This document shows positions 1-64,000 of a stretch of 64,000 bases of DNA, in pieces. The notes beneath the pieces were generated by a model. That model was given only the letters and a program-made list of their open reading frames with translations. It was not told the origin of the DNA and made no database searches. Numbering within the stretch: the first letter of the stretch is position 1; each line of letters starts with the position of its first letter. Location of the stretch: the NCBI GenBank assembly GCA_002099625.1, contig GCA_002099625.1_4857.1; one strand, given 5' to 3'. The DNA comes from Escherichia coli (lineage in GTDB: Bacteria; Pseudomonadota; Gammaproteobacteria; Enterobacterales; Enterobacteriaceae). The translations under genes and the position numbers were made by a program.

Positions 1-257
1 CTCGGTGCGTATTCGGGGTCGCCTTTACCTTCCCAATAACCGACCGTTTGTGGATCGATGTAGAAGATTTCTTTTGCTTTTGCATCATTGGGGTCGATTT
101 TGTGGTAACATGAACCGATCATTTTCATTGTCGGAACATCGAATGCCACGTTTGCCAACGTTAAGATGTAGGCATCTGGACGTAAAGCCAGGGTCTCTAA
201 GTCCGTCCCAACAACAACGGTGGGCGTTAAAACAGGCAGAATTTTAGGATATGTCAT
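1..257 (-). CDS. partial CDS (N-terminal ~85 codons; gene continues past window start); possible DEDD-type 3'-5' exonuclease
   Basis: Minus-strand ATG near 257 preceded by GGAGAG RBS; translation MTYPKILPVLTPTVVVGTDLETLALRPDAYILTLANVAFDV... has a D-x-E (DLET) Exo-I-like motif; no stop before window edge; not in ORF track because truncated. Confidence 0.35.
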   Translation of the reverse strand, partial: MTYPKILPVLTPTVVVGTDLETLALRPDAYILTLANVAFDVPTMKMIGSCYHKIDPNDAKAKEIFYIDPQTVGYWEGKGDPEYAP

Positions 258-303
258 TTCAACTCTCCACGAGATTATATATCACACTATTGACTATTAA
301 CGT

Positions 304-340
304 AAAAAAGGAAATCCCCTCTTACCCGAAGGTAAGAGGG
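304..340 (-). terminator. rho-independent terminator (approx coords)
   Basis: 10-bp stem CCCTCTTACC/GGTAAGAGGG with CGAA loop, followed on the minus strand by a T-rich tract; directly after stop of lipoprotein gene. Confidence 0.5.
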
Positions 341-345
341 AGTTT

Positions 346-825
346 TCATTGCACAAGGCAACTACTTTTGTGCCGTTCGTAGGCATGATTAAAAGACTCT
401 CTGTCTTCGCGATAGCTGCGAATGAGAGACTTAATCTGTCGTGACAAATCACGACTAATGTCCTGAGGGCTACGAGAACCAGGGTCGAGATATATCCCGG
501 AGGGTATATCATGAAGAGTGGGGCGAATAAACTCTTCACAAAGCGGTGCGGCCATCGGGGTGCGCCACCCCTTAGCTTCTGCGTAATTGTTCAACGACTT
601 AGCGTACAGATAAACGTAATAAGCATAAGCGTTCACATCCGCAACAAACATTTTCCCTGCCAGCTTTTTCGCCTCAGGACTGTTCCCACCAGCATAAACT
701 GGTGGGTGTTCTAAAGGACGAAAAGGCCAATCTCCGGTTGAGGAGTAATCTGGGTCTACGTGACGGATGGCTCCAGGGCATCCTGTCAACAATAGCACCA
801 GTATCGCCACCAAAAATAACTTCAT
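346..825 (-). CDS. lipoprotein (candidate o-spanin-like / outer-membrane lipoprotein)
   Basis: N-terminus MKLFLVAILVLLLTGC with lipobox LTGC; GAGGAG RBS 6 nt upstream; start overlaps stop of upstream membrane-protein gene. Confidence 0.55.
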   Translation of the reverse strand: MKLFLVAILVLLLTGCPGAIRHVDPDYSSTGDWPFRPLEHPPVYAGGNSPEAKKLAGKMFVADVNAYAYYVYLYAKSLNNYAEAKGWRTPMAAPLCEEFIRPTLHDIPSGIYLDPGSRSPQDISRDLSRQIKSLIRSYREDRESFNHAYERHKSSCLVQ

Positions 826-834
826 GTATGCTCC

Positions 835-1350
835 TCATGGATTATTAAGCGTACTGATAATCTCCTGTCGGAAATCATTTGCCTCCTGCGACCCTACCGG
901 GCGAGAAGCGGCCTGGTATTTCTTGGCAGGTGGGCTAGACGGATTTAACGGTGCCGGCGGTGTTACCGGCTTGAGTTCTACAGGCGGAACCGCGGCCTCA
1001 GTGCCTGTTCCTGTTGGAGATTTGGTACCATCATATGGCGGTCGAGAACCCAGGCACGTGAAGAGACGATCGTACAACTTATTGTTCTCCACTTCGCCAT
1101 GATCGGACTTCTCTTTTAGCTCCTTATAGGATATCTCCAGATACTGAGTACGCGATTGAACGCTAACCAGTGTGTGGTATTGAACAATGTAGGCGTATGA
1201 GACAAATGCAGAGAACGCGATCAGTGCCACTATCACTAGTGTCACTATTTTCCCGGCTCGTGTTACTTTCTCCCCCTCGCCCGGTTTAAATGCTTCCCAC
1301 AGCATTTGTAAGAATGGAAGCAGTTTGAAAACTGATGCTATCATGCTCAC
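835..1350 (-). CDS. membrane protein with single TM and Pro-rich periplasmic tail (candidate i-spanin-like)
   Basis: Hydrophobic segment IVTLVIVALIAFSAFVSYAYIV, then charged helical region and PPAPLNPSSPP; GAGGTG RBS; translationally coupled to downstream lipoprotein; likely start at second Met (1344). Confidence 0.55.
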   Translation of the reverse strand: MSMIASVFKLLPFLQMLWEAFKPGEGEKVTRAGKIVTLVIVALIAFSAFVSYAYIVQYHTLVSVQSRTQYLEISYKELKEKSDHGEVENNKLYDRLFTCLGSRPPYDGTKSPTGTGTEAAVPPVELKPVTPPAPLNPSSPPAKKYQAASRPVGSQEANDFRQEIISTLNNP

Positions 1351-1368
1351 CTCGGAGAGTTTTTAATT

Positions 1369-2748
1369 ATGTATGATTTACAAGGCTTTATTCAAATAGC
1401 GGCTCTGATTGATAATGGCCCTGGCAACACCGCTCCGGTAGGTGAGTTGTCTGAGCTGTCATATTCGTTCGCTAAAAGCAAGCAGTATTTTACTAAAGAA
1501 AATCTGCAGGTGGAACTGGTTGCTTTTACTTCTAAACGTGACGAGTTGCCTATTAAGACCCCGGCCGTCTTTAGCGACCACGTTCTTACTGTTTCCCAAT
1601 GGATCTACCAACAGTCTATCCTGGGCAACTTAAGAAACGACGAAGTTGAATTCCAGCGTTTGCTGTTGGGGCAATTTAATAGTGTCATCAGCGGTGTTCA
1701 GTCTGGCGCGATGATTCAGACTAACAGTAACTGGTTCCCACGTTGGGTCAGTTGGAAACTTGAAACCACAGCAGATAAAGTCGAAGACCCATCTGATGTG
1801 AATAACCAGATTATTCTCTGGTTTGCTGATGAAGATTTCAATCAGGACTATACCGGATTTGAAATTGAAGTCCAAATGCCGATATTACCGGTTGATACTT
1901 TCTTGGCTGTGAAATCTGTAGTCGAAAAGGCAATGGAAGGGTTCAACCTTCCGGATCACCATAATAAGATTAACGAATTAGCTGACGGTTATCCGTACAC
2001 TAGCCTGATTACTAACATCTATACTTGGCACGACCAGGAAGACTTTGATTCCACCTTACCGATACCGATGTCGGCTATCATCTACGGACGCGCGGGTCGT
2101 AACCCGAGCAGGATTAAACAAGCGTTGCGTGATTACATTTTGGCAAACTCCAGTTTTACTGTGGCGTTGGGTGTCAAGGTGTTCCCAGAAATCTTTACGA
2201 CCACCAAGTTCACAATTGTTCCGGGTTGGTCAATTCGTGGGATTCCAAATGAGGAAGACGTTGCGGCATTATACTCGCCGATTCTCCCATATGATTTCTG
2301 GGTCAAAGCAATCTCCCGATTTGGGGAGTGGACTGTTCAAACCATTACGGAAAAAAATAGTGGAGCAATCTCAACTCCAACTACCGATGTAACGGATTTA
2401 CCGTCCATCTATAAATCACTAAACGCTGTAGTTATCGCAGGCCCTGAAAACGATTCACGCAAAACGACCCTGCACGATACGATTCCCGACTACGCATTAA
2501 TCGGCACTAACAATGCAGATATTGCGAGAATGTCGAAGAAAACCACCGAGTGGCTGGACCTGTTCTTCCAGGCGTTAATCGCAGCGGAAGAGTATCACCC
2601 ACATTCCACCCCGCTGGATATCGTGAAGCTCGTAGACGACGTTGATCCTAATGTTTACTTCTACGTCTTCGAATTCGATAACGTGGAGTATCGTGTCTTG
2701 GCCCGCAAAGCTGTTTGGGATGTCCCTGCGGCAGAGCCAGAAGCCTAA
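1369..2748 (+). CDS. hypothetical protein (459 aa)
   Basis: Long ORF, GGAGAG RBS ~8 nt upstream of ATG, tightly followed by next gene. Confidence 0.7.
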   Translation: MYDLQGFIQIAALIDNGPGNTAPVGELSELSYSFAKSKQYFTKENLQVELVAFTSKRDELPIKTPAVFSDHVLTVSQWIYQQSILGNLRNDEVEFQRLLLGQFNSVISGVQSGAMIQTNSNWFPRWVSWKLETTADKVEDPSDVNNQIILWFADEDFNQDYTGFEIEVQMPILPVDTFLAVKSVVEKAMEGFNLPDHHNKINELADGYPYTSLITNIYTWHDQEDFDSTLPIPMSAIIYGRAGRNPSRIKQALRDYILANSSFTVALGVKVFPEIFTTTKFTIVPGWSIRGIPNEEDVAALYSPILPYDFWVKAISRFGEWTVQTITEKNSGAISTPTTDVTDLPSIYKSLNAVVIAGPENDSRKTTLHDTIPDYALIGTNNADIARMSKKTTEWLDLFFQALIAAEEYHPHSTPLDIVKLVDDVDPNVYFYVFEFDNVEYRVLARKAVWDVPAAEPEA

Positions 2749-2758
2749 GGAGGGTTAA

Positions 2759-3382
2759 ATGGCACAACTGTTGCCTAACACGCCTCAGGTTAACCTTGAG
2801 GGGTTGTTCAAGGTTAAGGCACCTTATACGTTGCCGGATAAAGTGATTTATCGTGTTGACGCGGTACAGAACTTTCCGAAACTCCAACGTAACAACATTG
2901 ACGTTTATAACAAGTATTATAAACCTGTCGGCCTAACTCGTGACGACTATATCAGCGACGCTAATGTCGAAGCCTCGATTGTAACATTAAAGTCGAGGGA
3001 CGGTCAAGTCTACGAGTTGCCTGATACGTACATTGAGACGTATCCTGGACTGAACGGGTTAAATTATAGACGCAATGTGGTGGTTATTGACCTGGCATTA
3101 ATACCCGAATACGTCGATGTCACACTGCTAACGAACGACCTGAAAAGCATCTTAGAACGCGGTTTAGGAATCGATGCACGTGTGGACATCACATCGATGG
3201 ATTACGAAGGGACGGTGACGGAAGAAGAACACTTGCAAATGGAAGCGGTGCGTAAAGCCAAAATCCGTGAGCAGATTCCTCTGACAGAACAAGTTGCAAC
3301 ACTCACTAAGCAGAATCAAGAACTGCAGGCGTTGAATGATGCGATGTTGAAAATCCTGAAAGATAATGGGTTAACAAATTAA
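2759..3382 (+). CDS. hypothetical protein with C-terminal coiled coil (207 aa)
   Basis: Strong RBS AAGGAGGG before ATG; C-terminus heptad-like (LTEQVATLTKQNQELQALNDAMLKILK); followed by terminator. Confidence 0.7.
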   Translation: MAQLLPNTPQVNLEGLFKVKAPYTLPDKVIYRVDAVQNFPKLQRNNIDVYNKYYKPVGLTRDDYISDANVEASIVTLKSRDGQVYELPDTYIETYPGLNGLNYRRNVVVIDLALIPEYVDVTLLTNDLKSILERGLGIDARVDITSMDYEGTVTEEEHLQMEAVRKAKIREQIPLTEQVATLTKQNQELQALNDAMLKILKDNGLTN

Positions 3383-3394
3383 AGAAAAAAAGAA

Positions 3395-3436
3395 CTACCT
3401 ACTCCCAAGGGAGTAGGTAGGCTTTTATTTTTTTAT
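3395..3436. terminator. bidirectional rho-independent terminator (approx coords)
   Basis: Stem CTACCTACTCCC/GGGAGTAGGTAG with AAGG loop flanked by A-run upstream and T-run downstream; sits between convergent genes. Confidence 0.65.
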
Positions 3437-3440
3437 CGCA

Positions 3441-4574
3441 TTACTTGCCGATGATATCGCGGACCATTGCTTTGATTGTGGCAGCGGTACGTTTCTTTTT
3501 CGGCAGCTTGCGGATTTCTGCGTACAGTTTATCCAGGTTCAGCGTTTTCTGTACCTGCGCAACAATCTGCATTTGCTCTTCGTCGATCTTCACTTCGACG
3601 GTTTGTTCCTGCATTTTGCCCAGTTCCTGAATCACACTGGAAACCGATACCGGATAAGCTGTTGATTTTGGACGTTCGATACCGAGGGTGACAAAGATTT
3701 CGTCGTCAATAAACACATTTTCGATATCAACCAAGTTTTCCAGAATGATTTCATCGTGGCCTTCATCTTCCGACGCATTCGGGTATGGACGTTTGTAGGT
3801 GTAATCCCACACGTCATAACCGAGTTTATCTGCGAGTTGTACGAAACCTTCCCAGGTTACTTCGCCGGGGTTGATAGTCTGACCACGGAAACCGGGGTTG
3901 GCCGTAAAGACTTTCACCCAGTCGATGTTCGCGATGTTACGGCACTCTTCCAGCGGCGCGTAACGATCTCCCACTTCGTCATTGTCAGTCTCTTCAACAT
4001 GCTCTGCTTCACAACGCTCGAAAGTAACTGAGTGTGGTTTACCGTCACCGAAGATAACGGAGGCAGCACGCCAGTCTTCGATAGTCCACTGGACATGAGT
4101 CAATTCAATGTAACAATGCCCAACCTTAGCACGGCCCTGTGGGGCACTTACTGGTTTAATCAACTCACCTGGTTCGAAGAAGAATCCGTCAGAATGTGCA
4201 ATGGCATACCAGACACCATCAACACCTTCAACGAGAATAGACCAGTTATAAGGCGCGTGGCAATTTTGGAAAGCTACGCCCAGCATACTTCCCCAACGGT
4301 CATCTGGCGAATATTTCAGTGGCGGCAGGTTATCAAACTGAAGAGTTTGAGAAGAAAGGCACAACTTATTACGCAGGTGCGGCAGCGGCAGATAAGCCTC
4401 CACATTGTTATCGACCAGCGCATTGTAAAGATCCGGGTTGATAACACCGGTGCCAGTGACGTGTTGTGCAATCAGAGCTTCTGAATATGCACGAATACCC
4501 TCGTAGCTAAGCACATACGCACGGTCACGTACTACACGAGCCATATCTTCGATTACGGAAATTGGAAATTGCAT
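3441..4574 (-). CDS. hypothetical protein (377 aa from internal ATG)
   Basis: Track ORF 3441..4598 begins with a non-ATG codon; ATG at Met9 (MQFPISV...) has AAGGAC RBS; long acidic protein of unknown function. Confidence 0.65.
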   Translation of the reverse strand: MQFPISVIEDMARVVRDRAYVLSYEGIRAYSEALIAQHVTGTGVINPDLYNALVDNNVEAYLPLPHLRNKLCLSSQTLQFDNLPPLKYSPDDRWGSMLGVAFQNCHAPYNWSILVEGVDGVWYAIAHSDGFFFEPGELIKPVSAPQGRAKVGHCYIELTHVQWTIEDWRAASVIFGDGKPHSVTFERCEAEHVEETDNDEVGDRYAPLEECRNIANIDWVKVFTANPGFRGQTINPGEVTWEGFVQLADKLGYDVWDYTYKRPYPNASEDEGHDEIILENLVDIENVFIDDEIFVTLGIERPKSTAYPVSVSSVIQELGKMQEQTVEVKIDEEQMQIVAQVQKTLNLDKLYAEIRKLPKKKRTAATIKAMVRDIIGK

Positions 4575-4634
4575 GTTAATAGTCCTTATAAAAGTCAATG
4601 GTATTTTCAGATGATTAGTTACTGCTGTAAAAAA

Positions 4635-4901
4635 CTAGTTACGGTCGGAATTAAAGACGTGCCAGGTACTACGCCAGCGAAAGAATCGGGTTATGAAACC
4701 ACGTATGTGGTAGCCTGAGAACAACATCCAGATGGTAAGAAAGAGTTGCGCCCATGGAGACGTGAGTTCCATCAGATGCGCGACGATCGCACCGATCACC
4801 AACATTACCGTAGAGAATAACAAACTATACATCATCGGAATGTTGTGGCTATAGCGTTTCTCCATCCAGTAGAGAAAATTTATTAAACGTTTCACGAACA
4901 C
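4635..4901 (-). CDS. small membrane protein (two predicted TM helices)
   Basis: 88 aa with hydrophobic stretches LLFSTVMLVIGAIVAHL and LFLTIWMLFSGY; lies between a terminator and the next gene. Confidence 0.4.
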   Translation of the reverse strand: MFVKRLINFLYWMEKRYSHNIPMMYSLLFSTVMLVIGAIVAHLMELTSPWAQLFLTIWMLFSGYHIRGFITRFFRWRSTWHVFNSDRN

Positions 4902-4910
4902 ACACCCAAG

Positions 4911-4947
4911 AATTAAATAAAAGGTGGTCAGACCCGAAGGTCTGACC
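4911..4947 (-). terminator. rho-independent terminator (approx coords)
   Basis: Stem GGTCAGACC/GGTCTGACC, loop CGAA, followed on minus strand by T-rich TTTTATTTAATT. Confidence 0.5.
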
Positions 4948-4952
4948 GTTAA

Positions 4953-5546
4953 TTACGCTTCGGCCTCAAAGAACGGCTGGTTCGGTACCACTGCATATTC
5001 GAGCACGAAAAGATGTTCTGGGGCATCTTCTGCTCGCCACAGTTTGTGGCACGTTGCCAGTTTTTCCAGGATGGTCAACCAGCTGAGCTGGCAGAAAGCA
5101 CGATCGCCGAAGAACAGTTTCTGCAGTGCAATCGACACATCCATATACGCCTGTTTGAAGTCGAGTTCTTTATCGTAACCCGCCGACTGTCGCCACGTCA
5201 GCACGAAGCCTGCTTCGGTTTCGTTAATTGCTGGACGTAAACCACAAATCCACATCAGCGCCAGATTAACGTTCCAGTCGAATTCGATACCTTCGTCTTC
5301 GTCATCACCAAACGCCGCGTTTAACGCGTCGTAGAAACCGTGGTTCTCTGCGAACCATTCGCCGTACTCAACGTAGACAGGTGCTTCGACAGCTTCCCCA
5401 TCGGCTTCACCGATAGGACGCTCAACGTAGTTCGGATTGGTTTGAACGTGTTCCGCACCCGCGCGAATCAGTTCGTAAACGTCTTTGGCGGTGATTTGTG
5501 CGGCTGTTTTAAGACCTGGATACCAGGGGCGTGTTACGAGTGTCAA
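4953..5546 (-). CDS. hypothetical acidic protein (197 aa)
   Basis: ORF with AAAGGAG RBS 6 nt before a probable TTG start; overlaps stop of upstream gene by 4 nt. Confidence 0.55.
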   Translation of the reverse strand: MTLVTRPWYPGLKTAAQITAKDVYELIRAGAEHVQTNPNYVERPIGEADGEAVEAPVYVEYGEWFAENHGFYDALNAAFGDDEDEGIEFDWNVNLALMWICGLRPAINETEAGFVLTWRQSAGYDKELDFKQAYMDVSIALQKLFFGDRAFCQLSWLTILEKLATCHKLWRAEDAPEHLFVLEYAVVPNQPFFEAEA

Positions 5547-6265
5547 AGCAATGCTCCTTTCATGATAGTGTTATTTGCCAGTAATGTACCGGCCGCAGGT
5601 GATATTTTGGTGTACAGCGTATCCCAGATTTTCTGAAGTTCGGCGACGCGTTGGTCGTGGTCTTCCTTCGCAAAAGCAAGCTGACGTGTTTCAGCTTTCG
5701 GTGGTGTCATTTTCGCACCGTAGAATGCTGCGTCTTTTCGGTAGCTGGCCATCCAGCGTTTCCCGACCGGTGATTTCTTTTTAATCATCGCAACAGCAGC
5801 ACCCTCACCGAAGCGGTAGCCTAAAGCGATTTCGGCTGTGCTCGGCTTGCGTTTGAGTTGTTTTGTCAGATGATCCTCGATGTGTTTCATGTAAACGGCA
5901 GCAAGCTGTACAGCATACTTCGGTTTATTAAGGTCCGCATTCTTTGGGATGTTAAGTTGTTTCCCATACAGACGTATCATGGAGCGTTTAGTGCCTGTCG
6001 TCATTTGGACAACACTACTAGCACTGCTCGATTTATTCTTACCCACGTTTTTATTAAAACGGGATTCACGATAAATGGTGGTCGCGAGCATCCCGGCATG
6101 TACGCCTTGTTTTCGAGATGCGGTGACGATGAGAGGTTTAATCTCATTGAACTGGTCCTGGATAAGGACGAATTCTTTTTGGTGTTTGTTACTGGTGGTC
6201 TGGTAAGAAGCGTTGCTGTTGAACGTAGTCATTGCTACCAGAAGAAATAAAATGGTGCGAAACAT
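5543..6265 (-). CDS. secreted lytic transglycosylase-like protein (SLT-domain candidate)
   Basis: Signal-peptide-like N-terminus MFRTILFLLVAMTTFNSNA; motif IYRESRFN resembling the SLT catalytic E-S-x-F/W-N block; GGAGA RBS. Confidence 0.5.
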   Translation of the reverse strand: MFRTILFLLVAMTTFNSNASYQTTSNKHQKEFVLIQDQFNEIKPLIVTASRKQGVHAGMLATTIYRESRFNKNVGKNKSSSASSVVQMTTGTKRSMIRLYGKQLNIPKNADLNKPKYAVQLAAVYMKHIEDHLTKQLKRKPSTAEIALGYRFGEGAAVAMIKKKSPVGKRWMASYRKDAAFYGAKMTPPKAETRQLAFAKEDHDQRVAELQKIWDTLYTKISPAAGTLLANNTIMKGALL

Positions 6266-6364
6266 GGATGTATCTCCAAACGGATTTATACTTTTCCGTT
6301 CCCAATCCGGGAAGACGGCGCGGACGGCATTGTGCTCCTTTGTAATGTGCCCTGATGATAATAT

Positions 6365-6865
6365 CTATTTGAAACTATTTGGGATGATTTTCTCTGCTTC
6401 CTTTAGCAGTGTGTCCGGTAAATAGAATCGATAAGTCTGCTCCGTGTGTTGTAGTCGTTTCTGTAAGTGTATAAAGATTTCCAATCGCTCATGGTAACGT
6501 AACCAACCGTTAGCCATCCCTAGGGGCGGTATCGCAATCCCTCCTTCTAAGTCTTCCCCTAGTCGCGCCAGCGCATCAATGCCGGACGTGACATAGTAAA
6601 TCTGCGATTTATAGCGAAAATGGGTTTTAGTAGGAAGGAGTATTACCCCTTCCTCAGGATAACAATAGACCTCACCGATAACGATTTGCTCTTTACGACA
6701 TTTCTGGCGATAGTCATTATAAAGCGATGGGAAGCGTTCTCGGCACGCCAAAGCAATGCCCCTTCCCATTGCACCAACACAGTTAACTGTAACGACCTTG
6801 AAGCGCTCAGGCGCGTTAAACAAGTCGTGGGAGATAACGGCCTCGTCGATCAGTTCGAGTGACAT
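6365..6865 (-). CDS. macro-domain-like protein (candidate ADP-ribose binding/hydrolase)
   Basis: 166 aa; KVVTVNCVGAMGRGIALA resembles the macro-domain V-N-A-A-N...G-G-G-V block; assignment by eye only. Confidence 0.4.
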   Translation of the reverse strand: MSLELIDEAVISHDLFNAPERFKVVTVNCVGAMGRGIALACRERFPSLYNDYRQKCRKEQIVIGEVYCYPEEGVILLPTKTHFRYKSQIYYVTSGIDALARLGEDLEGGIAIPPLGMANGWLRYHERLEIFIHLQKRLQHTEQTYRFYLPDTLLKEAEKIIPNSFK

Positions 6866-7064
6866 CTATTGCCATACCCCATTGTGAAATAACCGGAGAC
6901 TGAAGCAACGATTCCAGCTCAGTAAGAACTCTGGCTTTTGCTTCTTCGCGCAACTTACGGACTTCCGGGTCAGGTTTTCCTGCGCCCAAATATTGGGGTT
7001 CTGTTTGTGGGGTAGGGAAGCCACAGAAAGAACCAACCGTTATTCCGATGATTGTTTTTTGCAT
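6816..7064 (-). CDS. hypothetical small protein (82 aa)
   Basis: Start abuts stop of upstream gene with AAGGAA RBS; 3' end overlaps macro-like gene by ~50 nt. Confidence 0.4.
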   Translation of the reverse strand: MQKTIIGITVGSFCGFPTPQTEPQYLGAGKPDPEVRKLREEAKARVLTELESLLQSPVISQWGMAIDVTRTDRRGRYLPRLV

Positions 7065-7487
7065 TTAGCTATTCCTTTTCACCCAGGCTTGTACCGCTGA
7101 CTCGAAACCTTCGTGTTCGATACCGAGTCGTTTCATTGCCAACATAGTGTTGAGGCTATTCGTAATTTCTTCACGGTAGCGATGGTCGTCCATCTTACGC
7201 CAACACTTCTCCGGGTCAACACCTAGGCGTTGGAGTAGATACGCCTCACGCACCATACCAGGCCGCCAGAACTTAGGACGGGTAATCGCAATTTCAATCA
7301 TCGGCGTCATGTCCAATGTGTGCGCGAGAATACTAACCGGCGTTTCCCCAACTTTATCACGTAGCGCTAAACGTAACCACCACTGAACATTTGCTTTGGT
7401 TTCAGGTAACAGGTCGTAGAATAAGGCTGTTTCTTCTTCTGATAAATGATCGTATAGTGATTTTGTTTCGCGAATAGCGGTAACCAT
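7065..7487 (-). CDS. hypothetical protein (140 aa)
   Basis: ORF in same-strand packed operon. Confidence 0.6.
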   Translation of the reverse strand: MVTAIRETKSLYDHLSEEETALFYDLLPETKANVQWWLRLALRDKVGETPVSILAHTLDMTPMIEIAITRPKFWRPGMVREAYLLQRLGVDPEKCWRKMDDHRYREEITNSLNTMLAMKRLGIEHEGFESAVQAWVKRNS

Positions 7488-7498
7488 TTTAATGCTCC

Positions 7499-7762
7499 TT
7501 AGGGTAAAGTTGCCTCCCAGTCGTGGTGGTGAGGCTCAGGCAGCGTACCAAGCGCTGCTTTAATACACGTACTCAGCGGAGTATCATCGAACGCAACACG
7601 CCCGATAGTACCCACGTTGATGTGTTTAGGATTTACGGGTAAGAACTCCTTCACCCGCTCGTACTCAGCCCAACAGACATCGGTGTTTAAAGCTGAAAAC
7701 CCAGGACGGTGAAACATAAATAGCACTCCTCGCGTAAAAATACCCCACTCATAGTGAGGCAT
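7499..7762 (-). CDS. hypothetical protein (87 aa)
   Basis: ORF in packed minus-strand operon. Confidence 0.5.
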   Translation of the reverse strand: MPHYEWGIFTRGVLFMFHRPGFSALNTDVCWAEYERVKEFLPVNPKHINVGTIGRVAFDDTPLSTCIKAALGTLPEPHHHDWEATLP

Positions 7763-7787
7763 AATCGTAAGGAGTGCTAAAACAGGA

Positions 7788-8303
7788 CTATGCTACCGCA
7801 GTCCTTAAAGGTTCATCTGCTTCCGCAGGAACCTGCTTCTTAAATTCAAGCCATTGTCCGTCTGTAGAGACGGTCTTGTCAAAACCGCGAGCGGTAAAGA
7901 ACGCAATACCAGCTTCCTGGCAAGCGTATATTCCCCCATGCGCACTGGTGAACTGTTCATTCACATCAAGCGCATCAAAAATCTGCGTCATCGTTTTACG
8001 ACGGCGTGCCATTTCAGACACGAACATCGTACGAATCTTCAGAACCCCAGCGATTACGCGATACAAACAGTAACCAACAGGGGTGCCCCCTTCCAGAGCA
8101 ACGCAAGCACGGTTCCCCGCCAACAGTTTCTCCAGAGTGAGGTTCGGAATCTCACCTTTTTCGATATGGAGTATGGTACGTTGGTGGTTCAGAAATTTAT
8201 AATGCAGCCCCAACAGCTGTTTATTTTGTGCTTCCGTTAAATCTGAAGATGAGGAAAGAATGACAATTTCGGCCATGAGCTGAATTCCTAAGTGAGCTTT
8301 CAC
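7788..8303 (-). CDS. hypothetical protein (171 aa; possibly starts at Met10, 8276)
   Basis: Minus ORF consistent with operon direction; first codon appears to be GTG; internal ATG at Met10 has AGGAA RBS. Confidence 0.55.
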   Translation of the reverse strand: MKAHLGIQLMAEIVILSSSSDLTEAQNKQLLGLHYKFLNHQRTILHIEKGEIPNLTLEKLLAGNRACVALEGGTPVGYCLYRVIAGVLKIRTMFVSEMARRRKTMTQIFDALDVNEQFTSAHGGIYACQEAGIAFFTARGFDKTVSTDGQWLEFKKQVPAEADEPLRTAVA

Positions 8304-8422
8304 CTGCGATGAAAGCGAGTAACGAAGAATTGCGTTTGTGTTTTCTTAAGTTTACCGGTAAAGCTTAGCGGTGTATACCGCTGCAGGTAAAGACCAGTTC
8401 TCTATCGGAACCGTGTCTTTAA

Positions 8423-8701
8423 TCAGCAACGTCGTTGAAAACGTCGCGATGCTGAGGTAACCTTCCGTCGCCACATTCGCTCATGGCGCTTCTGATTACC
8501 ACGCCAGTCTTCCCCGACTGTGCGTGAAACTGCAAAATCGTCCGGCCCGCAGACTTCCGCGATGTCTGCTAGAAGGTTCTTTGAAGACCCTATAGCCATC
8601 CCCACGCTCGAAAGAACGATACGCCGGGTTGGCTCGGCCGCCCCTGAACCCACGACCACGGGATCAGAGACTGTTTCACTGTCACATGATACTTCTCCCA
8701 C
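8423..8701 (-). CDS. hypothetical small protein (92 aa)
   Basis: GGAGGG RBS ~10 nt upstream of probable GTG start; basic C-terminus. Confidence 0.35.
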   Translation of the reverse strand: MGEVSCDSETVSDPVVVGSGAAEPTRRIVLSSVGMAIGSSKNLLADIAEVCGPDDFAVSRTVGEDWRGNQKRHERMWRRKVTSASRRFQRRC

Positions 8702-8929
8702 TTCGTAATTACCCTCCTGTTAAAACCAACCTTGCGTCAATGCAAGGATTGCGCCTAGGGCGTATGCGCCTGCTCCTAGTACCAGGCTACAGATGATACA
8801 CCCAACCCACTTCACTAAAATAACCATGATGCCAGAAATGCTCCGATTGCACAGATGATAATCGTAATGCCAAGGTCTGTCCAGGTGGTACCATCATACG
8901 CACCTGTTGCAATCATGGCTGCGTTGACA

Positions 8930-9133
8930 CTATTCACGACTGTCATAAGCCGGGTCCCTTAAACGCGGGGGCTTGCTCCACAGATTACCGAAGTAAACCC
9001 CTTCTAAGAACACCAAAACAACTAAGCCCCAGAAGGCAGGCGTGGCACGAGACAAGAAAATGCCCATCAGCACTACAGTGTGCATTACCACAACTGCCCA
9101 AAACTTTAAACGACCCGGTTTACGTGTTGCCAT
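8930..9133 (-). CDS. small membrane protein (67 aa from internal ATG)
   Basis: Track ORF 8930..9178 begins GTG; Met16 ATG has AAGGA RBS; two hydrophobic helices (FWAVVVMHTVVLMGIFL, FWGLVVLVFLEGVYF). Confidence 0.45.
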   Translation of the reverse strand: MATRKPGRLKFWAVVVMHTVVLMGIFLSRATPAFWGLVVLVFLEGVYFGNLWSKPPRLRDPAYDSRE

Positions 9134-9220
9134 GGAATGCCCATCCTTTCGTGCGGATAATCCAACCCCAGGCACCACGAATCAACCACAGTGCGATACC
9201 GGTTAGTACGATACCTTCAA

Positions 9221-9412
9221 TCATGTCCGTTCCCCTATATCTCGCCACTCACAACGCGTGTCAAAAAGACGTTCTTTAAGAGCAGAGGCTAAATACACAA
9301 CCGCAGCGATAACCACCACGGTTGCACAAAAGGAGAGGTACAGCACCATCACAACAAACTGAAGGAACTGAAAACCCCACCAAGCCCATAAGCGCCAACC
9401 TTTATGATGCAT
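9221..9412 (-). CDS. small membrane protein (63 aa)
   Basis: ATG start overlapping 3' end of upstream ATPase gene; hydrophobic core FVVMVLYLSFCATVVVIAAVVYLA. Confidence 0.45.
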   Translation of the reverse strand: MHHKGWRLWAWWGFQFLQFVVMVLYLSFCATVVVIAAVVYLASALKERLFDTRCEWRDIGERT

Positions 9413-11912
9413 ATTTGATTATTACCCCTTCGTTATACACCGGTGGAAGCGTCACACCTTCTGGTTCTACGACACAGTAGGTGGCTTCGTTAAGTTTAGA
9501 ATGAACTTCCGCTTCATGCGAAACGACCAGCAATTGAGAAAACTCTCCCGACAACGCCAACGATTTAATGAAGTTAACTAATCGGTTTTTGTGTTCTTCA
9601 TCCATGCCTTCAGATGGTTCATCCAATAACAAAGGATAGTTTTGTAAACCAAGTGCTTTATACGCCGTTAAACGAAACATCATGTTGAAAATAATGCGCT
9701 GTGCTTTTGAACCTTTCTTCACATCCGGCACCAGTTCTTCATGGTCTTTTAATCGCACTGGGAATGTATAATCCAAATCCCCGTCGGTTAAATCGCATGG
9801 AATAACCTGCATCGGATATGCCCACACCATCTCAATATACCGATTCATTAAATCCATGATGCGTGTAATCGCAGAATAGAAGTAACGTCTCAGTAAACCT
9901 TTTTCAGGAGAGACCGCGTTAATAATCAATCTGGCGTGGTGATGCTCTTTAAGCAATTCAGCTTGCTCTTTCTCCAGTTCCGCTAAGCGGGCAATAGCGC
10001 CTTCCATTTGTCGAAAACGTTCGCGCGCCGAGGTGTATGCATCTAACTTCGCTTCACGCCGGTTTAATAACTCGCGGACCACGACATTATTAACGGAAAT
10101 GTTCATTTCCGATATTAGATGCTCGTAACCTTTTTGGAAGCGTTCAATTGCATCCTTGGTTTGTTGCAACTGAGCAGTCTCACGTTCCAACTCACTGGCT
10201 TGTTTACGGTATTCTATTAACCGCCGATTAGCCCCATCCAGCTGTGACCGTACGTGTTCGATTTTCTGACTTAATGCGCCGTCGACGTTACCGACCGCAG
10301 CAACCGCTTCCTGCCACTCTCTTTCTGCTGTTGCAAGTTTTGCCGACTGACGTAGGTACATCATAGCCGATTCCATTTCTTCGGTAAAGGCACGTGCAAT
10401 AGCACCATAACGATCACGTGACGTAGTGAAGATATCCAACTCTTGCAGTTTGCGGAAGAACAAACCCACAACAGGATGATTGGAGTAAGACATGACGATT
10501 TCTCGAATCGTTCGTAAACTGCGAACGTCTTCTTCAATCTCTTTGCGGTCACGCAGAAGACTTTCCATTCCGACTTTCAGCTGTTTCTTCCAACCCTCGT
10601 TATCGTTGATCGCATTCTCAATTTCAGGTAGCGACTTGCGAATACCTGGACGGAATCGGTGGTTACATTGGGGGCAATCGACTTCTGCGGTTTCTAAGAA
10701 GTGCTGACGGTCGTGGTACAAACCGTGTAACACATTCTCGCAGCGCTGCAGTTTTTCAGATAGGTCTGCGGAGGTTAAATCCATACCCTGTAAACGTTTC
10801 TCTAACGCGCCCAGACGCTCTGTTGTCTTTAATTGGTCCAGATGCATAGACAACGGCAAGTTCCAGTTACAGGCGTCGTTTAGTGTGCTCTGAATGCTAT
10901 CCACGTCGATGCGGGTACCTTCAAACAGTTCAGGGAACAACCAATTTTGCTGGAATGTCGAAAGTTCCTGTTTTAAGCTGTCGATGGTTTGCTTTAGGCC
11001 GGCGTGATTACGCATCAGGTACGATTGTCGCGATTCCTCGTCCAGTAGCTGGGACAACTCTTTGTTGTACATACTGCATTCGGTCTCGGCTGAAGCTGCT
11101 TGTTCGCGCCATGCCACTACACGACTTTGAAACTCGTTAATCAGCTCGTCGGAAGGCAGTACACCGTACCGTTCCATGATAAGCTTTACAGCTGGCTGTA
11201 ATGACACAATACGTTTTCGGATACTATCAACCGAAACGGCGTTGTCTAGGCCAGGTCTCGCTTCAATTGTGCGGTTTAATTCCTGAAGCTCAGCATCGAG
11301 TTCTTTCAAACGAACTTCTAAACGTGCACGATCTTCTTCATCATCAACGACGCGCATTTTTGCTTCGCCGATTTTTCGTCCGGTGTGTTCGATGGCCCCG
11401 CTTAAACTGGAAGCGAGTTTACGCAAACGTCGATAGCAGCCAACGACATACGTTAAATCCGATTCTGACATTAACGTAAACCATTTGCGACGAACTTCGG
11501 TAGTGGCGTCAGTTAATAAGGTCTCGCCATTAATTAACTCTTTGATTTCTTTGGTGATTCCGGTTAACTGTTCCACCATGGAGTTGTAAACTTTGGCGTT
11601 TACCGAGTCCACAATAGGGACGCCTTTGGTGATATTGAAAATACTACAAGACAAAGAAGACCCACGTCGCAGGACTTCAAACTTAAGACGGTCGTCCCCG
11701 ACTAACGCGTAGTTAGTGTAAGAACCACCTTCACGGAATTCAGATTTTGCTGGAGCTAAGGGGAGAAAAACAGACAGGAGGCTTGTTTTACCGCAACCAT
11801 TGCCACCGAGGATGATGGTAACGGTTGACTTAAGGGTGAAATCAAACGTTTCGATTTCGTGTAACCCCATACCGGTAAATCCTTTCAAAATGATACGTTC
11901 GACCTTGAGCAT
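9402..11912 (-). CDS. Rad50/SbcC-like ABC ATPase with coiled coil and zinc hook
   Basis: N-terminal Walker A GGNGCGKTS; C-terminal signature/Walker B LLLDEPSEGMD and H-loop VVSHE; long heptad-rich middle; central CPQC (C-x-x-C) hook-like motif. Confidence 0.8.
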   Translation of the reverse strand: MLKVERIILKGFTGMGLHEIETFDFTLKSTVTIILGGNGCGKTSLLSVFLPLAPAKSEFREGGSYTNYALVGDDRLKFEVLRRGSSLSCSIFNITKGVPIVDSVNAKVYNSMVEQLTGITKEIKELINGETLLTDATTEVRRKWFTLMSESDLTYVVGCYRRLRKLASSLSGAIEHTGRKIGEAKMRVVDDEEDRARLEVRLKELDAELQELNRTIEARPGLDNAVSVDSIRKRIVSLQPAVKLIMERYGVLPSDELINEFQSRVVAWREQAASAETECSMYNKELSQLLDEESRQSYLMRNHAGLKQTIDSLKQELSTFQQNWLFPELFEGTRIDVDSIQSTLNDACNWNLPLSMHLDQLKTTERLGALEKRLQGMDLTSADLSEKLQRCENVLHGLYHDRQHFLETAEVDCPQCNHRFRPGIRKSLPEIENAINDNEGWKKQLKVGMESLLRDRKEIEEDVRSLRTIREIVMSYSNHPVVGLFFRKLQELDIFTTSRDRYGAIARAFTEEMESAMMYLRQSAKLATAEREWQEAVAAVGNVDGALSQKIEHVRSQLDGANRRLIEYRKQASELERETAQLQQTKDAIERFQKGYEHLISEMNISVNNVVVRELLNRREAKLDAYTSARERFRQMEGAIARLAELEKEQAELLKEHHHARLIINAVSPEKGLLRRYFYSAITRIMDLMNRYIEMVWAYPMQVIPCDLTDGDLDYTFPVRLKDHEELVPDVKKGSKAQRIIFNMMFRLTAYKALGLQNYPLLLDEPSEGMDEEHKNRLVNFIKSLALSGEFSQLLVVSHEAEVHSKLNEATYCVVEPEGVTLPPVYNEGVIIKYAS

Positions 11913-11964
11913 GTTTGCCTTCTAATGAGAAAGTATTAGTCGTTCATATCCAAAAGGCCATGCG

Positions 11965-11997
11965 TAAAAAAGAAGAAATGGAACCCCGAAGGGTTCC
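11965..11997 (-). terminator. rho-independent terminator (approx coords)
   Basis: Stem GGAACCC/GGGTTCC, loop CGAA, T-rich tail on minus strand. Confidence 0.5.
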
Positions 11998-12008
11998 AGA
12001 GAGGAGAG

Positions 12009-12635
12009 TTACTGCGGAATAAACTTACGGTGTCCGAGCGATTCCCAAAAACTGTCGGTGCGCTCTTTGGTTAATTCATACCACGCACGCCCGGCATCAG
12101 AATCGACAACCTTTAACGTTTCAGTAAGCAGGAATTTGAACAGTTCAGCGCTACGACCAGGTGCTACACCGTCGAGATATATCGGAATTAAATAACCGGT
12201 TTTGATTTCTTCGTACGGTTGCGATTGGTGCTGACCAACAACCCAGGCATCAGCAGCGCTACCGACCAAAGTGGTGTTTACAGTTAACTCATCAGAAATC
12301 CAGTTAACTGTATCAGCCATTATTGAATCGCCATTGACGTAGAAGAAAACTAAACGTTTAGGTTGTTCCACCGAACCAGCCAAATCTAATGCAGTAGTTC
12401 CGGTGAAGATCGTATTATTGGGATTACGTTCTGCAATAGGTAGAGCAAACCATGCTTCGAGCTGTTCCCAGCTACGTGGTAATGCTTCTTTAAACCACTT
12501 TACTAGCCGCGGGTATTCCAGAAACCCTTCGACTTCTTCTTCCATCAGATTGATACGCAGTTTGGTATCCTGACGATTCGCTTTCTGACACGTCACCATG
12601 TCGTCAATGAAACGAATCAGGGTAATCTCGTTCAT
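12009..12635 (-). CDS. hypothetical protein (208 aa)
   Basis: Long ORF between two terminators. Confidence 0.65.
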   Translation of the reverse strand: MNEITLIRFIDDMVTCQKANRQDTKLRINLMEEEVEGFLEYPRLVKWFKEALPRSWEQLEAWFALPIAERNPNNTIFTGTTALDLAGSVEQPKRLVFFYVNGDSIMADTVNWISDELTVNTTLVGSAADAWVVGQHQSQPYEEIKTGYLIPIYLDGVAPGRSAELFKFLLTETLKVVDSDAGRAWYELTKERTDSFWESLGHRKFIPQ

Positions 12636-12651
12636 GTTTAATCCTTCTTCA

Positions 12652-12681
12652 ACAAAAAAAGAAGGTAGCCTACGGGCTACC
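12652..12681 (-). terminator. rho-independent terminator (approx coords)
   Basis: Stem GGTAGCC/GGCTACC, loop TACG, followed on minus strand by T7 run. Confidence 0.55.
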
Positions 12682-12689
12682 TCTCGTAT

Positions 12690-13190
12690 TTACAGCCCCA
12701 TATGCATAAGGGAAATGATTGGGACCTTACGGCCACGAATCATTGCATACGGTTCGTACATTTGTGCGTTAGTTTCGAATAACTCACAGGCCGGAATGCG
12801 GTCACCGGTAGAGAGTTGTAAGACTTCAATTTGGTCGCCCCAGAAGTTATTCACTAATACATGGTCGACCGTGTTGTCTTCACGACCTTCTGGGGTGTTG
12901 CAATAAGTGGCTGCAGCGTACCAGCCCTTACGGTATGCTTCATAACCCGCATGAAGCATCCGGTAGTACGGGCGAAGTTGTGGGGCATTCAGAGTAGCAT
13001 CTAGCCACTCGCTGTGAATGGTGTTAATTAATACGGTTGCTTCTGCTGGCCAGTCGGTGCGGTTTAGGGTTAACTCGCCTAACAGCTTTAATTTCCAGCC
13101 AGTGGAAAGAATAGCACGGGTACGTTCGGGATTGACGTTCATCTGAGTAAAGAAAGAAGAACGGGTATCGTCGAGAATGTTCATGTTCAT
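12690..13190 (-). CDS. hypothetical protein (start placed at Met23 of track ORF 12690..13256)
   Basis: Track ORF first codon is non-ATG without RBS; Met23 (MNMNILDD...) has AAGGA RBS 8 nt upstream. Confidence 0.5.
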   Translation of the reverse strand: MNMNILDDTRSSFFTQMNVNPERTRAILSTGWKLKLLGELTLNRTDWPAEATVLINTIHSEWLDATLNAPQLRPYYRMLHAGYEAYRKGWYAAATYCNTPEGREDNTVDHVLVNNFWGDQIEVLQLSTGDRIPACELFETNAQMYEPYAMIRGRKVPIISLMHMGL

Positions 13191-13319
13191 TTGCTTAATC
13201 CTTACGAGTAATAGTCGATTAAAAAGGACCCTGCGGCTAAGTGTTGGGGATATCACCGCAGGGCCAAAGTGAGATGGGTCGTCATCTCACGTTATAACAT
13301 CAGTCTGAAAACTTTTCGG

Positions 13320-13703
13320 TTACTGGTCGAGCGCTACTGAACCACGCACCACCCCTTGCTGTTCAATAACCAGGAGGCGTTGTTTGGTTTTCGTATTGTA
13401 AGCGAGCGACGCGCGAAGCGTCGGGTCGCACGTTATTGTCTCTACTGGCACAATCTCTTGTGCCTTTGAGTTCAACAGAAAGTAGTAACCTGCCGGACAA
13501 GTTTCCTCGCCCTTTGCGTGGACTAGGATGTACTCGTCGTGCCGGCTGACTTCTTCACATCTACCATCGTCACCAGTACAGACTTCGAACGAAGGCGGAT
13601 TGTACTGATACGGTGTGCCTGGTAGTAAATCTTCTACGCTGGTTGTAGCTGAAGCAGAAGCGGTAAAGAACACCGCCACGATAATACCCATAAATCCACG
13701 CAT
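13320..13703 (-). CDS. small secreted protein (signal peptide, Cys-containing)
   Basis: N-terminus MRGFMGIIVAVFFTASASA; AAGGAA RBS; several Cys in mature part. Confidence 0.6.
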   Translation of the reverse strand: MRGFMGIIVAVFFTASASATTSVEDLLPGTPYQYNPPSFEVCTGDDGRCEEVSRHDEYILVHAKGEETCPAGYYFLLNSKAQEIVPVETITCDPTLRASLAYNTKTKQRLLVIEQQGVVRGSVALDQ

Positions 13704-13716
13704 GTTGTTTCCTTAC

Positions 13717-14127
13717 TTAAAAGTCGAGTTTATTGATACCTACGTTTTTCTTAATCGTAGGGTCGTACATGATAACCGTCAGGGCATTATCACCTGGGTC
13801 GCGAGTAAACTCAGCAACGGCTTCACCACTGCAGGCTTGGTTATCATTGTAGTTCATGGATTCGGCTTGCCCGGTTGCCATGTTAATAACCCCGTATTCA
13901 GGGTCGCCACATGCGACACCGCCCATCGTTTTCACTAACAGGTAACGGTTGTTATCGGACATCGCAACGATCTGGCAGCTACCGCCTTGTACGTCAGAGT
14001 TCTGGCACCAGAACGGCCCGCCGTATTCGTGATCGTTAACAACTTTTGGTAACTCGATACTTCCAGCGCGAGCGAAGAAACTAATGGCCAGAGTAGCAAG
14101 TAAAACTGGTAATAAAAAATGTTTCAT
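13717..14127 (-). CDS. small secreted protein (signal peptide, Cys-containing)
   Basis: N-terminus MKHFLLPVLLATLAISFFARA; GAGGTG RBS. Confidence 0.6.
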   Translation of the reverse strand: MKHFLLPVLLATLAISFFARAGSIELPKVVNDHEYGGPFWCQNSDVQGGSCQIVAMSDNNRYLLVKTMGGVACGDPEYGVINMATGQAESMNYNDNQACSGEAVAEFTRDPGDNALTVIMYDPTIKKNVGINKLDF

Positions 14128-14149
14128 AATAGCACCTCAATTTTTTGAG

Positions 14150-14641
14150 TTATTCTGAATAGTCGATTGTTTTGATGGTTTCCATACCGTAGTACATAGC
14201 GATGGAGGCCAGAGTTTTGGTATCCGGTCGCTGTACAAAACCGGCCCTGAAATCTTTGCTGCAAATTTTCTCCACTGATAGTTCATCACGATTAGGGATA
14301 AGCCATAACGCGTCACCATTGTGACGGTCGACTGCACCCCACCAACCACCTGGGCAATCTTTATCGCCAGGACGGTGTACGATAGCGACACGACCGTTGA
14401 AGGATATGTCAACTACACGACACTGTTTCTTAAGCAGCTTACGCGCATTGCACCAGAACGGCTTATCATTAAGATTGATGGTGCGGGTATATGCTGGAAT
14501 GCTGCCGTTAATACTGCCCTGGAACCCGCTGAATTCGTCAGCGTGTGCCTTAGAAATCCGTAGCCCAACAACAACTGCCATCAACAGCACAGTAAAAAGC
14601 ACCACTTTGGCCAAGTGGCGATTAACGTTATTGCATTTCAT
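14150..14641 (-). CDS. small secreted protein (signal peptide; start at Met16 of track ORF)
   Basis: Met16 MKCNNVNRHLAKVVLFTVLLMAVVVGLRISKAHA is signal-like with GGAGA RBS. Confidence 0.6.
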   Translation of the reverse strand: MKCNNVNRHLAKVVLFTVLLMAVVVGLRISKAHADEFSGFQGSINGSIPAYTRTINLNDKPFWCNARKLLKKQCRVVDISFNGRVAIVHRPGDKDCPGGWWGAVDRHNGDALWLIPNRDELSVEKICSKDFRAGFVQRPDTKTLASIAMYYGMETIKTIDYSE

Positions 14642-15029
14642 TTTTAATATCTCCACGATTAAGGGTGATGCGACCGACGAGCACATCGTTGTGATAAAAG
14701 CTCACAGCAACCATATTCGGTAATTCCAGTGGTGACACACTGACCGAGGTGACTTTTGGTTGATTGCACGATATGTCAATCAACCGCTGATACATTTTCA
14801 ATTTCTTATCAGCGATAACCAGCCCTGTGCAGTTCTTACCGTCCGTCAGTCTGTAGATTTGTAACTGTTCGACCTCACGCATCAGTTCTGGTTTTTCATT
14901 CGGCGCAATGCCATAATCCGAATCAGCTGATGTGTATTCAGTCACGTCTGGCTTATCGAAAGCATAAGTTGCTGCAATACCACATGCGGCCAGAACTACT
15001 ACTGCTTGTAAGAACTTCTTGATAGTCAT
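14628..15029 (-). CDS. small secreted protein / putative lipoprotein
   Basis: N-terminus MTIKKFLQAVVVLAACG with lipobox-like LAAC. Confidence 0.6.
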   Translation of the reverse strand: MTIKKFLQAVVVLAACGIAATYAFDKPDVTEYTSADSDYGIAPNEKPELMREVEQLQIYRLTDGKNCTGLVIADKKLKMYQRLIDISCNQPKVTSVSVSPLELPNMVAVSFYHNDVLVGRITLNRGDIKNEMQ

Positions 15030-15051
15030 GTTTTACTCTATAGTCGATTGG

Positions 15052-15083
15052 TTTAAAAAAGAATAGGCTACCCGAGGGTAGCC
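15052..15083 (-). terminator. rho-independent terminator (approx coords)
   Basis: Stem GGCTACC/GGTAGCC, loop CGAG, T-run on minus strand. Confidence 0.55.
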
Positions 15084-15134
15084 AGTTGAGTTAATCTCTT
15101 AACTCTCACCTAGGTAATATATATCTGAGATATT

Positions 15135-15722
15135 TTACAATGTGAAGGTTGTGTTAAGAATACGAAAACCCAATGCTCGCTTAGCGATTTGCATATTTGC
15201 AGGCGTGAAGTCCACCAGTTTGATTTGAACGATCGATAAATCGTAAAGCTTGTGAAGCACTTCGATTTTGTGTCGCCAATCTGTTTTTTGGTGCAGCTCT
15301 ATCGTCGTCGGTAACTCACCCAGTCTCGGCAACTGCGCCCCAAGTAAACGATGATGGACTTTACCGTTTATAGTTGGGGTGCCTTCCGTGACCATCAGTC
15401 GCGCATCGATGTAGTTATTTCGCTTAGCGTACTCCATAAAAGTTTTGACATTTATCTTTTCCTCGTATAGAATGCTGCGAAAGTATTCGTAAATGATGTG
15501 TCCTGCCTCCCTACCGCTTTCCGAGTCTGGAATAACCTTATCGATGAAAATCGCAGAGACCACTTCGCTCCCACGCGAATGCATTGTAATGACCCTATCC
15601 CCGTGCTCTGCGGCAGTTAATAATCCACTCACATCAAGCCCCACCGGAAACAAGCCACGACTACGCATTACGTGCAGGTCTTCTAACTTGTTCTCTTGCA
15701 GTCGTAAAATACGTTCTGTCAT
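15135..15722 (-). CDS. hypothetical protein (195 aa from Met4)
   Basis: GAGGTG RBS 6 nt before internal ATG; track start is GTG. Confidence 0.6.
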   Translation of the reverse strand: MTERILRLQENKLEDLHVMRSRGLFPVGLDVSGLLTAAEHGDRVITMHSRGSEVVSAIFIDKVIPDSESGREAGHIIYEYFRSILYEEKINVKTFMEYAKRNNYIDARLMVTEGTPTINGKVHHRLLGAQLPRLGELPTTIELHQKTDWRHKIEVLHKLYDLSIVQIKLVDFTPANMQIAKRALGFRILNTTFTL

Positions 15723-15754
15723 ATACCACACCTCAAATTAATTTGAGTTAAGTG

Positions 15755-15796
15755 TAAAAAATAAGAGGACTCCAGTAACCGCGAGGGTTACTGGAG
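15755..15796 (-). terminator. rho-independent terminator (approx coords)
   Basis: 11-bp stem CTCCAGTAACC/GGTTACTGGAG with GCGA loop and T-rich tail on minus strand. Confidence 0.6.
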
Positions 15797-15801
15797 ATAA
15801 A

Positions 15802-16329
15802 CTACACACTCAACGTTTCAATGAATTTGATGCGCGCTGGGTGAAATGTGTGATAAACAGTTACTGGCGCGTGCGGGCCTTCGGCTGCGTGTATTGCGCC
15901 ATCGTATCCGCTCAGCAACAGATGGTCATATATCGCACTACAGTTATACGCCACCGATGCCCATAGTGGTAACTTGTCAAACTCTTTAGGGTGTTGGTGG
16001 TAAACCTCCATCAAACCCTTTTCAGGATGACGCTCTTGGATACGCTCCCACTCATTTGTTTCAATGAGCAAGTTCCCTTTCTTCTGTGCAACTGTCTGGT
16101 ATTGATGCGGGGAAAGAATCTCGCGGAAATTACCGATATCGACGAACGGGTCAGTAGGATCGTTGATAAACGGATTGGTGATTTCCAAAGAAACGTGGTT
16201 GATTAGCCAGCTGGGATTCGCTTTAACAATTTCAGCAGGGACATCGATGTCTTTATAGACAACTTGAGAACGTGAAAGGTTAGCCTCAACAAACGGCTTA
16301 TCAGTAACAATATAACCTTCGAGTTTCAT
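15802..16329 (-). CDS. hypothetical protein (175 aa)
   Basis: AAAGGAG RBS; ATG overlaps stop of upstream gene (TAATG). Confidence 0.65.
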   Translation of the reverse strand: MKLEGYIVTDKPFVEANLSRSQVVYKDIDVPAEIVKANPSWLINHVSLEITNPFINDPTDPFVDIGNFREILSPHQYQTVAQKKGNLLIETNEWERIQERHPEKGLMEVYHQHPKEFDKLPLWASVAYNCSAIYDHLLLSGYDGAIHAAEGPHAPVTVYHTFHPARIKFIETLSV

Positions 16330-16892
16330 TATAAGGCTCCTTTAAAGTGATATGTTAAGCTTTCTACGAGATGGCAGGTTTGGCTTTCAAAGAAGTGTAA
16401 AATGGGCTCAATGGGCACACCGCCGAGATTATAGACTATTACGTCCTGCTTTAATCCGGCCTCGACTTCGCTAAGAAACGATTCGGTTGCGAGTTCACTC
16501 TCTGACGAGGAAAGGGTAATCGTTGTTTCCCCGTCGCCGCTGCTACCAGAGACATCCTGTAAACGCAAAACGGTCGGTACAGTTTTACTGATACGAATAT
16601 CTGGCGGGAGTGTAACCTCCAGTAGCGGTGTACGGACTTTACGCGCAAGATAGTTGGTGAATAGATTGGGATCAAGCTCACTGACGCCACAGCAAATGCA
16701 GTTCAGTAAGGTCGACAAGCTTGTCGTTTTGCGTTCAAATATCCCCTTGATCTGTTTGGCTTTATCGCTATAAAGGAACACCAACAGCTGGTCGGGGTTA
16801 TCCGGTAAATCACTTTCAACCCCTTCCCACTCCGGATCGTTGCGGATGTGCTCTTGCCAGATATCGTTTCGAATTTCTAGTAAACGGAACAT
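16329..16892 (-). CDS. hypothetical protein (187 aa)
   Basis: AAGGTG RBS; translationally coupled to neighbours. Confidence 0.65.
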   Translation of the reverse strand: MFRLLEIRNDIWQEHIRNDPEWEGVESDLPDNPDQLLVFLYSDKAKQIKGIFERKTTSLSTLLNCICCGVSELDPNLFTNYLARKVRTPLLEVTLPPDIRISKTVPTVLRLQDVSGSSGDGETTITLSSSESELATESFLSEVEAGLKQDVIVYNLGGVPIEPILHFFESQTCHLVESLTYHFKGAL

Positions 16893-16901
16893 ACGCTCAC
16901 C

Positions 16902-17483
16902 TTACGCAATGTAAATACCACGGTGGTTACGGAAACCGTGTTCTTCGGTAAGGTAACGCGCATAGGTGTGCTCAACGGATGGGGTGTAGCAAACCAGATG
17001 CAGTTCCTGACCTTCAGCTAGGCCCGGTAACATGACGTTTAGCCAATCCATCCCGCCGTTCTGCTGTAACGTATCTTGCGACAGCGTTAGTGGCTGAACA
17101 ATATGCGCTGGGTTACTGTCGTCTTCGCTTTTCGTAAAACGAAGAATAGCCGGACGGGAACCATCTACTAGTACCGTGCGTGGTAAGTCAAAAGCAACCA
17201 CCTTCGCTTTCTGTTCGTAGGATGATTTATAACGACGTAACAGTCCAATATCGGTATCTAGTACGGTAGCCATCACGTTATACAGCATCACTAGACGGTC
17301 GTCGTTATCGGTGGTGACGTGTTTTACGAACACCAACATCGGAACACCTTCGCGTTGGAATACCACGAAGTCTGCTTCTTTGTATTTCTCGCAACCTTCT
17401 ACTACCCGTGGGGCTTTCACGCGATAGCGGCGGGTCAGTTCTTCGTAGTTCATTTCATGTTGTTCAATAATTGGTTGTGGCAT
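16902..17483 (-). CDS. hypothetical protein (193 aa)
   Basis: ORF in coupled operon. Confidence 0.65.
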   Translation of the reverse strand: MPQPIIEQHEMNYEELTRRYRVKAPRVVEGCEKYKEADFVVFQREGVPMLVFVKHVTTDNDDRLVMLYNVMATVLDTDIGLLRRYKSSYEQKAKVVAFDLPRTVLVDGSRPAILRFTKSEDDSNPAHIVQPLTLSQDTLQQNGGMDWLNVMLPGLAEGQELHLVCYTPSVEHTYARYLTEEHGFRNHRGIYIA

Positions 17484-17504
17484 GGTTAAATACTCTTTAC
17501 GGTT

Positions 17505-17533
17505 AAAAAATAAGAAGGGGGTACAAGACCCCC
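17505..17533 (-). terminator. possible terminator hairpin (approx coords)
   Basis: GGGGG/CCCCC stem with 7-nt loop, T-rich tail on minus strand. Confidence 0.4.
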
Positions 17534-17543
17534 GATGACGAGA

Positions 17544-18782
17544 TTACAGTAAACGCAAATCAGCGACAAACAATAGTTGACGGCCGTACTTAGTCACTTC
17601 TTTCCAGCCATTGTTAACACCCCATTTGATGATGGCATCGTAATGCCACTGTTTCAGTTCGTTGGTACCCCACGCATCCCGTACCGCCTTCGCCGACATC
17701 AAATAAGCAGGTTCGGCAACGGAGCGCATTTCAGAATCTGGCAGGCGAGAAACAACGGAACTGTTCACACGTTGCAGTGTACCGGACACTTGCACCCAGA
17801 ATGCGGGCGATACCATATTTGTCGGTCGACAGTCAAATACCCAGGCCGTGTCATTTTCACTGGCCGGGGTCTTACGCTTATAGATGCTTAACAGTATTTC
17901 CGATTGGATAACTTCGCGGAAAACGTTAAGAAGGGTGACGACCTTCTCATTAACCACCTCACCCTTTTCGACCTTATAGTAATCTTTAAGGTTTCCGGGC
18001 TCTGTTATCGGCATTACTGACCAAACATCGGCGTCTAACATCTCACCGAAATAATGGTTAGCGTTTTCATCAGATGTCCAGAACATCGTATTGCCATCAT
18101 TGGCTATGGTGACTAGATCACGCAGTGCTTCCTTGGTGTCTTCGTCAATTTCCACAGGTTTGGCTGCTTCTCGCGGTGCGTTTTTCGTGTAGAATCTGCG
18201 CTTGCTTACCGCTCTATTCCATACGGTAGTAATTTGGTACGCAGTGAATTCGGGGAACTGCTGCACTAACACTTCCGCATCAACATCGAGTCGCTCTGAA
18301 TTAAAGTTTTGTAATTTCTCATTAAACCCTGTATTCAGCTCTCCGCCAGTCCACCAGTTGCTATCGCTTAGTGCAGGCATGTCAGGTGTTAACTCGAACA
18401 CCGGTTTACCGGTCAGCAGAGTAAGAATGTAGTGCACCCACATTGTGTTACCCTCAGCAATGGCGCGTCCGATGTTTTGATTACCCGATAGGTAAGCTAC
18501 CCGCGAATCCCCTTCGAATGTCATGGTTAACTCAACCCACGGCGCTAAGTCAGAGACGTGGTGGCCTAAACGGCACTTTACTTCCCCTTTGTCAAGCAGC
18601 CTCTTTTCGACAACGGTTGAGAGCTTTTGTGGCAGGTACGCACAATCCTGCCACGTTACGTCGCTGTAAGCCATACTCCGAACACTGAACTGCATTCCCA
18701 ACAGTACAATTGAGTTAGTAATTACTGCATTAAAGAATGCTTCTTTCGGTGTCTGGTAAACTAATTCGTATTCGTTATACAT
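17544..18782 (-). CDS. hypothetical protein (412 aa)
   Basis: Long ORF with AAAGGA RBS. Confidence 0.7.
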   Translation of the reverse strand: MYNEYELVYQTPKEAFFNAVITNSIVLLGMQFSVRSMAYSDVTWQDCAYLPQKLSTVVEKRLLDKGEVKCRLGHHVSDLAPWVELTMTFEGDSRVAYLSGNQNIGRAIAEGNTMWVHYILTLLTGKPVFELTPDMPALSDSNWWTGGELNTGFNEKLQNFNSERLDVDAEVLVQQFPEFTAYQITTVWNRAVSKRRFYTKNAPREAAKPVEIDEDTKEALRDLVTIANDGNTMFWTSDENANHYFGEMLDADVWSVMPITEPGNLKDYYKVEKGEVVNEKVVTLLNVFREVIQSEILLSIYKRKTPASENDTAWVFDCRPTNMVSPAFWVQVSGTLQRVNSSVVSRLPDSEMRSVAEPAYLMSAKAVRDAWGTNELKQWHYDAIIKWGVNNGWKEVTKYGRQLLFVADLRLL

Positions 18783-18849
18783 TTGGTATTTCCTTTAAAG
18801 TACACTAAAGTGACCAAAAACTGTTACTAAAGAACAGTTGGTGTTTAAG

Positions 18850-18890
18850 CGACTGTGGGTTTATACACAATGCTCACTAAGATGACATCT
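18850..18890 (-). promoter_or_regulatory. candidate sigma70-like promoter (approx coords)
   Basis: Minus-strand ATGTCA -17 nt- TATAAA in the ~120-bp gap upstream of the 412-aa gene. Confidence 0.2.
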
Positions 18891-18902
18891 ATCTGTAAAA
18901 AC

Positions 18903-19220
18903 TTAGTATACAACCAGTACGATGCAGTCATCGATAGCCAGATTCAGTAATGCGTAGTCGTTACTTAACCGCTGGTAACGCATCCCTTTTTCAAACTGAC
19001 TTAGTTGTTCAGTCGGCATGACGTATACCGCGCTTTGCACTACTCCCGTAAACAGTTCGTTGTAGAACTGGTCTACTTCCCCGACTTTGTAAAAGCGCAT
19101 TCTTTGATTGTTAGCAAAGACGCTGTCTAGCTTCCCGTTACTGGCTTTCTGTACCGCAGTAAAGGCACTGTCTGCATCATTACGCTCTAATGCACTTTTA
19201 ATGGTTTGAAATAAAGACAT
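18903..19220 (-). CDS. hypothetical protein (105 aa)
   Basis: GAGGAG RBS ~10 nt upstream of ATG. Confidence 0.55.
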   Translation of the reverse strand: MSLFQTIKSALERNDADSAFTAVQKASNGKLDSVFANNQRMRFYKVGEVDQFYNELFTGVVQSAVYVMPTEQLSQFEKGMRYQRLSNDYALLNLAIDDCIVLVVY

Positions 19221-19400
19221 GGTACTGCACTCCTCGTTAGGTTAAAAGTCAAGGTCAACTACAAAAAGGATGTCGGTATCCTACGGATACCTCCGTTTAT
19301 GTTCGCATCCAATACATAAACCCCCTTACCCCCGTACTCTCCTCGATTGTCAAACGATGAGATCGAAACGTAAAAAAGTGTAGTATGAGAGGAGGGTGGT

Positions 19401-20333
19401 ATGAATAAATCTAAGTCAGGGTTGCACATCTTCTCGATAGGTATCGTCGCGGAAGATAAACCTCGTGGTGCCACTCGAGTTAAAGTCATCCCTATCGAAG
19501 TTAACTTTATTAATCCTACAGCTGTCGATGCAACAGAGACACCTGTAGAGAAGCAACACAACAGTTTAAGTGGTACTGACAACCTTACTGTAAAGCAAGG
19601 TAATGCCATCACTGCAAAATGGATGAAGTCCAACAGCAACCGGGTTAACCCTCCGGATGTGAAAAAAGAAGACTACGTAAGAATCTGGCGTATCGGTGAA
19701 ACCGATATGTACTTCTGGGAAGATTTAAACAACAGTAACGTTAAGCGACTGGAAGATGGGGTATACGCCTGGTCTGCTGACCCAGTAAACCAGATGGCCG
19801 ATGACCTCTCTAACGCCTACGTACTGAATATCTCCCCGATGGATGGTCACGTTACTTTACGTACCAGTATGACTAACGGTGAGAAAAATGCGTATTTGCT
19901 CCAGCTGAATACCCGTGATGGGTTTTGCCAGTTAGTGGATGACGAAGGGCGTAAGTTCTACCTCAATTCTCCGGAGGATGACTTAGGGTTTGAAAACGCC
20001 TGCCGGTCGAAGATTAATATCAATAAAGAGGACGCTTTCATTTATGCTAAACGTTCTATTAATCTCGAGACAAAGACGATTAACGAGAAGTGCGAAACTC
20101 GCAACTCTACAGCGTCGAAAAACATGGCATGGACGACTGAAGACTGGAAGACCACATGCCCAACGAATCTATTTACCGGTAACCTGGAAGTAGGTAAGAA
20201 TTTCCTCTATAACGGCAAGGGTGAGGGTAAGGGCACATTCACAGTTACCGAATCGGTTATCGGCGGCATCACCTTTACTCTTCACGTACATACTGGCCAT
20301 GGTCCGGGCAACGACACCAGTACACCGCACTAA
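19401..20333 (+). CDS. hypothetical protein (310 aa)
   Basis: Strong RBS GAGAGGAGGG 5-6 nt before ATG. Confidence 0.7.
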   Translation: MNKSKSGLHIFSIGIVAEDKPRGATRVKVIPIEVNFINPTAVDATETPVEKQHNSLSGTDNLTVKQGNAITAKWMKSNSNRVNPPDVKKEDYVRIWRIGETDMYFWEDLNNSNVKRLEDGVYAWSADPVNQMADDLSNAYVLNISPMDGHVTLRTSMTNGEKNAYLLQLNTRDGFCQLVDDEGRKFYLNSPEDDLGFENACRSKININKEDAFIYAKRSINLETKTINEKCETRNSTASKNMAWTTEDWKTTCPTNLFTGNLEVGKNFLYNGKGEGKGTFTVTESVIGGITFTLHVHTGHGPGNDTSTPH

Positions 20334-20365
20334 GTTATTTACGTGTGTGGGGTATAATGTGACAA
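20325..20365 (+). promoter_or_regulatory. candidate promoter with perfect TATAAT -10 box (approx coords)
   Basis: GGGGTATAATG ~185 nt upstream of the small DUF1471-like gene; -35 region weak. Confidence 0.3.
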
Positions 20366-20540
20366 TAAACCCCTAACTGTAACGATAACCCGAATCGCTT
20401 GTGCACAGTTAGCCACTTTTTTCGCACAAAAGCCGGTTTATTGTCAACTAATTTACGAGTCGGGGCAGTTAATATGCCTCGAAGTACAAGTAGTTGAACA
20501 TAGGGTTCTTCTGCTATCATTTGTTAATGGAGATAAGTAA

Positions 20541-20750
20541 ATGAGCATTCGTGAAATCACCGCAGGCAGCGACGTTTCTGGTCTGGTAGAAGCAGGCACC
20601 GTTCAGGTTTCTGGACTGAGCACCGTTACCGAAGTTACCGAAGCGCTGGCTAAGAAAGCCGAAGCTGAAGGCGGCGTAGCATTTAAAGTTACCGCTTGCG
20701 GCGGCAACAACAAAATGTTCGGCAACGCCATCTATTACATAAACGCGTAA
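20541..20750 (+). CDS. small DUF1471 (YdgH/BhsA/McbA)-like protein lacking signal peptide
   Basis: 69 aa; by-eye alignment to BhsA-type mature domain: GTVQVSG...TEALAKKAEAEGGVAFKVT...NNKMFGNAIYY; in-frame stop immediately upstream of ATG excludes an N-terminal signal peptide; GGAGA RBS. Confidence 0.55.
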   Translation: MSIREITAGSDVSGLVEAGTVQVSGLSTVTEVTEALAKKAEAEGGVAFKVTACGGNNKMFGNAIYYINA

Positions 20751-20763
20751 TCGGCCTGCGGGC

Positions 20764-20820
20764 AAAAAAGATATAGGTACCCTACTCCCGTTGGGAGTAG
20801 GGTTTACCTTTTATTTTTTT
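20764..20820. terminator. bidirectional rho-independent terminator (approx coords)
   Basis: Stem ACCCTACTCC/GGAGTAGGGT, loop GTTG, A-run before and T-run after. Confidence 0.65.
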
Positions 20821-22073
20821 CGTGCTTTGTAGCGATGCATTTCAACAAATGGCTTACCCCAAGCCCCGAAAGGCCCGACGATTGCCTGCGCGTCGTTTAC
20901 CAAATTCTGGTTATACCAACGCGCGTTCCCCAACAAAAAGTTTTCCCGGTCGAAGAATGTGGTATTAAAGACCCACTCCCCTTCTTCCCAGGTCGGCCAG
21001 TACCCTACACATTTACCAATACGGTTAAAGATAGGACCTAGCGTCTTCTTCCCATCTGGGTCAGTCGGGTCTTTTAAATAGAACCGGCCCCAGATAGCGT
21101 TGTGGCTTATTCCGTGAATCTCTTTTTCGAGATACGGGTTGTCTATCGTAAAGATAAACGAGGATTCGTGCGTCAGCAACGCTTTTAACGTTTCTGAGTT
21201 ACGAATACGTTGAACGGACGTAGGCGTACTTAAATCACCTACACCGATGGCGTCCCAATCGTAATAGCGACGGGTTTCCAATACAATCTTCGCCACGCTA
21301 AGGTTTGGCAGACTCAGCATAATCGCACGGTCGCTGAAATAGCCCTGCGGTGGCAACCAATGCAGAATACCCCCGATGACGAACCCAACGGTTTTCCCTG
21401 TAATGGAATCGGGTAAGGTCAGCATTAACGAAGAATAGTAATCTCGCGTAGTATCGAGTTTGTTCATCGTTAAACTGGATATGGGGTAGGTCTTTACTTT
21501 ACCGATATTTGCCATCACCAGACAGCCAATGTCTGGCGTATTGGCACGCCGCACGATATTACCAGCGCCGGTTAAGCGAACGCCCACTGGGTCAGATTGG
21601 TGAGGTACCCACTGGCCATTGATGTTGTACAGCACCCCAGTACGGTATTTCTCTTTCCACTCATCGTCGCAGACTACAACAACGTCGTGTGCATCATCGG
21701 GATTGAAGTCCTGAGTGTAATGGTACCCAGGAGGGCACAGGTGCGTTTCTACGGGCACATCTGCATTAATAGACTGGTAGTGTGCCTCAACGAATTCGAG
21801 CTTCGGTAGGCCCTTCCCAAGCGTTGGAATCGCGATTCCTGACTTGGTGTTTAACCAATCTTGCAACGTGTCCGTACGGTTTTGTAAATCAGCCAGGTGA
21901 TACTGGCTATAGAAGGTATATTCAGCACCTAGTGCTTCTAGTCCTACTTCGAAAAAGTGGTAGTTAGCACAAAGGGTATTTAAGGGCTGCGTGACATCGA
22001 TGGTTCCCCAAGTTCGGGTGTCTCGAGAGAAGCCAAAAGCGCTGTCGGCCCGCACTTGATAAGCAGTAGTCAC
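20811..22073 (-). CDS. hypothetical protein (420 aa), divergent from the tail-fibre operon
   Basis: Long ORF with AGAGGA RBS. Confidence 0.7.
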   Translation of the reverse strand: MTTAYQVRADSAFGFSRDTRTWGTIDVTQPLNTLCANYHFFEVGLEALGAEYTFYSQYHLADLQNRTDTLQDWLNTKSGIAIPTLGKGLPKLEFVEAHYQSINADVPVETHLCPPGYHYTQDFNPDDAHDVVVVCDDEWKEKYRTGVLYNINGQWVPHQSDPVGVRLTGAGNIVRRANTPDIGCLVMANIGKVKTYPISSLTMNKLDTTRDYYSSLMLTLPDSITGKTVGFVIGGILHWLPPQGYFSDRAIMLSLPNLSVAKIVLETRRYYDWDAIGVGDLSTPTSVQRIRNSETLKALLTHESSFIFTIDNPYLEKEIHGISHNAIWGRFYLKDPTDPDGKKTLGPIFNRIGKCVGYWPTWEEGEWVFNTTFFDRENFLLGNARWYNQNLVNDAQAIVGPFGAWGKPFVEMHRYKARKK

Positions 22074-22140
22074 TGGCTGTTTCCTCTAAGGATTCGGGTC
22101 ATAGTATGAACTCGACGCCCTCAGAGAAAAGGAGTGTAAA

Positions 22141-25100
22141 ATGGCTGTCGTCCCTGACCCGCACTATCAAGAACCGGGGAATATGCAGACCGGTGAAGCG
22201 GTAACGCCGATCGGTACTAAGTACCGGATGTTGTTCCCCGCACACGCCCCCTTTTATACCACATCCCTGGTGGTCAAGAGTGGCGGCAAGAAATTAACAT
22301 TAGGTGATGATTACGTCATCACCCATGCGTACGTTACGGGCATGGCACGCACTGGCCATGTTTGTCATGGTGGTGTGTGGATTACCAACCCGAAATATCA
22401 GAGTGGCTTTACACTCGATTACCACGCAATTGGCATCGGTGAAGCCACTGCAGAAATGATCGCCGCAGAACGAGAAGCGAATAAAGATCGCTATCCCGTG
22501 GACTGCCAATGGGATAACGTCATTGGGGATTTATATTTCCCACCGGTCGATATTAAGTTCGACTGGGAAAACTGGCGTGGCGAATCCGAGTTGATGGAAG
22601 CCATTGTTGCGGTTGGCGCTAAGCTCGGTGAAGCGATCAGTCGCGTTGACCCGATTGCTCGTAACACGTTAGACCTTCAATATCGCGCCGGTGTCACGCT
22701 TATCACATCCGAGCAGTATGCGACGTACGACGGTACTGGCGGCTACACGTATAACGCGAAACGTCGTCGTTATTCGTTATCTTACCAGAACACGACGTTC
22801 AATGCGTATTCGTTAGCGGTAAAACACCGTTTACCGAGCATTCCACCGGAAACAACGTTAAACCCAGGCGAGTTGATCGATTGGATGCTCTGTTACGCAA
22901 ACGGTGGGACAAGTATCCTGCGTCTTCAGTTGAAGCAACGCGCGATTTATCTTACCTTAACGACGGCGATTGGTTCTGGTTCGTCTAATTACAGCTATAC
23001 GTTGACGACTGGCCTGACCGATACCGAGTTGGCGGGTGATATTGAGCTTAGCGTGGTCAGACGCGAAGGTAACGGCGTTTACGACATTACCGTTAAAACA
23101 AGCAAGCAAACCGTTAACTACAGCTTTAACGTTGACAACCCACCGAGCGAATTTGCACCAGGGTATCAGAAAACTGATGTCGCAAAATGGTTGAAGTTTA
23201 AATCGGGCGTCAACCTAAACTGGTGGGCAGGTGAGAACGATTACGTCCAGATTCGTTCATTACCAGGCGCACCGGCACCTGACGTTAACAACGACGTGTA
23301 CCAGCTGCTGGTAAAATATCACCAGATTGTCGATAAGCTGTACCGTGATGCACCGGCACATACGCACGTGCCGCGCAAGGATAACCCACATCGCGATTCG
23401 TGGGGCGCAATCCGTGCTTTGGAGAATAACGGTATTGCTTCGGACGCGACACTGGTATACGGAAAAACGCAACCGCAGCTGACAGATTACGTTAACAATC
23501 TGTTGCCGAAACTGTCAACGCTGGCGAATAAGCTTTTACGTTTACCGGCGGCTGCACAGTCTATCAACGGCACTTTCGGTATGAGGCCTGGCCTGACTTC
23601 GATAACGTCAGCAGTGGGTACCGATGAGTCTGAAGGAGTGGGTGCACAATTCACGGTTGACCCGAAGGTTATCCGTTTTATTGGACGCGATTCGCAAACC
23701 GTTAACGCCGGGAACAATCCGATTACATGGCAAGGTGGGGCTAACCAACTCATCCTTTATCCGGATTCCCGTGGATTGGAGTTCAACGGTAAGAAACTAT
23801 TGGACCCTACTACGGTCGGGCCGTACCTGCCGGGTAACGAGTCAGGTGGTGATGGACTGTTTTACGGAACATCCACAGCTACTGTAACCATTAACGGCAA
23901 CGGTATTCAGTCTGTTCCGTTCATTTGTACTTTTGTTCCACCGGAGTCCGACGACCTTGGCCTGATGGCTGTCCGTTTGTTGGCTACTGAATTCGGTGAT
24001 CGTGAGGACTTGGCCGCAACGCCGGCACTCATCAAGAAATTGGATCAGCAGTTTACGGGCAAGTTGGTTGCTGTTAAATCGTACATCAACGACATGCCAC
24101 TGACGAGTTCTATTTACATCGATAAAACTAACTTCGGCTTATCGAACGTACAGAACATCCCAGATGTGCAATTGCCGATTTCCCCGCTCCAACGAGCTGA
24201 GCTGGACAAGTACGCAGTCGTCGGTCACACACACACTCCTGCTGCGCTCGGGATTAAGCGTGCAACAACGACGGAGTTCGGTTTAGTACAGTTCGGCACC
24301 GCGGTTGACGATGCCACGCTGGCATTAGACGGCGGTGAGGTCATCCGACAGGCGGACGCCATCACAGAGATAGAGAAGGTTGCGAAGACAGTCGACTCTG
24401 GTGCTTCAATCAACATTATTCGTTACGGTTTACCCGGCACGGACATCATTGAAAACGGCATCACTTACACCGACTGGATGGTTACTATTAAAGCGAACGA
24501 TTATTTCGTTGGTCGCGAGTACAAAGTACCTCTCTCCACATTTAACTTGGCGGAGCTATTCCCAGCGACGCACGAAGATGCTGAGTTTGGCGTGTATGTT
24601 GACGCGGCGGGCGATGACGGCAAGTACATTATCTACGAAAATCCAAACACGGCAGAAACTGAGACGATGACCAAAATAGGTTCCATCATCACCAGTGAAA
24701 CCGGTGTGGTTTTTGTAGAAATCCGCAACGTGACGCGTTTAGGTGAGTTCCGTGAATTAGGCGAGCATATCGAGGATGATAACGCCCATATTCGTCGGGG
24801 CATGACGCAAGCTGAATTCGGATTTACTTACGGTACTGGCGGGCCTGTGTGGTCCACGGGCGCACCGGGTACAAAACGTATAGATGCCGATTGGCGTTAC
24901 GCGCAGGCTAGCAGCTATACACCTATGTTGAAAGCGGACTACGATCCGGCTGCTGATAAATGGACGTTTAAAACAACCAGTTTATCTGTAACCGATTATC
25001 GTTTTGTCCACAACACATTCCCGATGTTCCAGAATAACGGCATTACCGCAACGTGGACACCTTTAACCGCAACAGCGGACAGTGTGCTAGAAACGGTAAT

Positions 25101-25854
25101 TGGGTGTTGCCATCACTCGGCCACGTTCATGCACCGTATTTCTGTACTCGTCGCACGCACCGCAGGACGTATTACCACTCCAGGCGGCGTGAGCACGTAT
25201 GCGGGAATCGCGGTTAACTACGGACGTGCTGCACAGGTTGTTATTGGTCTGAATGGCGTTACTGGTGCCGGCCATGACTGGACGGCACTTAATCCATCGG
25301 TGCGTTTCAGCCACGCGCGAACAGCGGACGGTATTTCGTTCGTGGGAACGATTAACATCGATTCCAAAACGATTAACTTTGAGCTGACGCTAACCGCGAC
25401 AACAAAGACGCTGAAATACACCTTGCAGTCGACCGGCGAGTCGTGGACTGAGGATTTGTCTACCCGTCTCCGTCCTGACTATATCGACTTGACGAAACTG
25501 ATTACCGATCCGAGTACGCCGATTTATCACGGCGTGGGTGGTTTGTTTAGTTCCGACACAGAAGCGCGTTTGACTTACGCTAACCTGAACACGATGCCGA
25601 CAAAGAATCGTTATTACGCCACGTTCCTTGACTATGCGATTAACTATTCCGGCTTAAACCGCGCAAGATTCTTTACTGGCGTGGTGGATGCAGGTTCAAC
25701 GATCAATGAGATGAACAGCGCGATGTGCAACTATTCATACAGTTCGTTCCGACCAGTGGATACAGGTAAAATTCCACTGGTGGCACACCCGTCCAAGATG
25801 ATGACGTTCAATCCGAAAAACACGTCAGGTCGAACACTTATTATTCGTGATTAA
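22141..25854 (+). CDS. tail fibre protein 1 (1237 aa)
   Basis: AAAAGGAG RBS; HTHTPAALGIKRATTTEFGLVQFG resembles the T4-type fibre repeat H-x-H...A-S/T-x-x-x-G-V/L-V; shares N-terminal region pattern with the next three genes. Confidence 0.8.
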   Translation: MAVVPDPHYQEPGNMQTGEAVTPIGTKYRMLFPAHAPFYTTSLVVKSGGKKLTLGDDYVITHAYVTGMARTGHVCHGGVWITNPKYQSGFTLDYHAIGIGEATAEMIAAEREANKDRYPVDCQWDNVIGDLYFPPVDIKFDWENWRGESELMEAIVAVGAKLGEAISRVDPIARNTLDLQYRAGVTLITSEQYATYDGTGGYTYNAKRRRYSLSYQNTTFNAYSLAVKHRLPSIPPETTLNPGELIDWMLCYANGGTSILRLQLKQRAIYLTLTTAIGSGSSNYSYTLTTGLTDTELAGDIELSVVRREGNGVYDITVKTSKQTVNYSFNVDNPPSEFAPGYQKTDVAKWLKFKSGVNLNWWAGENDYVQIRSLPGAPAPDVNNDVYQLLVKYHQIVDKLYRDAPAHTHVPRKDNPHRDSWGAIRALENNGIASDATLVYGKTQPQLTDYVNNLLPKLSTLANKLLRLPAAAQSINGTFGMRPGLTSITSAVGTDESEGVGAQFTVDPKVIRFIGRDSQTVNAGNNPITWQGGANQLILYPDSRGLEFNGKKLLDPTTVGPYLPGNESGGDGLFYGTSTATVTINGNGIQSVPFICTFVPPESDDLGLMAVRLLATEFGDREDLAATPALIKKLDQQFTGKLVAVKSYINDMPLTSSIYIDKTNFGLSNVQNIPDVQLPISPLQRAELDKYAVVGHTHTPAALGIKRATTTEFGLVQFGTAVDDATLALDGGEVIRQADAITEIEKVAKTVDSGASINIIRYGLPGTDIIENGITYTDWMVTIKANDYFVGREYKVPLSTFNLAELFPATHEDAEFGVYVDAAGDDGKYIIYENPNTAETETMTKIGSIITSETGVVFVEIRNVTRLGEFRELGEHIEDDNAHIRRGMTQAEFGFTYGTGGPVWSTGAPGTKRIDADWRYAQASSYTPMLKADYDPAADKWTFKTTSLSVTDYRFVHNTFPMFQNNGITATWTPLTATADSVLETVIGCCHHSATFMHRISVLVARTAGRITTPGGVSTYAGIAVNYGRAAQVVIGLNGVTGAGHDWTALNPSVRFSHARTADGISFVGTINIDSKTINFELTLTATTKTLKYTLQSTGESWTEDLSTRLRPDYIDLTKLITDPSTPIYHGVGGLFSSDTEARLTYANLNTMPTKNRYYATFLDYAINYSGLNRARFFTGVVDAGSTINEMNSAMCNYSYSSFRPVDTGKIPLVAHPSKMMTFNPKNTSGRTLIIRD

Positions 25855-25866
25855 GGAGATTTTTGA

Positions 25867-28800
25867 ATGAAAACGTATCCTTACGATCCTCGGGGTGTAA
25901 ATCCTGAGTGTCACTTCATCGAGGAACGTATCATCGACTCCGACAATCCTAACGATCGGGTGGTGATGCTAGATCATCGCCCGTTTTTCGAAGGATTGGT
26001 GGTAAGGCTCGCCGGCTCGTCCATACCGCTTACCCGCGGGACGGACTATGAGCTGGAGTATGCTTTAACACCGTTGGACGACTCGGTGACGACCCCGGTG
26101 TTTTGCGGGGTGCATCTTATTAACCCTAAACTGCGTGGTGCGGTGGTCTTTGAAGGCCAGATGCTCGGGGGTACGTTTTACAGTGGTTTGATTGAGATGT
26201 TGGATGAGCTAGTTAAGGCACTCAACAATCCAACGGCTGCAGATTGGCTGCTTTTAGGTAATCGTCCTTCCCTGTACCCAGCCACTCCTGCAGCGGTAGC
26301 TTGGTCAGACATGCTGAATAAAAAGTATGTTGCCTCTGCAGTGCATGATGTGGAGTTAGATGCCGGGGCGGCCAACGAGCAGATCCGTGAAAAGCTTACT
26401 GAGCTGAAAGATGCGGTTTTGGGCTTAGGAACTGAAATCGCCACATTTAACTACCCCGGACACATTGCGTCCACTAACCCTCATGGGACTACCGCGGCGC
26501 AGGCCGGTGCGCATCCTGTCAACCTGAAAACGCCAGATACTTTCCTGGCGTATGGAAAGACGTTGCGTCAGTTAACCAACGAGGTCCGTGCACTGGGTCT
26601 GCAACAATCGGATATCGACAAGTACATTTCTAAATGGGTGTCGAAAGAATCCAAAGGGGTGTTTAATGCGACGATATCCGGTACTCGTGCCCTGTTCCGT
26701 TCTCCTGCTGGTGAATCCGAAATTGTGTTCTCTGCTGAGGCATTCACTCTTAAATCTAATGGCTCTGTTGTGTTGGCGTGTGGGTATGCCGACACTACTG
26801 GAACCGTCCGGTTTATGGAGTGGAAAGCAGGCATCAATACATTACGTATTGAGTCGACTGGCAGTGCCTTGGGGATGGATAAGCTGACGCTTAATGGTAC
26901 GACGTTACTGACCACAACTGCTCTCATGGGCTATCAACAAGACCCTGGTACCAGCGGTGGTACCGTTGACCCGGATGACAACAAACTGTACATTAGCGGG
27001 GTGAACGGCATTACTTTCACGGGTAAAGGGTCAAAAGCCGATCCCGTCACCGGGAAGGTCACAGCCAAACCCGCGACGACCTCTGAACCTGGCGTTGTGA
27101 CGTTGACCGATAAGCCGAGCGATGTAGTCAAAGGACAAGCAGCCACCCCGGCTTCGCTCTTACCATACGAGGGTGATCTGTCTTCGTACGTCAGGAAGAC
27201 AACGCTGCTGAATAACCAGCCGATGGACACCGGTAGCCGAACGCTAACGAAAAAGGATTTGGGTCTGGACTTGGCTGATAACACAGCTGACGTCGATAAA
27301 CCACTTTCTGATGCGTTGGCAGAAGCAGTTACCGATCTTAGTGATAAAGGTCACCATCACAACTTCGCCGATTTACAGATCCCAACGGCTTCTCAAACAG
27401 TTCCCGGTATCGCTCGATATTCTACCAACCTAAATAGCTTGTCGGATAATCGCGGCGTTACCCCGAACGTACTGAACGATTTGTCAAAACGTTTAGACGT
27501 AGTTGCAGCTGCGCTAGCAAACGCGAAAGAGGACACCGTGACCGATTTTGCCGCTGTGCGCGGTAAGACTTGGACTGTGGGATCTACACGTACCACAGTC
27601 GCCGTAACGGATTTGAATTATTTCTATCTGTTAAATGGTGCACGTAAAGAGGGGACGGTATCTGGTTCGATAGACCTGCAAACCACACCGATGTTCCAGT
27701 GGTTCTCTCCAGATAACCGTATGGAAAGAACGTGGCAGAACGCGGTAATTAATACCGGTGCCGGTATTGATTTTAGTGGGTTTGAGGTTGCCGTCCCGGA
27801 AACGAACTACGGTGCGCAGATTGGTTTAACGACAACCGGAATGGGTGATTTGTCAGTCGTTAACCTCTTGGCGAAAACGTGGGTTCGTTGCGACTCTGGT
27901 AAGCTGCGGATTTGGGTTCGTGGCGGTGGTGCTGTTTCTGTTTATCTGGACGGTGAAATTATCGGTGCGGGTATTACAGAAGCGGGGTATCTGGAGGCGA
28001 CTGTCAAGGAGGGATGGAAGCAACACTGCTTAGCGTTCCGTGCAGAGTGTAACGATAGCGCTAAAGCGGCTGCAATCCGTTTCACAATCTACGACGGTGA
28101 CTTTGCGGTTGGGGCCTCTGATAAAAACACCAAGGTTGCTCGCCTTCAGGAGTTTGTTAAGACTCCGAACGGTTTAAGGCATTACCTTTACGTGAACATG
28201 ATAACCGATGCGTTATATTCACGCGCCGAACCTATTGTGGACACGGAAGGTATTAACCTGGAACGTGGGTATATCGGCCACATTGATGTCCCTGACGCGG
28301 GATTGGTTGCAGGCACGACTTACGAGTTTGAAACGACATTTGATTTTGGCATGGCGTCCGAACTTAAACGGCACTTCGAAACACGTCTAGCACACGGGGT
28401 GAGTAACACCGACTGGTCGTTGACGGATAACCCGAAAATGCTGCCGTTGAATAAGGTTGATCCATTACCTAAACAATGGCTGTATGCGTATCCAACTAAC
28501 CCGTCTGTATCTGGGGATAACCTCGTTCGTTTAGATCGTGGGTTATTTGATTATAAATTCGTAAGTGCCACCTCGCTCAGGATTCTTCTTGCGGCGGTTG
28601 TTTCCACTGAAAACGCGTCCCCGTATTGCTGGTTTACACCAAGCAACCCGAAAGAAAATGGAATGGCGACATTCGAGGGTTCGGTGGTAATCGACACTGA
28701 TTATCCTGAAGTCCCAAAAACCTCGGACGTCGAAGTTTCATTAAACTTCATGGCCCCTTCTGCTGATGGGAAAGGTAAAACCAGAGTCCTGCGGTGGAGT

Positions 28801-29997
28801 AACTCCCACACCAGTTTAAACTGCGGCTTTATTGCTGCGCCGTACGATAAACCAACCGGAAGAATTGCCACCACACAATCCAGCGTTACTAATACGCTGG
28901 TTGATGCTCCTCGTGTAATCAAGAGCGTGGATGTTCAGTCGCCTGACTGTTTAGACTATCTCCCGGTTTCAATCGCTAGCGAGTTCGCAGCCATTGGTTC
29001 GCGCTGGCTTATTCGTTATCGCTATATTGTTGATACGCAGATACTGCGAATATCGTCGATTAGTAAGATAGGTGGGCAGGCTTCGGCGACTGTTCGTGAG
29101 ATAGAATACGACATTCCGTTTGACGCGATTGATTATTTTAAAGGTGGCGCTTTATCGATTGGTGTTACTGGCCTCGAAACTGGTGAAGGCGTCACAATCA
29201 ACCACGGTTTGATGGACCCTTCCACAACAGAAGTGGATTTAAATCGTTTCCATTATCTACGCTCGCTATTTGAGTCGTATATTGAGCGTTCTCCGGACAG
29301 CCAGTCTTCTGGGCATGAGGAGATGTCGATATCAACCGTCGCGTTCGCGAACTTTGGAGATAACGTCGATAACCCGGTTACGGAATACATCACGATGTCT
29401 GCTGCAAGTGAGGGTTATCCGGAACTTGCACCGAACGGTAAACTCCCCGCACCGTTTTACAAAGGGCTGCAGAAACGTGGTGCTCCGCTACTTGAGTCGG
29501 CTCCTGCAGACTATACGTCTAACGGTGGTGAATGGAAGTACGGCTTTATGCGGGCTTATCGCCCAACTCAAAATGAGCGTTTTGTGTCGGTAAATGGGAC
29601 AATGCTCTCTAACTACCCTGGATATATCATCGTGGGTAGTGAGAAAATTCCGGGTAATGTTATACCTTTCAGTGCATCGACAACAGCTGTTCAGATATCT
29701 GGGACTCTTGCCCGCACGAAACCGATGCAGCCAATTCACATCGTGTTCGTGCCTCCGGAAGGTTCTGTGCCGCCGCTGCAAGCGAAGTTCACTATTAACG
29801 GTGTGGGTAGTAGTGGTAATCCGATGTTCGTGATTACTGAAACGACACCGGTGGAACTTCGCACGGGTGGCGAGACGATTCTCATTGAGAAGCGTAATCC
29901 ATTCCACATCCCCACCAGGACATGGGATTGGATTTTACAAACGTTGGATACTGAACGTAGAAACGAAGGCAACAACTCGGGTGAGTGGGCCTCTTAG
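25867..29997 (+). CDS. tail fibre protein 2 (1376 aa)
   Basis: TAAGGAG RBS; motifs HHHNFADLQIPTASQTVPGIARY and KPATTSEPGVVTLT (fibre-repeat-like). Confidence 0.8.
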   Translation: MKTYPYDPRGVNPECHFIEERIIDSDNPNDRVVMLDHRPFFEGLVVRLAGSSIPLTRGTDYELEYALTPLDDSVTTPVFCGVHLINPKLRGAVVFEGQMLGGTFYSGLIEMLDELVKALNNPTAADWLLLGNRPSLYPATPAAVAWSDMLNKKYVASAVHDVELDAGAANEQIREKLTELKDAVLGLGTEIATFNYPGHIASTNPHGTTAAQAGAHPVNLKTPDTFLAYGKTLRQLTNEVRALGLQQSDIDKYISKWVSKESKGVFNATISGTRALFRSPAGESEIVFSAEAFTLKSNGSVVLACGYADTTGTVRFMEWKAGINTLRIESTGSALGMDKLTLNGTTLLTTTALMGYQQDPGTSGGTVDPDDNKLYISGVNGITFTGKGSKADPVTGKVTAKPATTSEPGVVTLTDKPSDVVKGQAATPASLLPYEGDLSSYVRKTTLLNNQPMDTGSRTLTKKDLGLDLADNTADVDKPLSDALAEAVTDLSDKGHHHNFADLQIPTASQTVPGIARYSTNLNSLSDNRGVTPNVLNDLSKRLDVVAAALANAKEDTVTDFAAVRGKTWTVGSTRTTVAVTDLNYFYLLNGARKEGTVSGSIDLQTTPMFQWFSPDNRMERTWQNAVINTGAGIDFSGFEVAVPETNYGAQIGLTTTGMGDLSVVNLLAKTWVRCDSGKLRIWVRGGGAVSVYLDGEIIGAGITEAGYLEATVKEGWKQHCLAFRAECNDSAKAAAIRFTIYDGDFAVGASDKNTKVARLQEFVKTPNGLRHYLYVNMITDALYSRAEPIVDTEGINLERGYIGHIDVPDAGLVAGTTYEFETTFDFGMASELKRHFETRLAHGVSNTDWSLTDNPKMLPLNKVDPLPKQWLYAYPTNPSVSGDNLVRLDRGLFDYKFVSATSLRILLAAVVSTENASPYCWFTPSNPKENGMATFEGSVVIDTDYPEVPKTSDVEVSLNFMAPSADGKGKTRVLRWSNSHTSLNCGFIAAPYDKPTGRIATTQSSVTNTLVDAPRVIKSVDVQSPDCLDYLPVSIASEFAAIGSRWLIRYRYIVDTQILRISSISKIGGQASATVREIEYDIPFDAIDYFKGGALSIGVTGLETGEGVTINHGLMDPSTTEVDLNRFHYLRSLFESYIERSPDSQSSGHEEMSISTVAFANFGDNVDNPVTEYITMSAASEGYPELAPNGKLPAPFYKGLQKRGAPLLESAPADYTSNGGEWKYGFMRAYRPTQNERFVSVNGTMLSNYPGYIIVGSEKIPGNVIPFSASTTAVQISGTLARTKPMQPIHIVFVPPEGSVPPLQAKFTINGVGSSGNPMFVITETTPVELRTGGETILIEKRNPFHIPTRTWDWILQTLDTERRNEGNNSGEWAS

Positions 29998-29999
29998 GA

Positions 30000-30074
30000 C
30001 GGACTGCCTACGGGCGGGTAGTCCGTAGGTAAACCGCCCTTCCGTTATTGGGAGGGCGGTCTCCGTTTTATTAC
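30000..30074 (+). terminator. tandem hairpins followed by T-run (terminator/attenuator, approx coords)
   Basis: Hairpin 1 CGGACTGCCTACGGGCGGGTAGTCCG; hairpin 2 CCGCCCTTCC-GTTATT-GGGAGGGCGG, then TCTCCGTTTTATTA. Confidence 0.5.
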
Positions 30075-30092
30075 AGATTAGGAGTGTTTGCA

Positions 30093-33000
30093 ATGCCGAG
30101 AGAAGATGCGGCGCAGTTTAACGGTACCCTCAGTACCGCTACTTACCCGAACCGTTATTCGACGGTCATTCCCGTCGAAGCACCGTTCTATCGCATCGGG
30201 TTAACGTTAACCGTTACCGATAAAACAACCGGAACCAAACGCAAGTTAATAGAAGGTCTTGATTATTTCTTAGGACATTACTTCCAGGAATTAGCCGAGG
30301 CTGAGAACGATGCAATATACGGCAGCATAATGCTGCTGAACGCCACAGAGGTAGAATACGAGTTGTTGTCGGTTGGTCGACAGTATCGCATCCCTGCTTC
30401 TGAAATCGGCAAGTATCTGGTTAAGACGGATATGAAAGACCCACGCAACTGCGATTGGTCTGAGCTGATGAAATATCCGCCGATTATCTCGCCAATCGAC
30501 CCGCCAAAAGATCTCGAAGAAGCCATCCTTCGCGATGAGATTGTAAAGGCGCTGGAAGATATCCGACTGGGCATTTTAGAACGTGCCCACGAACTGGATG
30601 AGGCTTTTGCCGAAGTTACCGATTTGATTTATCAGAACGGTAAAAAGGTGTTTGATGACGAAATGTATCAACACCATCTGATTAAAAATGCACATGGTTA
30701 CACCTGTGGCGATATCGGTGCACTCCCTGTGCTCGGTAAGGCCGTGGATGCGACTAAGGCGTTTGGACGTACACTGGCAGAGTTAGTGACGCTAATGTCT
30801 ACCAGCGGTATCCAACAGAAACATGTTGACATGCTTCTGGATAATACCCTGGGTGATTTACTGGGCCGTATGCGTGTTCTGAATAACGACGCGATTACGT
30901 TCCAAACAACGTCTGGCCACGTTATCAGCATGAAGGGTGAGAAGTTCATCATCACCTCGACAAAACCGCTGGTATTAAAAGCTGACCAGGATAACAACGA
31001 ACCGGGTATCGCTACGGAGTTCAGTGCTGGTCTGAACACGCTTTGGGTTCACTCGGGTAAAGCAGGTGACAAGTGGGGCGCTTATGATGCAGGTGTGCTT
31101 GCTCCTGTGTATAACAGCGTCTATCTCGTTACACCGGATATGGTTAAGATGTACTTGACCTCGGTGAAGATACTTCCAGCAAACGCCTACTTCAAGTCCA
31201 GCGACACGTTGAAGATTTACGGCTCTGGTAAAGAAACAAACAAAGTTTACATGAATGCGGAACTGCCTGCAGCAACCACAACTGTGCAGGGCTTGTTTGC
31301 GATTACTAACCTTTCGGCGTCCGCTGCAGCGTCCACAGCGATTTCCCAAAAAGCTGTTACTGACTTGAAGAACAAACTAGACGGATATGTGGACGACACG
31401 TATACGGTCAATGGTAAAGGGTTTGTGTTAGACGAAAACGGTCAAATGCATTTAACATTAACCGCGTCGGATTTCGGTATTGAGAAGATGAACAATACCG
31501 GACCGCTGGAGAAACCGGTTACTAATGCGTTGCGCACCGTGCTATCAGGCAAGGCACTCTCAACACACACCCACACCATTGCTGATCTCGATAACGTGCC
31601 GTACGCATCCACGTCTGTTACAGGTTTGGCTAAACTGTGGGATGCTATTGACACCACAACAGATAAGATGGTTACTGCCCGCCAGGGTTTCTTGCTCGAA
31701 CAGAAAATCGGTACACTGAATGACAAGATTGCTACGTTGTTGCCGGCATGGACCGTTGGCGGATCATCGTACGGCAACAATAACTTCTTGCCTATACCTG
31801 TCCAGGGGAACTACGAAGGGTACACCAAAAACCAAACTTGGCAAAAAGGACTGGCGCGTTACGAGGCTGGTAAGGTTTACTCGTTGCGTAATGGTTCCAA
31901 CGGGAACCCGCCAGGTGACTGGGCTATCTATTACGCCTATGCTGATGTGTCGCCAAGCAATACGCTGGAAAATATGCAGCAGACGTCCGTACGTTATCAC
32001 CCCGCTGGAATGTCGGCGTATCCTGGGGTGAATCTGGTTGCTATTCTGATTACCGGTACAGATGCAATGATCTGCTTAGGCAGTGACTATGCGTATTATC
32101 TGGTCATCTTTGACGGCACCATTGACCATGCAAAACATCATCGCGTTGTTAAAGTTTACTTGGGCGATTACCGAAATGGTAACGCGGCCGGTGTGATTAC
32201 AACCACACCATGGGTTGCCGATCCATCAACAAACGATTTGATCGTTTGCAACGATCGGGTTTATCTACTCCGCACTGTCCTTACCTCCGGTGACTATTTC
32301 GTGAGTATGCGTAGCATCGCACTCAACGAACTTAATCTGGGTGGTAGCAACACGTTTGTGGCGGATGTGTTAACAGGTGGGATGTTAACGTCGGGAGATA
32401 ATATCTACTTGCGTCAGGGTCAGAAACGTTCTGATACAGATGTGTTGGTAGCGCCAGTAACACAAATCTACGCAGATGCATCGGCGAAGTGGAATAGTGC
32501 GCGAAATTTCGTCCATGGTCCGGAATGTAATCACGCGATTGCTGTGGATGGGCTGAACTTTCGTGTTGGTTTAACGCCAACAGTCTGGTTTGCTTCTACT
32601 ACAGGGCAAACTATTAACTTTAAACAATGGGTGTCAAGCTTTGTTGTTGATTGCAGTTCAATGACGGTAACGCTGGAAGGTGCCGATCGATTCCCTATCG
32701 TGGCCGATCTTACCACGGTCCGTTATAACGGCGGGGCTGAGATTGGGATTCCGAGCCGGAAGTGGGGCGAAGGTCAAGCTAATAACCGAACCTTTGCAAC
32801 ATCGCAAGACAAGTATATTGTTTCGCAAGGACATGCAGGCGATCGCGACCTAATGCCTTATGTCACGATTACAACGTTAGATGACGGTGTGAGTTGGTAC
32901 GAGTACCTGTCGTGTGACTACAACTTCACTGCCAGAAGTTTTAGTGCGGTAATGTTAAACCAAGGTCGTGGTTCTATCTACGAGCTGGGTATGGCGTATC

Positions 33001-35276
33001 CGCTGACTCTGGGAGCGAATTCCAGACTTATCTGGTTGTCACAACCGCGTTCCCGTTTGGCAATTGAAGTTGAGTTTGATCCGAACACCACTTACTCAGG
33101 TAAGGCGGGGTATGGCCCAACTAACAATCGTCGTGTAGTAGATTCTATCACGTATGAGAATCTGTCGCAGATGTGCCACATTGTTACACCGGCGTCGCCT
33201 GGTACAGAGTTAAACGGCTGGTATTGCACAGGACCAGAAACATTCCCTTACCACAACGTTTCCGGCACTTTCACGATTCATGCCGATCGATTGACGCTGT
33301 CACAAGCTGAATGGGATAAGATGAAGCAGATGATCATCGACGGAGCACCGGCAGGCGCTGCGAATGGTTATGCTTCGGAATTTATCCTTGCTGCAAATAA
33401 CGCAGGAAAGGCATTGTTTTCCGTTTGGTTCATCGGCATCGGAACGGCCACACCGCTCACATTAGCACAAGTAGCATGTACACGTACTGTGAACAATGTT
33501 AACTTGTTAGATATCTACTACTTTACACTGAAACCAACAATCAGCAACGGGCAGGTAACATTCCCCGCAGCGATATTGGCACTGTTTGACTTCTATAACA
33601 ACCTCGACTATGGCTTGAACTATGCTACGTTGGGAGAGATAACGGGAGGAAAAACACGCCGGCCGGGACAACCTACCATGGTGTCGGTAGATGGTACGCA
33701 GTTCGGGTTGTATCTTCCACACACGTTAACCTTGCGCCAGATTGGCGACTTGGGTGCGCTTAACTACGCTGCTGGTCTTACGCTGTCTAATGGTACCTGG
33801 ACGCGTTCTTCTGCACCACACGGCGTTGGACGTATGGCACCGTCACACACTCCAGTCAGCCCAGCTTATCTGGCTCATCGTGATCAGGTGATGCTACACA
33901 ACTCATCTCTCGACTACGTCTATTGTGGTGGTATCGCAATGTCGTCGAGTGATTTTGTTGCACGTCCGAGTTTCGGTGGGGCGACTGAGACTGTTGTTAT
34001 CGCCGGTGTGGAAACAGCCGAAGGTTGGCTGGTATATGTGACTGAGGAAGTTAACCTGCGTTTCGGCTCGAGCACTTATAAGCTGCCTACGTGGTATATT
34101 GACCTCAGCGCAGCGTTTCCAACAAACCATCAGAACCGGACATTCTACCTGCACGCTAAGGTAGAAAATGGTACACCGAAGTACGTAATGGACGTGGTTC
34201 AACATCCAGACACTGAAACGGAACTCTACATCGGGTATGTTAAAACGGGCTCGTCGCGAGTCGTCGAGACTAACGTCGACCATGCTAAGCGATTGGGGGC
34301 GGTAAAACAGCTGTTGGAACACGCGGCGGTTGAGAATAAGCATGATGTGGAAGTGGGAAGGGATGCAGCAACGGGCAGACTGGCACCATTGCGTAAAGAA
34401 GCGATGGGTCCTTTGTCAGTCGATGCTACGAAAGGCTATCTGGATAGTCAGTTGCTTTATACCGTATCTGACGCACAGCGTCGCGGTAAAGCGATGGTGT
34501 CCAAACGTTTCGAAGGCTTGAAAACTTTGCCGGCGTTTACTCAGGCAAACAAGTCGGGGGCGTTTTGGAAACATCCTACAACAATCGCGACGGTAACGGC
34601 CGACGAGAACAGTGAAGCGACATCGTTGGGTATGGAGTGGGTAGGTATTCCAACGCCCGCTTTCGCTCCGACTTCAACAAACTTGATGGTGGTGGTGCAA
34701 AGTAAATTCGTCGTCCCAGGTACACTGGGAGTAGAAACGACCTTTAATGTCCACGTTGCCCCATGGGAGGCGGTGGATGGCTTTTTCTACAACGTCGAGG
34801 CGGAAGGTACGGATGTTAACATTGACGAAAATCCAGAAGTGTTATTGCCGTCACCACATACCGTGCACCACAAACAGCACTCTCTGCCAGCAGGCGTGCC
34901 GTGCACCTTTACATTTGTCGCGGCGGTAAGTTCTTCAGCGCTCGAAACAGCTAACCAGCATATTTGCTCTTGGCTTTTCACGGACGCTGGGGGTCTACCA
35001 ATCACCACCGATCTTTCGGATAGTAAGATTCAAATCTTACCACAGTCGGGAGAGACCAACGGCACACCAGTTGTTCTGAACAGTCGTAGCTACACGTTTA
35101 CGAATGTGACAGGTGCAATCCCGGTTGTTACCACGGGCGCTCAGGGTTTATTCCCACCACCGATCGTGGCGTGGGATGGCGATGATCTTACGTTAACGAT
35201 TGCGCACGATTGGGTGAACGAGAGAGGACGTCAACAGCCTGATATTATCCAGGTCAATCTTATGTTCCGTACCTAA
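30093..35276 (+). CDS. tail fibre protein 3 (1727 aa from Met16 of track ORF 30048..35276)
   Basis: GGAGTG RBS 6 nt before internal ATG; motifs HTHTIADLDNVPYASTSVTGLAKLW and PAATTTVQGLFAIT. Confidence 0.8.
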   Translation: MPREDAAQFNGTLSTATYPNRYSTVIPVEAPFYRIGLTLTVTDKTTGTKRKLIEGLDYFLGHYFQELAEAENDAIYGSIMLLNATEVEYELLSVGRQYRIPASEIGKYLVKTDMKDPRNCDWSELMKYPPIISPIDPPKDLEEAILRDEIVKALEDIRLGILERAHELDEAFAEVTDLIYQNGKKVFDDEMYQHHLIKNAHGYTCGDIGALPVLGKAVDATKAFGRTLAELVTLMSTSGIQQKHVDMLLDNTLGDLLGRMRVLNNDAITFQTTSGHVISMKGEKFIITSTKPLVLKADQDNNEPGIATEFSAGLNTLWVHSGKAGDKWGAYDAGVLAPVYNSVYLVTPDMVKMYLTSVKILPANAYFKSSDTLKIYGSGKETNKVYMNAELPAATTTVQGLFAITNLSASAAASTAISQKAVTDLKNKLDGYVDDTYTVNGKGFVLDENGQMHLTLTASDFGIEKMNNTGPLEKPVTNALRTVLSGKALSTHTHTIADLDNVPYASTSVTGLAKLWDAIDTTTDKMVTARQGFLLEQKIGTLNDKIATLLPAWTVGGSSYGNNNFLPIPVQGNYEGYTKNQTWQKGLARYEAGKVYSLRNGSNGNPPGDWAIYYAYADVSPSNTLENMQQTSVRYHPAGMSAYPGVNLVAILITGTDAMICLGSDYAYYLVIFDGTIDHAKHHRVVKVYLGDYRNGNAAGVITTTPWVADPSTNDLIVCNDRVYLLRTVLTSGDYFVSMRSIALNELNLGGSNTFVADVLTGGMLTSGDNIYLRQGQKRSDTDVLVAPVTQIYADASAKWNSARNFVHGPECNHAIAVDGLNFRVGLTPTVWFASTTGQTINFKQWVSSFVVDCSSMTVTLEGADRFPIVADLTTVRYNGGAEIGIPSRKWGEGQANNRTFATSQDKYIVSQGHAGDRDLMPYVTITTLDDGVSWYEYLSCDYNFTARSFSAVMLNQGRGSIYELGMAYPLTLGANSRLIWLSQPRSRLAIEVEFDPNTTYSGKAGYGPTNNRRVVDSITYENLSQMCHIVTPASPGTELNGWYCTGPETFPYHNVSGTFTIHADRLTLSQAEWDKMKQMIIDGAPAGAANGYASEFILAANNAGKALFSVWFIGIGTATPLTLAQVACTRTVNNVNLLDIYYFTLKPTISNGQVTFPAAILALFDFYNNLDYGLNYATLGEITGGKTRRPGQPTMVSVDGTQFGLYLPHTLTLRQIGDLGALNYAAGLTLSNGTWTRSSAPHGVGRMAPSHTPVSPAYLAHRDQVMLHNSSLDYVYCGGIAMSSSDFVARPSFGGATETVVIAGVETAEGWLVYVTEEVNLRFGSSTYKLPTWYIDLSAAFPTNHQNRTFYLHAKVENGTPKYVMDVVQHPDTETELYIGYVKTGSSRVVETNVDHAKRLGAVKQLLEHAAVENKHDVEVGRDAATGRLAPLRKEAMGPLSVDATKGYLDSQLLYTVSDAQRRGKAMVSKRFEGLKTLPAFTQANKSGAFWKHPTTIATVTADENSEATSLGMEWVGIPTPAFAPTSTNLMVVVQSKFVVPGTLGVETTFNVHVAPWEAVDGFFYNVEAEGTDVNIDENPEVLLPSPHTVHHKQHSLPAGVPCTFTFVAAVSSSALETANQHICSWLFTDAGGLPITTDLSDSKIQILPQSGETNGTPVVLNSRSYTFTNVTGAIPVVTTGAQGLFPPPIVAWDGDDLTLTIAHDWVNERGRQQPDIIQVNLMFRT

Positions 35277-35323
35277 CAGATAGCGCTATGGGGCAAGGAA
35301 GCCCCAATCAAAGGAGTTTGGCA

Positions 35324-36526
35324 ATGGCCGAAATCATTTATCAGTACCCGCTTGACCTTACCGGGACATTAACGTCGAACGCCGTTACGCGGCGTATTAC
35401 GTTAGGTTCTGGTAAAGTTAACCGGGCTTTTGCATTTCCTGACGGAGCTTTCTACGCGGATACCTTCCGCTTGGCGGCTGCGAATAAACCAGGTGTCTAC
35501 CCGTACAAACGCGGCACAGACTACGAACTGATTTTTGCACATACTGCATATCAGAAAATGACCAAGAACCGCGAAGTGGTCATGGGTGTGGTGGTAACTA
35601 ACTCGGCCATTCCTACTGATATCGAAGTCTCTGCGCAAGTCGTTGGTGGTTTTCAGTCCGCGAACGTCGAAGGTATCCGACAAGCGATTGCGTCGTTGAA
35701 AATTGAAGACCGTGTGGTGGACTTCAAGGATCTTCGAAACGTACCTGATACGTTCCCATCCGCCCCGACGTATAAAGACCTTGGCGATATCTACGGTTTT
35801 GAGTATATCATTACCGTACTCGCTGGGATTAAAGATGCGATTAACTCCGGCTCTGCAGTACAGCTGGAAGAAATCAAAGGTATTCTGGACGGTCTGAAAA
35901 ACGACTTCCTCGATGCCTTAAATGCCCACGTCAACGCCGAAGGTAACGTACACAATCTCGACATTCATCAGGTTAATGGCCTGACGGAGACGGAGATTCG
36001 TGCTCTGATTCAAAGTGTACAGACTGCCATTGACGCCACTATCAAAGATATCGGCGACTTAAGAGCAGCAGACACGGCGTTGGGACAACGCATCGATGCA
36101 GTTGTGGCTTCGTTAGCCGCGTGGAACGACCAGCTTAATGTAGTTGCTCAAAATTACCAGAAAATGTCGTTAGCATTAGCTAACCTTAATTCTCTGGTGT
36201 TGCAATTACAGAAGAAGGTTAACGATCTTCAGTCTGCGCTGAATGAAACAAATCAGCGTGTCACGGATCTTGAGAATCAGGGCAAAGACTTCCAACAGCA
36301 AATTGATAACCTGCAAGGACAAATCAACAGTCTTAAAACTCAGGTTGTAAACAACACCAACGCAATTTCGCAGGCAAACCAGAATCTGGCGAACCATGCG
36401 GCTGCGGATAACCCACACCCGAATTACCTCCATAAACAGTATGGCGGTGTTGTGCAGGCTGCTGTTCACGTCAACAACAACCTCACCTCGCGCGACGATG
36501 TTCAAGCTGAAGCGGGTACTAAGTAA
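35324..36526 (+). CDS. tail-fibre-associated coiled-coil protein (400 aa from Met13)
   Basis: AAGGAG RBS 7 nt before internal ATG; N-terminus resembles those of the three large fibre genes (RGTDYELIF...); long Q/N-rich coiled coil. Confidence 0.7.
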   Translation: MAEIIYQYPLDLTGTLTSNAVTRRITLGSGKVNRAFAFPDGAFYADTFRLAAANKPGVYPYKRGTDYELIFAHTAYQKMTKNREVVMGVVVTNSAIPTDIEVSAQVVGGFQSANVEGIRQAIASLKIEDRVVDFKDLRNVPDTFPSAPTYKDLGDIYGFEYIITVLAGIKDAINSGSAVQLEEIKGILDGLKNDFLDALNAHVNAEGNVHNLDIHQVNGLTETEIRALIQSVQTAIDATIKDIGDLRAADTALGQRIDAVVASLAAWNDQLNVVAQNYQKMSLALANLNSLVLQLQKKVNDLQSALNETNQRVTDLENQGKDFQQQIDNLQGQINSLKTQVVNNTNAISQANQNLANHAAADNPHPNYLHKQYGGVVQAAVHVNNNLTSRDDVQAEAGTK

Positions 36527-36539
36527 CTTGTTTACGAGC

Positions 36540-36580
36540 CGGACTATGTTTATGGACATAGTCCGCTCGTTCTACTTTTT
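36540..36580 (+). terminator. rho-independent terminator/attenuator (approx coords)
   Basis: 9-bp stem CGGACTATG/CATAGTCCG, 8-nt loop, then CTACTTTTTAA; lies between fibre operon and first Cys-rich peptide gene. Confidence 0.5.
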
Positions 36581-36591
36581 AAGGAAGCGTA

Positions 36592-36984
36592 ATGGCGATA
36601 TCTATTAAAGACGTCAGAAACCGCGTCCAGATAGTCGAAGCTAACATGGCGACAGGCCCCCGTATCGACGCGCAAGTGGCCTCTAAAGCCCATAATGCGG
36701 CAGACCGATTTGGGGGTTGGACGAAAGCACAGCTAGATTGCGGCGGGACATGTTCTTGGACGTGCTCTAACGGTTGCTCGCATGGCTGTTCGAGCTGTTC
36801 AGGAAGCTGTTCTGCTTCTTGTATCGGTAGCTGTTCTTCGACGTGTGGCGGTAACTGTTCTGGTTGCTCTGGTTGTTCTGGTGGTTGCAGTAGTAGCTGT
36901 ACCGGTAACTGTTCAGGTGGTTGCGGCGGCTCTTGTTCCGCAAACTGCTCCGGGGCCTGCTCCGGCGGCTGTTCAGGTCGCTAA
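36592..36984 (+). CDS. Cys/Ser/Gly-rich precursor-like peptide P1 (130 aa): ~50-aa leader-like N-terminus plus 21-Cys repeat core
   Basis: AAGGAAG RBS; N-terminus MAISIKDVRNRVQIVEAN...; core DCGGTCSWTCSNGCSHGCSSCSGSC... with Cys every 3-4 residues; ends CSANCSGACSGGCSG. Confidence 0.65.
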   Translation: MAISIKDVRNRVQIVEANMATGPRIDAQVASKAHNAADRFGGWTKAQLDCGGTCSWTCSNGCSHGCSSCSGSCSASCIGSCSSTCGGNCSGCSGCSGGCSSSCTGNCSGGCGGSCSANCSGACSGGCSGR

Positions 36985-36994
36985 GGGGGATTAA

Positions 36995-37399
36995 ATGGCA
37001 ATTGGATTAAAAGAACTGAATAACCGATTAAACACGATCGATGCAAACGCTTTAAAGAACACCACGAATGTGCAAAACTACATTCGCAATAAAGCTACGA
37101 ATAACGCCGACTTGTTCGCAGGTCAAGGCCGTTCGCACTATGACTGTGGCGGCACATGCTCTTTTAGTTGCTCGAGTTGTTCTGGCGGGTGTACTGGGTC
37201 CGCTACGGGTGGTTGTGGGTCGACTTGTTCCGCAAACTGTGTATCGGGCTGTAGCAGCAGCTGTACGGGCTGTAGCTCTTCGTGCTCGGGTGGTTGTAGC
37301 GGCACGTGCACAGGCAGCTGTTCTGGGGGTTGTGGTAAATCCTGCTCCGCAAACTGCTCAGGTGCGTGCTCTGGTGGTTGTTCAGGTCCTAACTCCTAA
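36995..37399 (+). CDS. Cys/Ser/Gly-rich precursor-like peptide P2 (134 aa)
   Basis: RBS AAGGGGG; N-terminus MAIGLKELNNRLNTIDAN... paralogous to P1; core about 21 Cys; same C-terminal CSANCSGACSGGCSG block. Confidence 0.65.
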   Translation: MAIGLKELNNRLNTIDANALKNTTNVQNYIRNKATNNADLFAGQGRSHYDCGGTCSFSCSSCSGGCTGSATGGCGSTCSANCVSGCSSSCTGCSSSCSGGCSGTCTGSCSGGCGKSCSANCSGACSGGCSGPNS

Positions 37400-37414
37400 C
37401 TGACGGAGGCTTAT

Positions 37415-37621
37415 GTGATCAGTCTCAAGGCTATTCGAAACCGTCTCGTTACGGCAGAAGGTTACATTACAACCGCACAGGCAAACAACTATATCGCTAA
37501 CCAGGGCACCGTGTCAACCACGAACAACCTGGCTGGTTTACCGCTTTCCCACTATAACTGTAATGGTGGGTGTAGCTGGTCCTGCAGCGGAAGCTGTAGC
37601 CGTGGAGCGGGGAATCGATAA
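37415..37621 (+). CDS. short precursor-like peptide P3 (68 aa, 4 Cys), probable GTG start
   Basis: RBS ACGGAGG; N-terminus (M)ISLKAIRNRLVTAEG shares leader motif with P1/P2; core NCNGGCSWSCSGSCS. Confidence 0.5.
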   Translation: MISLKAIRNRLVTAEGYITTAQANNYIANQGTVSTTNNLAGLPLSHYNCNGGCSWSCSGSCSRGAGNR

Positions 37622-37643
37622 CAGAAAACGTTCGGAGTATTAA

Positions 37644-38531
37644 ATGAAAAACGATTTGCATCTTGCGTATAAAACCACATTCAACCACCCGCTGCATCTA
37701 TCTTCCCCAGACTCGGTGCGTGCACACCTCGCTGACAAAGTCAGACTGATTGCACAGATTCCTGGTGAGTGGCCAAAGGTTCGTGGTCGCTTCTTGACCG
37801 ACAAGAAGAACTACACCGTAGAAAATACGTTTAAGATCCGTGATATGGTTGCAGAGGCCATCGTTATCTTTAACGGCGATGGTAACTCTCGCGGCGTGTT
37901 AGTCGACGGTAAGTATTTCTTCAGTGAAGGGATTTTGAACAACAGCGTCGATTTAGAACTGATGTTTACACCGTTTGACGAACTTGAAGCAAAACCGATG
38001 GCGCGCCGTTGGTGGAGTCCGGACTATCTGGGCTCGTTCCCTTACTACTTTGTACTGGTACCTGCCGATACGGAAACGTATTTCGACACCGAACCATACA
38101 TCGATATCGAGGGGTATAAAGAACTCGGCATCACCCGTTTAGCGGACATGATGGCGTATAGCTATAAGTTCGTGTGGGATAAAAAGCGTTCTGTCTGGTA
38201 TGCGCTGACTGACGATTTTGAAATCACCAAGCGTATTCGTAAGCCGTGGATGCAACACCTGGTTCAAACTCGATATGGGGATTACCCGGCGACAGAAGCG
38301 GATTTGAGTAAGCTGGTAAGTTTCCTCTTAACGAAGGTGGATTTAACGAAAGAAGAAGCAGAAGCTGTTTCTGAGATTCGTGGTCGTTCGGTAACGTTGG
38401 CCGATTTGAAACGTCTGAACGAAAGACACGCCGACCTGAACAAAATTTTAGCTGCCTATCACGACCCGATGTTACTGGTGCCTGGCGCTAACGTAGACGA
38501 AGATCCTTTATTCGCCATTGATTATATTTAA
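37644..38531 (+). CDS. hypothetical protein (295 aa) in peptide/rSAM operon
   Basis: ORF with RBS, between peptide genes and rSAM genes; no motif recognised. Confidence 0.65.
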   Translation: MKNDLHLAYKTTFNHPLHLSSPDSVRAHLADKVRLIAQIPGEWPKVRGRFLTDKKNYTVENTFKIRDMVAEAIVIFNGDGNSRGVLVDGKYFFSEGILNNSVDLELMFTPFDELEAKPMARRWWSPDYLGSFPYYFVLVPADTETYFDTEPYIDIEGYKELGITRLADMMAYSYKFVWDKKRSVWYALTDDFEITKRIRKPWMQHLVQTRYGDYPATEADLSKLVSFLLTKVDLTKEEAEAVSEIRGRSVTLADLKRLNERHADLNKILAAYHDPMLLVPGANVDEDPLFAIDYI

Positions 38532-38553
38532 AAATATACTGGAGCAACCTGCA

Positions 38554-39468
38554 ATGACAGATCAAGTAGAATCCAGGATCTCGTCTGAACTGTACGACAA
38601 ACCGTCAATTCTGTCGGTTGTCGCAACTTCTAAGTGTAACTTAGACTGTAGCTTCTGTGGAGGGGCTTATTACATGGATAGAGAAGATACTTCTCGTGAG
38701 TTTCAACGTGAAGAGATTCTCTCGATTTTAGAGAAGAATCCGGATATCGGTGAGATTCATTGGACGGGCGGTGAGCCGCTGTTAGCGCAGCGTAAGATTG
38801 AAGACTTCGTGAACGAGTTGAAGGAGTCTCATCCGAACCTCCGTCATCACATGTACACCAACGGTTTAAAGATGCGTAAATCACATCTGCCGTTGCTGAA
38901 ACAGTTCGACCTTATCTTTGTGTCCATTGACGGCTACAAGAAGTCGGAACGTCCGTTTATGAACTTTGTAAACGGTGGTAATCACGAAGCGCTGGAAGTG
39001 CTGTACGAGCTGGACAATTATTACACCTGGGGTGTGATGACGCGTGACCAGTTAGGCGATAAACGCTGGTACGAAGATTTCATCGAGCTGCACCGAGCAA
39101 TCTATCATTACCGTCCAGGTGGTGTGTCGTTGTTGTTTGATGCGATGATGCCGAAACCGTTATCGCCAGACCACGTCATGAACTTCATGTACGGGTATTG
39201 GAAAATACTCGACAATATCGAACGCCTTAACATGCAGAACGACTCTGAATGTGGGCTTGCGATCAGTAAAATGTTCGATACCGAGTGCAACACGTGCAGT
39301 GAAGTGCTGTGGCTTAACGCCGACGGTACGCAGGAGCAAATTCAGAACGCCCCAGAGATATTGGAAGTCGGCTGTAATCGCCTGGCGCGTTCTATCGGCG
39401 TTGATGCGTATAACTACATCAACCGTGTAATTTCTGCTAAGCGTAAACGGGCGGCGAACAATGAGTAA
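38554..39468 (+). CDS. radical SAM enzyme 1 (304 aa from Met13)
   Basis: CNLDCSFCGG (C-x3-C-x2-C) near N-terminus; WTGGEPLL glycine-rich SAM motif; additional C-terminal Cys (C-x12-C-x2-C...C) suggesting an auxiliary cluster. Confidence 0.75.
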   Translation: MTDQVESRISSELYDKPSILSVVATSKCNLDCSFCGGAYYMDREDTSREFQREEILSILEKNPDIGEIHWTGGEPLLAQRKIEDFVNELKESHPNLRHHMYTNGLKMRKSHLPLLKQFDLIFVSIDGYKKSERPFMNFVNGGNHEALEVLYELDNYYTWGVMTRDQLGDKRWYEDFIELHRAIYHYRPGGVSLLFDAMMPKPLSPDHVMNFMYGYWKILDNIERLNMQNDSECGLAISKMFDTECNTCSEVLWLNADGTQEQIQNAPEILEVGCNRLARSIGVDAYNYINRVISAKRKRAANNE

Positions 39469-40789
39469 TAGCGAACAGCAAATCCAGTACACACCACGCA
39501 CGTATCAGGTTGTGACTAACCTGTCATGTAACCTGGACTGCGAATACTGCTACGAGCGTAAATATCCGCGTAACAACAAAGTAGCAGACGTGATTGATTT
39601 TATCCACGCTTGTTTCGAGCGTGATAAAGATATCCCGAACGTTGAAGTCATCATCGATATCATCGGTGGTGAGCCGTTCATGCAGCCTAAACTTCTTTTG
39701 GCGGCCTTTGAAACCGCAGAGAAGTTATGCGCAGAACACAATCGCCCGTATATGTTCAGTATCTCCACGAACGGTACGCTTCTGGACCGTCCGCTGAACA
39801 AAGAAATTATCGAGCGCTGGAAAGACAAACTGTCTATTGGGGTCTCCATCGATGGTTTACCTGAAGTCCATGACAAATATCGTATCTTTACCACGACGCG
39901 TGAAGGGTCGTACGAAGCTGCGGTACGCGGTTACAATTATCTGAAGAGTGTTGGCATCGCTGAACTGGGCGTAAAAGCGACGTTTACGATCGATACATTG
40001 CCGCACTATGCCGCCAGCATGAAATCGTTAATTGACATGTCCGGCGGTGGTACCATTTCTGGTAATGTAACGTACGAAGATATCCTGCCGCGCCATATGG
40101 CGTTGGATATCGCGAACCAGATGATGGACGTGATGGACTACTGGATTGAGAAGGGTCTGCACACCAACCCGCGTAACACGATTACACACATCATCCCGGA
40201 TGGCCTGAACTTTATGGCAACTTGGGACCCGGATTGGCGTGACAAACTCTTGCACGACGACTCTGTTCGTCTCGACCCAGAACGCCTGAAACCGTACTGC
40301 GGTACGTTGACGCACATGACCTGTCTCGGCTTTGATCGCAAGATTTACGGTTGTAACCGTTTCATGTCCACGGTAACTTCCCGCTCTGCTGTAGCGGAAC
40401 TGGTCGGTCGTGAGTTTGTGAGTCTGGACGGTGGTAAGCTGTTAGAAGAGATTCAAACGCAGTACACCAACTACCCAGAAACCTGTTTAGGGTGTCCGAT
40501 GAAGCACAGCTGCGGTAGCTGCGCAGCAGCATCGTACGAAAACGGTGAAGGTACACTGGAAGACCGTAAAGCGTATCACGCCGAGCGTCGTCAGTGTGGT
40601 TGGACTACTGCGAAGCTGATGGCGGCGGAATATTGGTATCAAAAAACTGGTACGACTCGCGCATCAGATTTGCACGATAAATCCATGTGCTATTGTTCAC
40701 GTTGTGTACGCCAACGTGCCGAAGCAGAAAAATTACAAAACGGAGCCCAGAATGAAGTCAATACTGATTCACAATTTTACGAAGCGTAA
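39461..40789 (+). CDS. radical SAM enzyme 2 with SPASM-like C-terminal domain (442 aa)
   Basis: CNLDCEYC (C-x3-C-x2-C); IIGGEPF; C-terminal Cys cluster CGTLTHMTC...C...CLGCPMKHSCGSC typical of SPASM/twitch; start overlaps rSAM1 stop by 8 nt. Confidence 0.8.
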   Translation: MSNSEQQIQYTPRTYQVVTNLSCNLDCEYCYERKYPRNNKVADVIDFIHACFERDKDIPNVEVIIDIIGGEPFMQPKLLLAAFETAEKLCAEHNRPYMFSISTNGTLLDRPLNKEIIERWKDKLSIGVSIDGLPEVHDKYRIFTTTREGSYEAAVRGYNYLKSVGIAELGVKATFTIDTLPHYAASMKSLIDMSGGGTISGNVTYEDILPRHMALDIANQMMDVMDYWIEKGLHTNPRNTITHIIPDGLNFMATWDPDWRDKLLHDDSVRLDPERLKPYCGTLTHMTCLGFDRKIYGCNRFMSTVTSRSAVAELVGREFVSLDGGKLLEEIQTQYTNYPETCLGCPMKHSCGSCAAASYENGEGTLEDRKAYHAERRQCGWTTAKLMAAEYWYQKTGTTRASDLHDKSMCYCSRCVRQRAEAEKLQNGAQNEVNTDSQFYEA

Positions 40790-41318
40790 ACTGCACTTGG
40801 TCGATCGCTTCCTGCGCAAAAGCAAGCTGTACAATGTGCACGCAATTGTGGCAGGGGAAGACTTCACTGATGAAATCCAAAGCCTGTTGATTAAATACGG
40901 GCTGAATGTGATGATCCCGGTCTACTGCGTTGAGAAAGGACACGAGTCTGTCGCGGAAATCGAAAAGCGCAACCCTGGCTTTGAGAAGCGACTGCTTGCA
41001 TACCCACGCCACAAAATCGAACTGCTACGTCACTCTATTGATGAAGCCAGTCCTGAAAGTTTAGTGGCATTGGGCTTGTCATTCCCGCGGATGCGTATTC
41101 GTAACTTACGCTCCAATAACCCGGTTGACGCTTATTACACAGAACGTCAAATCTTCGAAGAACACCTGCTCCCGCAGTTGGAAGAAGAAGAGCAACACAA
41201 CATTTCTCTGTTGTGGGCCGGTAACCTCGATCAGGACTTCCAGATGCTGGACTTCGGTTTGTTGTTAGAACTTGGCCTGATTGAGGAGGACGAATGTCTG
41301 TTACTGACAAAAGCTTAA
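40752..41318 (+). CDS. hypothetical protein (188 aa from Met17)
   Basis: ACGGAG RBS before internal ATG; overlaps rSAM2 3' end. Confidence 0.55.
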   Translation: MKSILIHNFTKRKLHLVDRFLRKSKLYNVHAIVAGEDFTDEIQSLLIKYGLNVMIPVYCVEKGHESVAEIEKRNPGFEKRLLAYPRHKIELLRHSIDEASPESLVALGLSFPRMRIRNLRSNNPVDAYYTERQIFEEHLLPQLEEEEQHNISLLWAGNLDQDFQMLDFGLLLELGLIEEDECLLLTKA

Positions 41319-41965
41319 CGAACGAAGAGATCCGCGCCCGTTATTTCCAGCGCGATTTGCCGATTGATCGTCACGGTAATTTCATGGAACGAATCGGTGC
41401 GCAGGATCAGGGTCGTACTGGATTTTGTGCATTACTCCATTACCATCTCATCGAAGGGATGTCTGATAAAGAAGCCCTGGCACGCATGAAGCTGTATGAG
41501 ATGTCGGAGATTGAAGCTAACTTCACATTGAAACGCACGAAAGAGTTTATTGCTAATGTGCTGGAGATTGACCTCGACGAAATTCGCGGGAATCTGAAAT
41601 CTACCGCACGTTACATTTACGAAGACGTGCAGAAGATGCTGTTGGAACTTGACCATCGCTACGAAGATGAGCGCCATGGTTATATCGAGTTTGAAGGTAG
41701 CCACTTTCAAGCCGATGAATCGTCGCGTACCATCCTCGGTCAATATATTCAGGCGGATACCGCACCAGAATACTGGCTCGATACGCTGAATACTAAGCAC
41801 AGTCCGTTTACAGTAGACCAATGTAAAGCGTTGTTGGCCGCTATTGTTGCACGTGACCAAGTGTTGCACTCAGCAATGGCAGATAACAAACGCCAAATCC
41901 GTGAGTTGGCTGAAAAGCGCGATTACACTGGATTAAAAACATTGTCCGAATCTCTCGGCATGTAA
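41294..41965 (+). CDS. hypothetical protein (223 aa), last gene of operon
   Basis: GAGGAGGA RBS; followed by strong terminator. Confidence 0.6.
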   Translation: MSVTDKSLTNEEIRARYFQRDLPIDRHGNFMERIGAQDQGRTGFCALLHYHLIEGMSDKEALARMKLYEMSEIEANFTLKRTKEFIANVLEIDLDEIRGNLKSTARYIYEDVQKMLLELDHRYEDERHGYIEFEGSHFQADESSRTILGQYIQADTAPEYWLDTLNTKHSPFTVDQCKALLAAIVARDQVLHSAMADNKRQIRELAEKRDYTGLKTLSESLGM

Positions 41966-41967
41966 GC

Positions 41968-42024
41968 AAAGAAAATAAAGGCCCTACCTCCCCGAAGGGA
42001 GGTAGGTACCTTTTATTTATTTCT
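41968..42024. terminator. bidirectional rho-independent terminator (approx coords)
   Basis: 10-bp stem CCTACCTCCC/GGGAGGTAGG, GAA loop, A-run before and TTTTATTTATTT after. Confidence 0.7.
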
Positions 42025-42046
42025 TAGAAACTACTAAGTTGTTTTG

Positions 42047-42574
42047 TTAAACGAATCCGTCCAGTTCACCGTTGGTGGTGCTCAGGTCAGTTTTAACGAC
42101 TGGCTGCGTTACAGTATAAACTGCAAGGCTGGCAGGCTGGTATTTAATGTGGCCTTCTTTCACCTTAACAGTGATGATTTTCTCACCACTGTCGCCGTCC
42201 TCGCGTGTAATGGTGAGTTCAGACAATGCAAACGCATCTTCCGTTTTACCGGCAGCAATTAGATCTGCGTTGACAAAAGCAAGCACTTCTTCATCGGTAT
42301 CCCATTCTGCCTGGTCAGCGGTCACTGCTTTCGCACCGATAATGTTCAATGAATTGAGGCGGGTATAATGCAGCTCTTTCTCGCCAGTAAAGTTAGCGGA
42401 TTCCGCGGTGGCAGTGATGGTGAGTTTGGAGTTGCGAGTGTCTCCAGAATCTGCTGGTGAATAGTCGGCAACAGCGCCGAATGTAACGTCAGCAGAAGTT
42501 AACGGACTAGACAGTCCGCTGTTTGCAGCATTAAACAGCGCAACGAGTTGGTCTTTTGCAGAGATGACTGCCAT
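42047..42574 (-). CDS. small member of the fibre-like paralog family (175 aa) with C-terminal NGELDGF motif
   Basis: N-terminus MAVISAKDQLVALFNAAN resembles family N-termini; ends TTNGELDGFV; AAGGAA RBS. Confidence 0.65.
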   Translation of the reverse strand: MAVISAKDQLVALFNAANSGLSSPLTSADVTFGAVADYSPADSGDTRNSKLTITATAESANFTGEKELHYTRLNSLNIIGAKAVTADQAEWDTDEEVLAFVNADLIAAGKTEDAFALSELTITREDGDSGEKIITVKVKEGHIKYQPASLAVYTVTQPVVKTDLSTTNGELDGFV

Positions 42575-42697
42575 GGTTGTTTCCTTATAGTAGGTTTGTG
42601 GTGCATACTAAATCATTCTAAAAAATACATAGTGGGCTTAATATGACAGTAAAGTTGGCTGTTAAACAAGAAATTTTTTACCACTGAAAGGTACTCT

Positions 42698-43189
42698 ATG
42701 AAACGTCTATTTATCGTATTCGCGATTATAAACCTGTTGGCCGGTTGTGTTCAGTCGCCAAGCAACATAGGACAATTTAGCGCCACACCAGTAAAGAATC
42801 ACGACTTGGTGATTTATACATGCACAGGGACGCAGGAGAAGTTTATAGACTACCGTCCGGTTCTGGACAATCTACAGATGATGCCGCGGTCAGTAACAGT
42901 AATGGATGTGGGTGCAAACTGGGTAGCAACGTGGGACGGTGGCAAACTTGAGTCACCGATGATGTTTAAAGATGTGGTTGGCAAAATCGACGGGAATGTT
43001 AACACCACCACGGGCGAGCGTTATTACCGTATTAATAAAACAGCAAACGATAGCCCAACTTATTCTTTTTCGGATGTGAACCCACATACCGGGGAAGGTA
43101 AAGGGATGACATTCTTTCGCTGCAGCGCCGGCTTTATCGACGAAGTTCCTACGCCGATTATGATTGTTCCGTTAGAAGAAAATAAATAA
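42698..43189 (+). CDS. lipoprotein (163 aa)
   Basis: MKRLFIVFAIINLLAGC lipobox LAGC; isolated plus-strand gene with own terminator. Confidence 0.65.
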   Translation: MKRLFIVFAIINLLAGCVQSPSNIGQFSATPVKNHDLVIYTCTGTQEKFIDYRPVLDNLQMMPRSVTVMDVGANWVATWDGGKLESPMMFKDVVGKIDGNVNTTTGERYYRINKTANDSPTYSFSDVNPHTGEGKGMTFFRCSAGFIDEVPTPIMIVPLEENK

Positions 43190-43234
43190 TGCTTACCCAC
43201 TCCCGTAAGGGGAGTGGGTATGGGCTTTATTTAC
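43186..43234 (+). terminator. rho-independent terminator (approx coords)
   Basis: Stem ACCCACTCCC/GGGAGTGGGT, loop GTAA, followed by GGGCTTTATTT. Confidence 0.6.
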
Positions 43235-43239
43235 CCTCT

Positions 43240-43285
43240 AAAACGCTCTGTAACGCTCTCTAAACGCATTAAACGTCTTGGATGA
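43240..43285. repeat. four tandem ~10-bp direct repeats, core AACGC (approx coords)
   Basis: CTAAAACGCTCTG / TAACGCTCTC / TAAACGCATT / AAACGTCTTG in convergent intergenic region. Confidence 0.3.
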
Positions 43286-43314
43286 TAAATGATATTACTT
43301 TTGATTAAAGTGGC

Positions 43315-43830
43315 TTAGATTTTAACTAGCTTGCTCCAATCGATGGGTTGTTGTTTAACCACTTTAACGGTACCACGTGTCGGTGACCAGAAAGTGATAT
43401 CAGGCTGGTTGCGTACGTCAACATGCAGCCAGGTAATATCGCACTCGATAAAGTGAATAAACGGAAACTCGTTAGGGTTCGCGGCAATATAGTCGTGTAC
43501 TTTCTGCAACGGAGTATCAAGCATTGTTGCATCAAACGCATTGCCGAATTTATGCATACTGCCTGATTCCGCGTACAGTTTGTTTGCACGAGTTTGCCAA
43601 TCGCCACCCTTTGGTTTCTCTTGATTAATAAAGAACTGCAGGGTACGCAGACTACGCTGTTGCTGGGAACTGGTTAAAATCACCATCCGCCCAAAACGAT
43701 TACGAATCTGTTGGAGCGAGATTAGCAGTAACGGATTAAGGAAACGAATAGCACCTTCACCGTATTTCGCGATGTACTCCTGCGGCATCAACTCTTTTAA
43801 CGCGAAGTTGGCAGGATTCGGATGAAACAT
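43315..43830 (-). CDS. LAS-type zinc peptidase (peptidase M15-like; candidate endolysin L-alanyl-D-glutamate peptidase)
   Basis: SMHKFGNAFDA matches S-x-H-x-x-G-x-A-x-D zinc-binding block; downstream LHVDVR (H-x-D); AAGGAG RBS. Confidence 0.6.
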   Translation of the reverse strand: MFHPNPANFALKELMPQEYIAKYGEGAIRFLNPLLLISLQQIRNRFGRMVILTSSQQQRSLRTLQFFINQEKPKGGDWQTRANKLYAESGSMHKFGNAFDATMLDTPLQKVHDYIAANPNEFPFIHFIECDITWLHVDVRNQPDITFWSPTRGTVKVVKQQPIDWSKLVKI

Positions 43831-43839
43831 TTTCTCTCC

Positions 43840-44481
43840 TTAAGGGGTAGTCAGGAACGCACGTTTGATATTCAAATACTGCACGTTTACCGGTTGCCCA
43901 TTAGTAATGTCAACACGTTCGTGTTCAGGAATCGCTAACGTACGCGACGTTCTAAAGAACAGGTAGTTGCGATTATAGGACAACGTCTTTTCTACCGGCC
44001 GGCTATAAACCACCTTAGAGTTATCGTCTACATAGGACGGCCAACCAAACTCGTGAACGGCATGGTAGAAGGACTTACGAATAAAGGTATCAACGCCTAA
44101 TGCCTCCATGATACGTAAGAACATCAGGTCAGCGAATGTTTTGTCACATGCACGAGATAGATTACCTTCGACAGTGTCAGGGTAAAAGCCTACCGATGAA
44201 CGTTTCTGGTAAAACAAATCATGCACACAAGCGGCAGCGGCCCAAGGCCCATCCGGATGCAGGATAGGACGTAACGCTTCTGGAATGCTTGCCAGGTCCG
44301 TCACAAATCCTCTCGGTACCGTTACCCATAACGGGGTATCCGGATGCACACCTGCTAATGCTACCATCGCATCCATTCCGGTCTGTTCACGATAGAGGCT
44401 GCGCAACGTAAACTCGAAATGGAAATCATCCGTGAGGATAAACCACGGCTTCTCTAACAACTTATACTCAAGTGCTTCCAT
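43840..44481 (-). CDS. hypothetical protein, DUF1353-like (213 aa)
   Basis: Motif PRGFVTDLASIP...HDLFY reminiscent of DUF1353 phage proteins; GTGAGG RBS. Confidence 0.5.
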   Translation of the reverse strand: MEALEYKLLEKPWFILTDDFHFEFTLRSLYREQTGMDAMVALAGVHPDTPLWVTVPRGFVTDLASIPEALRPILHPDGPWAAAACVHDLFYQKRSSVGFYPDTVEGNLSRACDKTFADLMFLRIMEALGVDTFIRKSFYHAVHEFGWPSYVDDNSKVVYSRPVEKTLSYNRNYLFFRTSRTLAIPEHERVDITNGQPVNVQYLNIKRAFLTTP

Positions 44482-44488
44482 ACTGACC

Positions 44489-44581
44489 TCACGTCATATA
44501 ACGCACGAGCATCGTGAGGACCATTAATCCCAGTAAAATGGGCATTAAGCCTTTCGGCCAGTCGTCGTTGTCGTATTGCAT
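44489..44581 (-). CDS. possible small TM peptide (30 aa; approx coords)
   Basis: GGAGGG RBS 7 nt before ATG; MQYDNDDWPKGLMPILLGLMVLTMLVRYMT has one hydrophobic helix; below ORF-track size cutoff. Confidence 0.25.
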   Translation of the reverse strand: MQYDNDDWPKGLMPILLGLMVLTMLVRYMT

Positions 44582-44697
44582 GGCTTTACCCTCCGACAGA
44601 AGATCGCGCGTAATAGTTTGAAGAACCCAGAATCGTAATACGTTTCCGGAACGGTTTGTACTTCGGGGAACTTAGGCGGAGTTGGACGGTGGGTCAT
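44545..44697 (-). CDS. possible small protein (50 aa; approx coords)
   Basis: AAGGAG RBS 8 nt before ATG; overlaps neighbouring small ORFs out of frame. Confidence 0.2.
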   Translation of the reverse strand: MTHRPTPPKFPEVQTVPETYYDSGFFKLLRAIFCRRVKPCNTTTTTGRKA

Positions 44698-44773
44698 TAC
44701 GTTTTCTCCTTGCGGCAAAAACAAGGGCGCGCCAGATAGCTTTCATTAAGGCAGCAAACCAATTCTGTTTCAT
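44672..44773 (-). CDS. possible small basic/amphipathic peptide (33 aa; approx coords)
   Basis: ATG overlaps the lysozyme-gene stop (ATGA); MKQNWFAALMKAIWRALVFAARRKR. Confidence 0.2.
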   Translation of the reverse strand: MKQNWFAALMKAIWRALVFAARRKRNDPPSNSA

Positions 44774-45387
44774 TTGCACACCCCCAACTTAGCCACGTAG
44801 TCTGGCATTTCATGATAGACGCGGCCATACCAGCCGTAAGTAAACTCTTCGTTATCCTCACGCCCTTCACTGATTTCCGTGTAATACGCAACCTGATGAC
44901 AGGTTAAAGCGAACATCAGTCGATTCAGGCCCTCTTCCCCACGGGCTTTGATGAAGCCTTCTAACGCTGTTAACGTACGTGGCCCGATACCACCATCGGC
45001 ATCGATATCATCGTATAGTTTACCCTGACGGTTTAATACGTTCAGAATACGTTGCAGGGACTTGATACAGTTACCGCGTCCTGCGTTAATGCCGAAATCA
45101 AACATTCGGTCAGCTAGCAGGACATTCATTTTCATAATCTGGTCTAAACGCATTCGCTGCCACCAGAGCTTGTTGTAAATGTCTAACGCGATTTCTAAGC
45201 TCAGGTCACGCATATCCCCTTTATAGCCATATTCGCGCGCAGTGAGTTCGGTGACACCGCGGTTCGTTGCTTTGCCCAAATCTTTCGGGTTATTAACGTA
45301 ACCGGCTTCGATGTTTACTTTGGCACGAATAATGCCCTCTTTACTCCAACGATCGACCACGATAACCTCCTGAGTTGATAGGGTCAT
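44770..45387 (-). CDS. GH108-like lysozyme with C-terminal PG_binding_3-like domain (206 aa from Met13; candidate endolysin)
   Basis: EAGYVNNPKDLGKATNRGVTELT resembles the GH108 E-G-G-Y-V-N-D-P-x-D-x-G-G-x-T block; DADGGIGPRTLTAL resembles the D-G-x-x-G-P-x-T PG-binding motif; track start lies inside terminator hairpin, Met13 follows it. Confidence 0.65.
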   Translation of the reverse strand: MTLSTQEVIVVDRWSKEGIIRAKVNIEAGYVNNPKDLGKATNRGVTELTAREYGYKGDMRDLSLEIALDIYNKLWWQRMRLDQIMKMNVLLADRMFDFGINAGRGNCIKSLQRILNVLNRQGKLYDDIDADGGIGPRTLTALEGFIKARGEEGLNRLMFALTCHQVAYYTEISEGREDNEEFTYGWYGRVYHEMPDYVAKLGVCK

Positions 45388-45389
45388 AA

Positions 45390-45420
45390 AAAGAAAGCCT
45401 CTTCCCCACAGGGAAGAGGG
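45390..45420 (-). terminator. rho-independent terminator (approx coords)
   Basis: Stem CCTCTTCCC/GGGAAGAGG, loop CACA, T-rich tail on minus strand. Confidence 0.5.
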
Positions 45421-45465
45421 CATGGGTTATCTTCAGGCTTTAAACCCGTCAAGTTCCTCGTTAAA

Positions 45466-47643
45466 TTACGATAACGGTATCGTTGGCCGCACCCACGGTT
45501 TAGGGGCAGATTTGGTATACGGATTACATTCCATCATTTTACCGAGATACGCATCGTAATACACGAAGCGATCGACGTAGAACTTCTCCACCGGTGCACT
45601 ACTGGTAGCCGATTTCACCCGGTTGCGTTCCACAGCGAGGCTAATCGCCCCGGTAGGTGCGGGTTTTAGCGTGAACATTACCGCGCGGTTGTAACGCCAA
45701 GTGTCGTGCACAATATCAAACTCCGATACACAGTGTGCCATGATACCAAACAATGTGGTGGCTGGTAAGTTGGCTACAGCATCGCCGTATGGTGTTCCCA
45801 CCAAACCGCCGGGTATGTTTTGCTTTTTGAACAGCGTACCTGAAATAATCGTACCTAAGAACTCCACAACTACAGGTTTGGTTGGGTCGGTGACTTTATC
45901 TATCCCATCCGCACTGGCCAATCGGTTGGCATCTAAATCTGCGAGGTAGTCGAGGAACTCTTGGTACTCGTCGGTGACATTCGGTTTCACCGTTCCGACG
46001 GATACCCAGTTGACGATACTTTTATTCCCACCGACGGCTTCGCCTGCCATCCCAGGGCGAGTCCATGACATCCCGTCTTCACGACCGTAGACATAGACTG
46101 GCGAGCCGGTAGCCGGGGTGTTCCATTGCTCGAACGCTGTATATCGTCCCGGCTGGCCCCAATCCCCACCCGGACCGCCATAGTAGCGACTCTGGTAGCC
46201 GGTAAATTGTGCGACGACTAACTGGGTAGCACCGCCTTTGTCACGGGACCCAGCTAAGCCGTTACGGTTATTGGTGCCGCTGGGCACCGCCGCGCCTGGC
46301 CCGAGAGGCGCACCACCAGCTCCACCGATCTTGGTGGTGCTAAACGCATAGTAGTCGCCCCCACCCCCACCACCGGCGATGGTGCCGTAGTTTTCGATGG
46401 TGACTTTGCCGCGGAAGGTATCGGTAATGTGGATTGCGTCAGCTCCGTCTGCTGATGTGTTCGCAGGCAGAGAATAGACCATACCCGAACCACCACGACC
46501 AAGAATGGTTCCCCGGTTAACGAAGTTCCAAACCACCTCGCCAATTTGCGGCAATTCGTCGATAACGAACGTCGGTTTCAGGTTGCTGTCGCGATAAACG
46601 AAAGCCCCCGCATCTACGGTCACGTTAACAAACAAACGCCCGCACGCCGCATGGTTGGTCAACGTTGTGGCCCAGTAGCTGTCCGAAACTTGCGACGTGG
46701 TTGTGTAATTCAGGTTAAGGGTTTGCTCGTTATCTTGATAGCGTGCCACATTCAACGTGGCACTGCCCATGACTTTGTACGAACCCTCCACGGGTGCCAA
46801 TTGCACTTGTCTTGGCCACTCGCCTGTCAAGTTCTCTACAGGAGCAATTTCGTTTACATCAAAAACACTCCGAATGCCGAGTGTCTCGATGGCCAGAGCA
46901 TCGTGCAGGCTACCGGTGAAATCATCCGGGACGTATGTGGTTTTGCCTGCATATGTCTCGAGTTTGTTACGTGAAAAGAACACATACTTCGTCCCAAACA
47001 TCCCGCTCCCCGGTCTAGCGGTCAAAGCCACGACGCTGTTATACGCAGAGGTTTGGCCTATATCCTCCGGGGACATCGGGGCGCTGACATCGACTTTATC
47101 AAGATCCACGATCCGTTTGGCTGCATTAGAGTAGAAGTTAATCCACTGCTGTTTATTCGCAGCCTTTAGCGTGAGAATGATATTGGTAACAGTGTAGACG
47201 GTGTTGATATCCACGTCGCCGTTTATCACATCTAGCGTTTGGCTGCCGTACCAGACAAGACTTGTCTGTTTCGCCTGGAACGTGATGCGCGCAGCATTGT
47301 TTGTCCAAGTGATAGGCAGGTCTTCAAAGTCGTCGGTTAAAAAGGTAATCCCCAGTAAAGTGTCTAAATGCGGCAACAGTTCGTGAATGGATGCACAAGT
47401 GGGAATGGCATCCAACTTAACCTTAGCGAAATAATCAGCAATATTTTGCTTCGTGACTTGGGCCGTAATTTGACCGTAACTTGAATACCCCGGACCCCCT
47501 GTCAGTGTGACGTCTAGGGTTTTTTCGTCATGATGCTCCACGGACACCAGGCGAACGTTAGCGGGGTCTACTGCTTTGGCGACCGCGTTTTTACGGTTGA
47601 GCGACCGAATCACGGTCGCCACTAAATCAGGAGTGTAGGACAT
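45466..47643 (-). CDS. fibre-like paralog family member, long form with Gly-rich region (725 aa)
   Basis: AAGGTG RBS; family-type N-terminus; Gly-rich segment GGGGGGDYY...GGAGGAPLGPGAAVPSG. Confidence 0.75.
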   Translation of the reverse strand: MSYTPDLVATVIRSLNRKNAVAKAVDPANVRLVSVEHHDEKTLDVTLTGGPGYSSYGQITAQVTKQNIADYFAKVKLDAIPTCASIHELLPHLDTLLGITFLTDDFEDLPITWTNNAARITFQAKQTSLVWYGSQTLDVINGDVDINTVYTVTNIILTLKAANKQQWINFYSNAAKRIVDLDKVDVSAPMSPEDIGQTSAYNSVVALTARPGSGMFGTKYVFFSRNKLETYAGKTTYVPDDFTGSLHDALAIETLGIRSVFDVNEIAPVENLTGEWPRQVQLAPVEGSYKVMGSATLNVARYQDNEQTLNLNYTTTSQVSDSYWATTLTNHAACGRLFVNVTVDAGAFVYRDSNLKPTFVIDELPQIGEVVWNFVNRGTILGRGGSGMVYSLPANTSADGADAIHITDTFRGKVTIENYGTIAGGGGGGDYYAFSTTKIGGAGGAPLGPGAAVPSGTNNRNGLAGSRDKGGATQLVVAQFTGYQSRYYGGPGGDWGQPGRYTAFEQWNTPATGSPVYVYGREDGMSWTRPGMAGEAVGGNKSIVNWVSVGTVKPNVTDEYQEFLDYLADLDANRLASADGIDKVTDPTKPVVVEFLGTIISGTLFKKQNIPGGLVGTPYGDAVANLPATTLFGIMAHCVSEFDIVHDTWRYNRAVMFTLKPAPTGAISLAVERNRVKSATSSAPVEKFYVDRFVYYDAYLGKMMECNPYTKSAPKPWVRPTIPLS

Positions 47644-47657
47644 GGTGACACCTTAGT

Positions 47658-48977
47658 CTATAGCGGTGGATACCAAGGGACCGGGGCGGTTTTGCTATAT
47701 GGACTGTAGACCATATAGCCGCCTTTGCTTGGGTCGTAATAGATGAAATAGTTACAGTAATTCGAGTAAATACTCGTCATTTGTTTGGATTGGTATCCGT
47801 TACGGTATAGTCCCTGGTAAGTAATAGCTGATGTCGTGGTGGTGTAAGCAGTGTGGTACAGTACCCGACGCCGGTTAGCAATACTTTCTTGGAACATTTC
47901 TTCGGTCGGAAACGCGTGTTGCATCAGCCGTCGAATACTCCCGGTACAGTATCGAGTGCCATACGGGGAACCCGTTAAATCATCCGCTGTTTCAGGCGCT
48001 TCCGCCCGAGTCAACACGTACTCGTTTTGATACAACGTGACGCTCATCGAATTTGAGCTGGTTTCCCGGAACCTCATGTAACGCGCATAACGTTCGACGT
48101 CCTCTTCCTGCGCCAAATAGGCCACGTTATTTTTCGGACCAAAGTGCAAGAAGAACGGACGGCGGAGATTACCCATATCCTCAGGTGGCGTCAACTTCAC
48201 GCAGTAATTGTACTCCCCACGCATATCAGGGTCTAAGCCTGGGTTGTTATTGCGTGTAGCGACATACCCATAGAGGTCATACGGGTTATCAGTAGCAGCA
48301 TTACCGATAGTGAACGGGATGCCCGACCATGCCGACAGCGCCGCGATGAACTGGGTCATGTACGAGTTACTGTTTAGTCGCAGCGGGGTACCCATCGGGA
48401 TATTGATTATCTGTTGGGTGTACATGCTCCAGTCGAGTCGATAGACCGTGCTGTAAACATCCATGGGTTCCCAAGCTCCGGTTTCGGTGGTGTGGTACAA
48501 GTCGGCAAAGCTGGGCTCTTCACGAATAAAGCTAATTGGAATGTGACCCGTGAATGCGGGGTTATCCGATTTAATCGCCACCGTCCGATCGCCCGTTGCC
48601 ACAGTGATCATTGCAAACTGGCTGTCAGGATACGTTAAATCGTCAGCAGTAAGCACCAGCCCACAAGCTGCGGAAATCCGATCGATGATGTCGCGGTAGG
48701 ACGTCGCCCGATAAGGTACTTTAACCGGTACGCTGACGCCTTTAAAATACTGCGAAAGGTTTAAGCGGTCGTAGTAGATGTCCATCTTACCGCTGTAACC
48801 ACCACCCTGTAATCCGTTTACCACTATACGGCTGTTGCGGCCATCGCGCAAGGCATTGGTTAAAGGACCTTGTAATAACGCCACGTTGGTTGCGTTGAGT
48901 GGTTTCTTGAGCTGCGGGTTATCACGATTAATCTGATCCCAAACCAGCTGCATGACAGGTTTGTTATAGTTGATCAT
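47658..48977 (-). CDS. fibre-like paralog family member (439 aa)
   Basis: N-terminus MINYNKPVMQLVWDQINRDNPQL...GRNS...YYDRLNLSQYF carries the family NRDNP / YYDRLNL motifs. Confidence 0.75.
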   Translation of the reverse strand: MINYNKPVMQLVWDQINRDNPQLKKPLNATNVALLQGPLTNALRDGRNSRIVVNGLQGGGYSGKMDIYYDRLNLSQYFKGVSVPVKVPYRATSYRDIIDRISAACGLVLTADDLTYPDSQFAMITVATGDRTVAIKSDNPAFTGHIPISFIREEPSFADLYHTTETGAWEPMDVYSTVYRLDWSMYTQQIINIPMGTPLRLNSNSYMTQFIAALSAWSGIPFTIGNAATDNPYDLYGYVATRNNNPGLDPDMRGEYNYCVKLTPPEDMGNLRRPFFLHFGPKNNVAYLAQEEDVERYARYMRFRETSSNSMSVTLYQNEYVLTRAEAPETADDLTGSPYGTRYCTGSIRRLMQHAFPTEEMFQESIANRRRVLYHTAYTTTTSAITYQGLYRNGYQSKQMTSIYSNYCNYFIYYDPSKGGYMVYSPYSKTAPVPWYPPL

Positions 48978-48987
48978 TGCAACGTCC

Positions 48988-49028
48988 TAAAAAAAGAAAA
49001 TAGGCCCCGAAGGGCCTATTTTTAGCTG
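48988..49028 (-). terminator. rho-independent terminator (approx coords)
   Basis: Stem TAGGCCC/GGGCCTA, loop CGAA, flanked by A/T runs. Confidence 0.55.
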
Positions 49029-49051
49029 TTATGGTGAAGTACGCTATCCCT

Positions 49052-49144
49052 TTAACTCCAGCTGATTCGACCTGCGTGTTGGGGATTATCCCGCTGAATG
49101 AGCCGACACAACAGCTCAAGTGCAGTGGATGAGTAAAACCCCAT
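49052..49144 (-). pseudogene. decayed remnant of a paralog-family gene (N-terminal ~30 codons fused to degenerate 3' end; approx coords)
   Basis: Minus-strand RBS+ATG gives MGFYSSTALELLCRLIQRDNPQHAGRISWS-stop, matching N-termini of the 480/498-aa paralogs; the following ~35 nt resemble the 3' end of gene 59342..60169. Confidence 0.4.
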
Positions 49145-49155
49145 ATTAGCTCCTG

Positions 49156-50058
49156 TTAGCTAAGAACCAGTTCGATAACGTGGACTACCGACGCGCTATT
49201 GGTCGAAGAGGTGTACGATGGTAAGTCTGGTGAGCCGCTGCGATAATACCACGGGCTGGCGTTGTCATAACCGTTGGCAAACAATGTTGCGGTTGACTCG
49301 GTTGGACTACTGCCGGAGCGCGTCGGTAAGTCGCCAAAACGTCTTACGATGCCCGCGTACCGGAACAAGCTTGCGAACGTGTTGTGCCACTCGCCGTCTT
49401 GAAAATAACCACCGCTGCTTAGGTAGGTGCTGTGCCCATAACTGTAGTCTCCGAGTCGAGGCAAACGTACCACATACTCGTAACCGTCTTTATTAAATGT
49501 CCGACGCTGGTTAGTGGTAGTGACGCTCCGCGGCGGGAAACCGTAGTCATCTGTTCCCCAGGCCAGACCTTGCTGGTATTGTTCGTTCCACGTCGTCCCT
49601 AAACGGGTCACCGTGTCAGGAATGAACAGAATGCGTCCTTTGAAAACGAATTTATGGAACAATGTTGGAGCTTGGTTCCAGGCATTAAAGCCAATTAAAC
49701 CATTCAGCTCGGCATGGTTAAGAATAAATTCTTCGTTTGTCAGTGTGCCAAAGTAGCCACGATGCCAGTCGCCACGAATAAGTTCCTGTGGGCCGGGTCC
49801 TGTCATTGGAAAGTCGCCCTGTACAATCGGCAGCCCCATAACCTTTTCAGTGCCCTTTACCGCCACGATGCGATATTGATACGTTTTATACGCTTCGGTG
49901 GTCTTGTCCTCGTACGTCGTTGTGTTACCTGGTAGTGTTACAATAGGTTCCCCCGGTGCTACTGGGTTAACATTTTGTCTGGGGTTGTCGTAACGATAGA
50001 TTTCAATGGAATCCAAAGTCTGACCTGGCTGTTGTTTCCAGTTTAAGATAATCGACAT
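49156..50058 (-). CDS. module gene A1: fibre-like protein with FN3-like N-terminus (300 aa)
   Basis: GGAG RBS; motif FPMTGPGPQELIRGDWHRGYFGT shared with A2/A3 and the C genes. Confidence 0.75.
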   Translation of the reverse strand: MSIILNWKQQPGQTLDSIEIYRYDNPRQNVNPVAPGEPIVTLPGNTTTYEDKTTEAYKTYQYRIVAVKGTEKVMGLPIVQGDFPMTGPGPQELIRGDWHRGYFGTLTNEEFILNHAELNGLIGFNAWNQAPTLFHKFVFKGRILFIPDTVTRLGTTWNEQYQQGLAWGTDDYGFPPRSVTTTNQRRTFNKDGYEYVVRLPRLGDYSYGHSTYLSSGGYFQDGEWHNTFASLFRYAGIVRRFGDLPTRSGSSPTESTATLFANGYDNASPWYYRSGSPDLPSYTSSTNSASVVHVIELVLS

Positions 50059-50061
50059 GTT

Positions 50062-51060
50062 TTACTCCACTAACTCGATAACGAATGCGTACAAACCGAC
50101 CTTCTCAGCACTGTCAATTAACGTAACTTGGGAGAGGTTACGTTTCGACGTATTGGTTATACTTGAATCGATAGGCGCAGACCCACGAACCAGAACTAAT
50201 CCCGATTCAGGATCACGTTCCTGGCACAAGAAACCTTTGCCTTGGTAAGCGCCACCGCTCCCATAAATGGACGCTGGACTAATATTAGTCCAGTTAGGGA
50301 GCATTTGTTTGTTAGGGATGCAATCAGCGAACGGATAAACAAAGTCGTTATATTCGCAGCGACCATATTCCAAGTCATCATGGTCTGCGTTTCGTAACGA
50401 TTCATCCAACGTCATTACTGTCGGTTCGTCCCCGTCGGTTAAACCGCGCAGCAATCGCATCCGATAGGTGTCGCCTTGCCATTCAAACAACCCACTCTGG
50501 TCAACACCTGCCAGATCCCCACGTCCGTTATCAGGACCAAATCCGTCTACGCCGTATACAAGACCCGCGTTATAAATGTCATTCCACGAGTAAAGTGTAG
50601 AGTTAAATCGTCCGCCGTTGTACATCATGTAGTAAACTTTACCATGACGATAAAACTTGTTCATGATTAGCGTGCCCGTGCCCGATATCCCTGTTAATGC
50701 ACGAAAGCCTGCAGGCAACGCGTCATAGGTCATCTGTTCTTCGAACGGCAACTGCCCCAGAAACGCCAAGTCGTCAGTATCGGAATAGTTAATCTGGTCG
50801 ACGCCACCCACACCACGACGGTTTTTAATGACAATGGATTTTTGTGGACTACCTACGGTACGACCGTTAACAGTTACTGTTAAAAGATACCAGTAACGGG
50901 TGTTAAGAATAACGGTTTCGTCCGTCCATTCCGTTTCGCCATTACTTAAAGTTGCAATAGGGGCTGGTAATGCGGCTGTATTTATTTTAGCCGTGCCCCG
51001 ATAAATGTTAACAATTGAACCTGCCGGATTTTCATTTTTCCAGCGTAGTGTGAAAGCCAT
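50062..51060 (-). CDS. module gene B1: fibre-like protein (332 aa)
   Basis: AAGGAG RBS; N-terminus MAFTLRWKNENPAGSIVNIYRGT paralogous to B2/B3. Confidence 0.75.
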   Translation of the reverse strand: MAFTLRWKNENPAGSIVNIYRGTAKINTAALPAPIATLSNGETEWTDETVILNTRYWYLLTVTVNGRTVGSPQKSIVIKNRRGVGGVDQINYSDTDDLAFLGQLPFEEQMTYDALPAGFRALTGISGTGTLIMNKFYRHGKVYYMMYNGGRFNSTLYSWNDIYNAGLVYGVDGFGPDNGRGDLAGVDQSGLFEWQGDTYRMRLLRGLTDGDEPTVMTLDESLRNADHDDLEYGRCEYNDFVYPFADCIPNKQMLPNWTNISPASIYGSGGAYQGKGFLCQERDPESGLVLVRGSAPIDSSITNTSKRNLSQVTLIDSAEKVGLYAFVIELVE

Positions 51061-51070
51061 CTGTTACTCC

Positions 51071-52513
51071 TTAGAAGCCGTTCAACTCACCGTTCGCGGT
51101 TGCTAAATCTGTTTTAAGTGGAGGTTTTGCCTGAGTAGGCGGTAGTGGACGCGGTGCGTCGACGTGTGGTTCAAGTACAACCATCGGCCTAACTGTACCT
51201 ACGCTGTTCGACACTGTCGATAACGGCAGCGCAGTATCGACGTTTGGTTCACCCACCACAATCGGGCTGATAGGTTCTTCCACCTGTTCCGCAGTTGTTG
51301 CTAGAGGTCTCGGCGCATCTGTTGTCGCAACCACGACTGCAAGAGGGCGAATGCTATCAGGTTGTGGTGATGGTACATTAGGAATAACCCTAACGCGCCA
51401 CACAACATCCCCTTCCACATCAGCTAAAGGTAAGACGATGTCGTCCTTATTGATTTCCTCTAAAACAGGCCACCAGTAAGTGGTATCTGTAAGGGTTACC
51501 CATTCAACTGAGCCACCGCGCATATTGCAACGTTGTACTTTAACAGGGTTACCCCCGGTTAACAGTTGTTGCGTGAAGAAGACGGTGGTTCTGGTTAACG
51601 TGGTGTCATTTGCCCAGTCGCCGCCCGTAGAACCGTCACCGAGTTGTGAAATAAGCCACAACGGTGTGGCCTTTGATAAATCAGGGCTAACCGGAACGGA
51701 GACGCGGTAATAATGCGTCTTGTTATTCTCAGTTTTCGTGACAATCAAAGCCTGGTCAACAGGTTCGATACCGTCTGGATACGGACCAGCGTCACCTGTA
51801 CCGAAAATGGCACCCGCTTGATAAAGGGCCGTCCAGGTTGCTGTTAACGTTCCGGTAGTCGGTAGATAAACAATCTTACCATCCTTGAAAAATTTCAACC
51901 ATTCGAAAGTCATTTTCGTTGGGGCAACATCAGGACGAATTAGGTTGTTTAGTTCAGCAAAGGTAAATAACTCTTGCTGAGAAACGTGGCCGAAGTATCC
52001 GTTTGTGCTGTCCCCTGCCAACAAATATTTATTGCCTGGCCCAGAATCTGGATAGTAGCCCACGGCTTCATTCAAATAATCGACCGGGATATAGCCGCGA
52101 TAGCATACGCTATTATACACGGTTAAATTAATACGTGTTGGCGTTGCCAGCGATTTGATAGGCGCGTCTACCGACTGTACACTGCTATCAGATAACCAAA
52201 CACCGTATAAATCGCGTAGAGCTGGGAGAAGATCCCGCACGGTCTTGGCCGTTTGTGGTACGTAGATGCGCGGAGCTATTTTAAATAGATCTGATAATGT
52301 TAAACGGTCGTAATAAACCGTGCACTCCCCAGAGAAACCTTTACCGGGTTTTCCTACCAACGTAATTACCGTGTTACGACCATTCTTAGTGGTCTCGGCA
52401 GGAATACCCCTCACCCCAATCGAATCAGCGCTGATTCTTCCTGCGAGTTCAGGGTTATCCCTTACGACTTGCTGGCAGAGTAATTCCAGTTCGGGTGCGC
52501 TATACAATCCCAT
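51071..52513 (-). CDS. module gene C1: fibre-like family protein with C-terminal NGELNGF (480 aa)
   Basis: AGGAGA RBS; N-terminus MGLYSAPELELLCQQVVRDNPELAG...YYDRLTLSDLF; PRPL repeats near C-terminus. Confidence 0.75.
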   Translation of the reverse strand: MGLYSAPELELLCQQVVRDNPELAGRISADSIGVRGIPAETTKNGRNTVITLVGKPGKGFSGECTVYYDRLTLSDLFKIAPRIYVPQTAKTVRDLLPALRDLYGVWLSDSSVQSVDAPIKSLATPTRINLTVYNSVCYRGYIPVDYLNEAVGYYPDSGPGNKYLLAGDSTNGYFGHVSQQELFTFAELNNLIRPDVAPTKMTFEWLKFFKDGKIVYLPTTGTLTATWTALYQAGAIFGTGDAGPYPDGIEPVDQALIVTKTENNKTHYYRVSVPVSPDLSKATPLWLISQLGDGSTGGDWANDTTLTRTTVFFTQQLLTGGNPVKVQRCNMRGGSVEWVTLTDTTYWWPVLEEINKDDIVLPLADVEGDVVWRVRVIPNVPSPQPDSIRPLAVVVATTDAPRPLATTAEQVEEPISPIVVGEPNVDTALPLSTVSNSVGTVRPMVVLEPHVDAPRPLPPTQAKPPLKTDLATANGELNGF

Positions 52514-52524
52514 GAAGTCTCCTG

Positions 52525-53424
52525 TTAAGGCAGAACGAGTTCAAGTACCGCAATGGAGCGTATTGTAGTGGTACCGTAGTTACTCCACGACGGCGACTCA
52601 GGGTAAGGTGGACGGTTGTACCACTGACTGGACGTGTTATTCATAGCCGCAAAGAATGCAGATTGTTGGGCAGTAACCGAATCGATTGGACCGACCGGAA
52701 GGTCGTCAAAGCGCGGAAACTGCCCACTGTAGTTGTACAGGCGCGCGAAGGTGTTAAACCACTCACCGTCGAGATACAACTCAGTGTTACCGCTTCCAAC
52801 GTAAGACGTCCAGTATTTGTAGTCGAACAAATACGGCAAGCGCACCACGTATTCGTAACCGTTCTTCGCCACCGTGCGGCGTTGGTTACGTGCAGTAGCC
52901 CAGCCCGGTACATATCCATTGCCATCCTGGCCGTACATCATCCCCTGGTTATAAATGAACTGCGGGCTAGCGTTTATTATCGAGTTATCGGACATAAACA
53001 GAATACGGTTTTTGTAAATGAATTTATGCCAGGCACCAACGGCGGAACTGAACATATTCACCACGAGGCCGTTCAGTTCCGTGTTAGTGAATAACTCTGC
53101 CGGCGTTACTGTTCCAAAGTATCCAGCGTGCCAGTCGCCGTATAACAGCTTCTGGGGGCCAGGCCCGGTGTCTAAAAAGAACCCTTGGGCGGTAGGGGTG
53201 TTGAAGACACGCTCACCGTCTTTAACCGCAGCTATCCAATAACGGTAAGTGGTGTTGTTTTCCACAGCGTTGTCTTCGTACGATGTAGCGTCACCCGGAA
53301 GGGTTGCCAGAGGCGTTCCCGGTGCATTAACATCAATGGTGGCGTTGCCAGGCGTCTTGCGATAGATTTCGATGTTATCGAGCGCCTGTGGCTTCCGTTG
53401 TGCAAAGTTTAATGTAATAGGCAT
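52525..53424 (-). CDS. module gene A2 (299 aa from Met13 of track ORF)
   Basis: GAGGA RBS before internal ATG; LDTGPGPQKLLYGDWHAGYFGT. Confidence 0.75.
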   Translation of the reverse strand: MPITLNFAQRKPQALDNIEIYRKTPGNATIDVNAPGTPLATLPGDATSYEDNAVENNTTYRYWIAAVKDGERVFNTPTAQGFFLDTGPGPQKLLYGDWHAGYFGTVTPAELFTNTELNGLVVNMFSSAVGAWHKFIYKNRILFMSDNSIINASPQFIYNQGMMYGQDGNGYVPGWATARNQRRTVAKNGYEYVVRLPYLFDYKYWTSYVGSGNTELYLDGEWFNTFARLYNYSGQFPRFDDLPVGPIDSVTAQQSAFFAAMNNTSSQWYNRPPYPESPSWSNYGTTTIRSIAVLELVLP

Positions 53425-53426
53425 GA

Positions 53427-54416
53427 TTAATCCTCGATAAGCTCGATTACTGGAATCCAAATACCGCCCACGGTCGCACCAGGGACATGTTGTATACGCT
53501 GGAGGTTATCCACGGTATCAGTGGAATCCGCCGCCGCCCATCCGCGCGTCAGCCCCAACTTACTGTCTGGGTCAAACTCCTGACAATGCGCCCCACGGCC
53601 TGCCACCAGCGATCCGTTTCCGAATATGCTGGAGTTCGACCACTTTATCAGGGACATCACTTTTTTCTTTTCTGGGAACCAGCTACTTATCCCATAGATG
53701 AGTCGGTTGTATTCGCTATCGGCAGTATACGGTGACGCGTCATGGAGTTTACCGTTCCACTGTGCGTCGAGTGTCATGACCGGGCTTTCACTGTCGAGCG
53801 TTAACCCGCGCAGCAGGCGCATCCGATAGCGGTCACCCAACCACGTAAACTCCCCAGCCTGGTCAACGTCAGGTAAATCACCATGACCGCCTTCCGGACC
53901 AGGTCCCGCCACACCGTACAGCAAACCCGCGTTATAAATCGCATCACGGCTATACAGCGTGTTGCCGTTCACACGAAGACCACTAAACAGATACAGAATT
54001 TTACCGTCTAGCTGGAACTTCATCAAGCCCGGCTTAACAGTTGGGTCGTATCCAGAAAGGGCCACAAACCCTGGCGGATAATCACCCGCGCTAGGTAATT
54101 CACCGTACGCCACGTACCCGTAATACGCAAAGCGGTCATCACCGTACAGTGGAGCCACGATGCCGATACCGCGACGGTTCTGAATCAGAATTGATTTCTG
54201 CGGACTGAACAGTGTCCGACTTCCCACTGTCACGGTGGTCATGTAGTAATACGTTGTCCCCAGTATCGCTGTTCGGTCAGTATACTCAGTTTCCCCGTTA
54301 GTGAACGTTGCCAGGGGTTCAGGTAATGCCGTACGCACCAGAGGTTTGGTGTCGCGGTACAGCTTCACGGTCGAAGCCCCAGGGTTATTGTTCGTCCAAC
54401 GAATTGTAAAAGCCAT
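53427..54416 (-). CDS. module gene B2 (329 aa)
   Basis: Paralog of B1/B3 (MAFTIRWTNNNPGASTVKLYRDT). Confidence 0.75.
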   Translation of the reverse strand: MAFTIRWTNNNPGASTVKLYRDTKPLVRTALPEPLATFTNGETEYTDRTAILGTTYYYMTTVTVGSRTLFSPQKSILIQNRRGIGIVAPLYGDDRFAYYGYVAYGELPSAGDYPPGFVALSGYDPTVKPGLMKFQLDGKILYLFSGLRVNGNTLYSRDAIYNAGLLYGVAGPGPEGGHGDLPDVDQAGEFTWLGDRYRMRLLRGLTLDSESPVMTLDAQWNGKLHDASPYTADSEYNRLIYGISSWFPEKKKVMSLIKWSNSSIFGNGSLVAGRGAHCQEFDPDSKLGLTRGWAAADSTDTVDNLQRIQHVPGATVGGIWIPVIELIED

Positions 54417-54428
54417 TGTCGTTACCTC

Positions 54429-55925
54429 TTATTGGAATCCATCCAACTCACCGTTAGTATCGCCCAGAGTAATTTTTGAAGGTTGGGCGATTTGGTCAGT
54501 CGTGAGAATAATCGGTCTAATCTTAACGCTAGCCATACCTGTTACCGCGACGGAATATGCACGTTCATCATTGTCCGTCGTGGCAAGCAGAGGACGTGGT
54601 GAGTCTGATGACGCTTCCCGCACCCAGGCAGGGGTGGCAGTTTCGGTGTTGTCGGTGTTGAAAACTAACGGACGTGGATTCGCTGCGGCGGAGGTTTCCG
54701 TAATAGGCACCACACGAAGCGATTCATTTTGGTCGATGTCCGTCAGAGTAACCACGGACGGTGCCCATGTTAGTTCTGCACCTTCGTCAATCAACGGCAC
54801 AGGTTCATTGGCAATATCAAACATCTCCAGGATTGGCCAAAAGCCAGAAGAGGTGTAGATGTAGGTGTTTGAACGATAGCTCCCACTGATAGACTGGTAA
54901 TACGCTTGGTCGGCACCGAACTGGTGTCGTAACCACACGTAATCCAGGAAGTTAGCATCAGTCGTGCTAAGAGTTCCCCATTCCCCATATACGTTCACCG
55001 ACCCCAATTTGCTGGTCAGTGACAGGATAGAGGTGATTGACGGCGGTTTACTCCAATCAGGCGCGGCGGCGTTCTCGGTGTAATACGGGATAGACATTCT
55101 GAAATAATGCGTTCCTTCATCATCCCGTTTTACCATGTATTTCAACTGTTCAACATCGACAGGTGTGTAAGTCGACTTCGGGCGAGGTCCTGCGTCTCCG
55201 GAATCAAATATTGCACCCTTGTTGTACAGGTCTGCCCAGGTAACGTTGCAAATCGCACGGGTCGGAACAAACACTACCGCCCCATTCAGAAAGAATTTGA
55301 GCCACTTGATAGCGTAGCGGTTAGGCCAGTTGGTGCCGTTATAAAGGGCATACACCATTTCATCAGATGTGAATAACTCTTCCGCGCTTACCAGCCCAAA
55401 GAATCCGTATAACTCATTACCAGCCATTAATCCTTTTGGCCCAGGACCCGACTTCGGATACATCGCAATCGGTTCGTAAACATAGGTCATCTTGCATGAC
55501 CCGGTATAGCACAAGGAGTTAGCGTGCGCCGTCAGAGTTACAGTTTCCGGCGTAGCGTATTTCATTAATGCAACGTTTGGACTGGTGATATCACTCGCGG
55601 TTAAGTTCAACCCATTCAATTCATTGAACGCCGGTAACGCTTCCGCATGGGTTTGTGCGCTACGTGGAATACTCACCATATTCGGGCCAGACTTAAATAG
55701 ACTGGCCAGATTCAACCGGTCGTAATATACCGTTATTTCCCCAGCAAATCCTTTACCGGGTTTTCCTACCAACGTAATCTGTGTGTTTCGTCCGTTAACG
55801 TTTCTCGCAACAGGAACACCCCTGACCCCAACGGAGTCAGCGGTGATTTTTCCTGCTAAACTGGGATTGTCACGCACAATTTGTTGGCAGAGCAGTTCCA
55901 TTGAAGGTTCTGTATACAACCCCAT
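54429..55925 (-). CDS. module gene C2 with C-terminal NGELDGF (498 aa)
   Basis: ACGGAG RBS; N-terminus MGLYTEPSMELLCQQIVRDNPSLAG; SPRPL repeats. Confidence 0.75.
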   Translation of the reverse strand: MGLYTEPSMELLCQQIVRDNPSLAGKITADSVGVRGVPVARNVNGRNTQITLVGKPGKGFAGEITVYYDRLNLASLFKSGPNMVSIPRSAQTHAEALPAFNELNGLNLTASDITSPNVALMKYATPETVTLTAHANSLCYTGSCKMTYVYEPIAMYPKSGPGPKGLMAGNELYGFFGLVSAEELFTSDEMVYALYNGTNWPNRYAIKWLKFFLNGAVVFVPTRAICNVTWADLYNKGAIFDSGDAGPRPKSTYTPVDVEQLKYMVKRDDEGTHYFRMSIPYYTENAAAPDWSKPPSITSILSLTSKLGSVNVYGEWGTLSTTDANFLDYVWLRHQFGADQAYYQSISGSYRSNTYIYTSSGFWPILEMFDIANEPVPLIDEGAELTWAPSVVTLTDIDQNESLRVVPITETSAAANPRPLVFNTDNTETATPAWVREASSDSPRPLLATTDNDERAYSVAVTGMASVKIRPIILTTDQIAQPSKITLGDTNGELDGFQ

Positions 55926-55938
55926 GGCTTTTACTCCG

Positions 55939-56862
55939 TTACGGTAAGACTAATTCGAAAGCAAAGAAAATTGTTACAGCAACACCCACTCCTGATGAGT
56001 TGGTAATCCCCGCCGGGGCATAACCGTACGCATAAGCGAAAAGGTTGCTGTTCCATAAAGGAGCTAGCACGGCTGCACCTGTTTCGTTAGGCTGGGCAGT
56101 TGAACCTTGCGGCGGTATTGAATCGATGGCACCAAGACCAATAGGCGGGAACTGTGCACCGACAGGATACAAACGGCCCATTGTGTTTCGCCATTCGCCG
56201 TTGTTGTAATCCTGTCCTGAGAGAGCCGCGTCGTACGGGACTGCGTAAGGTAATCGGATACGGTACGTACGACCATCCTTCGTGACCTTACAATCTTGTT
56301 TAGTCGCCGTGGCTCCCTGCGGGACTATGATCCCGTTATCATCGGTCCCGTACATCATCCCGTACTGATACGCCATCTGTACCGAGTTGGTTTTCGAATG
56401 CATCGTCGCTGGGAAGAAGACAATTCTCCCACGGAAAATAAACTTGTGCCATTCCTGAGGGTCGTAGGTAAACATGTTTCCCTGCTGCGCAGTTAACATG
56501 AGTTTTAACTCGGCAGTATTAAAGAACTCTGTATTCGGTACTGTACCGAAATAACCTGAAGCCCAGTCACCTCGCAAAATAGTTTGCGGTCCCGGTCCAG
56601 TGTCTGGATAGAACCCTTGCGTAATCGGATTGCCGATAAGTCGTTCACTGTCTTTTACAGCAGCTACCCAATAACGATAAGTTGTATTCTTCGTCAGAGT
56701 ATCAATATCGTCTACGAACTCTACCGCGTTGCCTGATAAAGTTGCGTGGGGCGTGCCTGGATTGTAAACGTCGATTGTTGCGTTCCAACCTTCCTTGCGG
56801 TAGATTTCAATCGCGGTAAGACCTTTGCTGGCTTGGGACGGCCAGCTTAACCGTATAGTCAT
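55939..56862 (-). CDS. module gene A3 (307 aa)
   Basis: AAGGGG RBS; YPDTGPGPQTILRGDWASGYFGT. Confidence 0.75.
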   Translation of the reverse strand: MTIRLSWPSQASKGLTAIEIYRKEGWNATIDVYNPGTPHATLSGNAVEFVDDIDTLTKNTTYRYWVAAVKDSERLIGNPITQGFYPDTGPGPQTILRGDWASGYFGTVPNTEFFNTAELKLMLTAQQGNMFTYDPQEWHKFIFRGRIVFFPATMHSKTNSVQMAYQYGMMYGTDDNGIIVPQGATATKQDCKVTKDGRTYRIRLPYAVPYDAALSGQDYNNGEWRNTMGRLYPVGAQFPPIGLGAIDSIPPQGSTAQPNETGAAVLAPLWNSNLFAYAYGYAPAGITNSSGVGVAVTIFFAFELVLP

Positions 56863-56871
56863 GACTGCCCC

Positions 56872-57870
56872 TTACTCGACCAGTTCAAAGATAGGGTAGT
56901 AACGCCCTTTCGTGGTGGGTGATAAATAGTTTATACGCTGAATCGCTGATACGGGTGTTCCACCGGCATTGTTAAAGATACCACGATGGAGCACACGGTC
57001 TTCCGCGGTGTCGTGTTCCATACAGAGAACTCCGGCACCGAAATACGTTGCCGAGGTTCCCAAATTAGCCTGTCCCAGATAAGTATAACCGATTGTTGCC
57101 CAGTTAGCCCAACGTTGTTTCTTCGGCACCTCGTTAACCATCGTGTAAAGTAAATCGTTATACTCGCACGGGTTGGTTAGAGAAGCGATTTCATCGTGGG
57201 TTTTCCCATTGTAGTCAGCCACGAAAGGATACGCAGGAGACTCGCTAGACGTCGTCAGGCCGCGAGGAAGACGCATAATGTACGTATCCCCTTTGTGGAC
57301 TATCTTAGCGTCTTGTGGAGTGGCCGGTAGCGTTCCATGGCCGTTCTCTGGGCCAGCATCGCCTGTACCATAGACTAAACCAGCTTGATAGAGGGAAGCC
57401 CAGTCCACAGGCGTATTCGGGAACTGCGACGTATTAGATAGCATGTAATAGATCTTCCCGTTTCGGGTAAATTTATACAACGCCACACGATCGGTTAATA
57501 GATTAGGGAACATCGCCAAAAATGCAGGTGGCATTTGCGACGGAAGCCATTGTTCGTCGTAAGGAACCGCACCCATAAACCCTAAACGGTCGTTACCGTT
57601 TAGAATAGTCATTGGGCCAATCCCACGCTTTATCTCAATGGTGTATTTCTGGCTAGACGATGCCACTGTTTTACCGTTGGCGGTTACCGTCAGAAGGTAA
57701 TAATAGGTTGCGCCTGGTGCGGCGGTGGTATCACGCCATTCTGTCTCGCCATTTGAGAGCGTTGCAATCGGTTCAGGCAAAGCGCTCGGTGTGATATCTT
57801 TAACGTCACGGTAGATTTTTACTACCGTAGAGATTACGTTTGGATTTTTCCAACGCAAAGTAAAAGACAT
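56872..57870 (-). CDS. module gene B3 (332 aa)
   Basis: Paralog of B1/B2 (MSFTLRWKNPNVISTVVKIYRDV). Confidence 0.75.
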   Translation of the reverse strand: MSFTLRWKNPNVISTVVKIYRDVKDITPSALPEPIATLSNGETEWRDTTAAPGATYYYLLTVTANGKTVASSSQKYTIEIKRGIGPMTILNGNDRLGFMGAVPYDEQWLPSQMPPAFLAMFPNLLTDRVALYKFTRNGKIYYMLSNTSQFPNTPVDWASLYQAGLVYGTGDAGPENGHGTLPATPQDAKIVHKGDTYIMRLPRGLTTSSESPAYPFVADYNGKTHDEIASLTNPCEYNDLLYTMVNEVPKKQRWANWATIGYTYLGQANLGTSATYFGAGVLCMEHDTAEDRVLHRGIFNNAGGTPVSAIQRINYLSPTTKGRYYPIFELVE

Positions 57871-57881
57871 GGATGATACCT

Positions 57882-59294
57882 CTACTTAAAGCCGTTCAGT
57901 TCACCGTTAAGAGACGTTAACGATGTCTTGTCGGGTGGCGTATACATTTCAGCGGTAGCCGCAATGGGTTGGAAGTCGACTGTCTTCGGCAGCATTAAAG
58001 CAGGCGGATGCAGTGCGAAACTGTTTTCTGAAGTAACAACTACCGGTTCGAAATCGGTAGTATCTGGATTACCGAGCACCAACGGCTTGAGACTAAACGT
58101 GTTTTCTGCGGACACGCTGCACGGTTGGAGACTGTAATCTACCGCACCATGGATATCTTCTAAACCCAAGGTAACTGTGGACTTATCCACCAACTCTAGC
58201 ACCGGGAACCAGTAGTAGTTGCCTGCGCTCGATGATTTTCCTAAGTTTGTCCAACTGGCTCCAGACAACGTCGCCATGCGATGATTGGCGACGTTGGTGT
58301 TCAGTGTATCTTTCAATAAACAGAACAGCGTCCAGTAACTGTTAATCGGTTTGTCCCACGTTCCATTATACAGAAAGTTGAACATCTCAAACTCACTACC
58401 TGCTAACTCAGCGGCAGTTGGGGTGCCGCTGACGTATGGGTCTTTCCCGGCACTAGGTAGACGAACACGGAAGTAAAACCTTTTGTTGTCTGCGCCTGTA
58501 AAGCTAATGATGCGTCCCTGGTTAACGGGCGTCGCCGCAGGGTATTTACCATTATCGTCTGTTCCGTAAACGAGTCCGTTTGTATATAACGTATTCCAGG
58601 AGATGGAGCTAGCGACAGGACTAATCGGGAGGTAAATAACCCTACCCTGGTAAAAGAACTTGTACCAACCTTCGGCACCAGAATGTACCGGTGGTAACGC
58701 ACCGGCCGATATAGTGGCATTAAGAAGTTGAGAGTGTGTAAACAACTCTGCAATTGTGGTTGTTCCGAAATAACCCGCGATAGTGTTACCTTGCAGCAAC
58801 GTTTTAGGGCCAGGTCCAGAATCGGGGTAAATTGCACCACTCGGGACGGTATAACGTATCGTTAAGCTGCCTGTAAACGCAGGGCAATTACCTGAGATAT
58901 TTAATTTCAACGTCTGCGGCGAAGCGCTCGGTTTAGGTAAACTTGCGTCAGGTGACTGCAAATCAGAAGCAACTAATGTAAGCCCCAATGCGTCGTTTAT
59001 TGCAGGTAGCGCGTCTCGTACCGTTAAGACTGTATCTTTGATAGCCACAGTCGGCACAAAATTAAATAAAGTGGCCAGGTTAATCCGGTCGTAGTACACG
59101 GTAACATTACCTTGTACACCTGTCCCTGGATACCCGGTGAAAACAGCTTTGGTGTTACGTTGGTTTAACGTAACTGAAGTTGGGCCGCTGGTTAAAGCAG
59201 CGATAGCCGGCGTCAGCTTAACAACTAAATCAGGATTATCCCGATTGACTTGGTCGTATACAAGCAGTGCCGACTCCTTCGAGTAAAATAGCAT
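57882..59294 (-). CDS. module gene C3 with C-terminal NGELNGF (470 aa)
   Basis: CGGAG RBS; N-terminus ...VYDQVNRDNPDL...YYDRINLATLF. Confidence 0.75.
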   Translation of the reverse strand: MLFYSKESALLVYDQVNRDNPDLVVKLTPAIAALTSGPTSVTLNQRNTKAVFTGYPGTGVQGNVTVYYDRINLATLFNFVPTVAIKDTVLTVRDALPAINDALGLTLVASDLQSPDASLPKPSASPQTLKLNISGNCPAFTGSLTIRYTVPSGAIYPDSGPGPKTLLQGNTIAGYFGTTTIAELFTHSQLLNATISAGALPPVHSGAEGWYKFFYQGRVIYLPISPVASSISWNTLYTNGLVYGTDDNGKYPAATPVNQGRIISFTGADNKRFYFRVRLPSAGKDPYVSGTPTAAELAGSEFEMFNFLYNGTWDKPINSYWTLFCLLKDTLNTNVANHRMATLSGASWTNLGKSSSAGNYYWFPVLELVDKSTVTLGLEDIHGAVDYSLQPCSVSAENTFSLKPLVLGNPDTTDFEPVVVTSENSFALHPPALMLPKTVDFQPIAATAEMYTPPDKTSLTSLNGELNGFK

Positions 59295-59310
59295 AGGGAC
59301 TCCGCATCGC

Positions 59311-59340
59311 CAAAAGATGGGGCTCCGAAGAGCCCCTACA
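59311..59340 (-). terminator. possible terminator hairpin (approx coords)
   Basis: Stem GGGGCTC/GAGCCCC, loop CGAA; weak T tract on minus strand. Confidence 0.3.
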
Positions 59341-59341
59341 C

Positions 59342-60169
59342 TTAGCTGTTATAGTGGTAGTACGCCACGCCTTTCACGCCTTCCTCATCGATACCCGTTT
59401 GGATAACCACGCGGTCGTACGATTTGTTAGCGAACTGTGCGGTGGAAGTCGGCACATCCTGAACGGTGTTACTGTTCAGTGGCCCCGCGTAGTTCGGAAT
59501 ACCCAGGTCATCCAACACCTTACGCAAACCAGCCCACTGCGGTAGGCCAGAAGCATCTACTGTCAGTAGGTTTTTATACGCGGTAAAGTCAATACCGTAC
59601 GTCAACAAATCAATACACTTCTTACCGAGAGACGGTGAAATAGGCTCTTGAATCGCATTCAAGACATCTGATTTCACCGAAGTGTCTAGTACCGGTAAAC
59701 CACGGTTATAACGCAACGTCGCAGAACCGATATAAGCCGGAGATGTCGATAGCGCTGCAATGGTCTGTGTATTGGTGTAATTTGGGGTATTGGCACCCGC
59801 CAGTGAGTAGTTTTGGATATCGATTGCGGAGAAGTTTACTCCGTAGGTATCCAAGAGCACCGAAAAGGCTGAGTGGAGGTTGGGAGCGTCAAACGTGACG
59901 AACTGCGCCTGGACGGAAGGACCCCACGGCAATAACCGCGCTAAGTTCACACGGTCGTAGTAAACGGTGATTGCGTCTCGAAATCCGGAACCCTGAATAC
60001 CGCGCAAGCGTGCCGACGTATTGCGGTTGTTGGAAGCTGCATTAACGGGAACCTGTGTCACTTTCTCCACGTAGCAGTTTGCCGGCGACGCTTTAATAGG
60101 TAGGTTTGGGTTATCCCGGTTAATGAGGTCAAAGACCAACTCGTTTGACGGCTTAGCATAGTTGATCAT
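59342..60169 (-). CDS. fibre-like paralog family, short form (275 aa from Met2)
   Basis: GAGGT RBS; N-terminus MINYAKPSNELVFDLINRDNPNL...YYDRVNLARLL; C-terminus ...YYHYNS. Confidence 0.75.
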   Translation of the reverse strand: MINYAKPSNELVFDLINRDNPNLPIKASPANCYVEKVTQVPVNAASNNRNTSARLRGIQGSGFRDAITVYYDRVNLARLLPWGPSVQAQFVTFDAPNLHSAFSVLLDTYGVNFSAIDIQNYSLAGANTPNYTNTQTIAALSTSPAYIGSATLRYNRGLPVLDTSVKSDVLNAIQEPISPSLGKKCIDLLTYGIDFTAYKNLLTVDASGLPQWAGLRKVLDDLGIPNYAGPLNSNTVQDVPTSTAQFANKSYDRVVIQTGIDEEGVKGVAYYHYNS

Positions 60170-60172
60170 CAA

Positions 60173-61060
60173 TTATACCTCGCTTGGATCGTCCAGATCG
60201 TTGAACTGGAGATACAACGTTCCGACGATGGTGGTACAAGTAACAGGCAGTTTCAACACCAGCGCATACTTGTACTTCGCGTTTGTCGGCATTGCAACAG
60301 GGTCATTCAAACCAACGCTGACAACCTCCGCGCCCGCCAAACCGTAGGAAGCGGAGGTGGTCGCTACCCATGCAGTACCCGTGATATCTTTCAGCAGGTT
60401 AACCATATCCGTTAACGGCTGTCCGGACAGAATACCCGGCACGTATGCCAGCAACTCATCACGGTATTTGGTGAAGTTGTACGGGTAGGAATAAACCTCT
60501 GCAATGACCGCAGTAACGGTTTCGGAACCCATCTGACCGTTCGGGTATTTCAGACCGGTCAGGACGTTAGTGGTGACTGCAGAGACTAACGACTCATCGC
60601 CTTTCACGACTTTAAATGTCGCCTGTCCAACCCAACCGATAGACTCAGGATGTGCAACAACACGCACAGTTCCTTCGGTCTTATCACCGTTCCATTCGAT
60701 ATCTGCGTCCTGCAGGTCAGCTTCTTCCAGAACAAAACCGTAACGTTGGTTCAGTCCAGGAATGGCCGCATACAAGGTTTCGTTGGATGGGCCGATCGCC
60801 AACGTGTCACCAATCAGCACTAACAAGTCTTCGATTTTCATGCGGTTGTAGAAGACATTTTTCTTACCCGACCAGGTAGAGCCCGTTACCCCATCTGCCG
60901 TAATTTTAATTTGCGTGTTACGGTTAGTCAGCGTTTCCTTCTCCGTACCACGGATGTCCTTTGGCGAGGACCAGATGATGTCAGTCATCTTAACAGCAAG
61001 CGAGTTCTGTGCGTTCACTGCTGCCAACAGGACGTCTTTAGAAGGTTGATAAATAGCCAT
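60173..61060 (-). CDS. fibre-like paralog family, short form (295 aa)
   Basis: AGGAA RBS; family N-terminus MAIYQPSKDVLLAAVNAQN; C-terminus ...LYLQFNDL. Confidence 0.75.
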   Translation of the reverse strand: MAIYQPSKDVLLAAVNAQNSLAVKMTDIIWSSPKDIRGTEKETLTNRNTQIKITADGVTGSTWSGKKNVFYNRMKIEDLLVLIGDTLAIGPSNETLYAAIPGLNQRYGFVLEEADLQDADIEWNGDKTEGTVRVVAHPESIGWVGQATFKVVKGDESLVSAVTTNVLTGLKYPNGQMGSETVTAVIAEVYSYPYNFTKYRDELLAYVPGILSGQPLTDMVNLLKDITGTAWVATTSASYGLAGAEVVSVGLNDPVAMPTNAKYKYALVLKLPVTCTTIVGTLYLQFNDLDDPSEV

Positions 61061-61070
61061 TCGCTAATTC

Positions 61071-61910
61071 CTAGTTGTTGTAGTGCAACATACACTCGCC
61101 GATTACTTTCGGGTCGTTCTGAATGCCGGTAATCAGCAATACGTTATCGTACGCTTTATTGGCGGTCGCCAACTCACTCGTTTTGTAGCGGGTAATTGTG
61201 CAGTTCGTCGGATCAAACGACGGTACCCCACGTGCGACCAATGTGGCCATCAGATTGGACGTGTAACCCAAATCAAAGTTACTTCCTACGTCCATTCGTC
61301 CGTTCTTAAACGAGGCCATAACCTGCACTTCATCAGTAAAGTCTTCCCCGTACGTCAAGAAGCCCATGTATTTCTTACCAGTGCTTGCTGCTGCAGGGTG
61401 GTTCAAAGCCGACAAGATGTCGTTTACCACGAGGTCTTCGAGACTATTCTTACCCCGGATAGACATAAAGGTGATGCTGCCAGTGTATTGGATACAGCTA
61501 GCGTTAATACGCATCGTGTTGTTTACGTTCAGATAAACGTATTGTTCTGGGATATCGTCTGCAACCAGGTTTAATCCATAACGACCGTTCAGGTTCTGCG
61601 CAAACGCAGTACGTTTCGACTCCACGTTCAACCAACCGTAGGCATTCGGTGCAGTTACCTGAGGTGTCATGTTCTTAAATAAGTCGTTCAGCGACAAGCG
61701 CTTATAACGGAACGTCTGAGGACCGATATAGCCACGACCTTGACGACCACGAATGATAATCTCAGTATTGGCACCGCTTGCTGTCGGTGTGATTGCTTTC
61801 GGCGTACCGATGATAGCATTGTCTAAACCCATCGGTAGAACAGCATCCGGGTTTTCGGCATTAATCGCATCGTACAGATATTGTCGCTGAGACAGACTAT
61901 ATAAAGCCAT
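61071..61910 (-). CDS. fibre-like paralog family, short form (279 aa from Met7)
   Basis: GAGGAGG RBS 6 nt before internal ATG; C-terminus ...CMLHYNN. Confidence 0.75.
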   Translation of the reverse strand: MALYSLSQRQYLYDAINAENPDAVLPMGLDNAIIGTPKAITPTASGANTEIIIRGRQGRGYIGPQTFRYKRLSLNDLFKNMTPQVTAPNAYGWLNVESKRTAFAQNLNGRYGLNLVADDIPEQYVYLNVNNTMRINASCIQYTGSITFMSIRGKNSLEDLVVNDILSALNHPAAASTGKKYMGFLTYGEDFTDEVQVMASFKNGRMDVGSNFDLGYTSNLMATLVARGVPSFDPTNCTITRYKTSELATANKAYDNVLLITGIQNDPKVIGECMLHYNN

Positions 61911-61979
61911 AATAGCCTCCTCGGCCAAAAAAGAAAGGAGTAGCCAGGAGGAGGATTTCCTCCTCCCAGCGAGGCCTAA

Positions 61980-62891
61980 TTAGGCATTAAAGTGCAGGTA
62001 CATGACGCCCTGGAAGTTGGTGCACAGAGTGTCATCCAGCTGCAGCAGCAGAACCTGGTTGTAAGCAGTGTTTGCACCTTCAACCGGTTTCTTAGGATCG
62101 TCGCCTGAAGCGGTGCCGTCGTCAGCAGTAGAACCAACGTACAACACGTTAGCACCTTTCAGGTTATAATCCGCAGGCTCATCAGATGCAACCCACAGTT
62201 CCGGCACAACTTTATTCAGCTCAACCGGGAATGCAGAGTCGCCAGCGATAACACCTTTCGTCTGTACTTTCAGGAATGCTGCGATTGCTGTGCAGTCTAC
62301 ACCGTAAGAGTAGATGTAACCCTGACCCTTCGCTTCGCTTGCACCATCTGGGTAAACCAGGCCGTCGAGCTTGGTTTGTGTTACCACCAGATTCAGACGT
62401 TCACCAACTTGAGGCTTAGCACCGATTTTAACCGGGATGCTGCCCAGATAAGCATAGCAGTCTTCTTTGAAGGTAATGACGTGGTCAACCGGTGCTGGGT
62501 CCGGATCGTTCGGGTTAGTCAGCGGCGGGTTGGTATTTTCCGGAATAGCCGCCGGAACGATATCGTCTTCGGTCAGCTTCAATCCGTATTGGGTGTTCAG
62601 GGTCGTCAGCAGGTCGGTGGTGGTTTTCGGCAGTTTAACGTCGAGGTATGCTGTTACATTACGGAACAGCGCACTGCCTTCCAGGCGATTATAAGTCACG
62701 TCCTGAGTACCGATGTACCCGGAGTTCTTTTTCGCAGTCAGGGTCATGCTGGTATTGCGATCGGCACCTCCATCGACAATAGGGGTCGGTGTGCCGAGCG
62801 TTATTTTAGAAAGTTCCAGTTCTGCGTCTGGGTTTTTCTCATTAATAAAATCCAGAACCAGCTGATCGGACGTTTTGTTTAAAGGTTTCAT
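61980..62891 (-). CDS. fibre-like paralog family, short form (303 aa)
   Basis: AAGGAAG RBS; C-terminus ...VMYLHFNA. Confidence 0.75.
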   Translation of the reverse strand: MKPLNKTSDQLVLDFINEKNPDAELELSKITLGTPTPIVDGGADRNTSMTLTAKKNSGYIGTQDVTYNRLEGSALFRNVTAYLDVKLPKTTTDLLTTLNTQYGLKLTEDDIVPAAIPENTNPPLTNPNDPDPAPVDHVITFKEDCYAYLGSIPVKIGAKPQVGERLNLVVTQTKLDGLVYPDGASEAKGQGYIYSYGVDCTAIAAFLKVQTKGVIAGDSAFPVELNKVVPELWVASDEPADYNLKGANVLYVGSTADDGTASGDDPKKPVEGANTAYNQVLLLQLDDTLCTNFQGVMYLHFNA

Positions 62892-62912
62892 TCTTACTTC
62901 CTTTACTCAGGA

Positions 62913-63758
62913 TTAATCAGGGTCGTTGTAGTGCAAATACAAACGCCCGCCAAAATTCAGACAGTACAACGACAGCTCCACAATCAGCACGTTGTCGACT
63001 GCTGGGTTGGTTGGTAATTCCGCTTTGTTACGCCCGTTATAGACGACGACAGCTTCACGAAGGTTAAAGTCGATTGGGTTACGGTACGTTGTCCAGTTAT
63101 CACCGGTGACCGTTTTGAGAATCTGCGCCAGACGTTCTGCGGTTATCGCAGCACCTAGTCGTTGAAATTCCTCCGCGAAATTATCAAAGCGCCAGGGATA
63201 CGAATAAACTGCACCTTGACCGACCTTGATGTTGAAATACGGATACTCGTAAGGTGTCACTGTTAAGGGTTCGAAGTTTGCAGGAAGCAACGCATCGCCT
63301 GGTAACAGCTGTACCTGTTGTTGCCCTATCCAACCTAAAGAAGTGGGCGTGGCAATCAGATCCACACGCCATGTCTTCCTGTCGATTTCGGTATTCACCA
63401 CATCTGCGGGTTTAAGGCTGAGACCGTAATACTGGTTAATTAACCCGACCACGTCATGCATCTGGTAAACAGCGTCGAGACGTGCAGGAACACGTAGAGG
63501 TTGAATCCCGTCTGGGTCGGTAAACATGTCTGCGAAGTCAACACGATCGTAATACACGGTAGTGGCACCGATAGCATTAGCGGTGGCCAAAGCCTGAATG
63601 CGCACCATCGCGTTATGACCATTGGCTTTTGCCAGGTCTTCGTCAGACGTCGGTATCGCAGGGACACCGAAAACCACATCTTCGACTTTTAAATCGAGAT
63701 TGTTTTCGACGTTAACCTCCGCGATAATAATCTTTTCAGCAGTGGCTAAAAGTGGCAT
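62913..63758 (-). CDS. fibre-like paralog family, short form (281 aa)
   Basis: AAGGA RBS; ...TTVYYDRVDFADMF; C-terminus ...RLYLHYNDPD. Confidence 0.75.
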   Translation of the reverse strand: MPLLATAEKIIIAEVNVENNLDLKVEDVVFGVPAIPTSDEDLAKANGHNAMVRIQALATANAIGATTVYYDRVDFADMFTDPDGIQPLRVPARLDAVYQMHDVVGLINQYYGLSLKPADVVNTEIDRKTWRVDLIATPTSLGWIGQQQVQLLPGDALLPANFEPLTVTPYEYPYFNIKVGQGAVYSYPWRFDNFAEEFQRLGAAITAERLAQILKTVTGDNWTTYRNPIDFNLREAVVVYNGRNKAELPTNPAVDNVLIVELSLYCLNFGGRLYLHYNDPD

Positions 63759-63768
63759 GTCAAAATCC

Positions 63769-64000
63769 TTATATCGGGAGATAGTGAAGGATGAGATTAC
63801 CGGCGTAGTTGCTGTCCGCAGCTAGCTTGATAATCGCCACACGCTGATAATCGGGGTTGTAACTATCGTTCGGTGTGACTGAAGTTATCCCCATATATCG
63901 TGCACCTTGAAGCGCAATTTGTTCAGGTTGCGCAGTCGCCCCCGTCACATATGCAAACTTTAATGGCACCACTTCGTTAAGCAATTCAACATCCGCCGCG
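63769..64000 (-). CDS. partial CDS: 3' end of a further short-form paralog (start beyond window end)
   Basis: Stop at 63769; C-terminal residues ...AGNLILHYLPI match the family L-H-Y-N-type C-terminus; open to window edge. Confidence 0.6.
   Translation of the reverse strand, partial: AADVELLNEVVPLKFAYVTGATAQPEQIALQGARYMGITSVTPNDSYNPDYQRVAIIKLAADSNYAGNLILHYLPI

Follow-up and report, generated by a model that had tools for sequence, protein, structure and literature searches.

Between positions 42047 and 63758 of the window (the whole 64,000-nucleotide stretch analysed here), the minus strand carries 11 complete genes with a common N-terminal domain (N-domain), and the locus raises the question of what this domain does and where on a phage particle its carriers sit. 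The DNA of the window is 97-98% identical to that of SPN3US, a Salmonella jumbo phage of the Chimalliviridae, and likewise to that of SPN3US relatives, and at the protein level the identity to the SPN3US counterparts is 91.5-99.6%. Judged by sequence, the region holds the DUF7941 family of chimalliviruses in its expanded, SPN3US-type form, its genes corresponding to SPN3US gp139-gp155 and gp160, after which they are named here (Table 1). The family is already known: it is Pfam DUF7941 (PF25613), and the Thomas laboratory published it for SPN3US under the name "paralog family B" (gp138-154, gp160 and gp83), which has been described as perhaps the largest set of paralogs within a single phage genome (PMC5105663, PMC5694885, PMC10052503). 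What is added here is a Gp38-type adhesin in gp155, a probable lectin-like domain in nine proteins and a conserved ...NGELDGF ending.

Family membership and gene layout

All 11 complete genes exceed the PF25613 cut-off of 27 bits, with E-values from 1e-10 to 1e-88. An HMM built from the N-termini and run against all six-frame ORFs of the window returned exactly the same ORFs (E 3e-33 to 5e-60) and no further one, and in all-against-all BLASTP the members are joined mainly via residues 1-150. The preliminary description had counted at least 12 copies of a domain it did not recognise; the domain is DUF7941, and the 11 complete genes it named are confirmed by both searches, while of the twelfth, the partial gp139-type gene, the window includes just the C-terminus. 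This C-terminus is nearly identical to that of SPN3US gp139, which does have the N-domain; here the N-terminus lies past the window end. The earlier gene list also missed six interleaved genes (gp146, gp147, gp149, gp150, gp152 and gp153 types), which lack the N-domain and carry the middle domain (M domain) of the long forms, with which they make up three tandem triplets of ~3.4 kb period.

The N-domain is longer than the ~80 residues first proposed. The Pfam matches (profile positions 1-153/170) and the AlphaFold2 models, with pLDDT near 90 as far as residue 150-160, agree on ~150 residues. The motifs of the NRDNP and YYDRLNL type described earlier hold up as columns of the alignment (N-x-x-N-P, R-N-T, G-x-G and Y-Y-D-R-x-N-L), with N20 invariant and N47, G62, Y68 and R70 conserved at 90% or more. 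A division into short and long forms holds for the short forms, which end in L-H-Y/F-N, but gp160 belongs to neither, being an N-domain with a 14-residue tail motif (97.7% identity to SPN3US gp160; N-domain HMM E 2.7e-33 across almost the whole protein). Nor are the C-termini simply variable, as had been supposed, since the C-terminal half is conserved in 7 of the 12 genes (the short forms, partial gene included).

Several genes depart from the simple layouts. In gp155 the N-domain is present as two tandem copies. The Pfam match of gp154 (residues 1-169 on profile positions 1-170 of 276) spans the N-domain only, while phrog_1037 covers residues 1-287 and phrog_6409 residues 308-436, the C-terminal part matching the gp155 C-terminus in BLASTP (E 2.6e-7). 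The gp153-type protein matches the gp150 and gp147 types and the middle of the long forms by BLASTP. Translation of gp150 begins at position 53424 (ATG) rather than at the TTG upstream of it, in agreement with a published N-terminal peptide in which Met is removed and P comes next.

Table 1. Genes and domains of the DUF7941 region, with Pfam DUF7941 bits and E-values where reported
Feature	Coordinates	Strand	Content
gp160-type, 175 aa	42047-42574	-	DUF7941 N-domain, tail motif directly after; 42 bits, E 9.7e-11
gp160-type tail motif	42050-42091	-	TDLSTTNGELDGFV, 14 aa
gp155-type, 725 aa	45466-47643	-	DUF7941 (two stretches) and GP38 (PF05268); 83.5 bits
gp155 N-domain 1	47191-47643	-	
gp155 N-domain 2	46729-47118	-	iE 4.2e-6
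gp155 Gp38-type domain	45985-46527	-	glycine-rich adhesin domain
gp155 C-terminal domain	45469-45975	-	common to gp154
gp154-type, 439 aa	47658-48977	-	short-form-like DUF7941 region and C-terminal domain common to gp155; 94 bits, E 1.5e-26
gp153-type, 300 aa	49156-50058	-	triplet 1; FN3-like N-domain and M domain, no DUF7941
gp152-type, 332 aa	50062-51060	-	triplet 1; FN3-like and M domain, second subtype
gp151-type long form, 480 aa	51071-52513	-	triplet 1; N-domain, M domain, disordered repeat tail; 79 bits, E 6.3e-22; BLASTP
gp151-type C-terminal end	51074-51115	-	KTDLATANGELNGF
gp150-type, 299 aa	52525-53424	-	triplet 2; FN3-like and M domain
gp149-type, 329 aa	53427-54416	-	triplet 2; FN3-like and M domain
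gp148-type long form, 498 aa	54429-55925	-	triplet 2; 105 bits, E 5.9e-30
gp148-type C-terminal end	54432-54476	-	KITLGDTNGELDGFQ
gp147-type, 307 aa	55939-56862	-	triplet 3; FN3-like and M domain
gp146-type, 332 aa	56872-57870	-	triplet 3; FN3-like and M domain
gp145-type long form, 470 aa	57882-59294	-	triplet 3; 111 bits
gp145 N-domain	58845-59294	-	
gp145 M domain	58167-58832	-	
gp145 disordered tail	57885-58157	-	ends KTSLTSLNGELNGFK (57885-57929)
gp144-type short form, 275 aa	59342-60169	-	full-length DUF7941 (N-domain, linker, C-domain), profile positions 1-276; 295 bits, E 7.6e-88
gp143-type short form, 295 aa	60173-61060	-	277 bits, E 2e-82
gp142-type short form, 279 aa	61071-61910	-	starts MALYSL; 270 bits, E 3.2e-80
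gp141-type short form, 303 aa	61980-62891	-	283 bits
gp141 N-domain	62412-62891	-	
gp141 linker	62292-62399	-	low confidence, with TKLDGLVYP
gp141 C-domain	61983-62291	-	
gp140-type short form, 281 aa	62913-63758	-	268 bits, E 1.5e-79
gp139-type short form, C-terminal 76 aa	63769-64000	-	...NLILHYLPI (translation)

Proposed chain assembly and candidate binding modules

The AlphaFold2 model of gp141 (pLDDT 84.5, pTM 0.52) consists of an N-domain, a low-confidence linker and a C-domain, and a Foldseek search of the PDB returned a single significant match, phiKZ gp127 (9xqd_0, E 8.9e-6). The short-form profile also matches full-length phiKZ gp127 (E 3.4e-23), which ends LLIHYN. By cryo-EM, the N-terminal domain of phiKZ gp127 lies at the end of the gp139 band, on the outer peripheral baseplate (PMC13250141). 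Because both its fold and its sequence match that domain, we read the N-domain as a particle-attachment or self-association module.

A closer look at the protein ends points to a possible partner for this module. The ...NGELDGF motif is the conserved end of gp160 and of the long forms, and in orthologues of the long forms, down to ~30% identity, K-T-x-L-S-x-x-N-G-E-L-x-G-F still closes the protein. Among relatives, 45 of 211 N-domains have L-x-G-[FLIMY] after them, whereas the rate in background windows is 6%, and 39 of these 45 occurrences lie at +5 to +14 residues. The motif serves as a cis connector within covalent arrays of 2 to 13 N-domains and also terminates N-domain-only proteins. It is probably a docking peptide. 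In the AlphaFold2 monomer models the tail motif was not docked on the N-domain, and the tail of gp145 is disordered. Position, pattern and common PHROG profile ends are the basis for its putative equivalence to the short-form linker; profile-profile comparison of the two gave no support (hhalign probability 0.7%).

In phage Goslar, gp22 forms filaments in vitro and needs no phage scaffold to do so, and AlphaFold3 predicts head-to-tail docking (bioRxiv 10.64898/2026.04.21.720040); the filament model is called speculative by its source, and no filament cloud has been seen on a virion. By analogy, the ~150-residue N-domain here, with the fold of phiKZ gp127, would be the acceptor, and the T-x-L-D/N-G-F/L connector after it a putative donor peptide, so that the connector of one subunit (with the C-domain in short forms) would dock on the N-domain of the next. 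Such docking would give head-to-tail polymers, that is, thin, flexible, mixed filaments outside the particle, in which gp160 and the short forms gp139-144 may provide the bulk of the links. Since their probable lectin-like domain stands between acceptor and donor, gp145, gp148 and gp151 may act as in-chain binding subunits, while gp155, with two acceptors, a Gp38-type adhesin and no tail motif or donor, is a candidate distal cap. The six FN3-plus-lectin-like proteins would join through some other contact. The N-domain is probably a linking module that strings proteins into sticky filaments that find host cells, and the filaments would raise host-cell capture.

Residues 373-553 of gp155 match Pfam GP38 (PF05268; 66 bits, cut-off 25; E 4.8e-18) and contain the glycine-rich runs typical of this adhesin; the protein also matches phrog_2056 ("tail fiber protein; host specificity"), phrog_6409 and the PDB gp38 chains 6f45_D and 9v85_A (E about 0.004). 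Nine proteins probably contain a C-type-lectin-like domain, preceded in six by an FN3 domain (gp153 type: weak Pfam fn3 match, E 0.005; FN3 profile against PDB 3mpc_A, E 8e-5). The assignment in the long forms is likewise probable, and we infer which part of the model was aligned; with the C-type-lectin-fold comparators named below the domain shares no sequence similarity. In distant relatives DUF7941 is fused to Gp38, Ig, SPRY, BNR and arabinofuranosidase-like (glycosidase-like) modules.

Between phages of the genus that infect Salmonella and those that infect E. coli, the family genes are 91-100% identical, the gp147 type being the most variable among close relatives (~91% identity), and given so little variation between hosts they hardly look like the principal switch of host range. 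Neither a template/variable repeat pair nor any other hallmark of a diversity-generating retroelement occurs in the region. The E. coli phage Lh1B lacks the triplet gp151-153, and a recombinant deletion is present in SPLA5c; individual members are therefore dispensable, as expected of accessory adhesins.

Location on the virion

Mass spectrometry of SPN3US identified all family members as virion proteins, none of them cleaved by the prohead protease. The family, made up of late proteins, is therefore structural, as the preliminary description had assumed, and not a non-structural enzyme family. In SPN3US tailless heads, prepared in triplicate on step and buoyant-density CsCl gradients and also from a second independent mutant, all 19 family proteins have normalised head/wild-type ratios of 0.89-1.67, whereas the large fibre proteins gp168-170 and baseplate proteins in the same samples are at 0.004-0.013. 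Retention of the family on heads that have lost gp168-170 argues against anchoring on these fibres. The two most abundant family members include gp160 (1750 PSM, head-assigned); gp141 is the most abundant full-length member and gp143 the third most abundant member. Rough spectral counting puts N-domain subunits at ~800-1800 per virion, more than a few fixed sites could hold. Mass spectrometry assigns two further N-domain proteins, gp237 and gp122, specifically to the tail. Most family material in this phage would accordingly be expected on the head/neck side and not on the baseplate, with gp237 and gp122, encoded outside the window, as minor tail-bound members. The proposal as a whole, external DUF7941 chains that capture the host and sit mostly on the head/neck side, is one we favour with little more than even confidence.

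It appears unlikely that all DUF7941 filaments issue from six outer-baseplate sites, as proposed for the Goslar fibre cloud, with the head signal due to filaments entangled with or stuck to capsids during lysis and purification. The modelled position of the phiKZ gp127 N-domain, a gp126-gp127 dimer that fits otherwise unexplained density at that outer-baseplate site, the adjoining baseplate/fibre genes gp167-171, the scaffold-free assembly of Goslar gp22 and the tail-specific gp237 and gp122 would all agree with such a cloud. The head ratios of the 19 proteins speak against it, however, and free filaments would not be expected to co-band with DNA-filled heads without being firmly bound to them.

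Somewhat more doubtful still is an internal location, in which the capsid would contain the family as ejection or inner-body-like proteins. The SPN3US authors read the head recovery as indicating head, possibly ejection, proteins (tentative label "Head ejection?"), and full recovery in tailless heads, the high copy of gp141 and gp160 and the >40 MDa of internal protein in SPN3US heads (PMC7411985) are consistent with this. Yet the family shows neither prohead protease cuts nor a cleavage motif, in contrast to eight processed head proteins including the abundant ejection proteins gp53/gp54, its Gp38 adhesin, FN3 and lectin-like domains are of surface-exposed kinds, relatives are fused to glycosidase-like and Ig modules, and the phiKZ homologue is outside the particle, on the baseplate.

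Very improbable is the earlier reading of independent receptor-binding proteins, each docked via its N-domain on an adaptor or on gp168-170: a conserved N-module with differing C-terminal parts, the adhesin in gp155 and the adjacent gp168-170 genes fit it, but the conserved C-terminal halves, persistence on particles without gp168-170, copies estimated in hundreds, and covalent tandem arrays and in-vitro filaments (bioRxiv 10.64898/2026.04.21.720040 for the latter), both of which point to head-to-tail polymerisation, do not. The attachment-module idea is thus partly supported, by the phiKZ gp127-like N-domain, the Gp38 domain and the probably lectin-like long forms, without the one-by-one docking.

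Comparison with known systems

Paralog family B of SPN3US has the same genes in the same order and strand, and the published data on virion presence, lack of cleavage and enrichment with tailless heads apply directly. Defined by PSI-BLAST, it lumps DUF7941 proteins with the six FN3-plus-M-domain proteins that lack DUF7941 and omits gp155, which has two N-domains; the papers propose no fold, polymer model or DUF7941 link.

Goslar gp22 and gp23 belong to the same Pfam family. The layout of gp141 (N-domain, flexible linker, C-domain) is that of gp22 and the layout of gp160 (N-domain and linker only) that of gp23; in SPN3US as in Goslar these types are the two most abundant, and some members have extra binding domains. 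The 10 members of Goslar compare with at least 16 N-domain proteins in the SPN3US type, alongside six relatives with the M domain only, and the add-ons differ, being CBM, GH and LRR in Goslar and Gp38 adhesin and FN3/lectin-like domains here. SPN3US is not cited in the Goslar preprint, whose assumed baseplate anchor SPN3US proteomics does not support. With phiKZ gp127 (PDB 9XQD chain 0) the short forms are homologous over the full length, including the terminal L-I-H-Y-N; phiKZ has about three members and one modelled gp127 per star lobe, whereas in the SPN3US type the family has grown large, is abundant and occurs in the head fraction.

For the C-type-lectin fold, the comparators are Bordetella phage Mtd, the DGR variable proteins TvpA/TaqVP and the Bdellovibrio Bd2740 fibre tip. 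The adhesin of gp155 matches T4-type Gp38 (Salmonella phage S16 gp38, PDB 6F45). In T4-like phages Gp38 caps the long tail fibre gp37, whereas in gp155 it lies behind two DUF7941 domains, is followed by an extra C-terminal domain and is found with tailless heads. Family-library searches of the family proteins named no tailspike family. The G7C, CBA120 and phiKp24/RaK2-type sets are also paralogous particle proteins with a common N-terminal anchor and different binding domains, and they are trimeric tailspikes held at fixed sites on a branched adaptor. In comparison with these branched systems, the module here appears to form linear polymers, and most members lack an enzyme or spike.

The DUF7941 family in the window and its surroundings

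The region 42000-64000 is matched across at least 80% of its length by 21 complete jumbo-phage genomes and is 97-98% identical to SPN3US, a phage of Salmonella, and to related phages of its genus, Seoulvirus (family Chimalliviridae); relative to the SPN3US record the window is reverse-complemented. The published SPN3US numbering agrees with protein sizes and order in the window, and orthology to SPN3US gp138-154 and gp160 is supported by protein identities of 91.5-99.6% in collinear order. The family was later named 'paralog family B' in SPN3US, with gp83, gp160 and gp237 added (PMC5694885).

The 11 complete genes in which the preliminary description had recognized a shared N-terminal domain all match Pfam PF25613 (DUF7941; 42-295 bits, E = 9.7e-11 to 7.6e-88), which takes each of them past the curated gathering threshold for whole proteins, 27 bits. 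An HMM of their N-termini, run against the six-frame translation of the whole window, returned precisely these ORFs and zero others, and the motifs picked out earlier are conserved columns of the alignment. The domain (N-domain), proposed to span ~80 residues, is however ~150 residues long according to both Pfam and AlphaFold2. The N-terminus of the twelfth, partial gene (gp139), which had been counted with the others, is not readable because the window holds just its last 76 residues, and the earlier gene list missed six interleaved genes that encode a middle (M) domain without an N-domain.

Three very large paralogous genes on the opposite strand encode gp170, gp169, and gp168 (1237, 1376, and 1742 aa), known as 'paralog family C', which are phiKZ gp131-like baseplate/fibre proteins and, unlike the adjacent DUF7941 cluster, tail-specific by published mass spectrometry. 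The genes lying between these tail-fibre genes and the cluster encode two adjacent radical-SAM proteins (gp163, gp162) and two small ORFs, one annotated DUF4376, and are non-virion by published mass spectrometry. One of the genes downstream of gp155 encodes the DUF1353 protein, a possible chaperone of the gp155 adhesin.

Features of the window and of related phage loci (L003-L006 label the latter; all other coordinates are those of the window)
Feature	Location	Strand	Remark
gp170, gp169, gp168	22141-35276	+	numbering by size/order
gp163, gp162, two small ORFs	38518-41965	+	
gp160	42047-42574	-	numbering by size/order
Small ORF	42698-43189	+	lipoprotein-type signal (MKRLFIVFAIINLLAGC)
M15-like peptidase/endolysin	43315-43830	-	
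DUF1353 protein	43840-44481	-	PHROGs 'tail assembly chaperone'
Endolysin	44770-45423	-	GH108 plus PG_binding_3; first of three genes directly downstream of gp155
gp155	45466-47643	-	numbering by size/order
gp154 down to gp140	after gp155	-	window end falls inside gp139
Disordered long-form tails	57885-58157, 54432-54700, 51074-51400	-	repeats ...PKTVDFxP..., ...RPL..., ...SPRPLL...; pattern kept across orthologues
Escherichia phage vB_EcoM_Lh1B	L003 8680-13490		lacks entire gp151-153 triplet
Salmonella phage SPLA5c	L004 10010-13708		gp151 and gp150 lost
gp83	L005 22919-23446		adjoins portal gene; head-associated
gp122	L005 45820-46353		beside tail genes; tail-associated (published mass spectrometry)
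gp237	L006 7365-7916		beside tape-measure region; tail-associated (published mass spectrometry)

Domain architecture of the family and of the interleaved proteins

The family comes in four architectures, namely the short forms, gp160, the long forms, and gp155. The whole 276-position DUF7941 profile of Pfam is matched by the six short forms (gp139-144), while the long forms (gp145, gp148, gp151), gp154, gp155, and gp160 match its first 100-170 positions only. In the AlphaFold2 model of gp141 (pLDDT 84.5), a confident N-domain (residues 1-160) and a confident C-domain (200-303) are joined by a low-confidence linker (165-200) that contains T-K-L-D-G-L-V-Y-P, a layout also described for gp22 of phage Goslar (N-domain, flexible linker, C-domain). 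The model indicates no fixed mutual orientation of the two predicted domains, since its pTM is low (0.52). Among solved structures, Foldseek gives gp141 a single significant match (E = 8.9e-6), to the gp127 N-domain of phiKZ at the outer peripheral baseplate (9XQD, chain 0); the N-domain fold is that of gp127 residues 1-150, and a short-form profile aligns with full-length gp127 through the terminal L-L-I-H-Y-N (E = 3.4e-23). The idea that the short-form C-domain is a diverged copy of the N-domain was rejected, the second HMM matches in gp144 and gp142 having iE values of ~20. In gp160, the N-domain is followed by the short tail ...TDLSTTNGELDGFV.

The long forms are predicted by AlphaFold2 to consist of the N-domain, a 220-residue M domain (pLDDT ~90), and a tail of 90 residues (pLDDT <50) that contains short proline-rich repeats and ends in K-T-x-L-x-x-x-N-G-E-L-D/N-G-F. 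This terminal motif is retained in orthologues down to ~30% identity, the remaining tail being variable, and is absent from five Erwinia-phage orthologues. No cis fold-back of the motif was seen in monomer AlphaFold2 models (gp145 tail pLDDT 33-46). Alignment of the tail motif with the short-form linker by hhalign gave a probability of 0.7% over one aligned column, with profiles too short to be informative; we infer that the two elements may be equivalent.

The six interleaved proteins (gp146, gp147, gp149, gp150, gp152, gp153) carry an FN3-like N-terminus in front of the M domain, which probably has a C-type-lectin-like fold. A profile of their N-termini matches the 'Fn3-like protein' 3mpc_A (E = 8e-5), and the Pfam fn3 match is weak (E = 0.005). 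With the long forms they make up the centre of the region, three tandem triplets of a long form, a 330-aa protein, and a 300-aa protein with a period of ~3.4 kb. A diversity-generating retroelement (template/variable pair) or recent duplication was rejected as an explanation, the repeats within 42-64 kb being diverged paralogue segments 60-79% identical. One triplet is missing from Lh1B, and SPLA5c retains only two pieces, each annotated as an ORF: the N-terminal half of one gene (gp152 type) and the C-terminal half of another (gp149 type). In both phages the loss resembles the outcome of unequal recombination between triplets of paralogues. Since Lh1B has lost a triplet and SPLA5c carries a recombinant deletion between paralogues, individual family members are dispensable. 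A role of these genes as a Salmonella/E. coli host-range switch within the genus is unsupported, the proteins being 91-100% identical apart from the one lost triplet. Several records of Salmonella phages SPFM1-SPFM20 (proteins P0025-P0029, P0034, P0084-P0096) hold truncated or chimeric versions with high bit scores, yet BLASTP coverage of only 4-13% of the query, which suggests assembly frameshift errors rather than biology.

gp155 has two tandem N-domains, a glycine-rich adhesin domain of Gp38 type, and a C-terminal domain in common with gp154. Its Gp38 match (PF05268, threshold 25 bits) scores 66.2 bits (E = 4.8e-18) and places residues 373-553 on profile positions 61-214 of 218; PHROGs returns 'tail fiber protein; host specificity', and matches to gp38 chains in the PDB are weak. 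The view that a variable receptor-binding part follows a conserved anchor holds for gp155 and is plausible for the three long forms, but does not extend to the short forms, in which conservation of the C-domain reaches to phiKZ.

Among 1.84 billion proteins searched with the N-domain profile, 3075 cluster representatives were found at E ≤1e-3 and 1354 at E ≤1e-10. The named matches listed agree with a restriction of DUF7941 to Chimalliviridae; the 3075 metagenomic representatives carry no taxonomy. By tblastn, 129 annotated phage records contain gp141 homologues; the phages of the 40 records listed range from 197 to 307 kb, nearly all of them exceeding 200 kb, and their hosts include Erwinia, Salmonella, Serratia, and Klebsiella. 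Every named entry among the best 50 fold matches to BFVD viral models comes from a phiKZ-like phage. Two to 13 tandem N-domains are present in 54 of 142 relatives (those re-detected by our own N-domain HMM among the best-scoring 150 representatives), and in large relatives the N-domain is fused to Gp38 (twice), Ig, SPRY, BNR, and arabinofuranosidase-like modules. The motif L-x-G-[FLIMY] follows 45 of the 211 N-domains of these relatives vs 6% of random windows, nearly always 5-14 residues past the domain; it connects successive domains of the covalent arrays and also ends proteins that consist of an N-domain only. Several metagenomic proteins (P0156, 1166 aa; P0206, 1496 aa; P0153, 1778 aa; P0099-P0104) have 3 to 13 tandem N-domains per polypeptide, joined by this connector in the form ...L-x-G-F-x-Y....

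Particle location and a model of assembly

All SPN3US family members are virion proteins, with gp141 and gp160 among the most abundant, and none is cut by the prohead protease. In tailless particles that came from an amber mutant of the tail tube and were purified on two gradients, gp138 to gp155 and gp160 were each present at 0.89-1.67 of the wild-type level, and gp167-171 at 0.004-0.013 (PMC10052503, Table S2). By these ratios most of the family is head-bound in SPN3US, independently of tail and baseplate; for the near-identical phage of the window we assume the same retention in tailless heads. The 2020 assembly paper makes no mention of the family in prohead or early-particle data (PMC7411985). 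Spectral counts give roughly 250-535 copies of gp160, 180-390 of gp141, and ~830-1790 of all N-domain proteins together per virion, crude estimates in that the portal is overestimated three- to five-fold by the same calibration; abundances within triplets agree to ~2.6-fold.

Three members encoded elsewhere in the genome are candidate site-specific anchors. The N-domain proteins gp237 (E = 5e-19) and gp122 (E = 1e-17) had a head/wild-type ratio of 0.06 and were detected in wild type only, respectively, whereas gp83, which has part of the N-domain and the motif A-L-D-G-F, is retained with heads. Speculating from gene position and proteomics, one might see in gp83 an anchor or initiator on the head side, and in gp237 and gp122 their tail-side counterparts. 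That gp237 is the closest relative of phiKZ gp127 is unsupported, phmmer against the PDB giving no match.

The conserved post-domain motif and the covalent tandem arrays of relatives are indirect support for head-to-tail self-association into filaments. In the likeliest mechanism the N-domain would act as acceptor and the post-domain motif of the preceding subunit as donor, giving head-to-tail polymers; the multi-N-domain polypeptides are the covalent counterpart of such proposed non-covalent chains. gp160 and the short forms would provide the bulk of the links. The long forms, with the donor motif placed after the probable lectin-like domain and a disordered tail, could be inserted in the chain with the binding domain hanging off. 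Because acceptors are present and the donor is absent in gp155, this protein would end the chain as a cap, with its Gp38 adhesin distal. The tail repeats of the long forms may be binding sites for the FN3-plus-M partners, the conserved P-K-T-V-D-F-x-P repeats being the candidates.

An external location is argued from domain content, namely the gp155 adhesin, the FN3 domains, and the probable lectin-like M fold, together with the lack of prohead-protease processing. To our knowledge, FN3 domains are surface-exposed in every case located on phage particles. We therefore favour external filaments, held in this phage mainly at the head/neck side. The fully specified version, a non-covalent combinatorial polymer of about a thousand subunits on capsid or neck and not on the baseplate, in which ...NGELDGF inserts lectin-bearing subunits and donor-less gp155-type proteins form caps, is put forward as a reading less likely than not.

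A fibre cloud confined to the baseplate, which then co-purifies on heads, seems unlikely to us. It has the location of phiKZ gp127 in its favour, the 2026 atlas having a single copy in each star lobe, where the gp139 band of the outer baseplate ends (PMC13250141), but SPN3US cluster members are found in tailless heads, and the only tail-specific ones, gp237 and gp122, are both encoded outside the window. For Goslar, a 2026 preprint describes DUF7941 as chimallivirus-specific with ten proteins, reports ~2140 copies of gp23 and ~580 of gp22, filaments formed by purified gp22, and an AlphaFold3 prediction in which linker and C-domain bind the next subunit's N-domain, and proposes a baseplate-grown 'fibre cloud' for host recognition; it leaves SPN3US unmentioned, and the cloud was not observed on virions (bioRxiv 10.64898/2026.04.21.720040). 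That the family members are truly internal head proteins would also fit their presence in tailless heads but is quite improbable, given the domain content and absent processing that argue for an external location. One-by-one docking on the big fibres is very improbable, the cluster being retained in the same tailless samples in which gp167-171 are nearly lost.

Relation to published work and known systems

Already published are the gene family and its expansion in this phage, the virion location data, the Pfam model, and a filament/host-recognition model; the family is in print three times, the SPN3US papers of 2016-2023 calling it paralog family B, Pfam listing it as DUF7941, and the Goslar work of 2026 including it in a filament model. 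New but incremental are the membership of gp155, a family protein with a Gp38 adhesin, the FN3 and probable lectin-like interleaved proteins, the triplet organization, and the terminal donor-like motif, as well as the connection of 'paralog family B' to DUF7941, from which a contradiction in location results. These unjoined literatures disagree, the structural papers placing a fibre cloud at the baseplate and the proteomics finding every cluster member at full level on tailless heads. Settling the conflict would tell how nucleus-forming jumbo phages, which are therapy candidates, use the largest known phage paralogue family, at roughly a thousand subunits per particle, and SPN3US has amber-mutant genetics suited to the location question. 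Experimental handles offered by the domain map are the putative cap with its Gp38 adhesin, the lectin-like subunits proposed to sit within the chain, their FN3 partners, and the putative docking motif at the terminus. If true, a head-anchored polymer would amount to an organelle for host capture carried on the head, a kind of structure that has been described in no phage, and the 'universal baseplate anchor' of the 2026 proposal would be overturned.

The gene arrangement next to gp155 has a parallel in phiKZ, where the DUF7941 protein gp143 adjoins gp144, a transglycosylase belonging to the neck whisker ring, and the polarity proposed for the gp155 cap would agree with phiKZ, where the gp127 N-domain is proximal. 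In the known Gp38 system the adhesin is a separate small protein capping a gp37-type long tail fibre, whereas here it is a domain inside the 725-aa gp155, behind two DUF7941 domains.

Follow-up and report, generated by a model that had tools for sequence, protein, structure and literature searches.

We interrogated a 64,000-nucleotide stretch of DNA (the window), which belongs to an SPN3US-like Salmonella jumbo phage (Chimalliviridae) and encodes four proteins, of 175, 480, 498 and 470 aa, for which a first-pass annotation had reported a common C-terminal tail. Six-frame translation of the whole window agrees with that report: NGEL[DN]GF is found exactly four times, always on the minus strand and in all four cases 0-1 residue from the stop codon. 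The reported prefix T/A/S-x-N holds in three of the four, but the 498-aa protein has D-T-N. Residue frequencies predict 1.05e-4 occurrences of the motif in the window, and 200 shuffled windows contain none; with about 1e-4 expected and four seen, a chance origin is ruled out. Nucleotide identity among the four tails is only 52-71% and about half of their identical residues are encoded by different codons, indicating that the tails are conserved at the protein level and not by recent DNA exchange. The same difference in codon usage rules out recent gene conversion.

DUF7941 proteins consist of a globular N-terminal domain (NTD) and a linker, in most cases followed by a C-terminal domain (CTD) (bioRxiv 10.64898/2026.04.21.720040). 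The NTD opens all four tail proteins, which exceed the Pfam gathering score of 27 bits for PF25613 (DUF7941; Table 1) and whose globular N-terminal domain shares its fold with residues 1-150 of phiKZ gp127. Profile coverage stops at position 76-151 in each of them, and the CTD (profile positions about 175-291) is absent from the HMM coverage of all four. The three larger proteins, here called C proteins, align with one another from end to end at 32-38% identity. The four tail proteins are thus paralogs that belong to a single family, of which the tail is characteristic, so that the earlier premise of a tail on otherwise diverged, unrelated proteins is wrong. The window also encodes five full-length DUF7941 paralogs, whose profile matches PDB 9xqd (PHIKZ127) with an E-value of 1.3e-22, and two DUF7941 proteins that carry no tail. 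Three pairs of A and B genes lie within 49156..57870 on the minus strand; their products have a lectin-like domain in common with the C proteins, and one A protein matches the C-family phrog_3589 (E 4.3e-22). Neither a DUF7941 domain nor the tail is present in the A and B proteins.

Table 1. Features of the tail-protein cluster and its surroundings, in window coordinates.
Feature	Position	Strand	Remarks
Two radical SAM enzyme genes	38674-39468 and 39461-40789		just upstream of the cluster
175-aa protein, ortholog of SPN3US gp160	42047..42574	-	PF25613 42.1 bits; NTD + linker, no CTD
NGEL[DN]GF site	42053-42073	-	gene 42047-42574, ends ...KTDLSTTNGELDGFV before the stop codon
Tail of 175-aa protein, KTDLSTTNGELDGF	42053..42094	-	directly behind the last NTD strand
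DUF1353 protein ('tail assembly chaperone')	43840-44481
DUF7941 proteins without tail, gp155 and gp154	45466..48977	-	Pfam/profile matches
gp155	45466-47643	-	tandem NTDs + T4 Gp38-adhesin-like domain
gp154	47658-48977	-	full module + additional C-terminal domain
A genes	49156-50058, 52525-53460, 55939-56862	-	interleaved with C genes
B genes	50062-51060, 53427-54416, 56872-57870	-	interleaved with C genes
C protein, 480 aa (SPN3US gp151)	51071..52513	-	PF25613 78.8 bits
NGEL[DN]GF site	51074-51094	-	gene 51071-52513, ends ...KTDLATANGELNGF before the stop codon
Tail of 480-aa C protein, KTDLATANGELNGF	51074..51115	-	reaches the protein's last residue; proposed donor motif
Spacer of 480-aa C protein	51128..51427	-	13-residue period; IRPL / PRPL / ISPI / ALPL / VRPM / PRPL units
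C protein, 498 aa (SPN3US gp148)	54429..55925	-	PF25613 105.1 bits; layout as gp151 (alignment)
NGEL[DN]GF site	54435-54455	-	gene 54429-55925, ends ...KITLGDTNGELDGFQ before the stop codon
Tail of 498-aa C protein, KITLGDTNGELDGF (+Q)	54435..54476	-
Spacer of 498-aa C protein	54477..54773	-	proline-rich, periodic; 2 x PRPL, 1 x IRPI, spacings 26
C protein, 470 aa (SPN3US gp145)	57882..59294	-	PF25613 110.6 bits; layout as gp151, shorter spacer
NGEL[DN]GF site	57888-57908	-	gene 57882-59294, ends ...KTSLTSLNGELNGFK before the stop codon
Tail of 470-aa C protein, KTSLTSLNGELNGF (+K)	57888..57929	-
Spacer of 470-aa C protein	57930..58193	-	degenerate x-P-h repeats LKPL, FEPV, LHPP, FQPI
Five full-length DUF7941 paralogs (SPN3US gp144-gp140)	59342..63758	-	each NTD + linker + CTD

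Judged from sequence, the tail is the DUF7941 linker, shared by SPN3US-like jumbo-phage virion filament proteins. In 112 full-length representatives the linker consensus reads L158 .. T163 N164 T165 x L167 [DPN]168 G169 [LF]170 x Y172 P173, and TNGELDGF agrees with it at 6 of 8 positions. The Y-P part is missing from all four tails, and the two conserved leucines are two residues closer together than in the canonical linker. Within the window, the internal linkers of gp144-gp140 (e.g. TQTKLDGLVYP and TTNVLTGLKYP) are the counterpart of the tail. The gp160 family aligns collinearly with the full-length proteins (hhalign, query 1-179 to template 1-171, probability 98.8%), which places its tail where the motif L..TNTxL[DN]G[LF]xYP follows the NTD; in the C proteins it is C-terminal. 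When 90 tail-bearing proteins are scanned with an HMM of the linker alone, 78 of them give the top match in the C-terminal tail, but the scores are weak (median 0.2 bits, barely above those of shuffled sequences, whose 95th percentile is 0.3). We dropped the HMM as statistical proof and kept only the positional enrichment as informative; the homology therefore rests on position and collinearity. Short DUF7941 proteins that have no CTD also occur elsewhere in SPN3US: gp83 (..ALDGFRPGEFLNG) and gp237 (..ELNGLVYDVSDMAQA) end just behind a recognisable linker motif, and the repeat at the end of gp122 (..VLCIGDDAVLTYGDDA) is more degenerate. Distant metagenomic members that stop after the NTD end in ..LGGF, ..LTGF, ..DLNGFTATI or tandem LLDxGx units.

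The tail is kept across relatives. The motif is present in 60/60 of the gp160 orthologs examined and 24/25 C-protein orthologs, down to 25-45% identity, so that the refuting condition set by the first-pass annotation, a lack of the motif in orthologs, does not apply. The strictly terminal position first described does not extend to orthologs: 0-9 variable residues stand behind the motif in 60/60 relatives of the 175-aa protein, and 0-1 in 24/25 of those of the C proteins. Among 41 gp160 orthologs (47-89% identity) L171 is invariant and K161, D163, L164, G169, E170 and F174 are at least 90% conserved; in an alignment of 25 C-family proteins (25-88% identity) L476, G478 and F479 never vary, G474 and E475 reach at least 90% conservation, and the roughly 110 residues ahead of the tail are variable. 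Selection on the tail, as read from these alignments, is strong and focal. A scan of IMG/VR for TNGEL[DN]GF returned 33 matches and rules out that the motif is unique to the four proteins. Fourteen of these lie in DUF7941 proteins, 0-4 residues ahead of the stop codon; 17 others are internal, 151-184 residues from the stop codon of ORFs of about 300-380 aa. By eye, these ORFs resemble what we take to be an HK97-type capsid protein, and we treat the match as coincidental.

The C proteins differ in how the motif is placed. In the 480-aa protein, the NTD (~1-150) is followed by a lectin-like domain (~151-362), a disordered spacer (363-462) and the terminal motif. The canonical linker behind the NTD is deleted, appearing as a 13-residue gap in hhalign, and the motif stands at the far C-terminus instead. 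An apparent 'G-x-Y-P' linker remnant behind the NTD was set aside because the A proteins, which are devoid of DUF7941, have the same element, G[FY][FY]P.[ST]GPG, at the start of the shared domain. The repeats described ahead of the tail as x-P-R-P-L are present as literal PRPL twice each in the 480- and 498-aa proteins, but there is none in the 470-aa protein. What the three have in common is a proline-rich spacer (12.3% Pro vs 6.2% elsewhere) with a 13-residue period; the Pro autocorrelation in 23 C-family proteins reaches z = 6.8 at lag 13 and 5.5-6.5 at lags 26-27, values inflated by the relatedness of the sequences. AF2 predicts the spacer to be disordered, with pLDDT <50 in the tether and ~50 in the tail itself. 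Searched against BFVD, the C model matched nothing but uncharacterised virion proteins of jumbo phages.

The 175-aa protein is simpler. Its SPN3US ortholog gp160 is a virion protein present in >300 copies (PMC5694885). The AF2 model has a mean pLDDT of 89.7, with 73-82 in the tail, and Foldseek of this model against the PDB found nothing significant.

We consider the tail to be, most probably, the donor ('linker') peptide of the DUF7941 head-to-tail filament system of chimalliviruses. This reading follows the AlphaFold3 models of the Goslar preprint, which is unreviewed, where the linker docks on the NTD of the next protomer to give head-to-tail filaments on the virion, with gp23 and gp22 both predicted to oligomerize through the linker region; filaments were seen by negative-stain EM only for gp22, which has a CTD (bioRxiv 10.64898/2026.04.21.720040). 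By analogy with those models, the tail would bind the NTD in trans. Tandem NTD-linker-NTD fusions, found in 22 of the best 150 representatives, have the linker running into the next NTD and no CTD, and are a covalent version of the proposed contact. As a minimal protomer of NTD plus linker, gp160 is probably the bulk subunit of the filament, and gp144-gp140 are likely to accept and donate within the same filaments. The C proteins have lost the linker behind the NTD and bear it instead at the extreme C-terminus, where a disordered, proline-rich tether some 100 residues long separates it from the lectin-like domain. With the NTD present and the linker kept at the C-terminus, these proteins could both accept via the NTD and donate via the tail. 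This would allow their incorporation into these filaments, on which they would present a putative glycan-binding domain.

Of the functions first suggested for the tail, a docking or assembly signal fits its homology to the linker, but the signal is not new in kind: in all likelihood the tail serves as an assembly tag of a type described only recently. None of our results indicates a chaperone. A cleavage or protease signal is without support. The prohead-protease sites of SPN3US are A-x-E, and its eight processed proteins (gp45, 47, 50, 53, 54, 75, 81 and 245) include none of the tail family (PMC5694885); the tail reads N-G-E. No Pfam match to Peptidase_S74, the self-cleaving fibre chaperone domain, was found in the tail proteins at E up to 0.1, and the conserved terminal element is only ~14 residues long. 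The C-terminal tryptic peptide of the tail is TDLSTTNGELDGFV, and the supplements of PMC10052503 and PMC5694885 contain no peptide-level MS data on intact or modified C-termini of these proteins.

The tail could alternatively be an address tag for a partner other than the NTD, such as an anchor on the capsid or baseplate, the products of the A/B genes next to each C gene, or that of the nearby DUF1353 ('tail assembly chaperone') gene, with all four proteins competing for one docking site. The four tails are nearly identical and would thus see the same partner, and the C-B-A gene triplets suggest complexes. SPN3US proteomics assigned the paralog family to the head, where it stays on tailless particles (PMC5105663, PMC5694885), unlike the phiKZ and Goslar work, which puts DUF7941 at the baseplate periphery. 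However, the motif is the family linker, which full-length paralogs and phages lacking A/B genes (such as Goslar) have as well, the tandem fusions put the linker beside an NTD, and none of our analyses points to a partner. We regard an address tag as unlikely.

Less probable still is that the motif caps or completes its own NTD in cis and has no role in joining subunits. In the 175-aa protein it lies directly behind the last NTD strand, and its moderate pLDDT in the AF2 monomer could equally reflect packing in cis. In the C proteins, however, >300 residues and a disordered spacer separate it from the NTD, which is predicted at pLDDT 80-90 with no linker beside it; this argues against a need for the motif in folding its own NTD. 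Moreover, some relatives carry two or three tandem C-terminal copies, which a single cis site does not explain.

We give very little weight to the C proteins being classical trimeric fibres, with the 13-residue repeats as a beta-spiral-like fibrous shaft and the heptapeptide as a trimerisation cap. The Pro/hydrophobic repeats of the spacer are periodic, an obligate trimer would score low in monomer AF2, and classical fibre-type genes (e.g. the Gp38-like domain) lie nearby; yet the 175-aa protein bears the same tail without any repeats, and repeat number and sequence vary freely between orthologs.

The larger radical SAM enzyme resembles RiPP-modifying rSAM/SPASM maturases (CXXX-repeat family 3e-36, PapB 1.1e-32, HxsB 4.8e-21), at scores far under every curated cut-off. 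In SPN3US and Erwinia phage Wellington the gene pair and the cluster are syntenic, and full-length orthologs of the enzyme occur in the same phage clade as the NGELDGF form of the tail. It is nevertheless highly improbable that the paired enzymes recognize the tail or the tail-NTD joint and lock subunits covalently by a non-thioether cross-link or other modification, which would make them a RiPP-like maturase acting on large virion structural proteins: the substrates would be of 175-498 aa and not short precursors, the closest maturase families act on Cys, the four tails contain no maturase target residue (Cys for CXXX-repeat/PapB, H-x-S for Hxs) and the whole 175-aa protein no Cys, and the co-occurrence is uninformative because it is confined to one clade, full-length phage orthologs among the matches listed being from SPN3US/Erwinia/Cronobacter phages and not Goslar.

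The donor-peptide reading can be compared with known systems. Goslar gp23, like the 175-aa protein, has about 175-180 aa and only NTD and linker. It aligns collinearly to profile position 174 and ends just past an L-x-D-G-F element (..NVADGFVKPTVSVVG, vs ..NGELDGFV in gp160), and it is counted as a DUF7941 protein although it lacks a CTD (bioRxiv 10.64898/2026.04.21.720040). With ~2140 copies of gp23 per virion (same preprint), gp23 and gp160 are each among the most abundant proteins of their virions. The gp160 tail differs in its spacing, two residues shorter, and the SPN3US-clade form NGEL[DN]GF lacks the following K/Y-P; Goslar is not among the tblastn matches listed for the 175-aa protein. 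In Goslar gp22, phiKZ gp127 (PDB 9xqd) and gp126, the CTD docks together with the linker, whereas the four tail proteins have no CTD. Goslar gp86, gp92 and gp161 join a DUF7941 N-terminus to putative host-recognition domains, as the C proteins do. However, gp86 has its linker (LTGLKY, residue 159) right behind the NTD and ahead of the cargo, with no motif at its C-terminus, whereas the C proteins carry the motif at the extreme C-terminus, behind cargo and tether. This layout is a new architectural variant of the recently described DUF7941 system. In chaperone-usher pilins, a short terminal peptide completes or binds the globular domain of the next subunit, giving linear non-covalent head-to-tail fibres; there the donor peptide is N-terminal, and a chaperone and an usher are needed. 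The likeness appears to be one of working principle, and we found no link between the two in sequence or fold.

The DUF7941 'fibre cloud' model of chimallivirus host recognition is very recent and comes mainly from structure predictions. Our analysis narrows the proposed donor element to a peptide of 8-14 residues with three invariant residues (L, G and F), a precise target for mutational and peptide-competition tests of the model in SPN3US, where amber-mutant genetics are established. It also suggests a second way to load cargo, in which the donor peptide is shifted behind a lectin-like domain and a flexible tether. If correct, this would help explain the very large SPN3US paralog family B and how one phage displays several binding domains on one scaffold. 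Subunits with cargo could then take positions within the chain rather than at its end, and gp154 and gp155, which have no tail, are candidate chain-end subunits.

The region shares 97-98% identity with SPN3US, a Salmonella jumbo phage, and with related phages (Seoulvirus, Chimalliviridae), and we use the original SPN3US gene numbers. The C-terminal NGEL[DN]GF tail reported in the first-pass annotation holds up. A six-frame translation of the window contains exactly four copies, each encoded on the minus strand with 0-1 residue between it and the stop, against a chance expectation of 1.05e-4 from residue frequencies and none in 200 shuffled windows. The carriers are gp160 and the three C proteins (gp151, gp148 and gp145), the only genes with the strict motif in the whole SPN3US genome; one of the tryptic C-terminal peptides is TDLSTTNGELDGFV. 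At the nucleotide level the 14-codon tails are only 52-71% identical, and different codons encode about half of the residues that they have in common, indicating that the likeness is kept by protein-level selection and not by recent DNA exchange. The four proteins are not otherwise diverged, as had been supposed, since all of them open with the Pfam domain DUF7941 (42-111 bits, with a threshold of 27 bits) and the three C proteins can be aligned end to end.

Features discussed in the text (window positions unless a record is named; A and B genes encode lectin-like-domain proteins without DUF7941 or tail)
Feature	Position	Strand	Description
gp164/gp163	38674-39468, 39461-40789	+, +	overlapping radical SAM genes, just upstream of the fibre cluster and on the other strand
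gp160	42047-42574	-	175-aa protein
gp155	45466-47643	-	725 aa; two tandem DUF7941 N-terminal domains (NTDs), then Gly-rich domain
gp151	51071-52513	-	C protein; followed by B gene gp152, then A gene gp153
gp148	54429-55925	-	C protein; followed by B gene gp149, then A gene gp150
gp145	57882-59294	-	C protein; followed by B gene gp146, then A gene gp147
gp144-gp140	59342-63758	-	full-length DUF7941 paralogs
Loci L038, L039, L041	NC_027402.1 82918-83445, 105780-106352, 202364-202915	+, +, -	three short DUF7941 proteins
Loci L006, L008, L010, L011, L014, L016, L020, L022, L025-L030, L033, L035, L036			internal-motif ORFs (IMG/VR)
Proteins P0059, P0062-63, P0066, P0068, P0077, P0079-81, P0088, P0099-102			scrambled SPFM records

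The pattern K-T-D-L-S-T-T-[ND]-G-E-L-[DN]-G-F is kept in all 60 full-length representatives of gp160-related clusters. Among 25 C-family proteins (25-88% identity), there is no variation at L476, G478 or F479 and very little at G474 and E475, while the ~110 residues ahead of the tail are highly variable. The strictly C-terminal placement first described applies to the C family, in which 24 of the 25 proteins stop 0-1 residue past the phenylalanine, but not to gp160 relatives, in which 0-9 variable residues follow, indicating that a free carboxyl on G-F is not needed. Erwinia phage Wellington has a gp160 ortholog with NGELNGF and two C proteins with NGVLGDF and SGELDDF. Scanning IMG/VR for the exact pattern TNGEL[DN]GF returned 33 matches, 14 of which are DUF7941 proteins whose motif is separated from the stop by 0-4 residues, encoded on phage contigs of ~220-245 kb plus one of 107 kb. 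Another 17 are ORFs of ~300-380 aa in which the motif (TNGE[LF][DN]GF) lies within the protein, 151-184 residues ahead of the stop. By eye, we take these ORFs to resemble the HK97-type major capsid protein, and we treat the motif in this unrelated family as a coincidence.

Profile comparisons align the tail with the linker that follows the NTD in full-length DUF7941 proteins. Using a profile of the window's five full-length paralogs, we searched 1.84 billion representative proteins and recovered 2865 members (E <= 1e-3). The consensus after the NTD is L158 .. [VIL]162 T163 N164 T165 x L167 [DPN]168 G169 [LF]170 x Y172 P173 (112 full-length representatives), and TNGELDGF agrees with the linker T-N-T-x-L-D-G-[LF] at 6 of 8 positions. 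A profile-profile alignment of the gp160 family with the full-length family is collinear (query 1-179, template 1-171; probability 98.8%, E 4.4e-17) and puts the tail where the linker stands, directly past the last NTD strand. For 78 of 90 tail-bearing proteins, an HMM of the linker only matches best at the C-terminal tail, with scores that are weak because the motif is so short.

Goslar gp23, whose alignment is collinear up to position 174 of the profile and whose C-terminus reads ...LADNVADGFVKPTVSVVG, has been described as 'NTD plus disordered linker, lacking the CTD' (C-terminal domain) (bioRxiv 10.64898/2026.04.21.720040). Thus, gp160 is its counterpart in the SPN3US clade and, judged by sequence, a further member of the gp23 type. 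SPN3US encodes three more short CTD-less DUF7941 proteins outside the window, of which gp83 (..KRALDGFRPGEFLNG (..ALDGFRPGEFLNG)) and gp237 (..TVTELNGLVYDVSDMAQA (..ELNGLVYDVSDMAQA)) end just past a recognisable linker motif; the repeat at the end of gp122 is more degenerate (..VLCIGDDAVLTYGDDA). Distant members from metagenomes whose sequence stops behind an NTD terminate in ..SLGGF, ..VLTGF or ..KDLNGFTATI, or 2-3 tandem LLDxGx units. Arrays of 2-3 NTDs in tandem are common among the metagenomic DUF7941 proteins (P0108-P0251; e.g. P0131, P0134, P0115, P0174, P0175, P0235), and several finish in 2-3 tandem copies of LLDxGx / [IL]TGFD, which hints at multivalent donor tails.

In the C proteins, hhalign places a 13-residue deletion exactly at the canonical post-NTD linker site. 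Together with the presence of the tail, this indicates a single linker-type motif that has moved to the extreme C-terminus, where it stands behind the cargo domain and a ~100-residue tether. In Goslar gp86, in contrast, the linker (LTGLKY, residue 159) keeps its place behind the NTD and precedes the cargo, with no motif at the C-terminus. PRPL repeats had been ascribed to all three C proteins; they occur twice each in gp151 and gp148 but never in gp145. What the C family has in common is a proline-rich spacer (12.3% Pro versus 6.2% elsewhere) with a 13-residue period, seen in the Pro autocorrelation of 23 sequences as z = 6.8 at lag 13 and 5.5-6.5 at lags 26-27, values inflated by relatedness. 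The repeats may serve as a flexible tether, bind the cognate A/B proteins, or form a shaft that is ordered only in an oligomer. An NTD followed by cargo, a periodic spacer predicted to be disordered and a terminal donor motif is an architecture not described in the literature we found.

The DUF7941 head-to-tail filament family was described in April 2026, with AlphaFold3 models of gp22, gp23 and phiKZ gp126-gp127 in which the linker of one protomer (and the CTD, if present) docks on the next NTD; purified Goslar gp22 forms filaments in negative-stain EM, a Goslar virion holds ~2140 copies of gp23 and 580 of gp22, and a 'fibre cloud' with its anchor at the baseplate periphery has been proposed (bioRxiv 10.64898/2026.04.21.720040). 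SPN3US gp160 is present in >300 copies (PMC5694885). We found tandem NTD-linker-NTD fusions, in which the linker passes directly into the next NTD with no CTD, in 22 of the best 150 family representatives and in the window's gp155. AF2 predicts the C-protein NTD well without an adjacent linker and the tail on a disordered tether. These fusions, the linker-free NTD and selection focused on few motif residues fit a trans-docking role, and most likely the tail would dock on the NTD of another subunit. The gp160 tail reaches pLDDT 73-82 in the AF2 monomer, so some cis packing is possible for gp160. Under trans-docking, gp160 would be the minimal, high-copy filament protomer, gp145, gp148 and gp151 would enter the same filaments through the same donor peptide and display their lectin-like domains, and tail-less members such as gp155 could accept only, making them chain ends. 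The system is the DUF7941 head-to-tail filament family, and the shared tail is real and can now for the most part be accounted for; it is of use because it defines a minimal docking peptide that is open to test.

Where such filaments are anchored is reported differently between phages. In SPN3US, 'paralog family B' (gp83, gp138-154, gp237 and others) was assigned to the head by proteomics because the proteins stay with tailless particles (PMC5105663, PMC5694885). This conflicts with structural work on phiKZ and Goslar, which places DUF7941 at the outer baseplate (bioRxiv 10.64898/2026.04.21.720040, PMC13250141); in the phiKZ atlas, every gp139 band of the outer baseplate terminates in a single gp127 (PMC13250141). 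Filament co-purification or a second anchoring site may account for the conflict.

The two radical SAM enzymes encoded next to the cluster draw attention. The 442-aa enzyme resembles RiPP-modifying rSAM/SPASM maturases (CXXX-repeat family TIGR04115, 3e-36; PapB, 1.1e-32; HxsB, 4.8e-21), but all family scores are far below curated cut-offs, including the weak likeness of the 264-aa protein to HxsC and twitch-domain enzymes. Several points speak against a link with the tail: it contains no cysteine, nor does gp160 anywhere, and among the matches listed full-length orthologs of the larger enzyme are confined to the same phage clade (SPN3US/Erwinia/Cronobacter), with Goslar absent though it has filament proteins. 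Cleavage of the tail by the prohead protease is not supported, as the tail reads N-G-E instead of A-x-E and none of the eight processed SPN3US proteins is from the tail family. A Pfam search of the four proteins found no Peptidase_S74-type chaperone domain.

The Gly-rich domain of gp155 matches the T4 Gp38 adhesin (PF05268, 4.8e-18), and gp155 is likely a distal receptor-binding subunit. Its NTD-NTD junction (..INGDVDINTV..) resembles the tail motif. On the minus strand, the C-termini of gp155 (45466-45520) and gp154 (47658-47710) have another conserved end in common, ..PY[ST]K[TS]AP.PW..P.., a second family-specific terminal motif that belongs to a C-terminal domain common to both (phrog_6409). 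In the records of Salmonella phages SPFM1, 5, 8, 9, 10, 12, 14, 15 and 20, the genes are scrambled and NTD blocks are out of order; this shuffling in the deposited records seems to stem from faulty assembly and not from biology.

What the first reader, a model, noticed from the sequence alone, without database searches (positions are those of the whole stretch)
42575..43290. Isolated opposite-strand lipoprotein gene flanked by terminators (moron-like), plus short tandem repeats
The 163-aa lipoprotein gene is the only plus-strand gene in a minus-strand region, with its own terminator and a strong bidirectional terminator ~120 bp upstream. Moron-like lipoproteins of this kind often confer superinfection exclusion by blocking the phage receptor (as T5 Llp does). 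Immediately downstream are four ~10-bp tandem repeats with core AACGC that could be a protein-binding site.
Basis: inference. Interest (0 to 1): 0.45.

Follow-up and report, generated by a model that had tools for sequence, protein, structure and literature searches.

The report
Conserved jumbo-phage outer-membrane lipoprotein gene
The gene is real and encodes a lipoprotein probably anchored in the host outer membrane, but it is a conserved late-type gene of SPN3US-like giant phages, not a recently acquired "moron"; its function is untested, and the repeats after it are not conserved as an array.

Summary
The window is an SPN3US-like nucleus-forming jumbo phage (about 97% identical to Salmonella phages SPLA1a and SPN3US). 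ORF 42698..43189 (+) is the orthologue of SPN3US_0159, annotated "hypothetical". It has a textbook lipoprotein signal (LLAG|C17, no Asp at +2). The predicted mature part is a closed beta-barrel with two invariant Cys, followed by a disordered Pro/Ala/Thr-rich tail. That tail ends in Lys in 24 of 32 family members.

The gene is flanked by minus-strand genes. It shares a strong hairpin (43194-43220) with the convergent gp158. No terminator lies about 120 bp upstream; the nearest is at 41983-42006, roughly 690 bp away.

It is not moron-like. Orthologues sit in the same neighbourhood in several genera infecting Salmonella, E. coli, Erwinia and Proteus. GC content is ordinary and dN/dS is 0.12-0.25. 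The conserved upstream motif (TTAATATGAC) belongs to the phage's own TATG class, shared with tail-sheath and baseplate genes.

No known family matches by sequence or specifically by fold. I tested Llp/Cor, spanin and MliC/PliC. Function is inferred only: an envelope-acting late protein, most likely Llp-like in effect (about 0.3).

The AACG x4 array is statistically unusual here, but only one 16-nt block is conserved in relatives.

The parts
41983..42006 (.). Bidirectional hairpin terminator between convergent gp161 (+) and gp160 (-). This is the real 'upstream bidirectional terminator', about 690 bp from the lipoprotein ATG.
   Evidence: 10-bp stem, dG -25.6 and -27.5 kcal/mol, z -5.2 and -5.9.
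42047..42574 (-). gp160 orthologue: a 175-aa abundant head protein carrying the N-terminal part of DUF7941. It is transcribed divergently from the lipoprotein gene. Relatives carry 1-4 paralogous copies.
   Evidence: PMC5694885; copy number.
42602..42608 (-). GTATGCA on the minus strand. It is a TATG-type promoter-like motif for gp160, about 30 nt before its ATG, and is conserved in 9 phages.
42638..42650 (+). TTAATATGACAGT, a TATG-type (phiKZ late-promoter-like) motif. The predicted +1 is G42645, giving a 5' UTR of about 53 nt. ATATGACAGT is invariant in 9 phages. The TATGAC core recurs 50-60 nt upstream of the orthologue in three further genera (phiEaH2, Wellington, Machina).
   Evidence: TATG = late promoter with G as +1 in phiKZ (PMC4666361). 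The transcription start was not measured here.
42686..42691 (+). Ribosome-binding site GAAAGG, 6 nt before the ATG.
42698..43189 (+). Lipoprotein gene, 163 aa plus stop; orthologue of SPN3US_0159 / ACQ60_gp107.
   Evidence: dN/dS 0.12-0.25.
42698..42748 (+). Signal peptide with lipobox L-A-G-C; Cys17 codon at 42746-42748; +2 residue is Val.
   Evidence: The lipobox is kept in 31 of 32 family members, and none has Asp at +2.
42776..43129 (+). Predicted closed all-beta barrel (residues about 27-144) with invariant C42 and C142 in the first long strand and the last strand.
   Evidence: (pLDDT mostly 86-95 across the core).
43130..43186 (+). Disordered Pro-rich C-terminal tail that ends in Lys163.
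   Evidence: pLDDT 47-67; tails of 6-54 residues, rich in A/P/T; 24 of 32 end in Lys.
43194..43220 (.). Hairpin terminator shared by the lipoprotein gene (+) and convergent gp158 (-).
   Evidence: The stem is conserved in all 9 aligned phages while the loop varies.
43236..43276 (.). Four phased AACG(C/T) units. They lie after the terminator on the plus strand and in the 3' untranslated region of gp158 on the minus strand.
   Evidence: Not conserved as an array. No covariation supports an RNA structure.
43248..43263 (.). CTGTAACGCTCTCTAA, the only part of the repeat region that is invariant out to pEa_SNUABM_29 and SPAsTU. It occurs once in the SPN3US genome.

Best explanation
WHAT IT IS (shown or strongly supported). 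This is a conserved, single-gene transcription unit of SPN3US-like (Chimalliviridae) jumbo phages. It encodes a secreted lipoprotein. The lipobox and the absence of Asp at +2 predict that the host lipoprotein pathway lipidates it and sends it to the inner face of the outer membrane. The mature protein is modelled as a short linker, a roughly 115-residue closed beta-barrel, and a flexible Pro/Ala/Thr-rich tail that usually ends in Lys. Two invariant Cys in the first and last barrel strands probably form a disulfide. The protein is not listed in the SPN3US virion protein table. The gene has its own conserved TATG-type motif. That motif class also precedes the tail-sheath, baseplate and gp160 genes, so the gene is probably read late by the phage's non-virion RNA polymerase. 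Transcription would end at the hairpin shared with gp158.

HOW IT MOST LIKELY WORKS (inferred, about 0.3). It accumulates late in the envelope of the infected cell and acts from the periplasmic side of the outer membrane. There it would disable an outer-membrane-level step of adsorption or penetration by phages of its own kind. Progeny would then not be wasted on infected cells and lysis debris. This is Llp/Cor-like in effect, but the protein is unrelated and much larger. The terminal Lys may fix it covalently to peptidoglycan through host L,D-transpeptidases.

The downstream AACG units are most likely incidental sequence around one short conserved block of unknown role.
For: Identity and conservation. 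The region is about 97% identical to SPLA1a and SPN3US, and the ORF is the orthologue of SPN3US_0159. tblastn finds it in 66 phage records. An exhaustive profile search finds only 16 representatives among 1.84 billion proteins. The named or long source contigs are jumbo-phage genomes of about 240 kb.

Lipoprotein features. The lipobox is kept in 31 of 32 members, with +2 residues A, V, T, Q, K or S.

Genuine gene, not foreign. dN/dS is 0.12-0.25 and the GC z-score is -1.2.

Non-virion. Gene 159 is missing from the SPN3US virion table, which does list 157 and 160.

Promoter class. TA[AG]TATGA occurs 6 times in the SPN3US genome, and 5 of these are in upstream-sense gaps, against 0.02 expected (P 4e-11). 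The sites include the tail-sheath and baseplate genes, gp160 and this gene. The TATGAC core keeps its position in three other genera, namely Erskinevirus, Wellingtonvirus and Machinavirus. In phiKZ, TATG is the late-promoter motif (PMC4666361).

For an exclusion role. The gene borders the baseplate/fibre module. gp155 carries a GP38-adhesin domain. In Goslar the orthologue directly follows the tail-fibre and fibre-assembly genes. Known exclusion lipoproteins also sit directly downstream of receptor-binding or tail-tip genes, and Llp has an intramolecular disulfide constraining its termini (PMC9586334).

For the Lys tail. 24 of 32 members, and 17 of 25 distinct tail endings, end in Lys. The background is 12% in the SPN3US proteome and over 20% for E. 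coli periplasmic proteins. A C-terminal Lys sufficed for covalent attachment in Dickeya (PMC12274547).
Against: There are no functional data for this family; searches for gp159 and for SPN3US lipoproteins found nothing relevant.

The lipoprotein stays orthologous across phages whose fibres differ or lack gp155, and across Salmonella, E. coli, Erwinia and Proteus hosts. A strictly receptor-specific blocker would not be expected to behave this way.

SPN3US is reported to use flagella as its receptor (PMC11428620). No outer-membrane protein receptor is known for it.

T5 Llp is small, and it is described as expressed early, whereas this protein is about 147 residues after processing with a late-type motif.

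The late timing rests on a motif analogy with phiKZ, not on transcript data. TATG alone is common and is not sufficient in phiKZ.

The conserved terminal Lys could simply serve to avoid periplasmic proteases that recognise hydrophobic C-termini (its reference 57).
Confidence: 0.32

Rival explanations
1. Periplasmic controller of a peptidoglycan hydrolase. The barrel would bind and inhibit a lysozyme-type enzyme. The target would be either the phage's own GH108 endolysin or the tail lysin of superinfecting phages, the latter being T4 Spackle-like in effect. Mechanistically it would work like the bacterial MliC/PliC/PhiA inhibitors.
Confidence: 0.15
2. Peptidoglycan-tethered envelope protein (Lpp mimic). 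Host L,D-transpeptidases would link the terminal Lys to peptidoglycan. The protein would then brace, or alter the spacing of, the outer membrane and cell wall of the late infected cell.
For: The C-terminal Lys is conserved at the end of an otherwise hypervariable flexible tail. In Dickeya a single C-terminal Lys was necessary and sufficient for attachment, and the 'Lpp box' tolerates many substitutions (PMC12274547). The named phages with this gene infect Enterobacterales, the group whose E. coli and Dickeya members tether Lpp this way.
Against: Seven of 31 full-length members lack the Lys. The penultimate residues (EENK, VDAK, LVTK and others) do not resemble the YRK or TKK boxes. Avoiding periplasmic proteases is a simpler explanation for a terminal Lys. 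The host already has a very large amount of Lpp (my background knowledge), so a benefit is unclear.
Confidence: 0.15
3. Outer-membrane spanin component or other outer-membrane disruptor needed for the last step of lysis.
For: It is a phage outer-membrane lipoprotein with a late-type motif, close to an endolysin and to two small conserved membrane or amphipathic peptides at 44672..44779 and 44489..44581.
Against: It is a folded barrel. It has no adjacent or embedded inner-membrane partner and no C-terminal transmembrane segment. The window already holds a pair with spanin-like architecture: 835..1344 (-) has an N-terminal membrane segment and a Pro-rich C-terminus, and it is followed 10 nt later by the lipoprotein 346..825 (-).
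Confidence: 0.07
4. True moron: a recently acquired, host-type transcription unit that benefits the host or a lysogen.
For: The gene is monocistronic, opposite in orientation to both neighbours, and followed by a hairpin.
Against: It is conserved in place across genera. Its GC content is typical. It is under purifying selection. It has a phage-type motif, and sigma-70-like sites are no more frequent than chance: 3 found against 3.9 expected. Its relatives are described as lytic jumbo phages. phiKZ-type phages transcribe independently of host RNA polymerase.
Confidence: 0.03

Closest known systems
T5 Llp and the Cor family of small superinfection-exclusion lipoproteins
   Same: All are phage-encoded lipoproteins of the outer membrane that act, or could act, from the periplasmic side. 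Llp has an intramolecular disulfide constraining its termini, and this protein has a conserved Cys pair that could do the same. The genes sit at or next to the receptor-binding or tail module, and in Goslar directly downstream of the fibre genes. The protein is not listed as a virion component.
   Different: This protein is about 147 residues after processing, against a small protein for Llp. It is a closed beta-barrel with a long flexible tail. No sequence or fold match was found. Orthology persists although fibres and hosts change. Its motif is late-type, whereas Llp is described as early.
MliC / PliC / PhiA lysozyme inhibitors
   Different: There is no significant profile similarity once the signal peptide is removed. 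The barrel is about 25-30 residues larger. The inhibitory-loop signature is only loosely echoed.
Braun's lipoprotein Lpp and other 'Lpp-box' proteins such as OutB of Dickeya
   Same: Lpp is likewise anchored in the outer membrane by an N-terminal lipid. Lpp and OutB both end in a C-terminal Lys at the end of a segment that can reach the cell wall.
   Different: The body is a barrel, not a coiled coil. The penultimate residues differ from known boxes. Attachment is untested.
Outer-membrane spanin subunits (Rz1 type)
   Same: Phage outer-membrane lipoprotein, probably late, near an endolysin.
   Different: It is folded, has no partner gene adjacent or embedded, and a separate spanin-like pair exists at 346..1344.
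PHROG 9559 / SPN3US gp159 orthologues (UniProt automatic name 'Lipoprotein' in Erwinia phages Kwan, Huxley, Asesino)
   Same: This is the family the gene belongs to (E 1e-82).
   Different: Nothing differs; the family simply has no assigned function.

Membership tests
Bacterial-type lipoprotein (substrate of the host lipidation and sorting pathway) | Signal peptide with a positively charged start, a hydrophobic core and a lipobox [LVI][ASTVI][GAS]C | tested here: met
   MKRLFIVFAIINLLAG|C17. The lipobox is present in 31 of 32 family members.
Bacterial-type lipoprotein (substrate of the host lipidation and sorting pathway) | No Asp at +2, which in Enterobacterales means outer-membrane sorting (rule taken from my background knowledge) | tested here: met
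   +2 is V here and A, V, T, Q, K or S across the family; it is never D. Localisation itself was not measured.
Bacterial-type lipoprotein (substrate of the host lipidation and sorting pathway) | Actual lipidation and processing by signal peptidase II | not testable with these tools
   Needs globomycin or lipid-labelling experiments.
Moron | Autonomous unit: own promoter and own terminator between two phage genes | tested here: met
   A conserved promoter-like motif at 42638-42650 and a hairpin at 43194-43220. The motif is of phage type, not host type.
Moron | Present in some related phages and absent from others at the same junction | tested here: not met
   Orthologues are found in the same neighbourhood in every related record examined.
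Moron | Base composition unlike the surrounding genome | tested here: not met
   GC 45.3% against a gene mean of 48.4 +/- 2.6%, z -1.2.
Llp / Cor superinfection-exclusion lipoproteins | Sequence or fold similarity to Llp or Cor | tested here: not met
Llp / Cor superinfection-exclusion lipoproteins | Small mature protein | tested here: not met
   About 147 residues after processing. PMC9586334 describes Llp and Cor as small lipoproteins.
Llp / Cor superinfection-exclusion lipoproteins | Gene directly adjacent to the receptor-binding gene and matched to that phage's receptor | tested here: inconclusive
   It is adjacent to fibre genes in Goslar only. It lies 4 genes from the GP38-domain fibre gp155 in this window. 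It is retained where gp155 is absent.
Llp / Cor superinfection-exclusion lipoproteins | Blocks adsorption or infection when expressed | not testable with these tools
   Needs plating and adsorption assays.
Spanins (two-component outer-membrane subunit, or unimolecular) | Partner gene for an inner-membrane subunit adjacent, overlapping or embedded; or a C-terminal membrane segment | tested here: not met
   Both neighbours are on the opposite strand. The C-terminal tail is polar and Pro-rich. A separate spanin-like pair lies at 346..1344.
MliC / PliC lysozyme inhibitors (Pfam PF09864) | Profile similarity of the mature domain, including the SxSGAxY loop | tested here: not met
   hhalign probability is 80% only over the signal peptide and the first Cys strand. 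For mature domains it is 0.2%, E 0.33. No Pfam hit.
MliC / PliC lysozyme inhibitors (Pfam PF09864) | Eight-stranded barrel fold closed by a disulfide | tested here: inconclusive
Lpp-box proteins covalently linked to peptidoglycan | C-terminal Lys exposed in the periplasm | tested here: met
   Lys163 here; 24 of 32 family members.
Lpp-box proteins covalently linked to peptidoglycan | Covalent bond to peptidoglycan made by L,D-transpeptidases | not testable with these tools
   Needs sacculus purification and mass spectrometry.

The most novel reading that the evidence does not exclude
The protein could be the first viral protein that host L,D-transpeptidases attach covalently to peptidoglycan. 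In this reading, an outer-membrane lipid anchor at one end and a terminal Lys at the other end of a flexible tail staple a phage-made beta-barrel between the outer membrane and the cell wall late in infection. That could change envelope mechanics or spacing, and so affect phage entry, flagellar function or the timing of envelope failure.
Probability: 0.15. Interest if true: 0.7.

Novelty: new variant of a known kind. Interest (0 to 1): 0.33.

Why it matters
Nucleus-forming jumbo phages are studied intensely for what they do inside the cell. The jumbo-phage review I checked says nothing about lipoproteins, superinfection exclusion or spanins, and treats lysis only in passing.

This family is a conserved, secreted, non-virion protein restricted to the jumbo phages of Enterobacterales. 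It is therefore a concrete handle on how these phages alter the host envelope late in infection. If it blocks re-adsorption, it would matter for cocktail design and for phage yield in production. If it is stapled to peptidoglycan, it would extend a host-only chemistry to a virus.

As it stands, this is an uncharacterised but ordinary-looking accessory gene. The 'moron' framing should be dropped.

Tried and rejected
1. Sequence family searches. Pfam, PHROGs, PADLOC and PDB sequences gave only PHROG 9559, which has unknown function.

3. MliC/PliC membership. I built an MliC profile from E. coli mliC homologues. The match vanished once signal peptides were removed.

4. Sigma-70 promoter. Sites are not enriched and are of doubtful relevance for this phage type.

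5. A phiKZ middle-promoter-like 'TTTTTTACC' at 42674-42682. TTTTTTAC is not enriched in the window (6 found, 4.5 expected). It is not conserved in pEa_SNUABM_29 or SPAsTU. It also lies too close to the ATG for a motif centred about 24 nt before the transcription start.

6. An RNA structure in the repeat region on the minus strand. The single-sequence fold has z -3.4, but the alignment gives no covariation support (+0.81), with pairs broken in the divergent phages.

7. The conserved 16-mer as a genome-wide regulatory motif. It occurs once in SPN3US.

8. Positive selection. dN/dS is 0.12-0.25, so there is no sign of it.

9. The time-course proteome paper on SPN3US infection (PMC6384053) is not held in the library. 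I could not check when gp159 is detected.

Full report
SOURCE AND IDENTITY. The 2-kb stretch around the finding is 95-98% identical over its full length to 33 phage records. These include Salmonella phages SPLA1a, 1252 and SPN3US, Escherichia phage Lh1B and Proteus phage 7, all about 240 kb. The window is therefore an SPN3US-like jumbo phage of genus Seoulvirus, family Chimalliviridae. The ORF in question, 42698..43189 (+), 163 aa, is the orthologue of SPN3US_0159 (RefSeq ACQ60_gp107). It is annotated "hypothetical protein".

CHECK OF THE OBSERVATION: THE GENE. The ORF is present as described. It begins MKRLFIVFAIINLLAG|CVQS. That gives a positively charged start, a hydrophobic core and the lipobox L-A-G-C with Cys17. 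A GAAAGG ribosome-binding site lies 6 nt upstream. Both immediate neighbours are on the minus strand: 42047..42574 and 43315..43830.

CHECK OF THE OBSERVATION: STRAND CONTEXT. A full gene map shows that the gene sits at the junction of two blocks. One is a 20-kb plus-strand block (22141..41965). The other is a 20-kb minus-strand block (43315..63984). So "the only plus-strand gene in a minus-strand region" is true only locally.

CHECK OF THE OBSERVATION: TERMINATORS. A strong hairpin follows the stop codon at 43194-43220. It has an 11-bp stem and dG -26 kcal/mol on either strand, with z -4.3 and -5.2. It also serves the convergent gene gp158. The claimed bidirectional terminator "about 120 bp upstream" does not exist. 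The 123-nt gap 42575-42697 folds no better than shuffled sequence, and the scan finds no hairpin there. The real bidirectional terminator is at 41983-42006, between convergent gp161 and gp160, about 690 bp from the ATG. The local layout is therefore: gp161 -> terminator <- gp160, divergent promoter gap, gp159 -> terminator <- gp158.

CHECK OF THE OBSERVATION: REPEATS. AACGC occurs at 43242, 43252 and 43263, and AACGT at 43272. Tandem Repeats Finder reports only 2.2 copies. A four-fold phased 4-mer array is nonetheless unusual: 0.09 are expected per 64 kb and two are observed, the other one inside a coding repeat. Conservation does not support an array. In SPN3US, JN03, SaP7 and Proteus phage 7, copy 3 reads AAAAGC. 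In the more distant pEa_SNUABM_29 and SPAsTU, copies 1, 3 and 4 are gone. Only the block CTGTAACGCTCTCTAA (43248-43263) is invariant. That block is unique in the SPN3US genome. On the minus strand the region is the 3' untranslated part of gp158 and folds moderately well alone (z -3.4). The alignment gives no covariation support, and pairs break in the divergent phages. I regard the four-repeat pattern as largely incidental. The 16-nt block is a small unexplained conserved element.

THE PROTEIN FAMILY. The family is small and confined to one phage group. There are 37 clusters in 5.8 billion proteins, and the named or long source contigs are jumbo phages of about 240 kb. There are only 16 representatives in an exhaustive search of 1.84 billion proteins. 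tblastn finds matches in 66 phage records. These cover Seoulvirus, the Erwinia jumbo phages (phiEaH2, Asesino, Stratton, Wellington, Kwan, ChrisDB, Caitlin, Machina, Huxley and others), Salmonella pSal-SNUABM-04, and E. coli phage Goslar at 32% identity.

CONSERVED PROTEIN FEATURES. The 32-sequence alignment keeps the lipobox in 31 members and never has Asp at +2. It has invariant Y40, C42, G72, R108, Y110, S125, G132, G134, G136, F139 and C142. No Pfam, PADLOC or PDB-sequence match exists. The only family hit is PHROG 9559, "unknown function".

IS IT A MORON? No, for five reasons.
- Position. The gene occupies the same neighbourhood in every relative examined. It is divergent from one to four gp160-type genes. 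Outside Goslar it lies within a few kb of the DUF1353 gene, a small ORF and the GH108 endolysin, even where flanking blocks have been inverted. In Goslar it follows the tail-fibre and fibre-assembly genes on the same strand.
- Composition. GC is 45.3%, within the spread of the window's genes (48.4 +/- 2.6%).
- Selection. dN/dS among close relatives is 0.12-0.25, similar to gp160.
- Divergence. Across genera it reaches 63%, 56%, 49%, 44% and 32% identity. That is faster than the neighbouring enzymes and comparable to gp160-162. The baseplate and fibre proteins diverge far more or are replaced.
- Promoter type. The upstream motif is the phage's own, as described next.

PROMOTER CLASSES. I assembled the SPN3US genome from five fetched pieces and looked for words enriched in upstream gaps. 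Two classes emerged. The first is aGATAGATATTATCT, found before RNA-polymerase-subunit genes and several unnamed genes; 6 of the 8 genomic copies of GATAGATATTA are upstream-sense, against 0.04 expected. The second is TA[AG]TATGA(C); 5 of its 6 genomic copies are upstream-sense, against 0.02 expected (P 4e-11). Sites of the second class precede the tail-sheath gene, the baseplate assembly gene, a 1237-aa virion protein, gp160, gp157 and the lipoprotein gene, which has cttaATATGAcag 52 nt before the ATG.

PROMOTER CONSERVATION AND MEANING. ATATGACAGT is invariant in nine aligned phages although the rest of the gap diverges. The TATGAC core recurs 50-60 nt upstream of the orthologue in phiEaH2, Wellington and Machina; Goslar has a weaker version. 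In phiKZ, TATG with the G as the start site is the late-promoter element read by the non-virion polymerase. It is necessary but not sufficient (PMC4666361). By analogy the gene is probably late. This is an inference, not a measurement.

SURROUNDINGS. gp160 is an abundant head protein, with more than 300 copies per capsid (PMC5694885). gp157 (DUF1353) is listed as a head protein in the same paper. Low amounts of gp158 were detected in some virion preparations but not in tailless particles, and the authors doubted that it is a true virion protein. gp156 is a GH108 + PG_binding_3 endolysin. gp155 combines DUF7941 with a GP38-adhesin domain and is a plausible receptor-binding fibre. Gene 159 is absent from the virion table. 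The lipoprotein is thus a non-virion gene embedded in a late structural region, next to but not clearly part of a lysis cassette.

FUNCTION: THE LLP-LIKE READING. This is my preferred reading, at about 0.3. It is supported by the predicted location at the outer membrane, facing the periplasm. It is also supported by non-virion status, the position bordering the fibre and baseplate module (directly after the fibre genes in Goslar), and a conserved Cys pair. In Llp an intramolecular disulfide constrains the termini (PMC9586334). Several facts weaken it. The protein is large. No homology was found. Orthology persists although fibres and hosts change. SPN3US is reported to use flagella as its receptor (PMC11428620).

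FUNCTION: THE SPANIN READING. This is unlikely. The protein is folded, lacks a partner gene and lacks a C-terminal membrane segment. The window also contains a separate pair with spanin-like architecture. 835..1344 (-) has an N-terminal membrane segment and a Pro-rich end. It is followed 10 nt later by the lipoprotein 346..825 (-).

FUNCTION: THE HYDROLASE-INHIBITOR READING. This MliC/PliC- or Spackle-like reading has only weak fold support. It failed a profile test once signal peptides were removed.

The tail after the last Cys varies from 6 to 54 residues and is rich in Ala, Pro and Thr. Yet 24 of 32 members, and 17 of 25 distinct endings, finish with Lys. The background is 12% for all SPN3US proteins (binomial P 8e-11). 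At the 20% reported for E. coli periplasmic proteins, P is 3e-7. These figures are not corrected for shared ancestry. Braun's lipoprotein is tied to peptidoglycan through its C-terminal Lys. In Dickeya a single C-terminal Lys was necessary and sufficient for attachment, and the surrounding "box" tolerated many changes (PMC12274547). Covalent tethering of this phage protein is therefore a testable possibility. A simpler reason would be avoidance of periplasmic proteases that recognise hydrophobic C-termini.

VERDICT. The gene, its lipoprotein signal, its isolated orientation and the downstream hairpin are real. The "upstream terminator at 120 bp" is not. The repeats exist but are not conserved as an array. 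The "moron" interpretation is not supported. An exclusion-type function remains the best guess but is untested. The family is an uncharacterised, clade-restricted phage envelope lipoprotein with a barrel fold and a Lys-ended tail. I call it a new variant of a known kind, of modest interest unless the peptidoglycan-tether idea proves true.

Noticed in passing
window 346..1344 (-): A gene pair with spanin-like architecture. 835..1344 encodes 169 aa with one N-terminal membrane segment and a Pro-rich C-terminus. It is followed 10 nt later by 346..825, a 159-aa lipoprotein (LLLTG|C) with a Pro-rich mature N-terminus. PHROGs 8719 and 8165 list both as unknown function. They lie about 41 kb from the GH108 endolysin.
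   Followed up: partly
window 44489..44581 (-) and 44672..44779 (-): Two small conserved ORFs between the endolysin gp156 and gp157. One is a 30-aa peptide with a single membrane segment. The other is a 35-aa amphipathic, cationic peptide (phrog_25143) that resembles phiEaH2 gp076. They may be small lysis or membrane-active peptides.
   Followed up: partly
window 45466..47643 (-), 47658..48977 (-), 42047..42574 (-); L007:6217-8829: The DUF7941 N-terminal domain is shared by gp155 (which also has a GP38 tail-fibre adhesin domain), gp154, the abundant head protein gp160, and Goslar gp086 (which also has a non-contractile tail sheath TIM-barrel domain). It is odd for one module to be shared between fibre-like and head proteins.
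   Followed up: partly
L004, L006, L012, L013 upstream of the lipoprotein gene: The number of gp160-type genes next to the lipoprotein gene varies. SPN3US and Wellington have 1, phiEaH2 and Machina have 2, pEa_SNUABM_29 has 3 and SPAsTU has 4.
   Followed up: no
SPN3US genome (L014-L018), e.g. record positions upstream of 15768, 23859, 29014, 72738, 184093, 191651: A strongly conserved 15-mer, aGATAGATATTATCT, lies 33-62 nt before RNA-polymerase-subunit genes and several unnamed genes. It is a second, distinct promoter-like class, possibly early or middle. I found no published description in the searches I ran.
   Followed up: partly
window 36592..37399 (+): The DNA of two adjacent small ORFs contains phased repeats such as TCTGG/CTGGT and GGGT. 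The translations and function were not examined.
   Followed up: no
window 43248..43263: The 16-nt block CTGTAACGCTCTCTAA is invariant out to pEa_SNUABM_29 and SPAsTU, while the flanking non-coding sequence diverges. It occurs once in the SPN3US genome. Its role is unknown.
   Followed up: partly
phage records LR535901-LR535913 (SPFM1, 5-10, 12, 14, 15, 20): In these SPFM genome records the region aligns in 27-29 broken pieces, and the lipoprotein ORF is split or frameshifted (P0005-P0009). This looks like assembly or sequencing error rather than biology.
   Followed up: no
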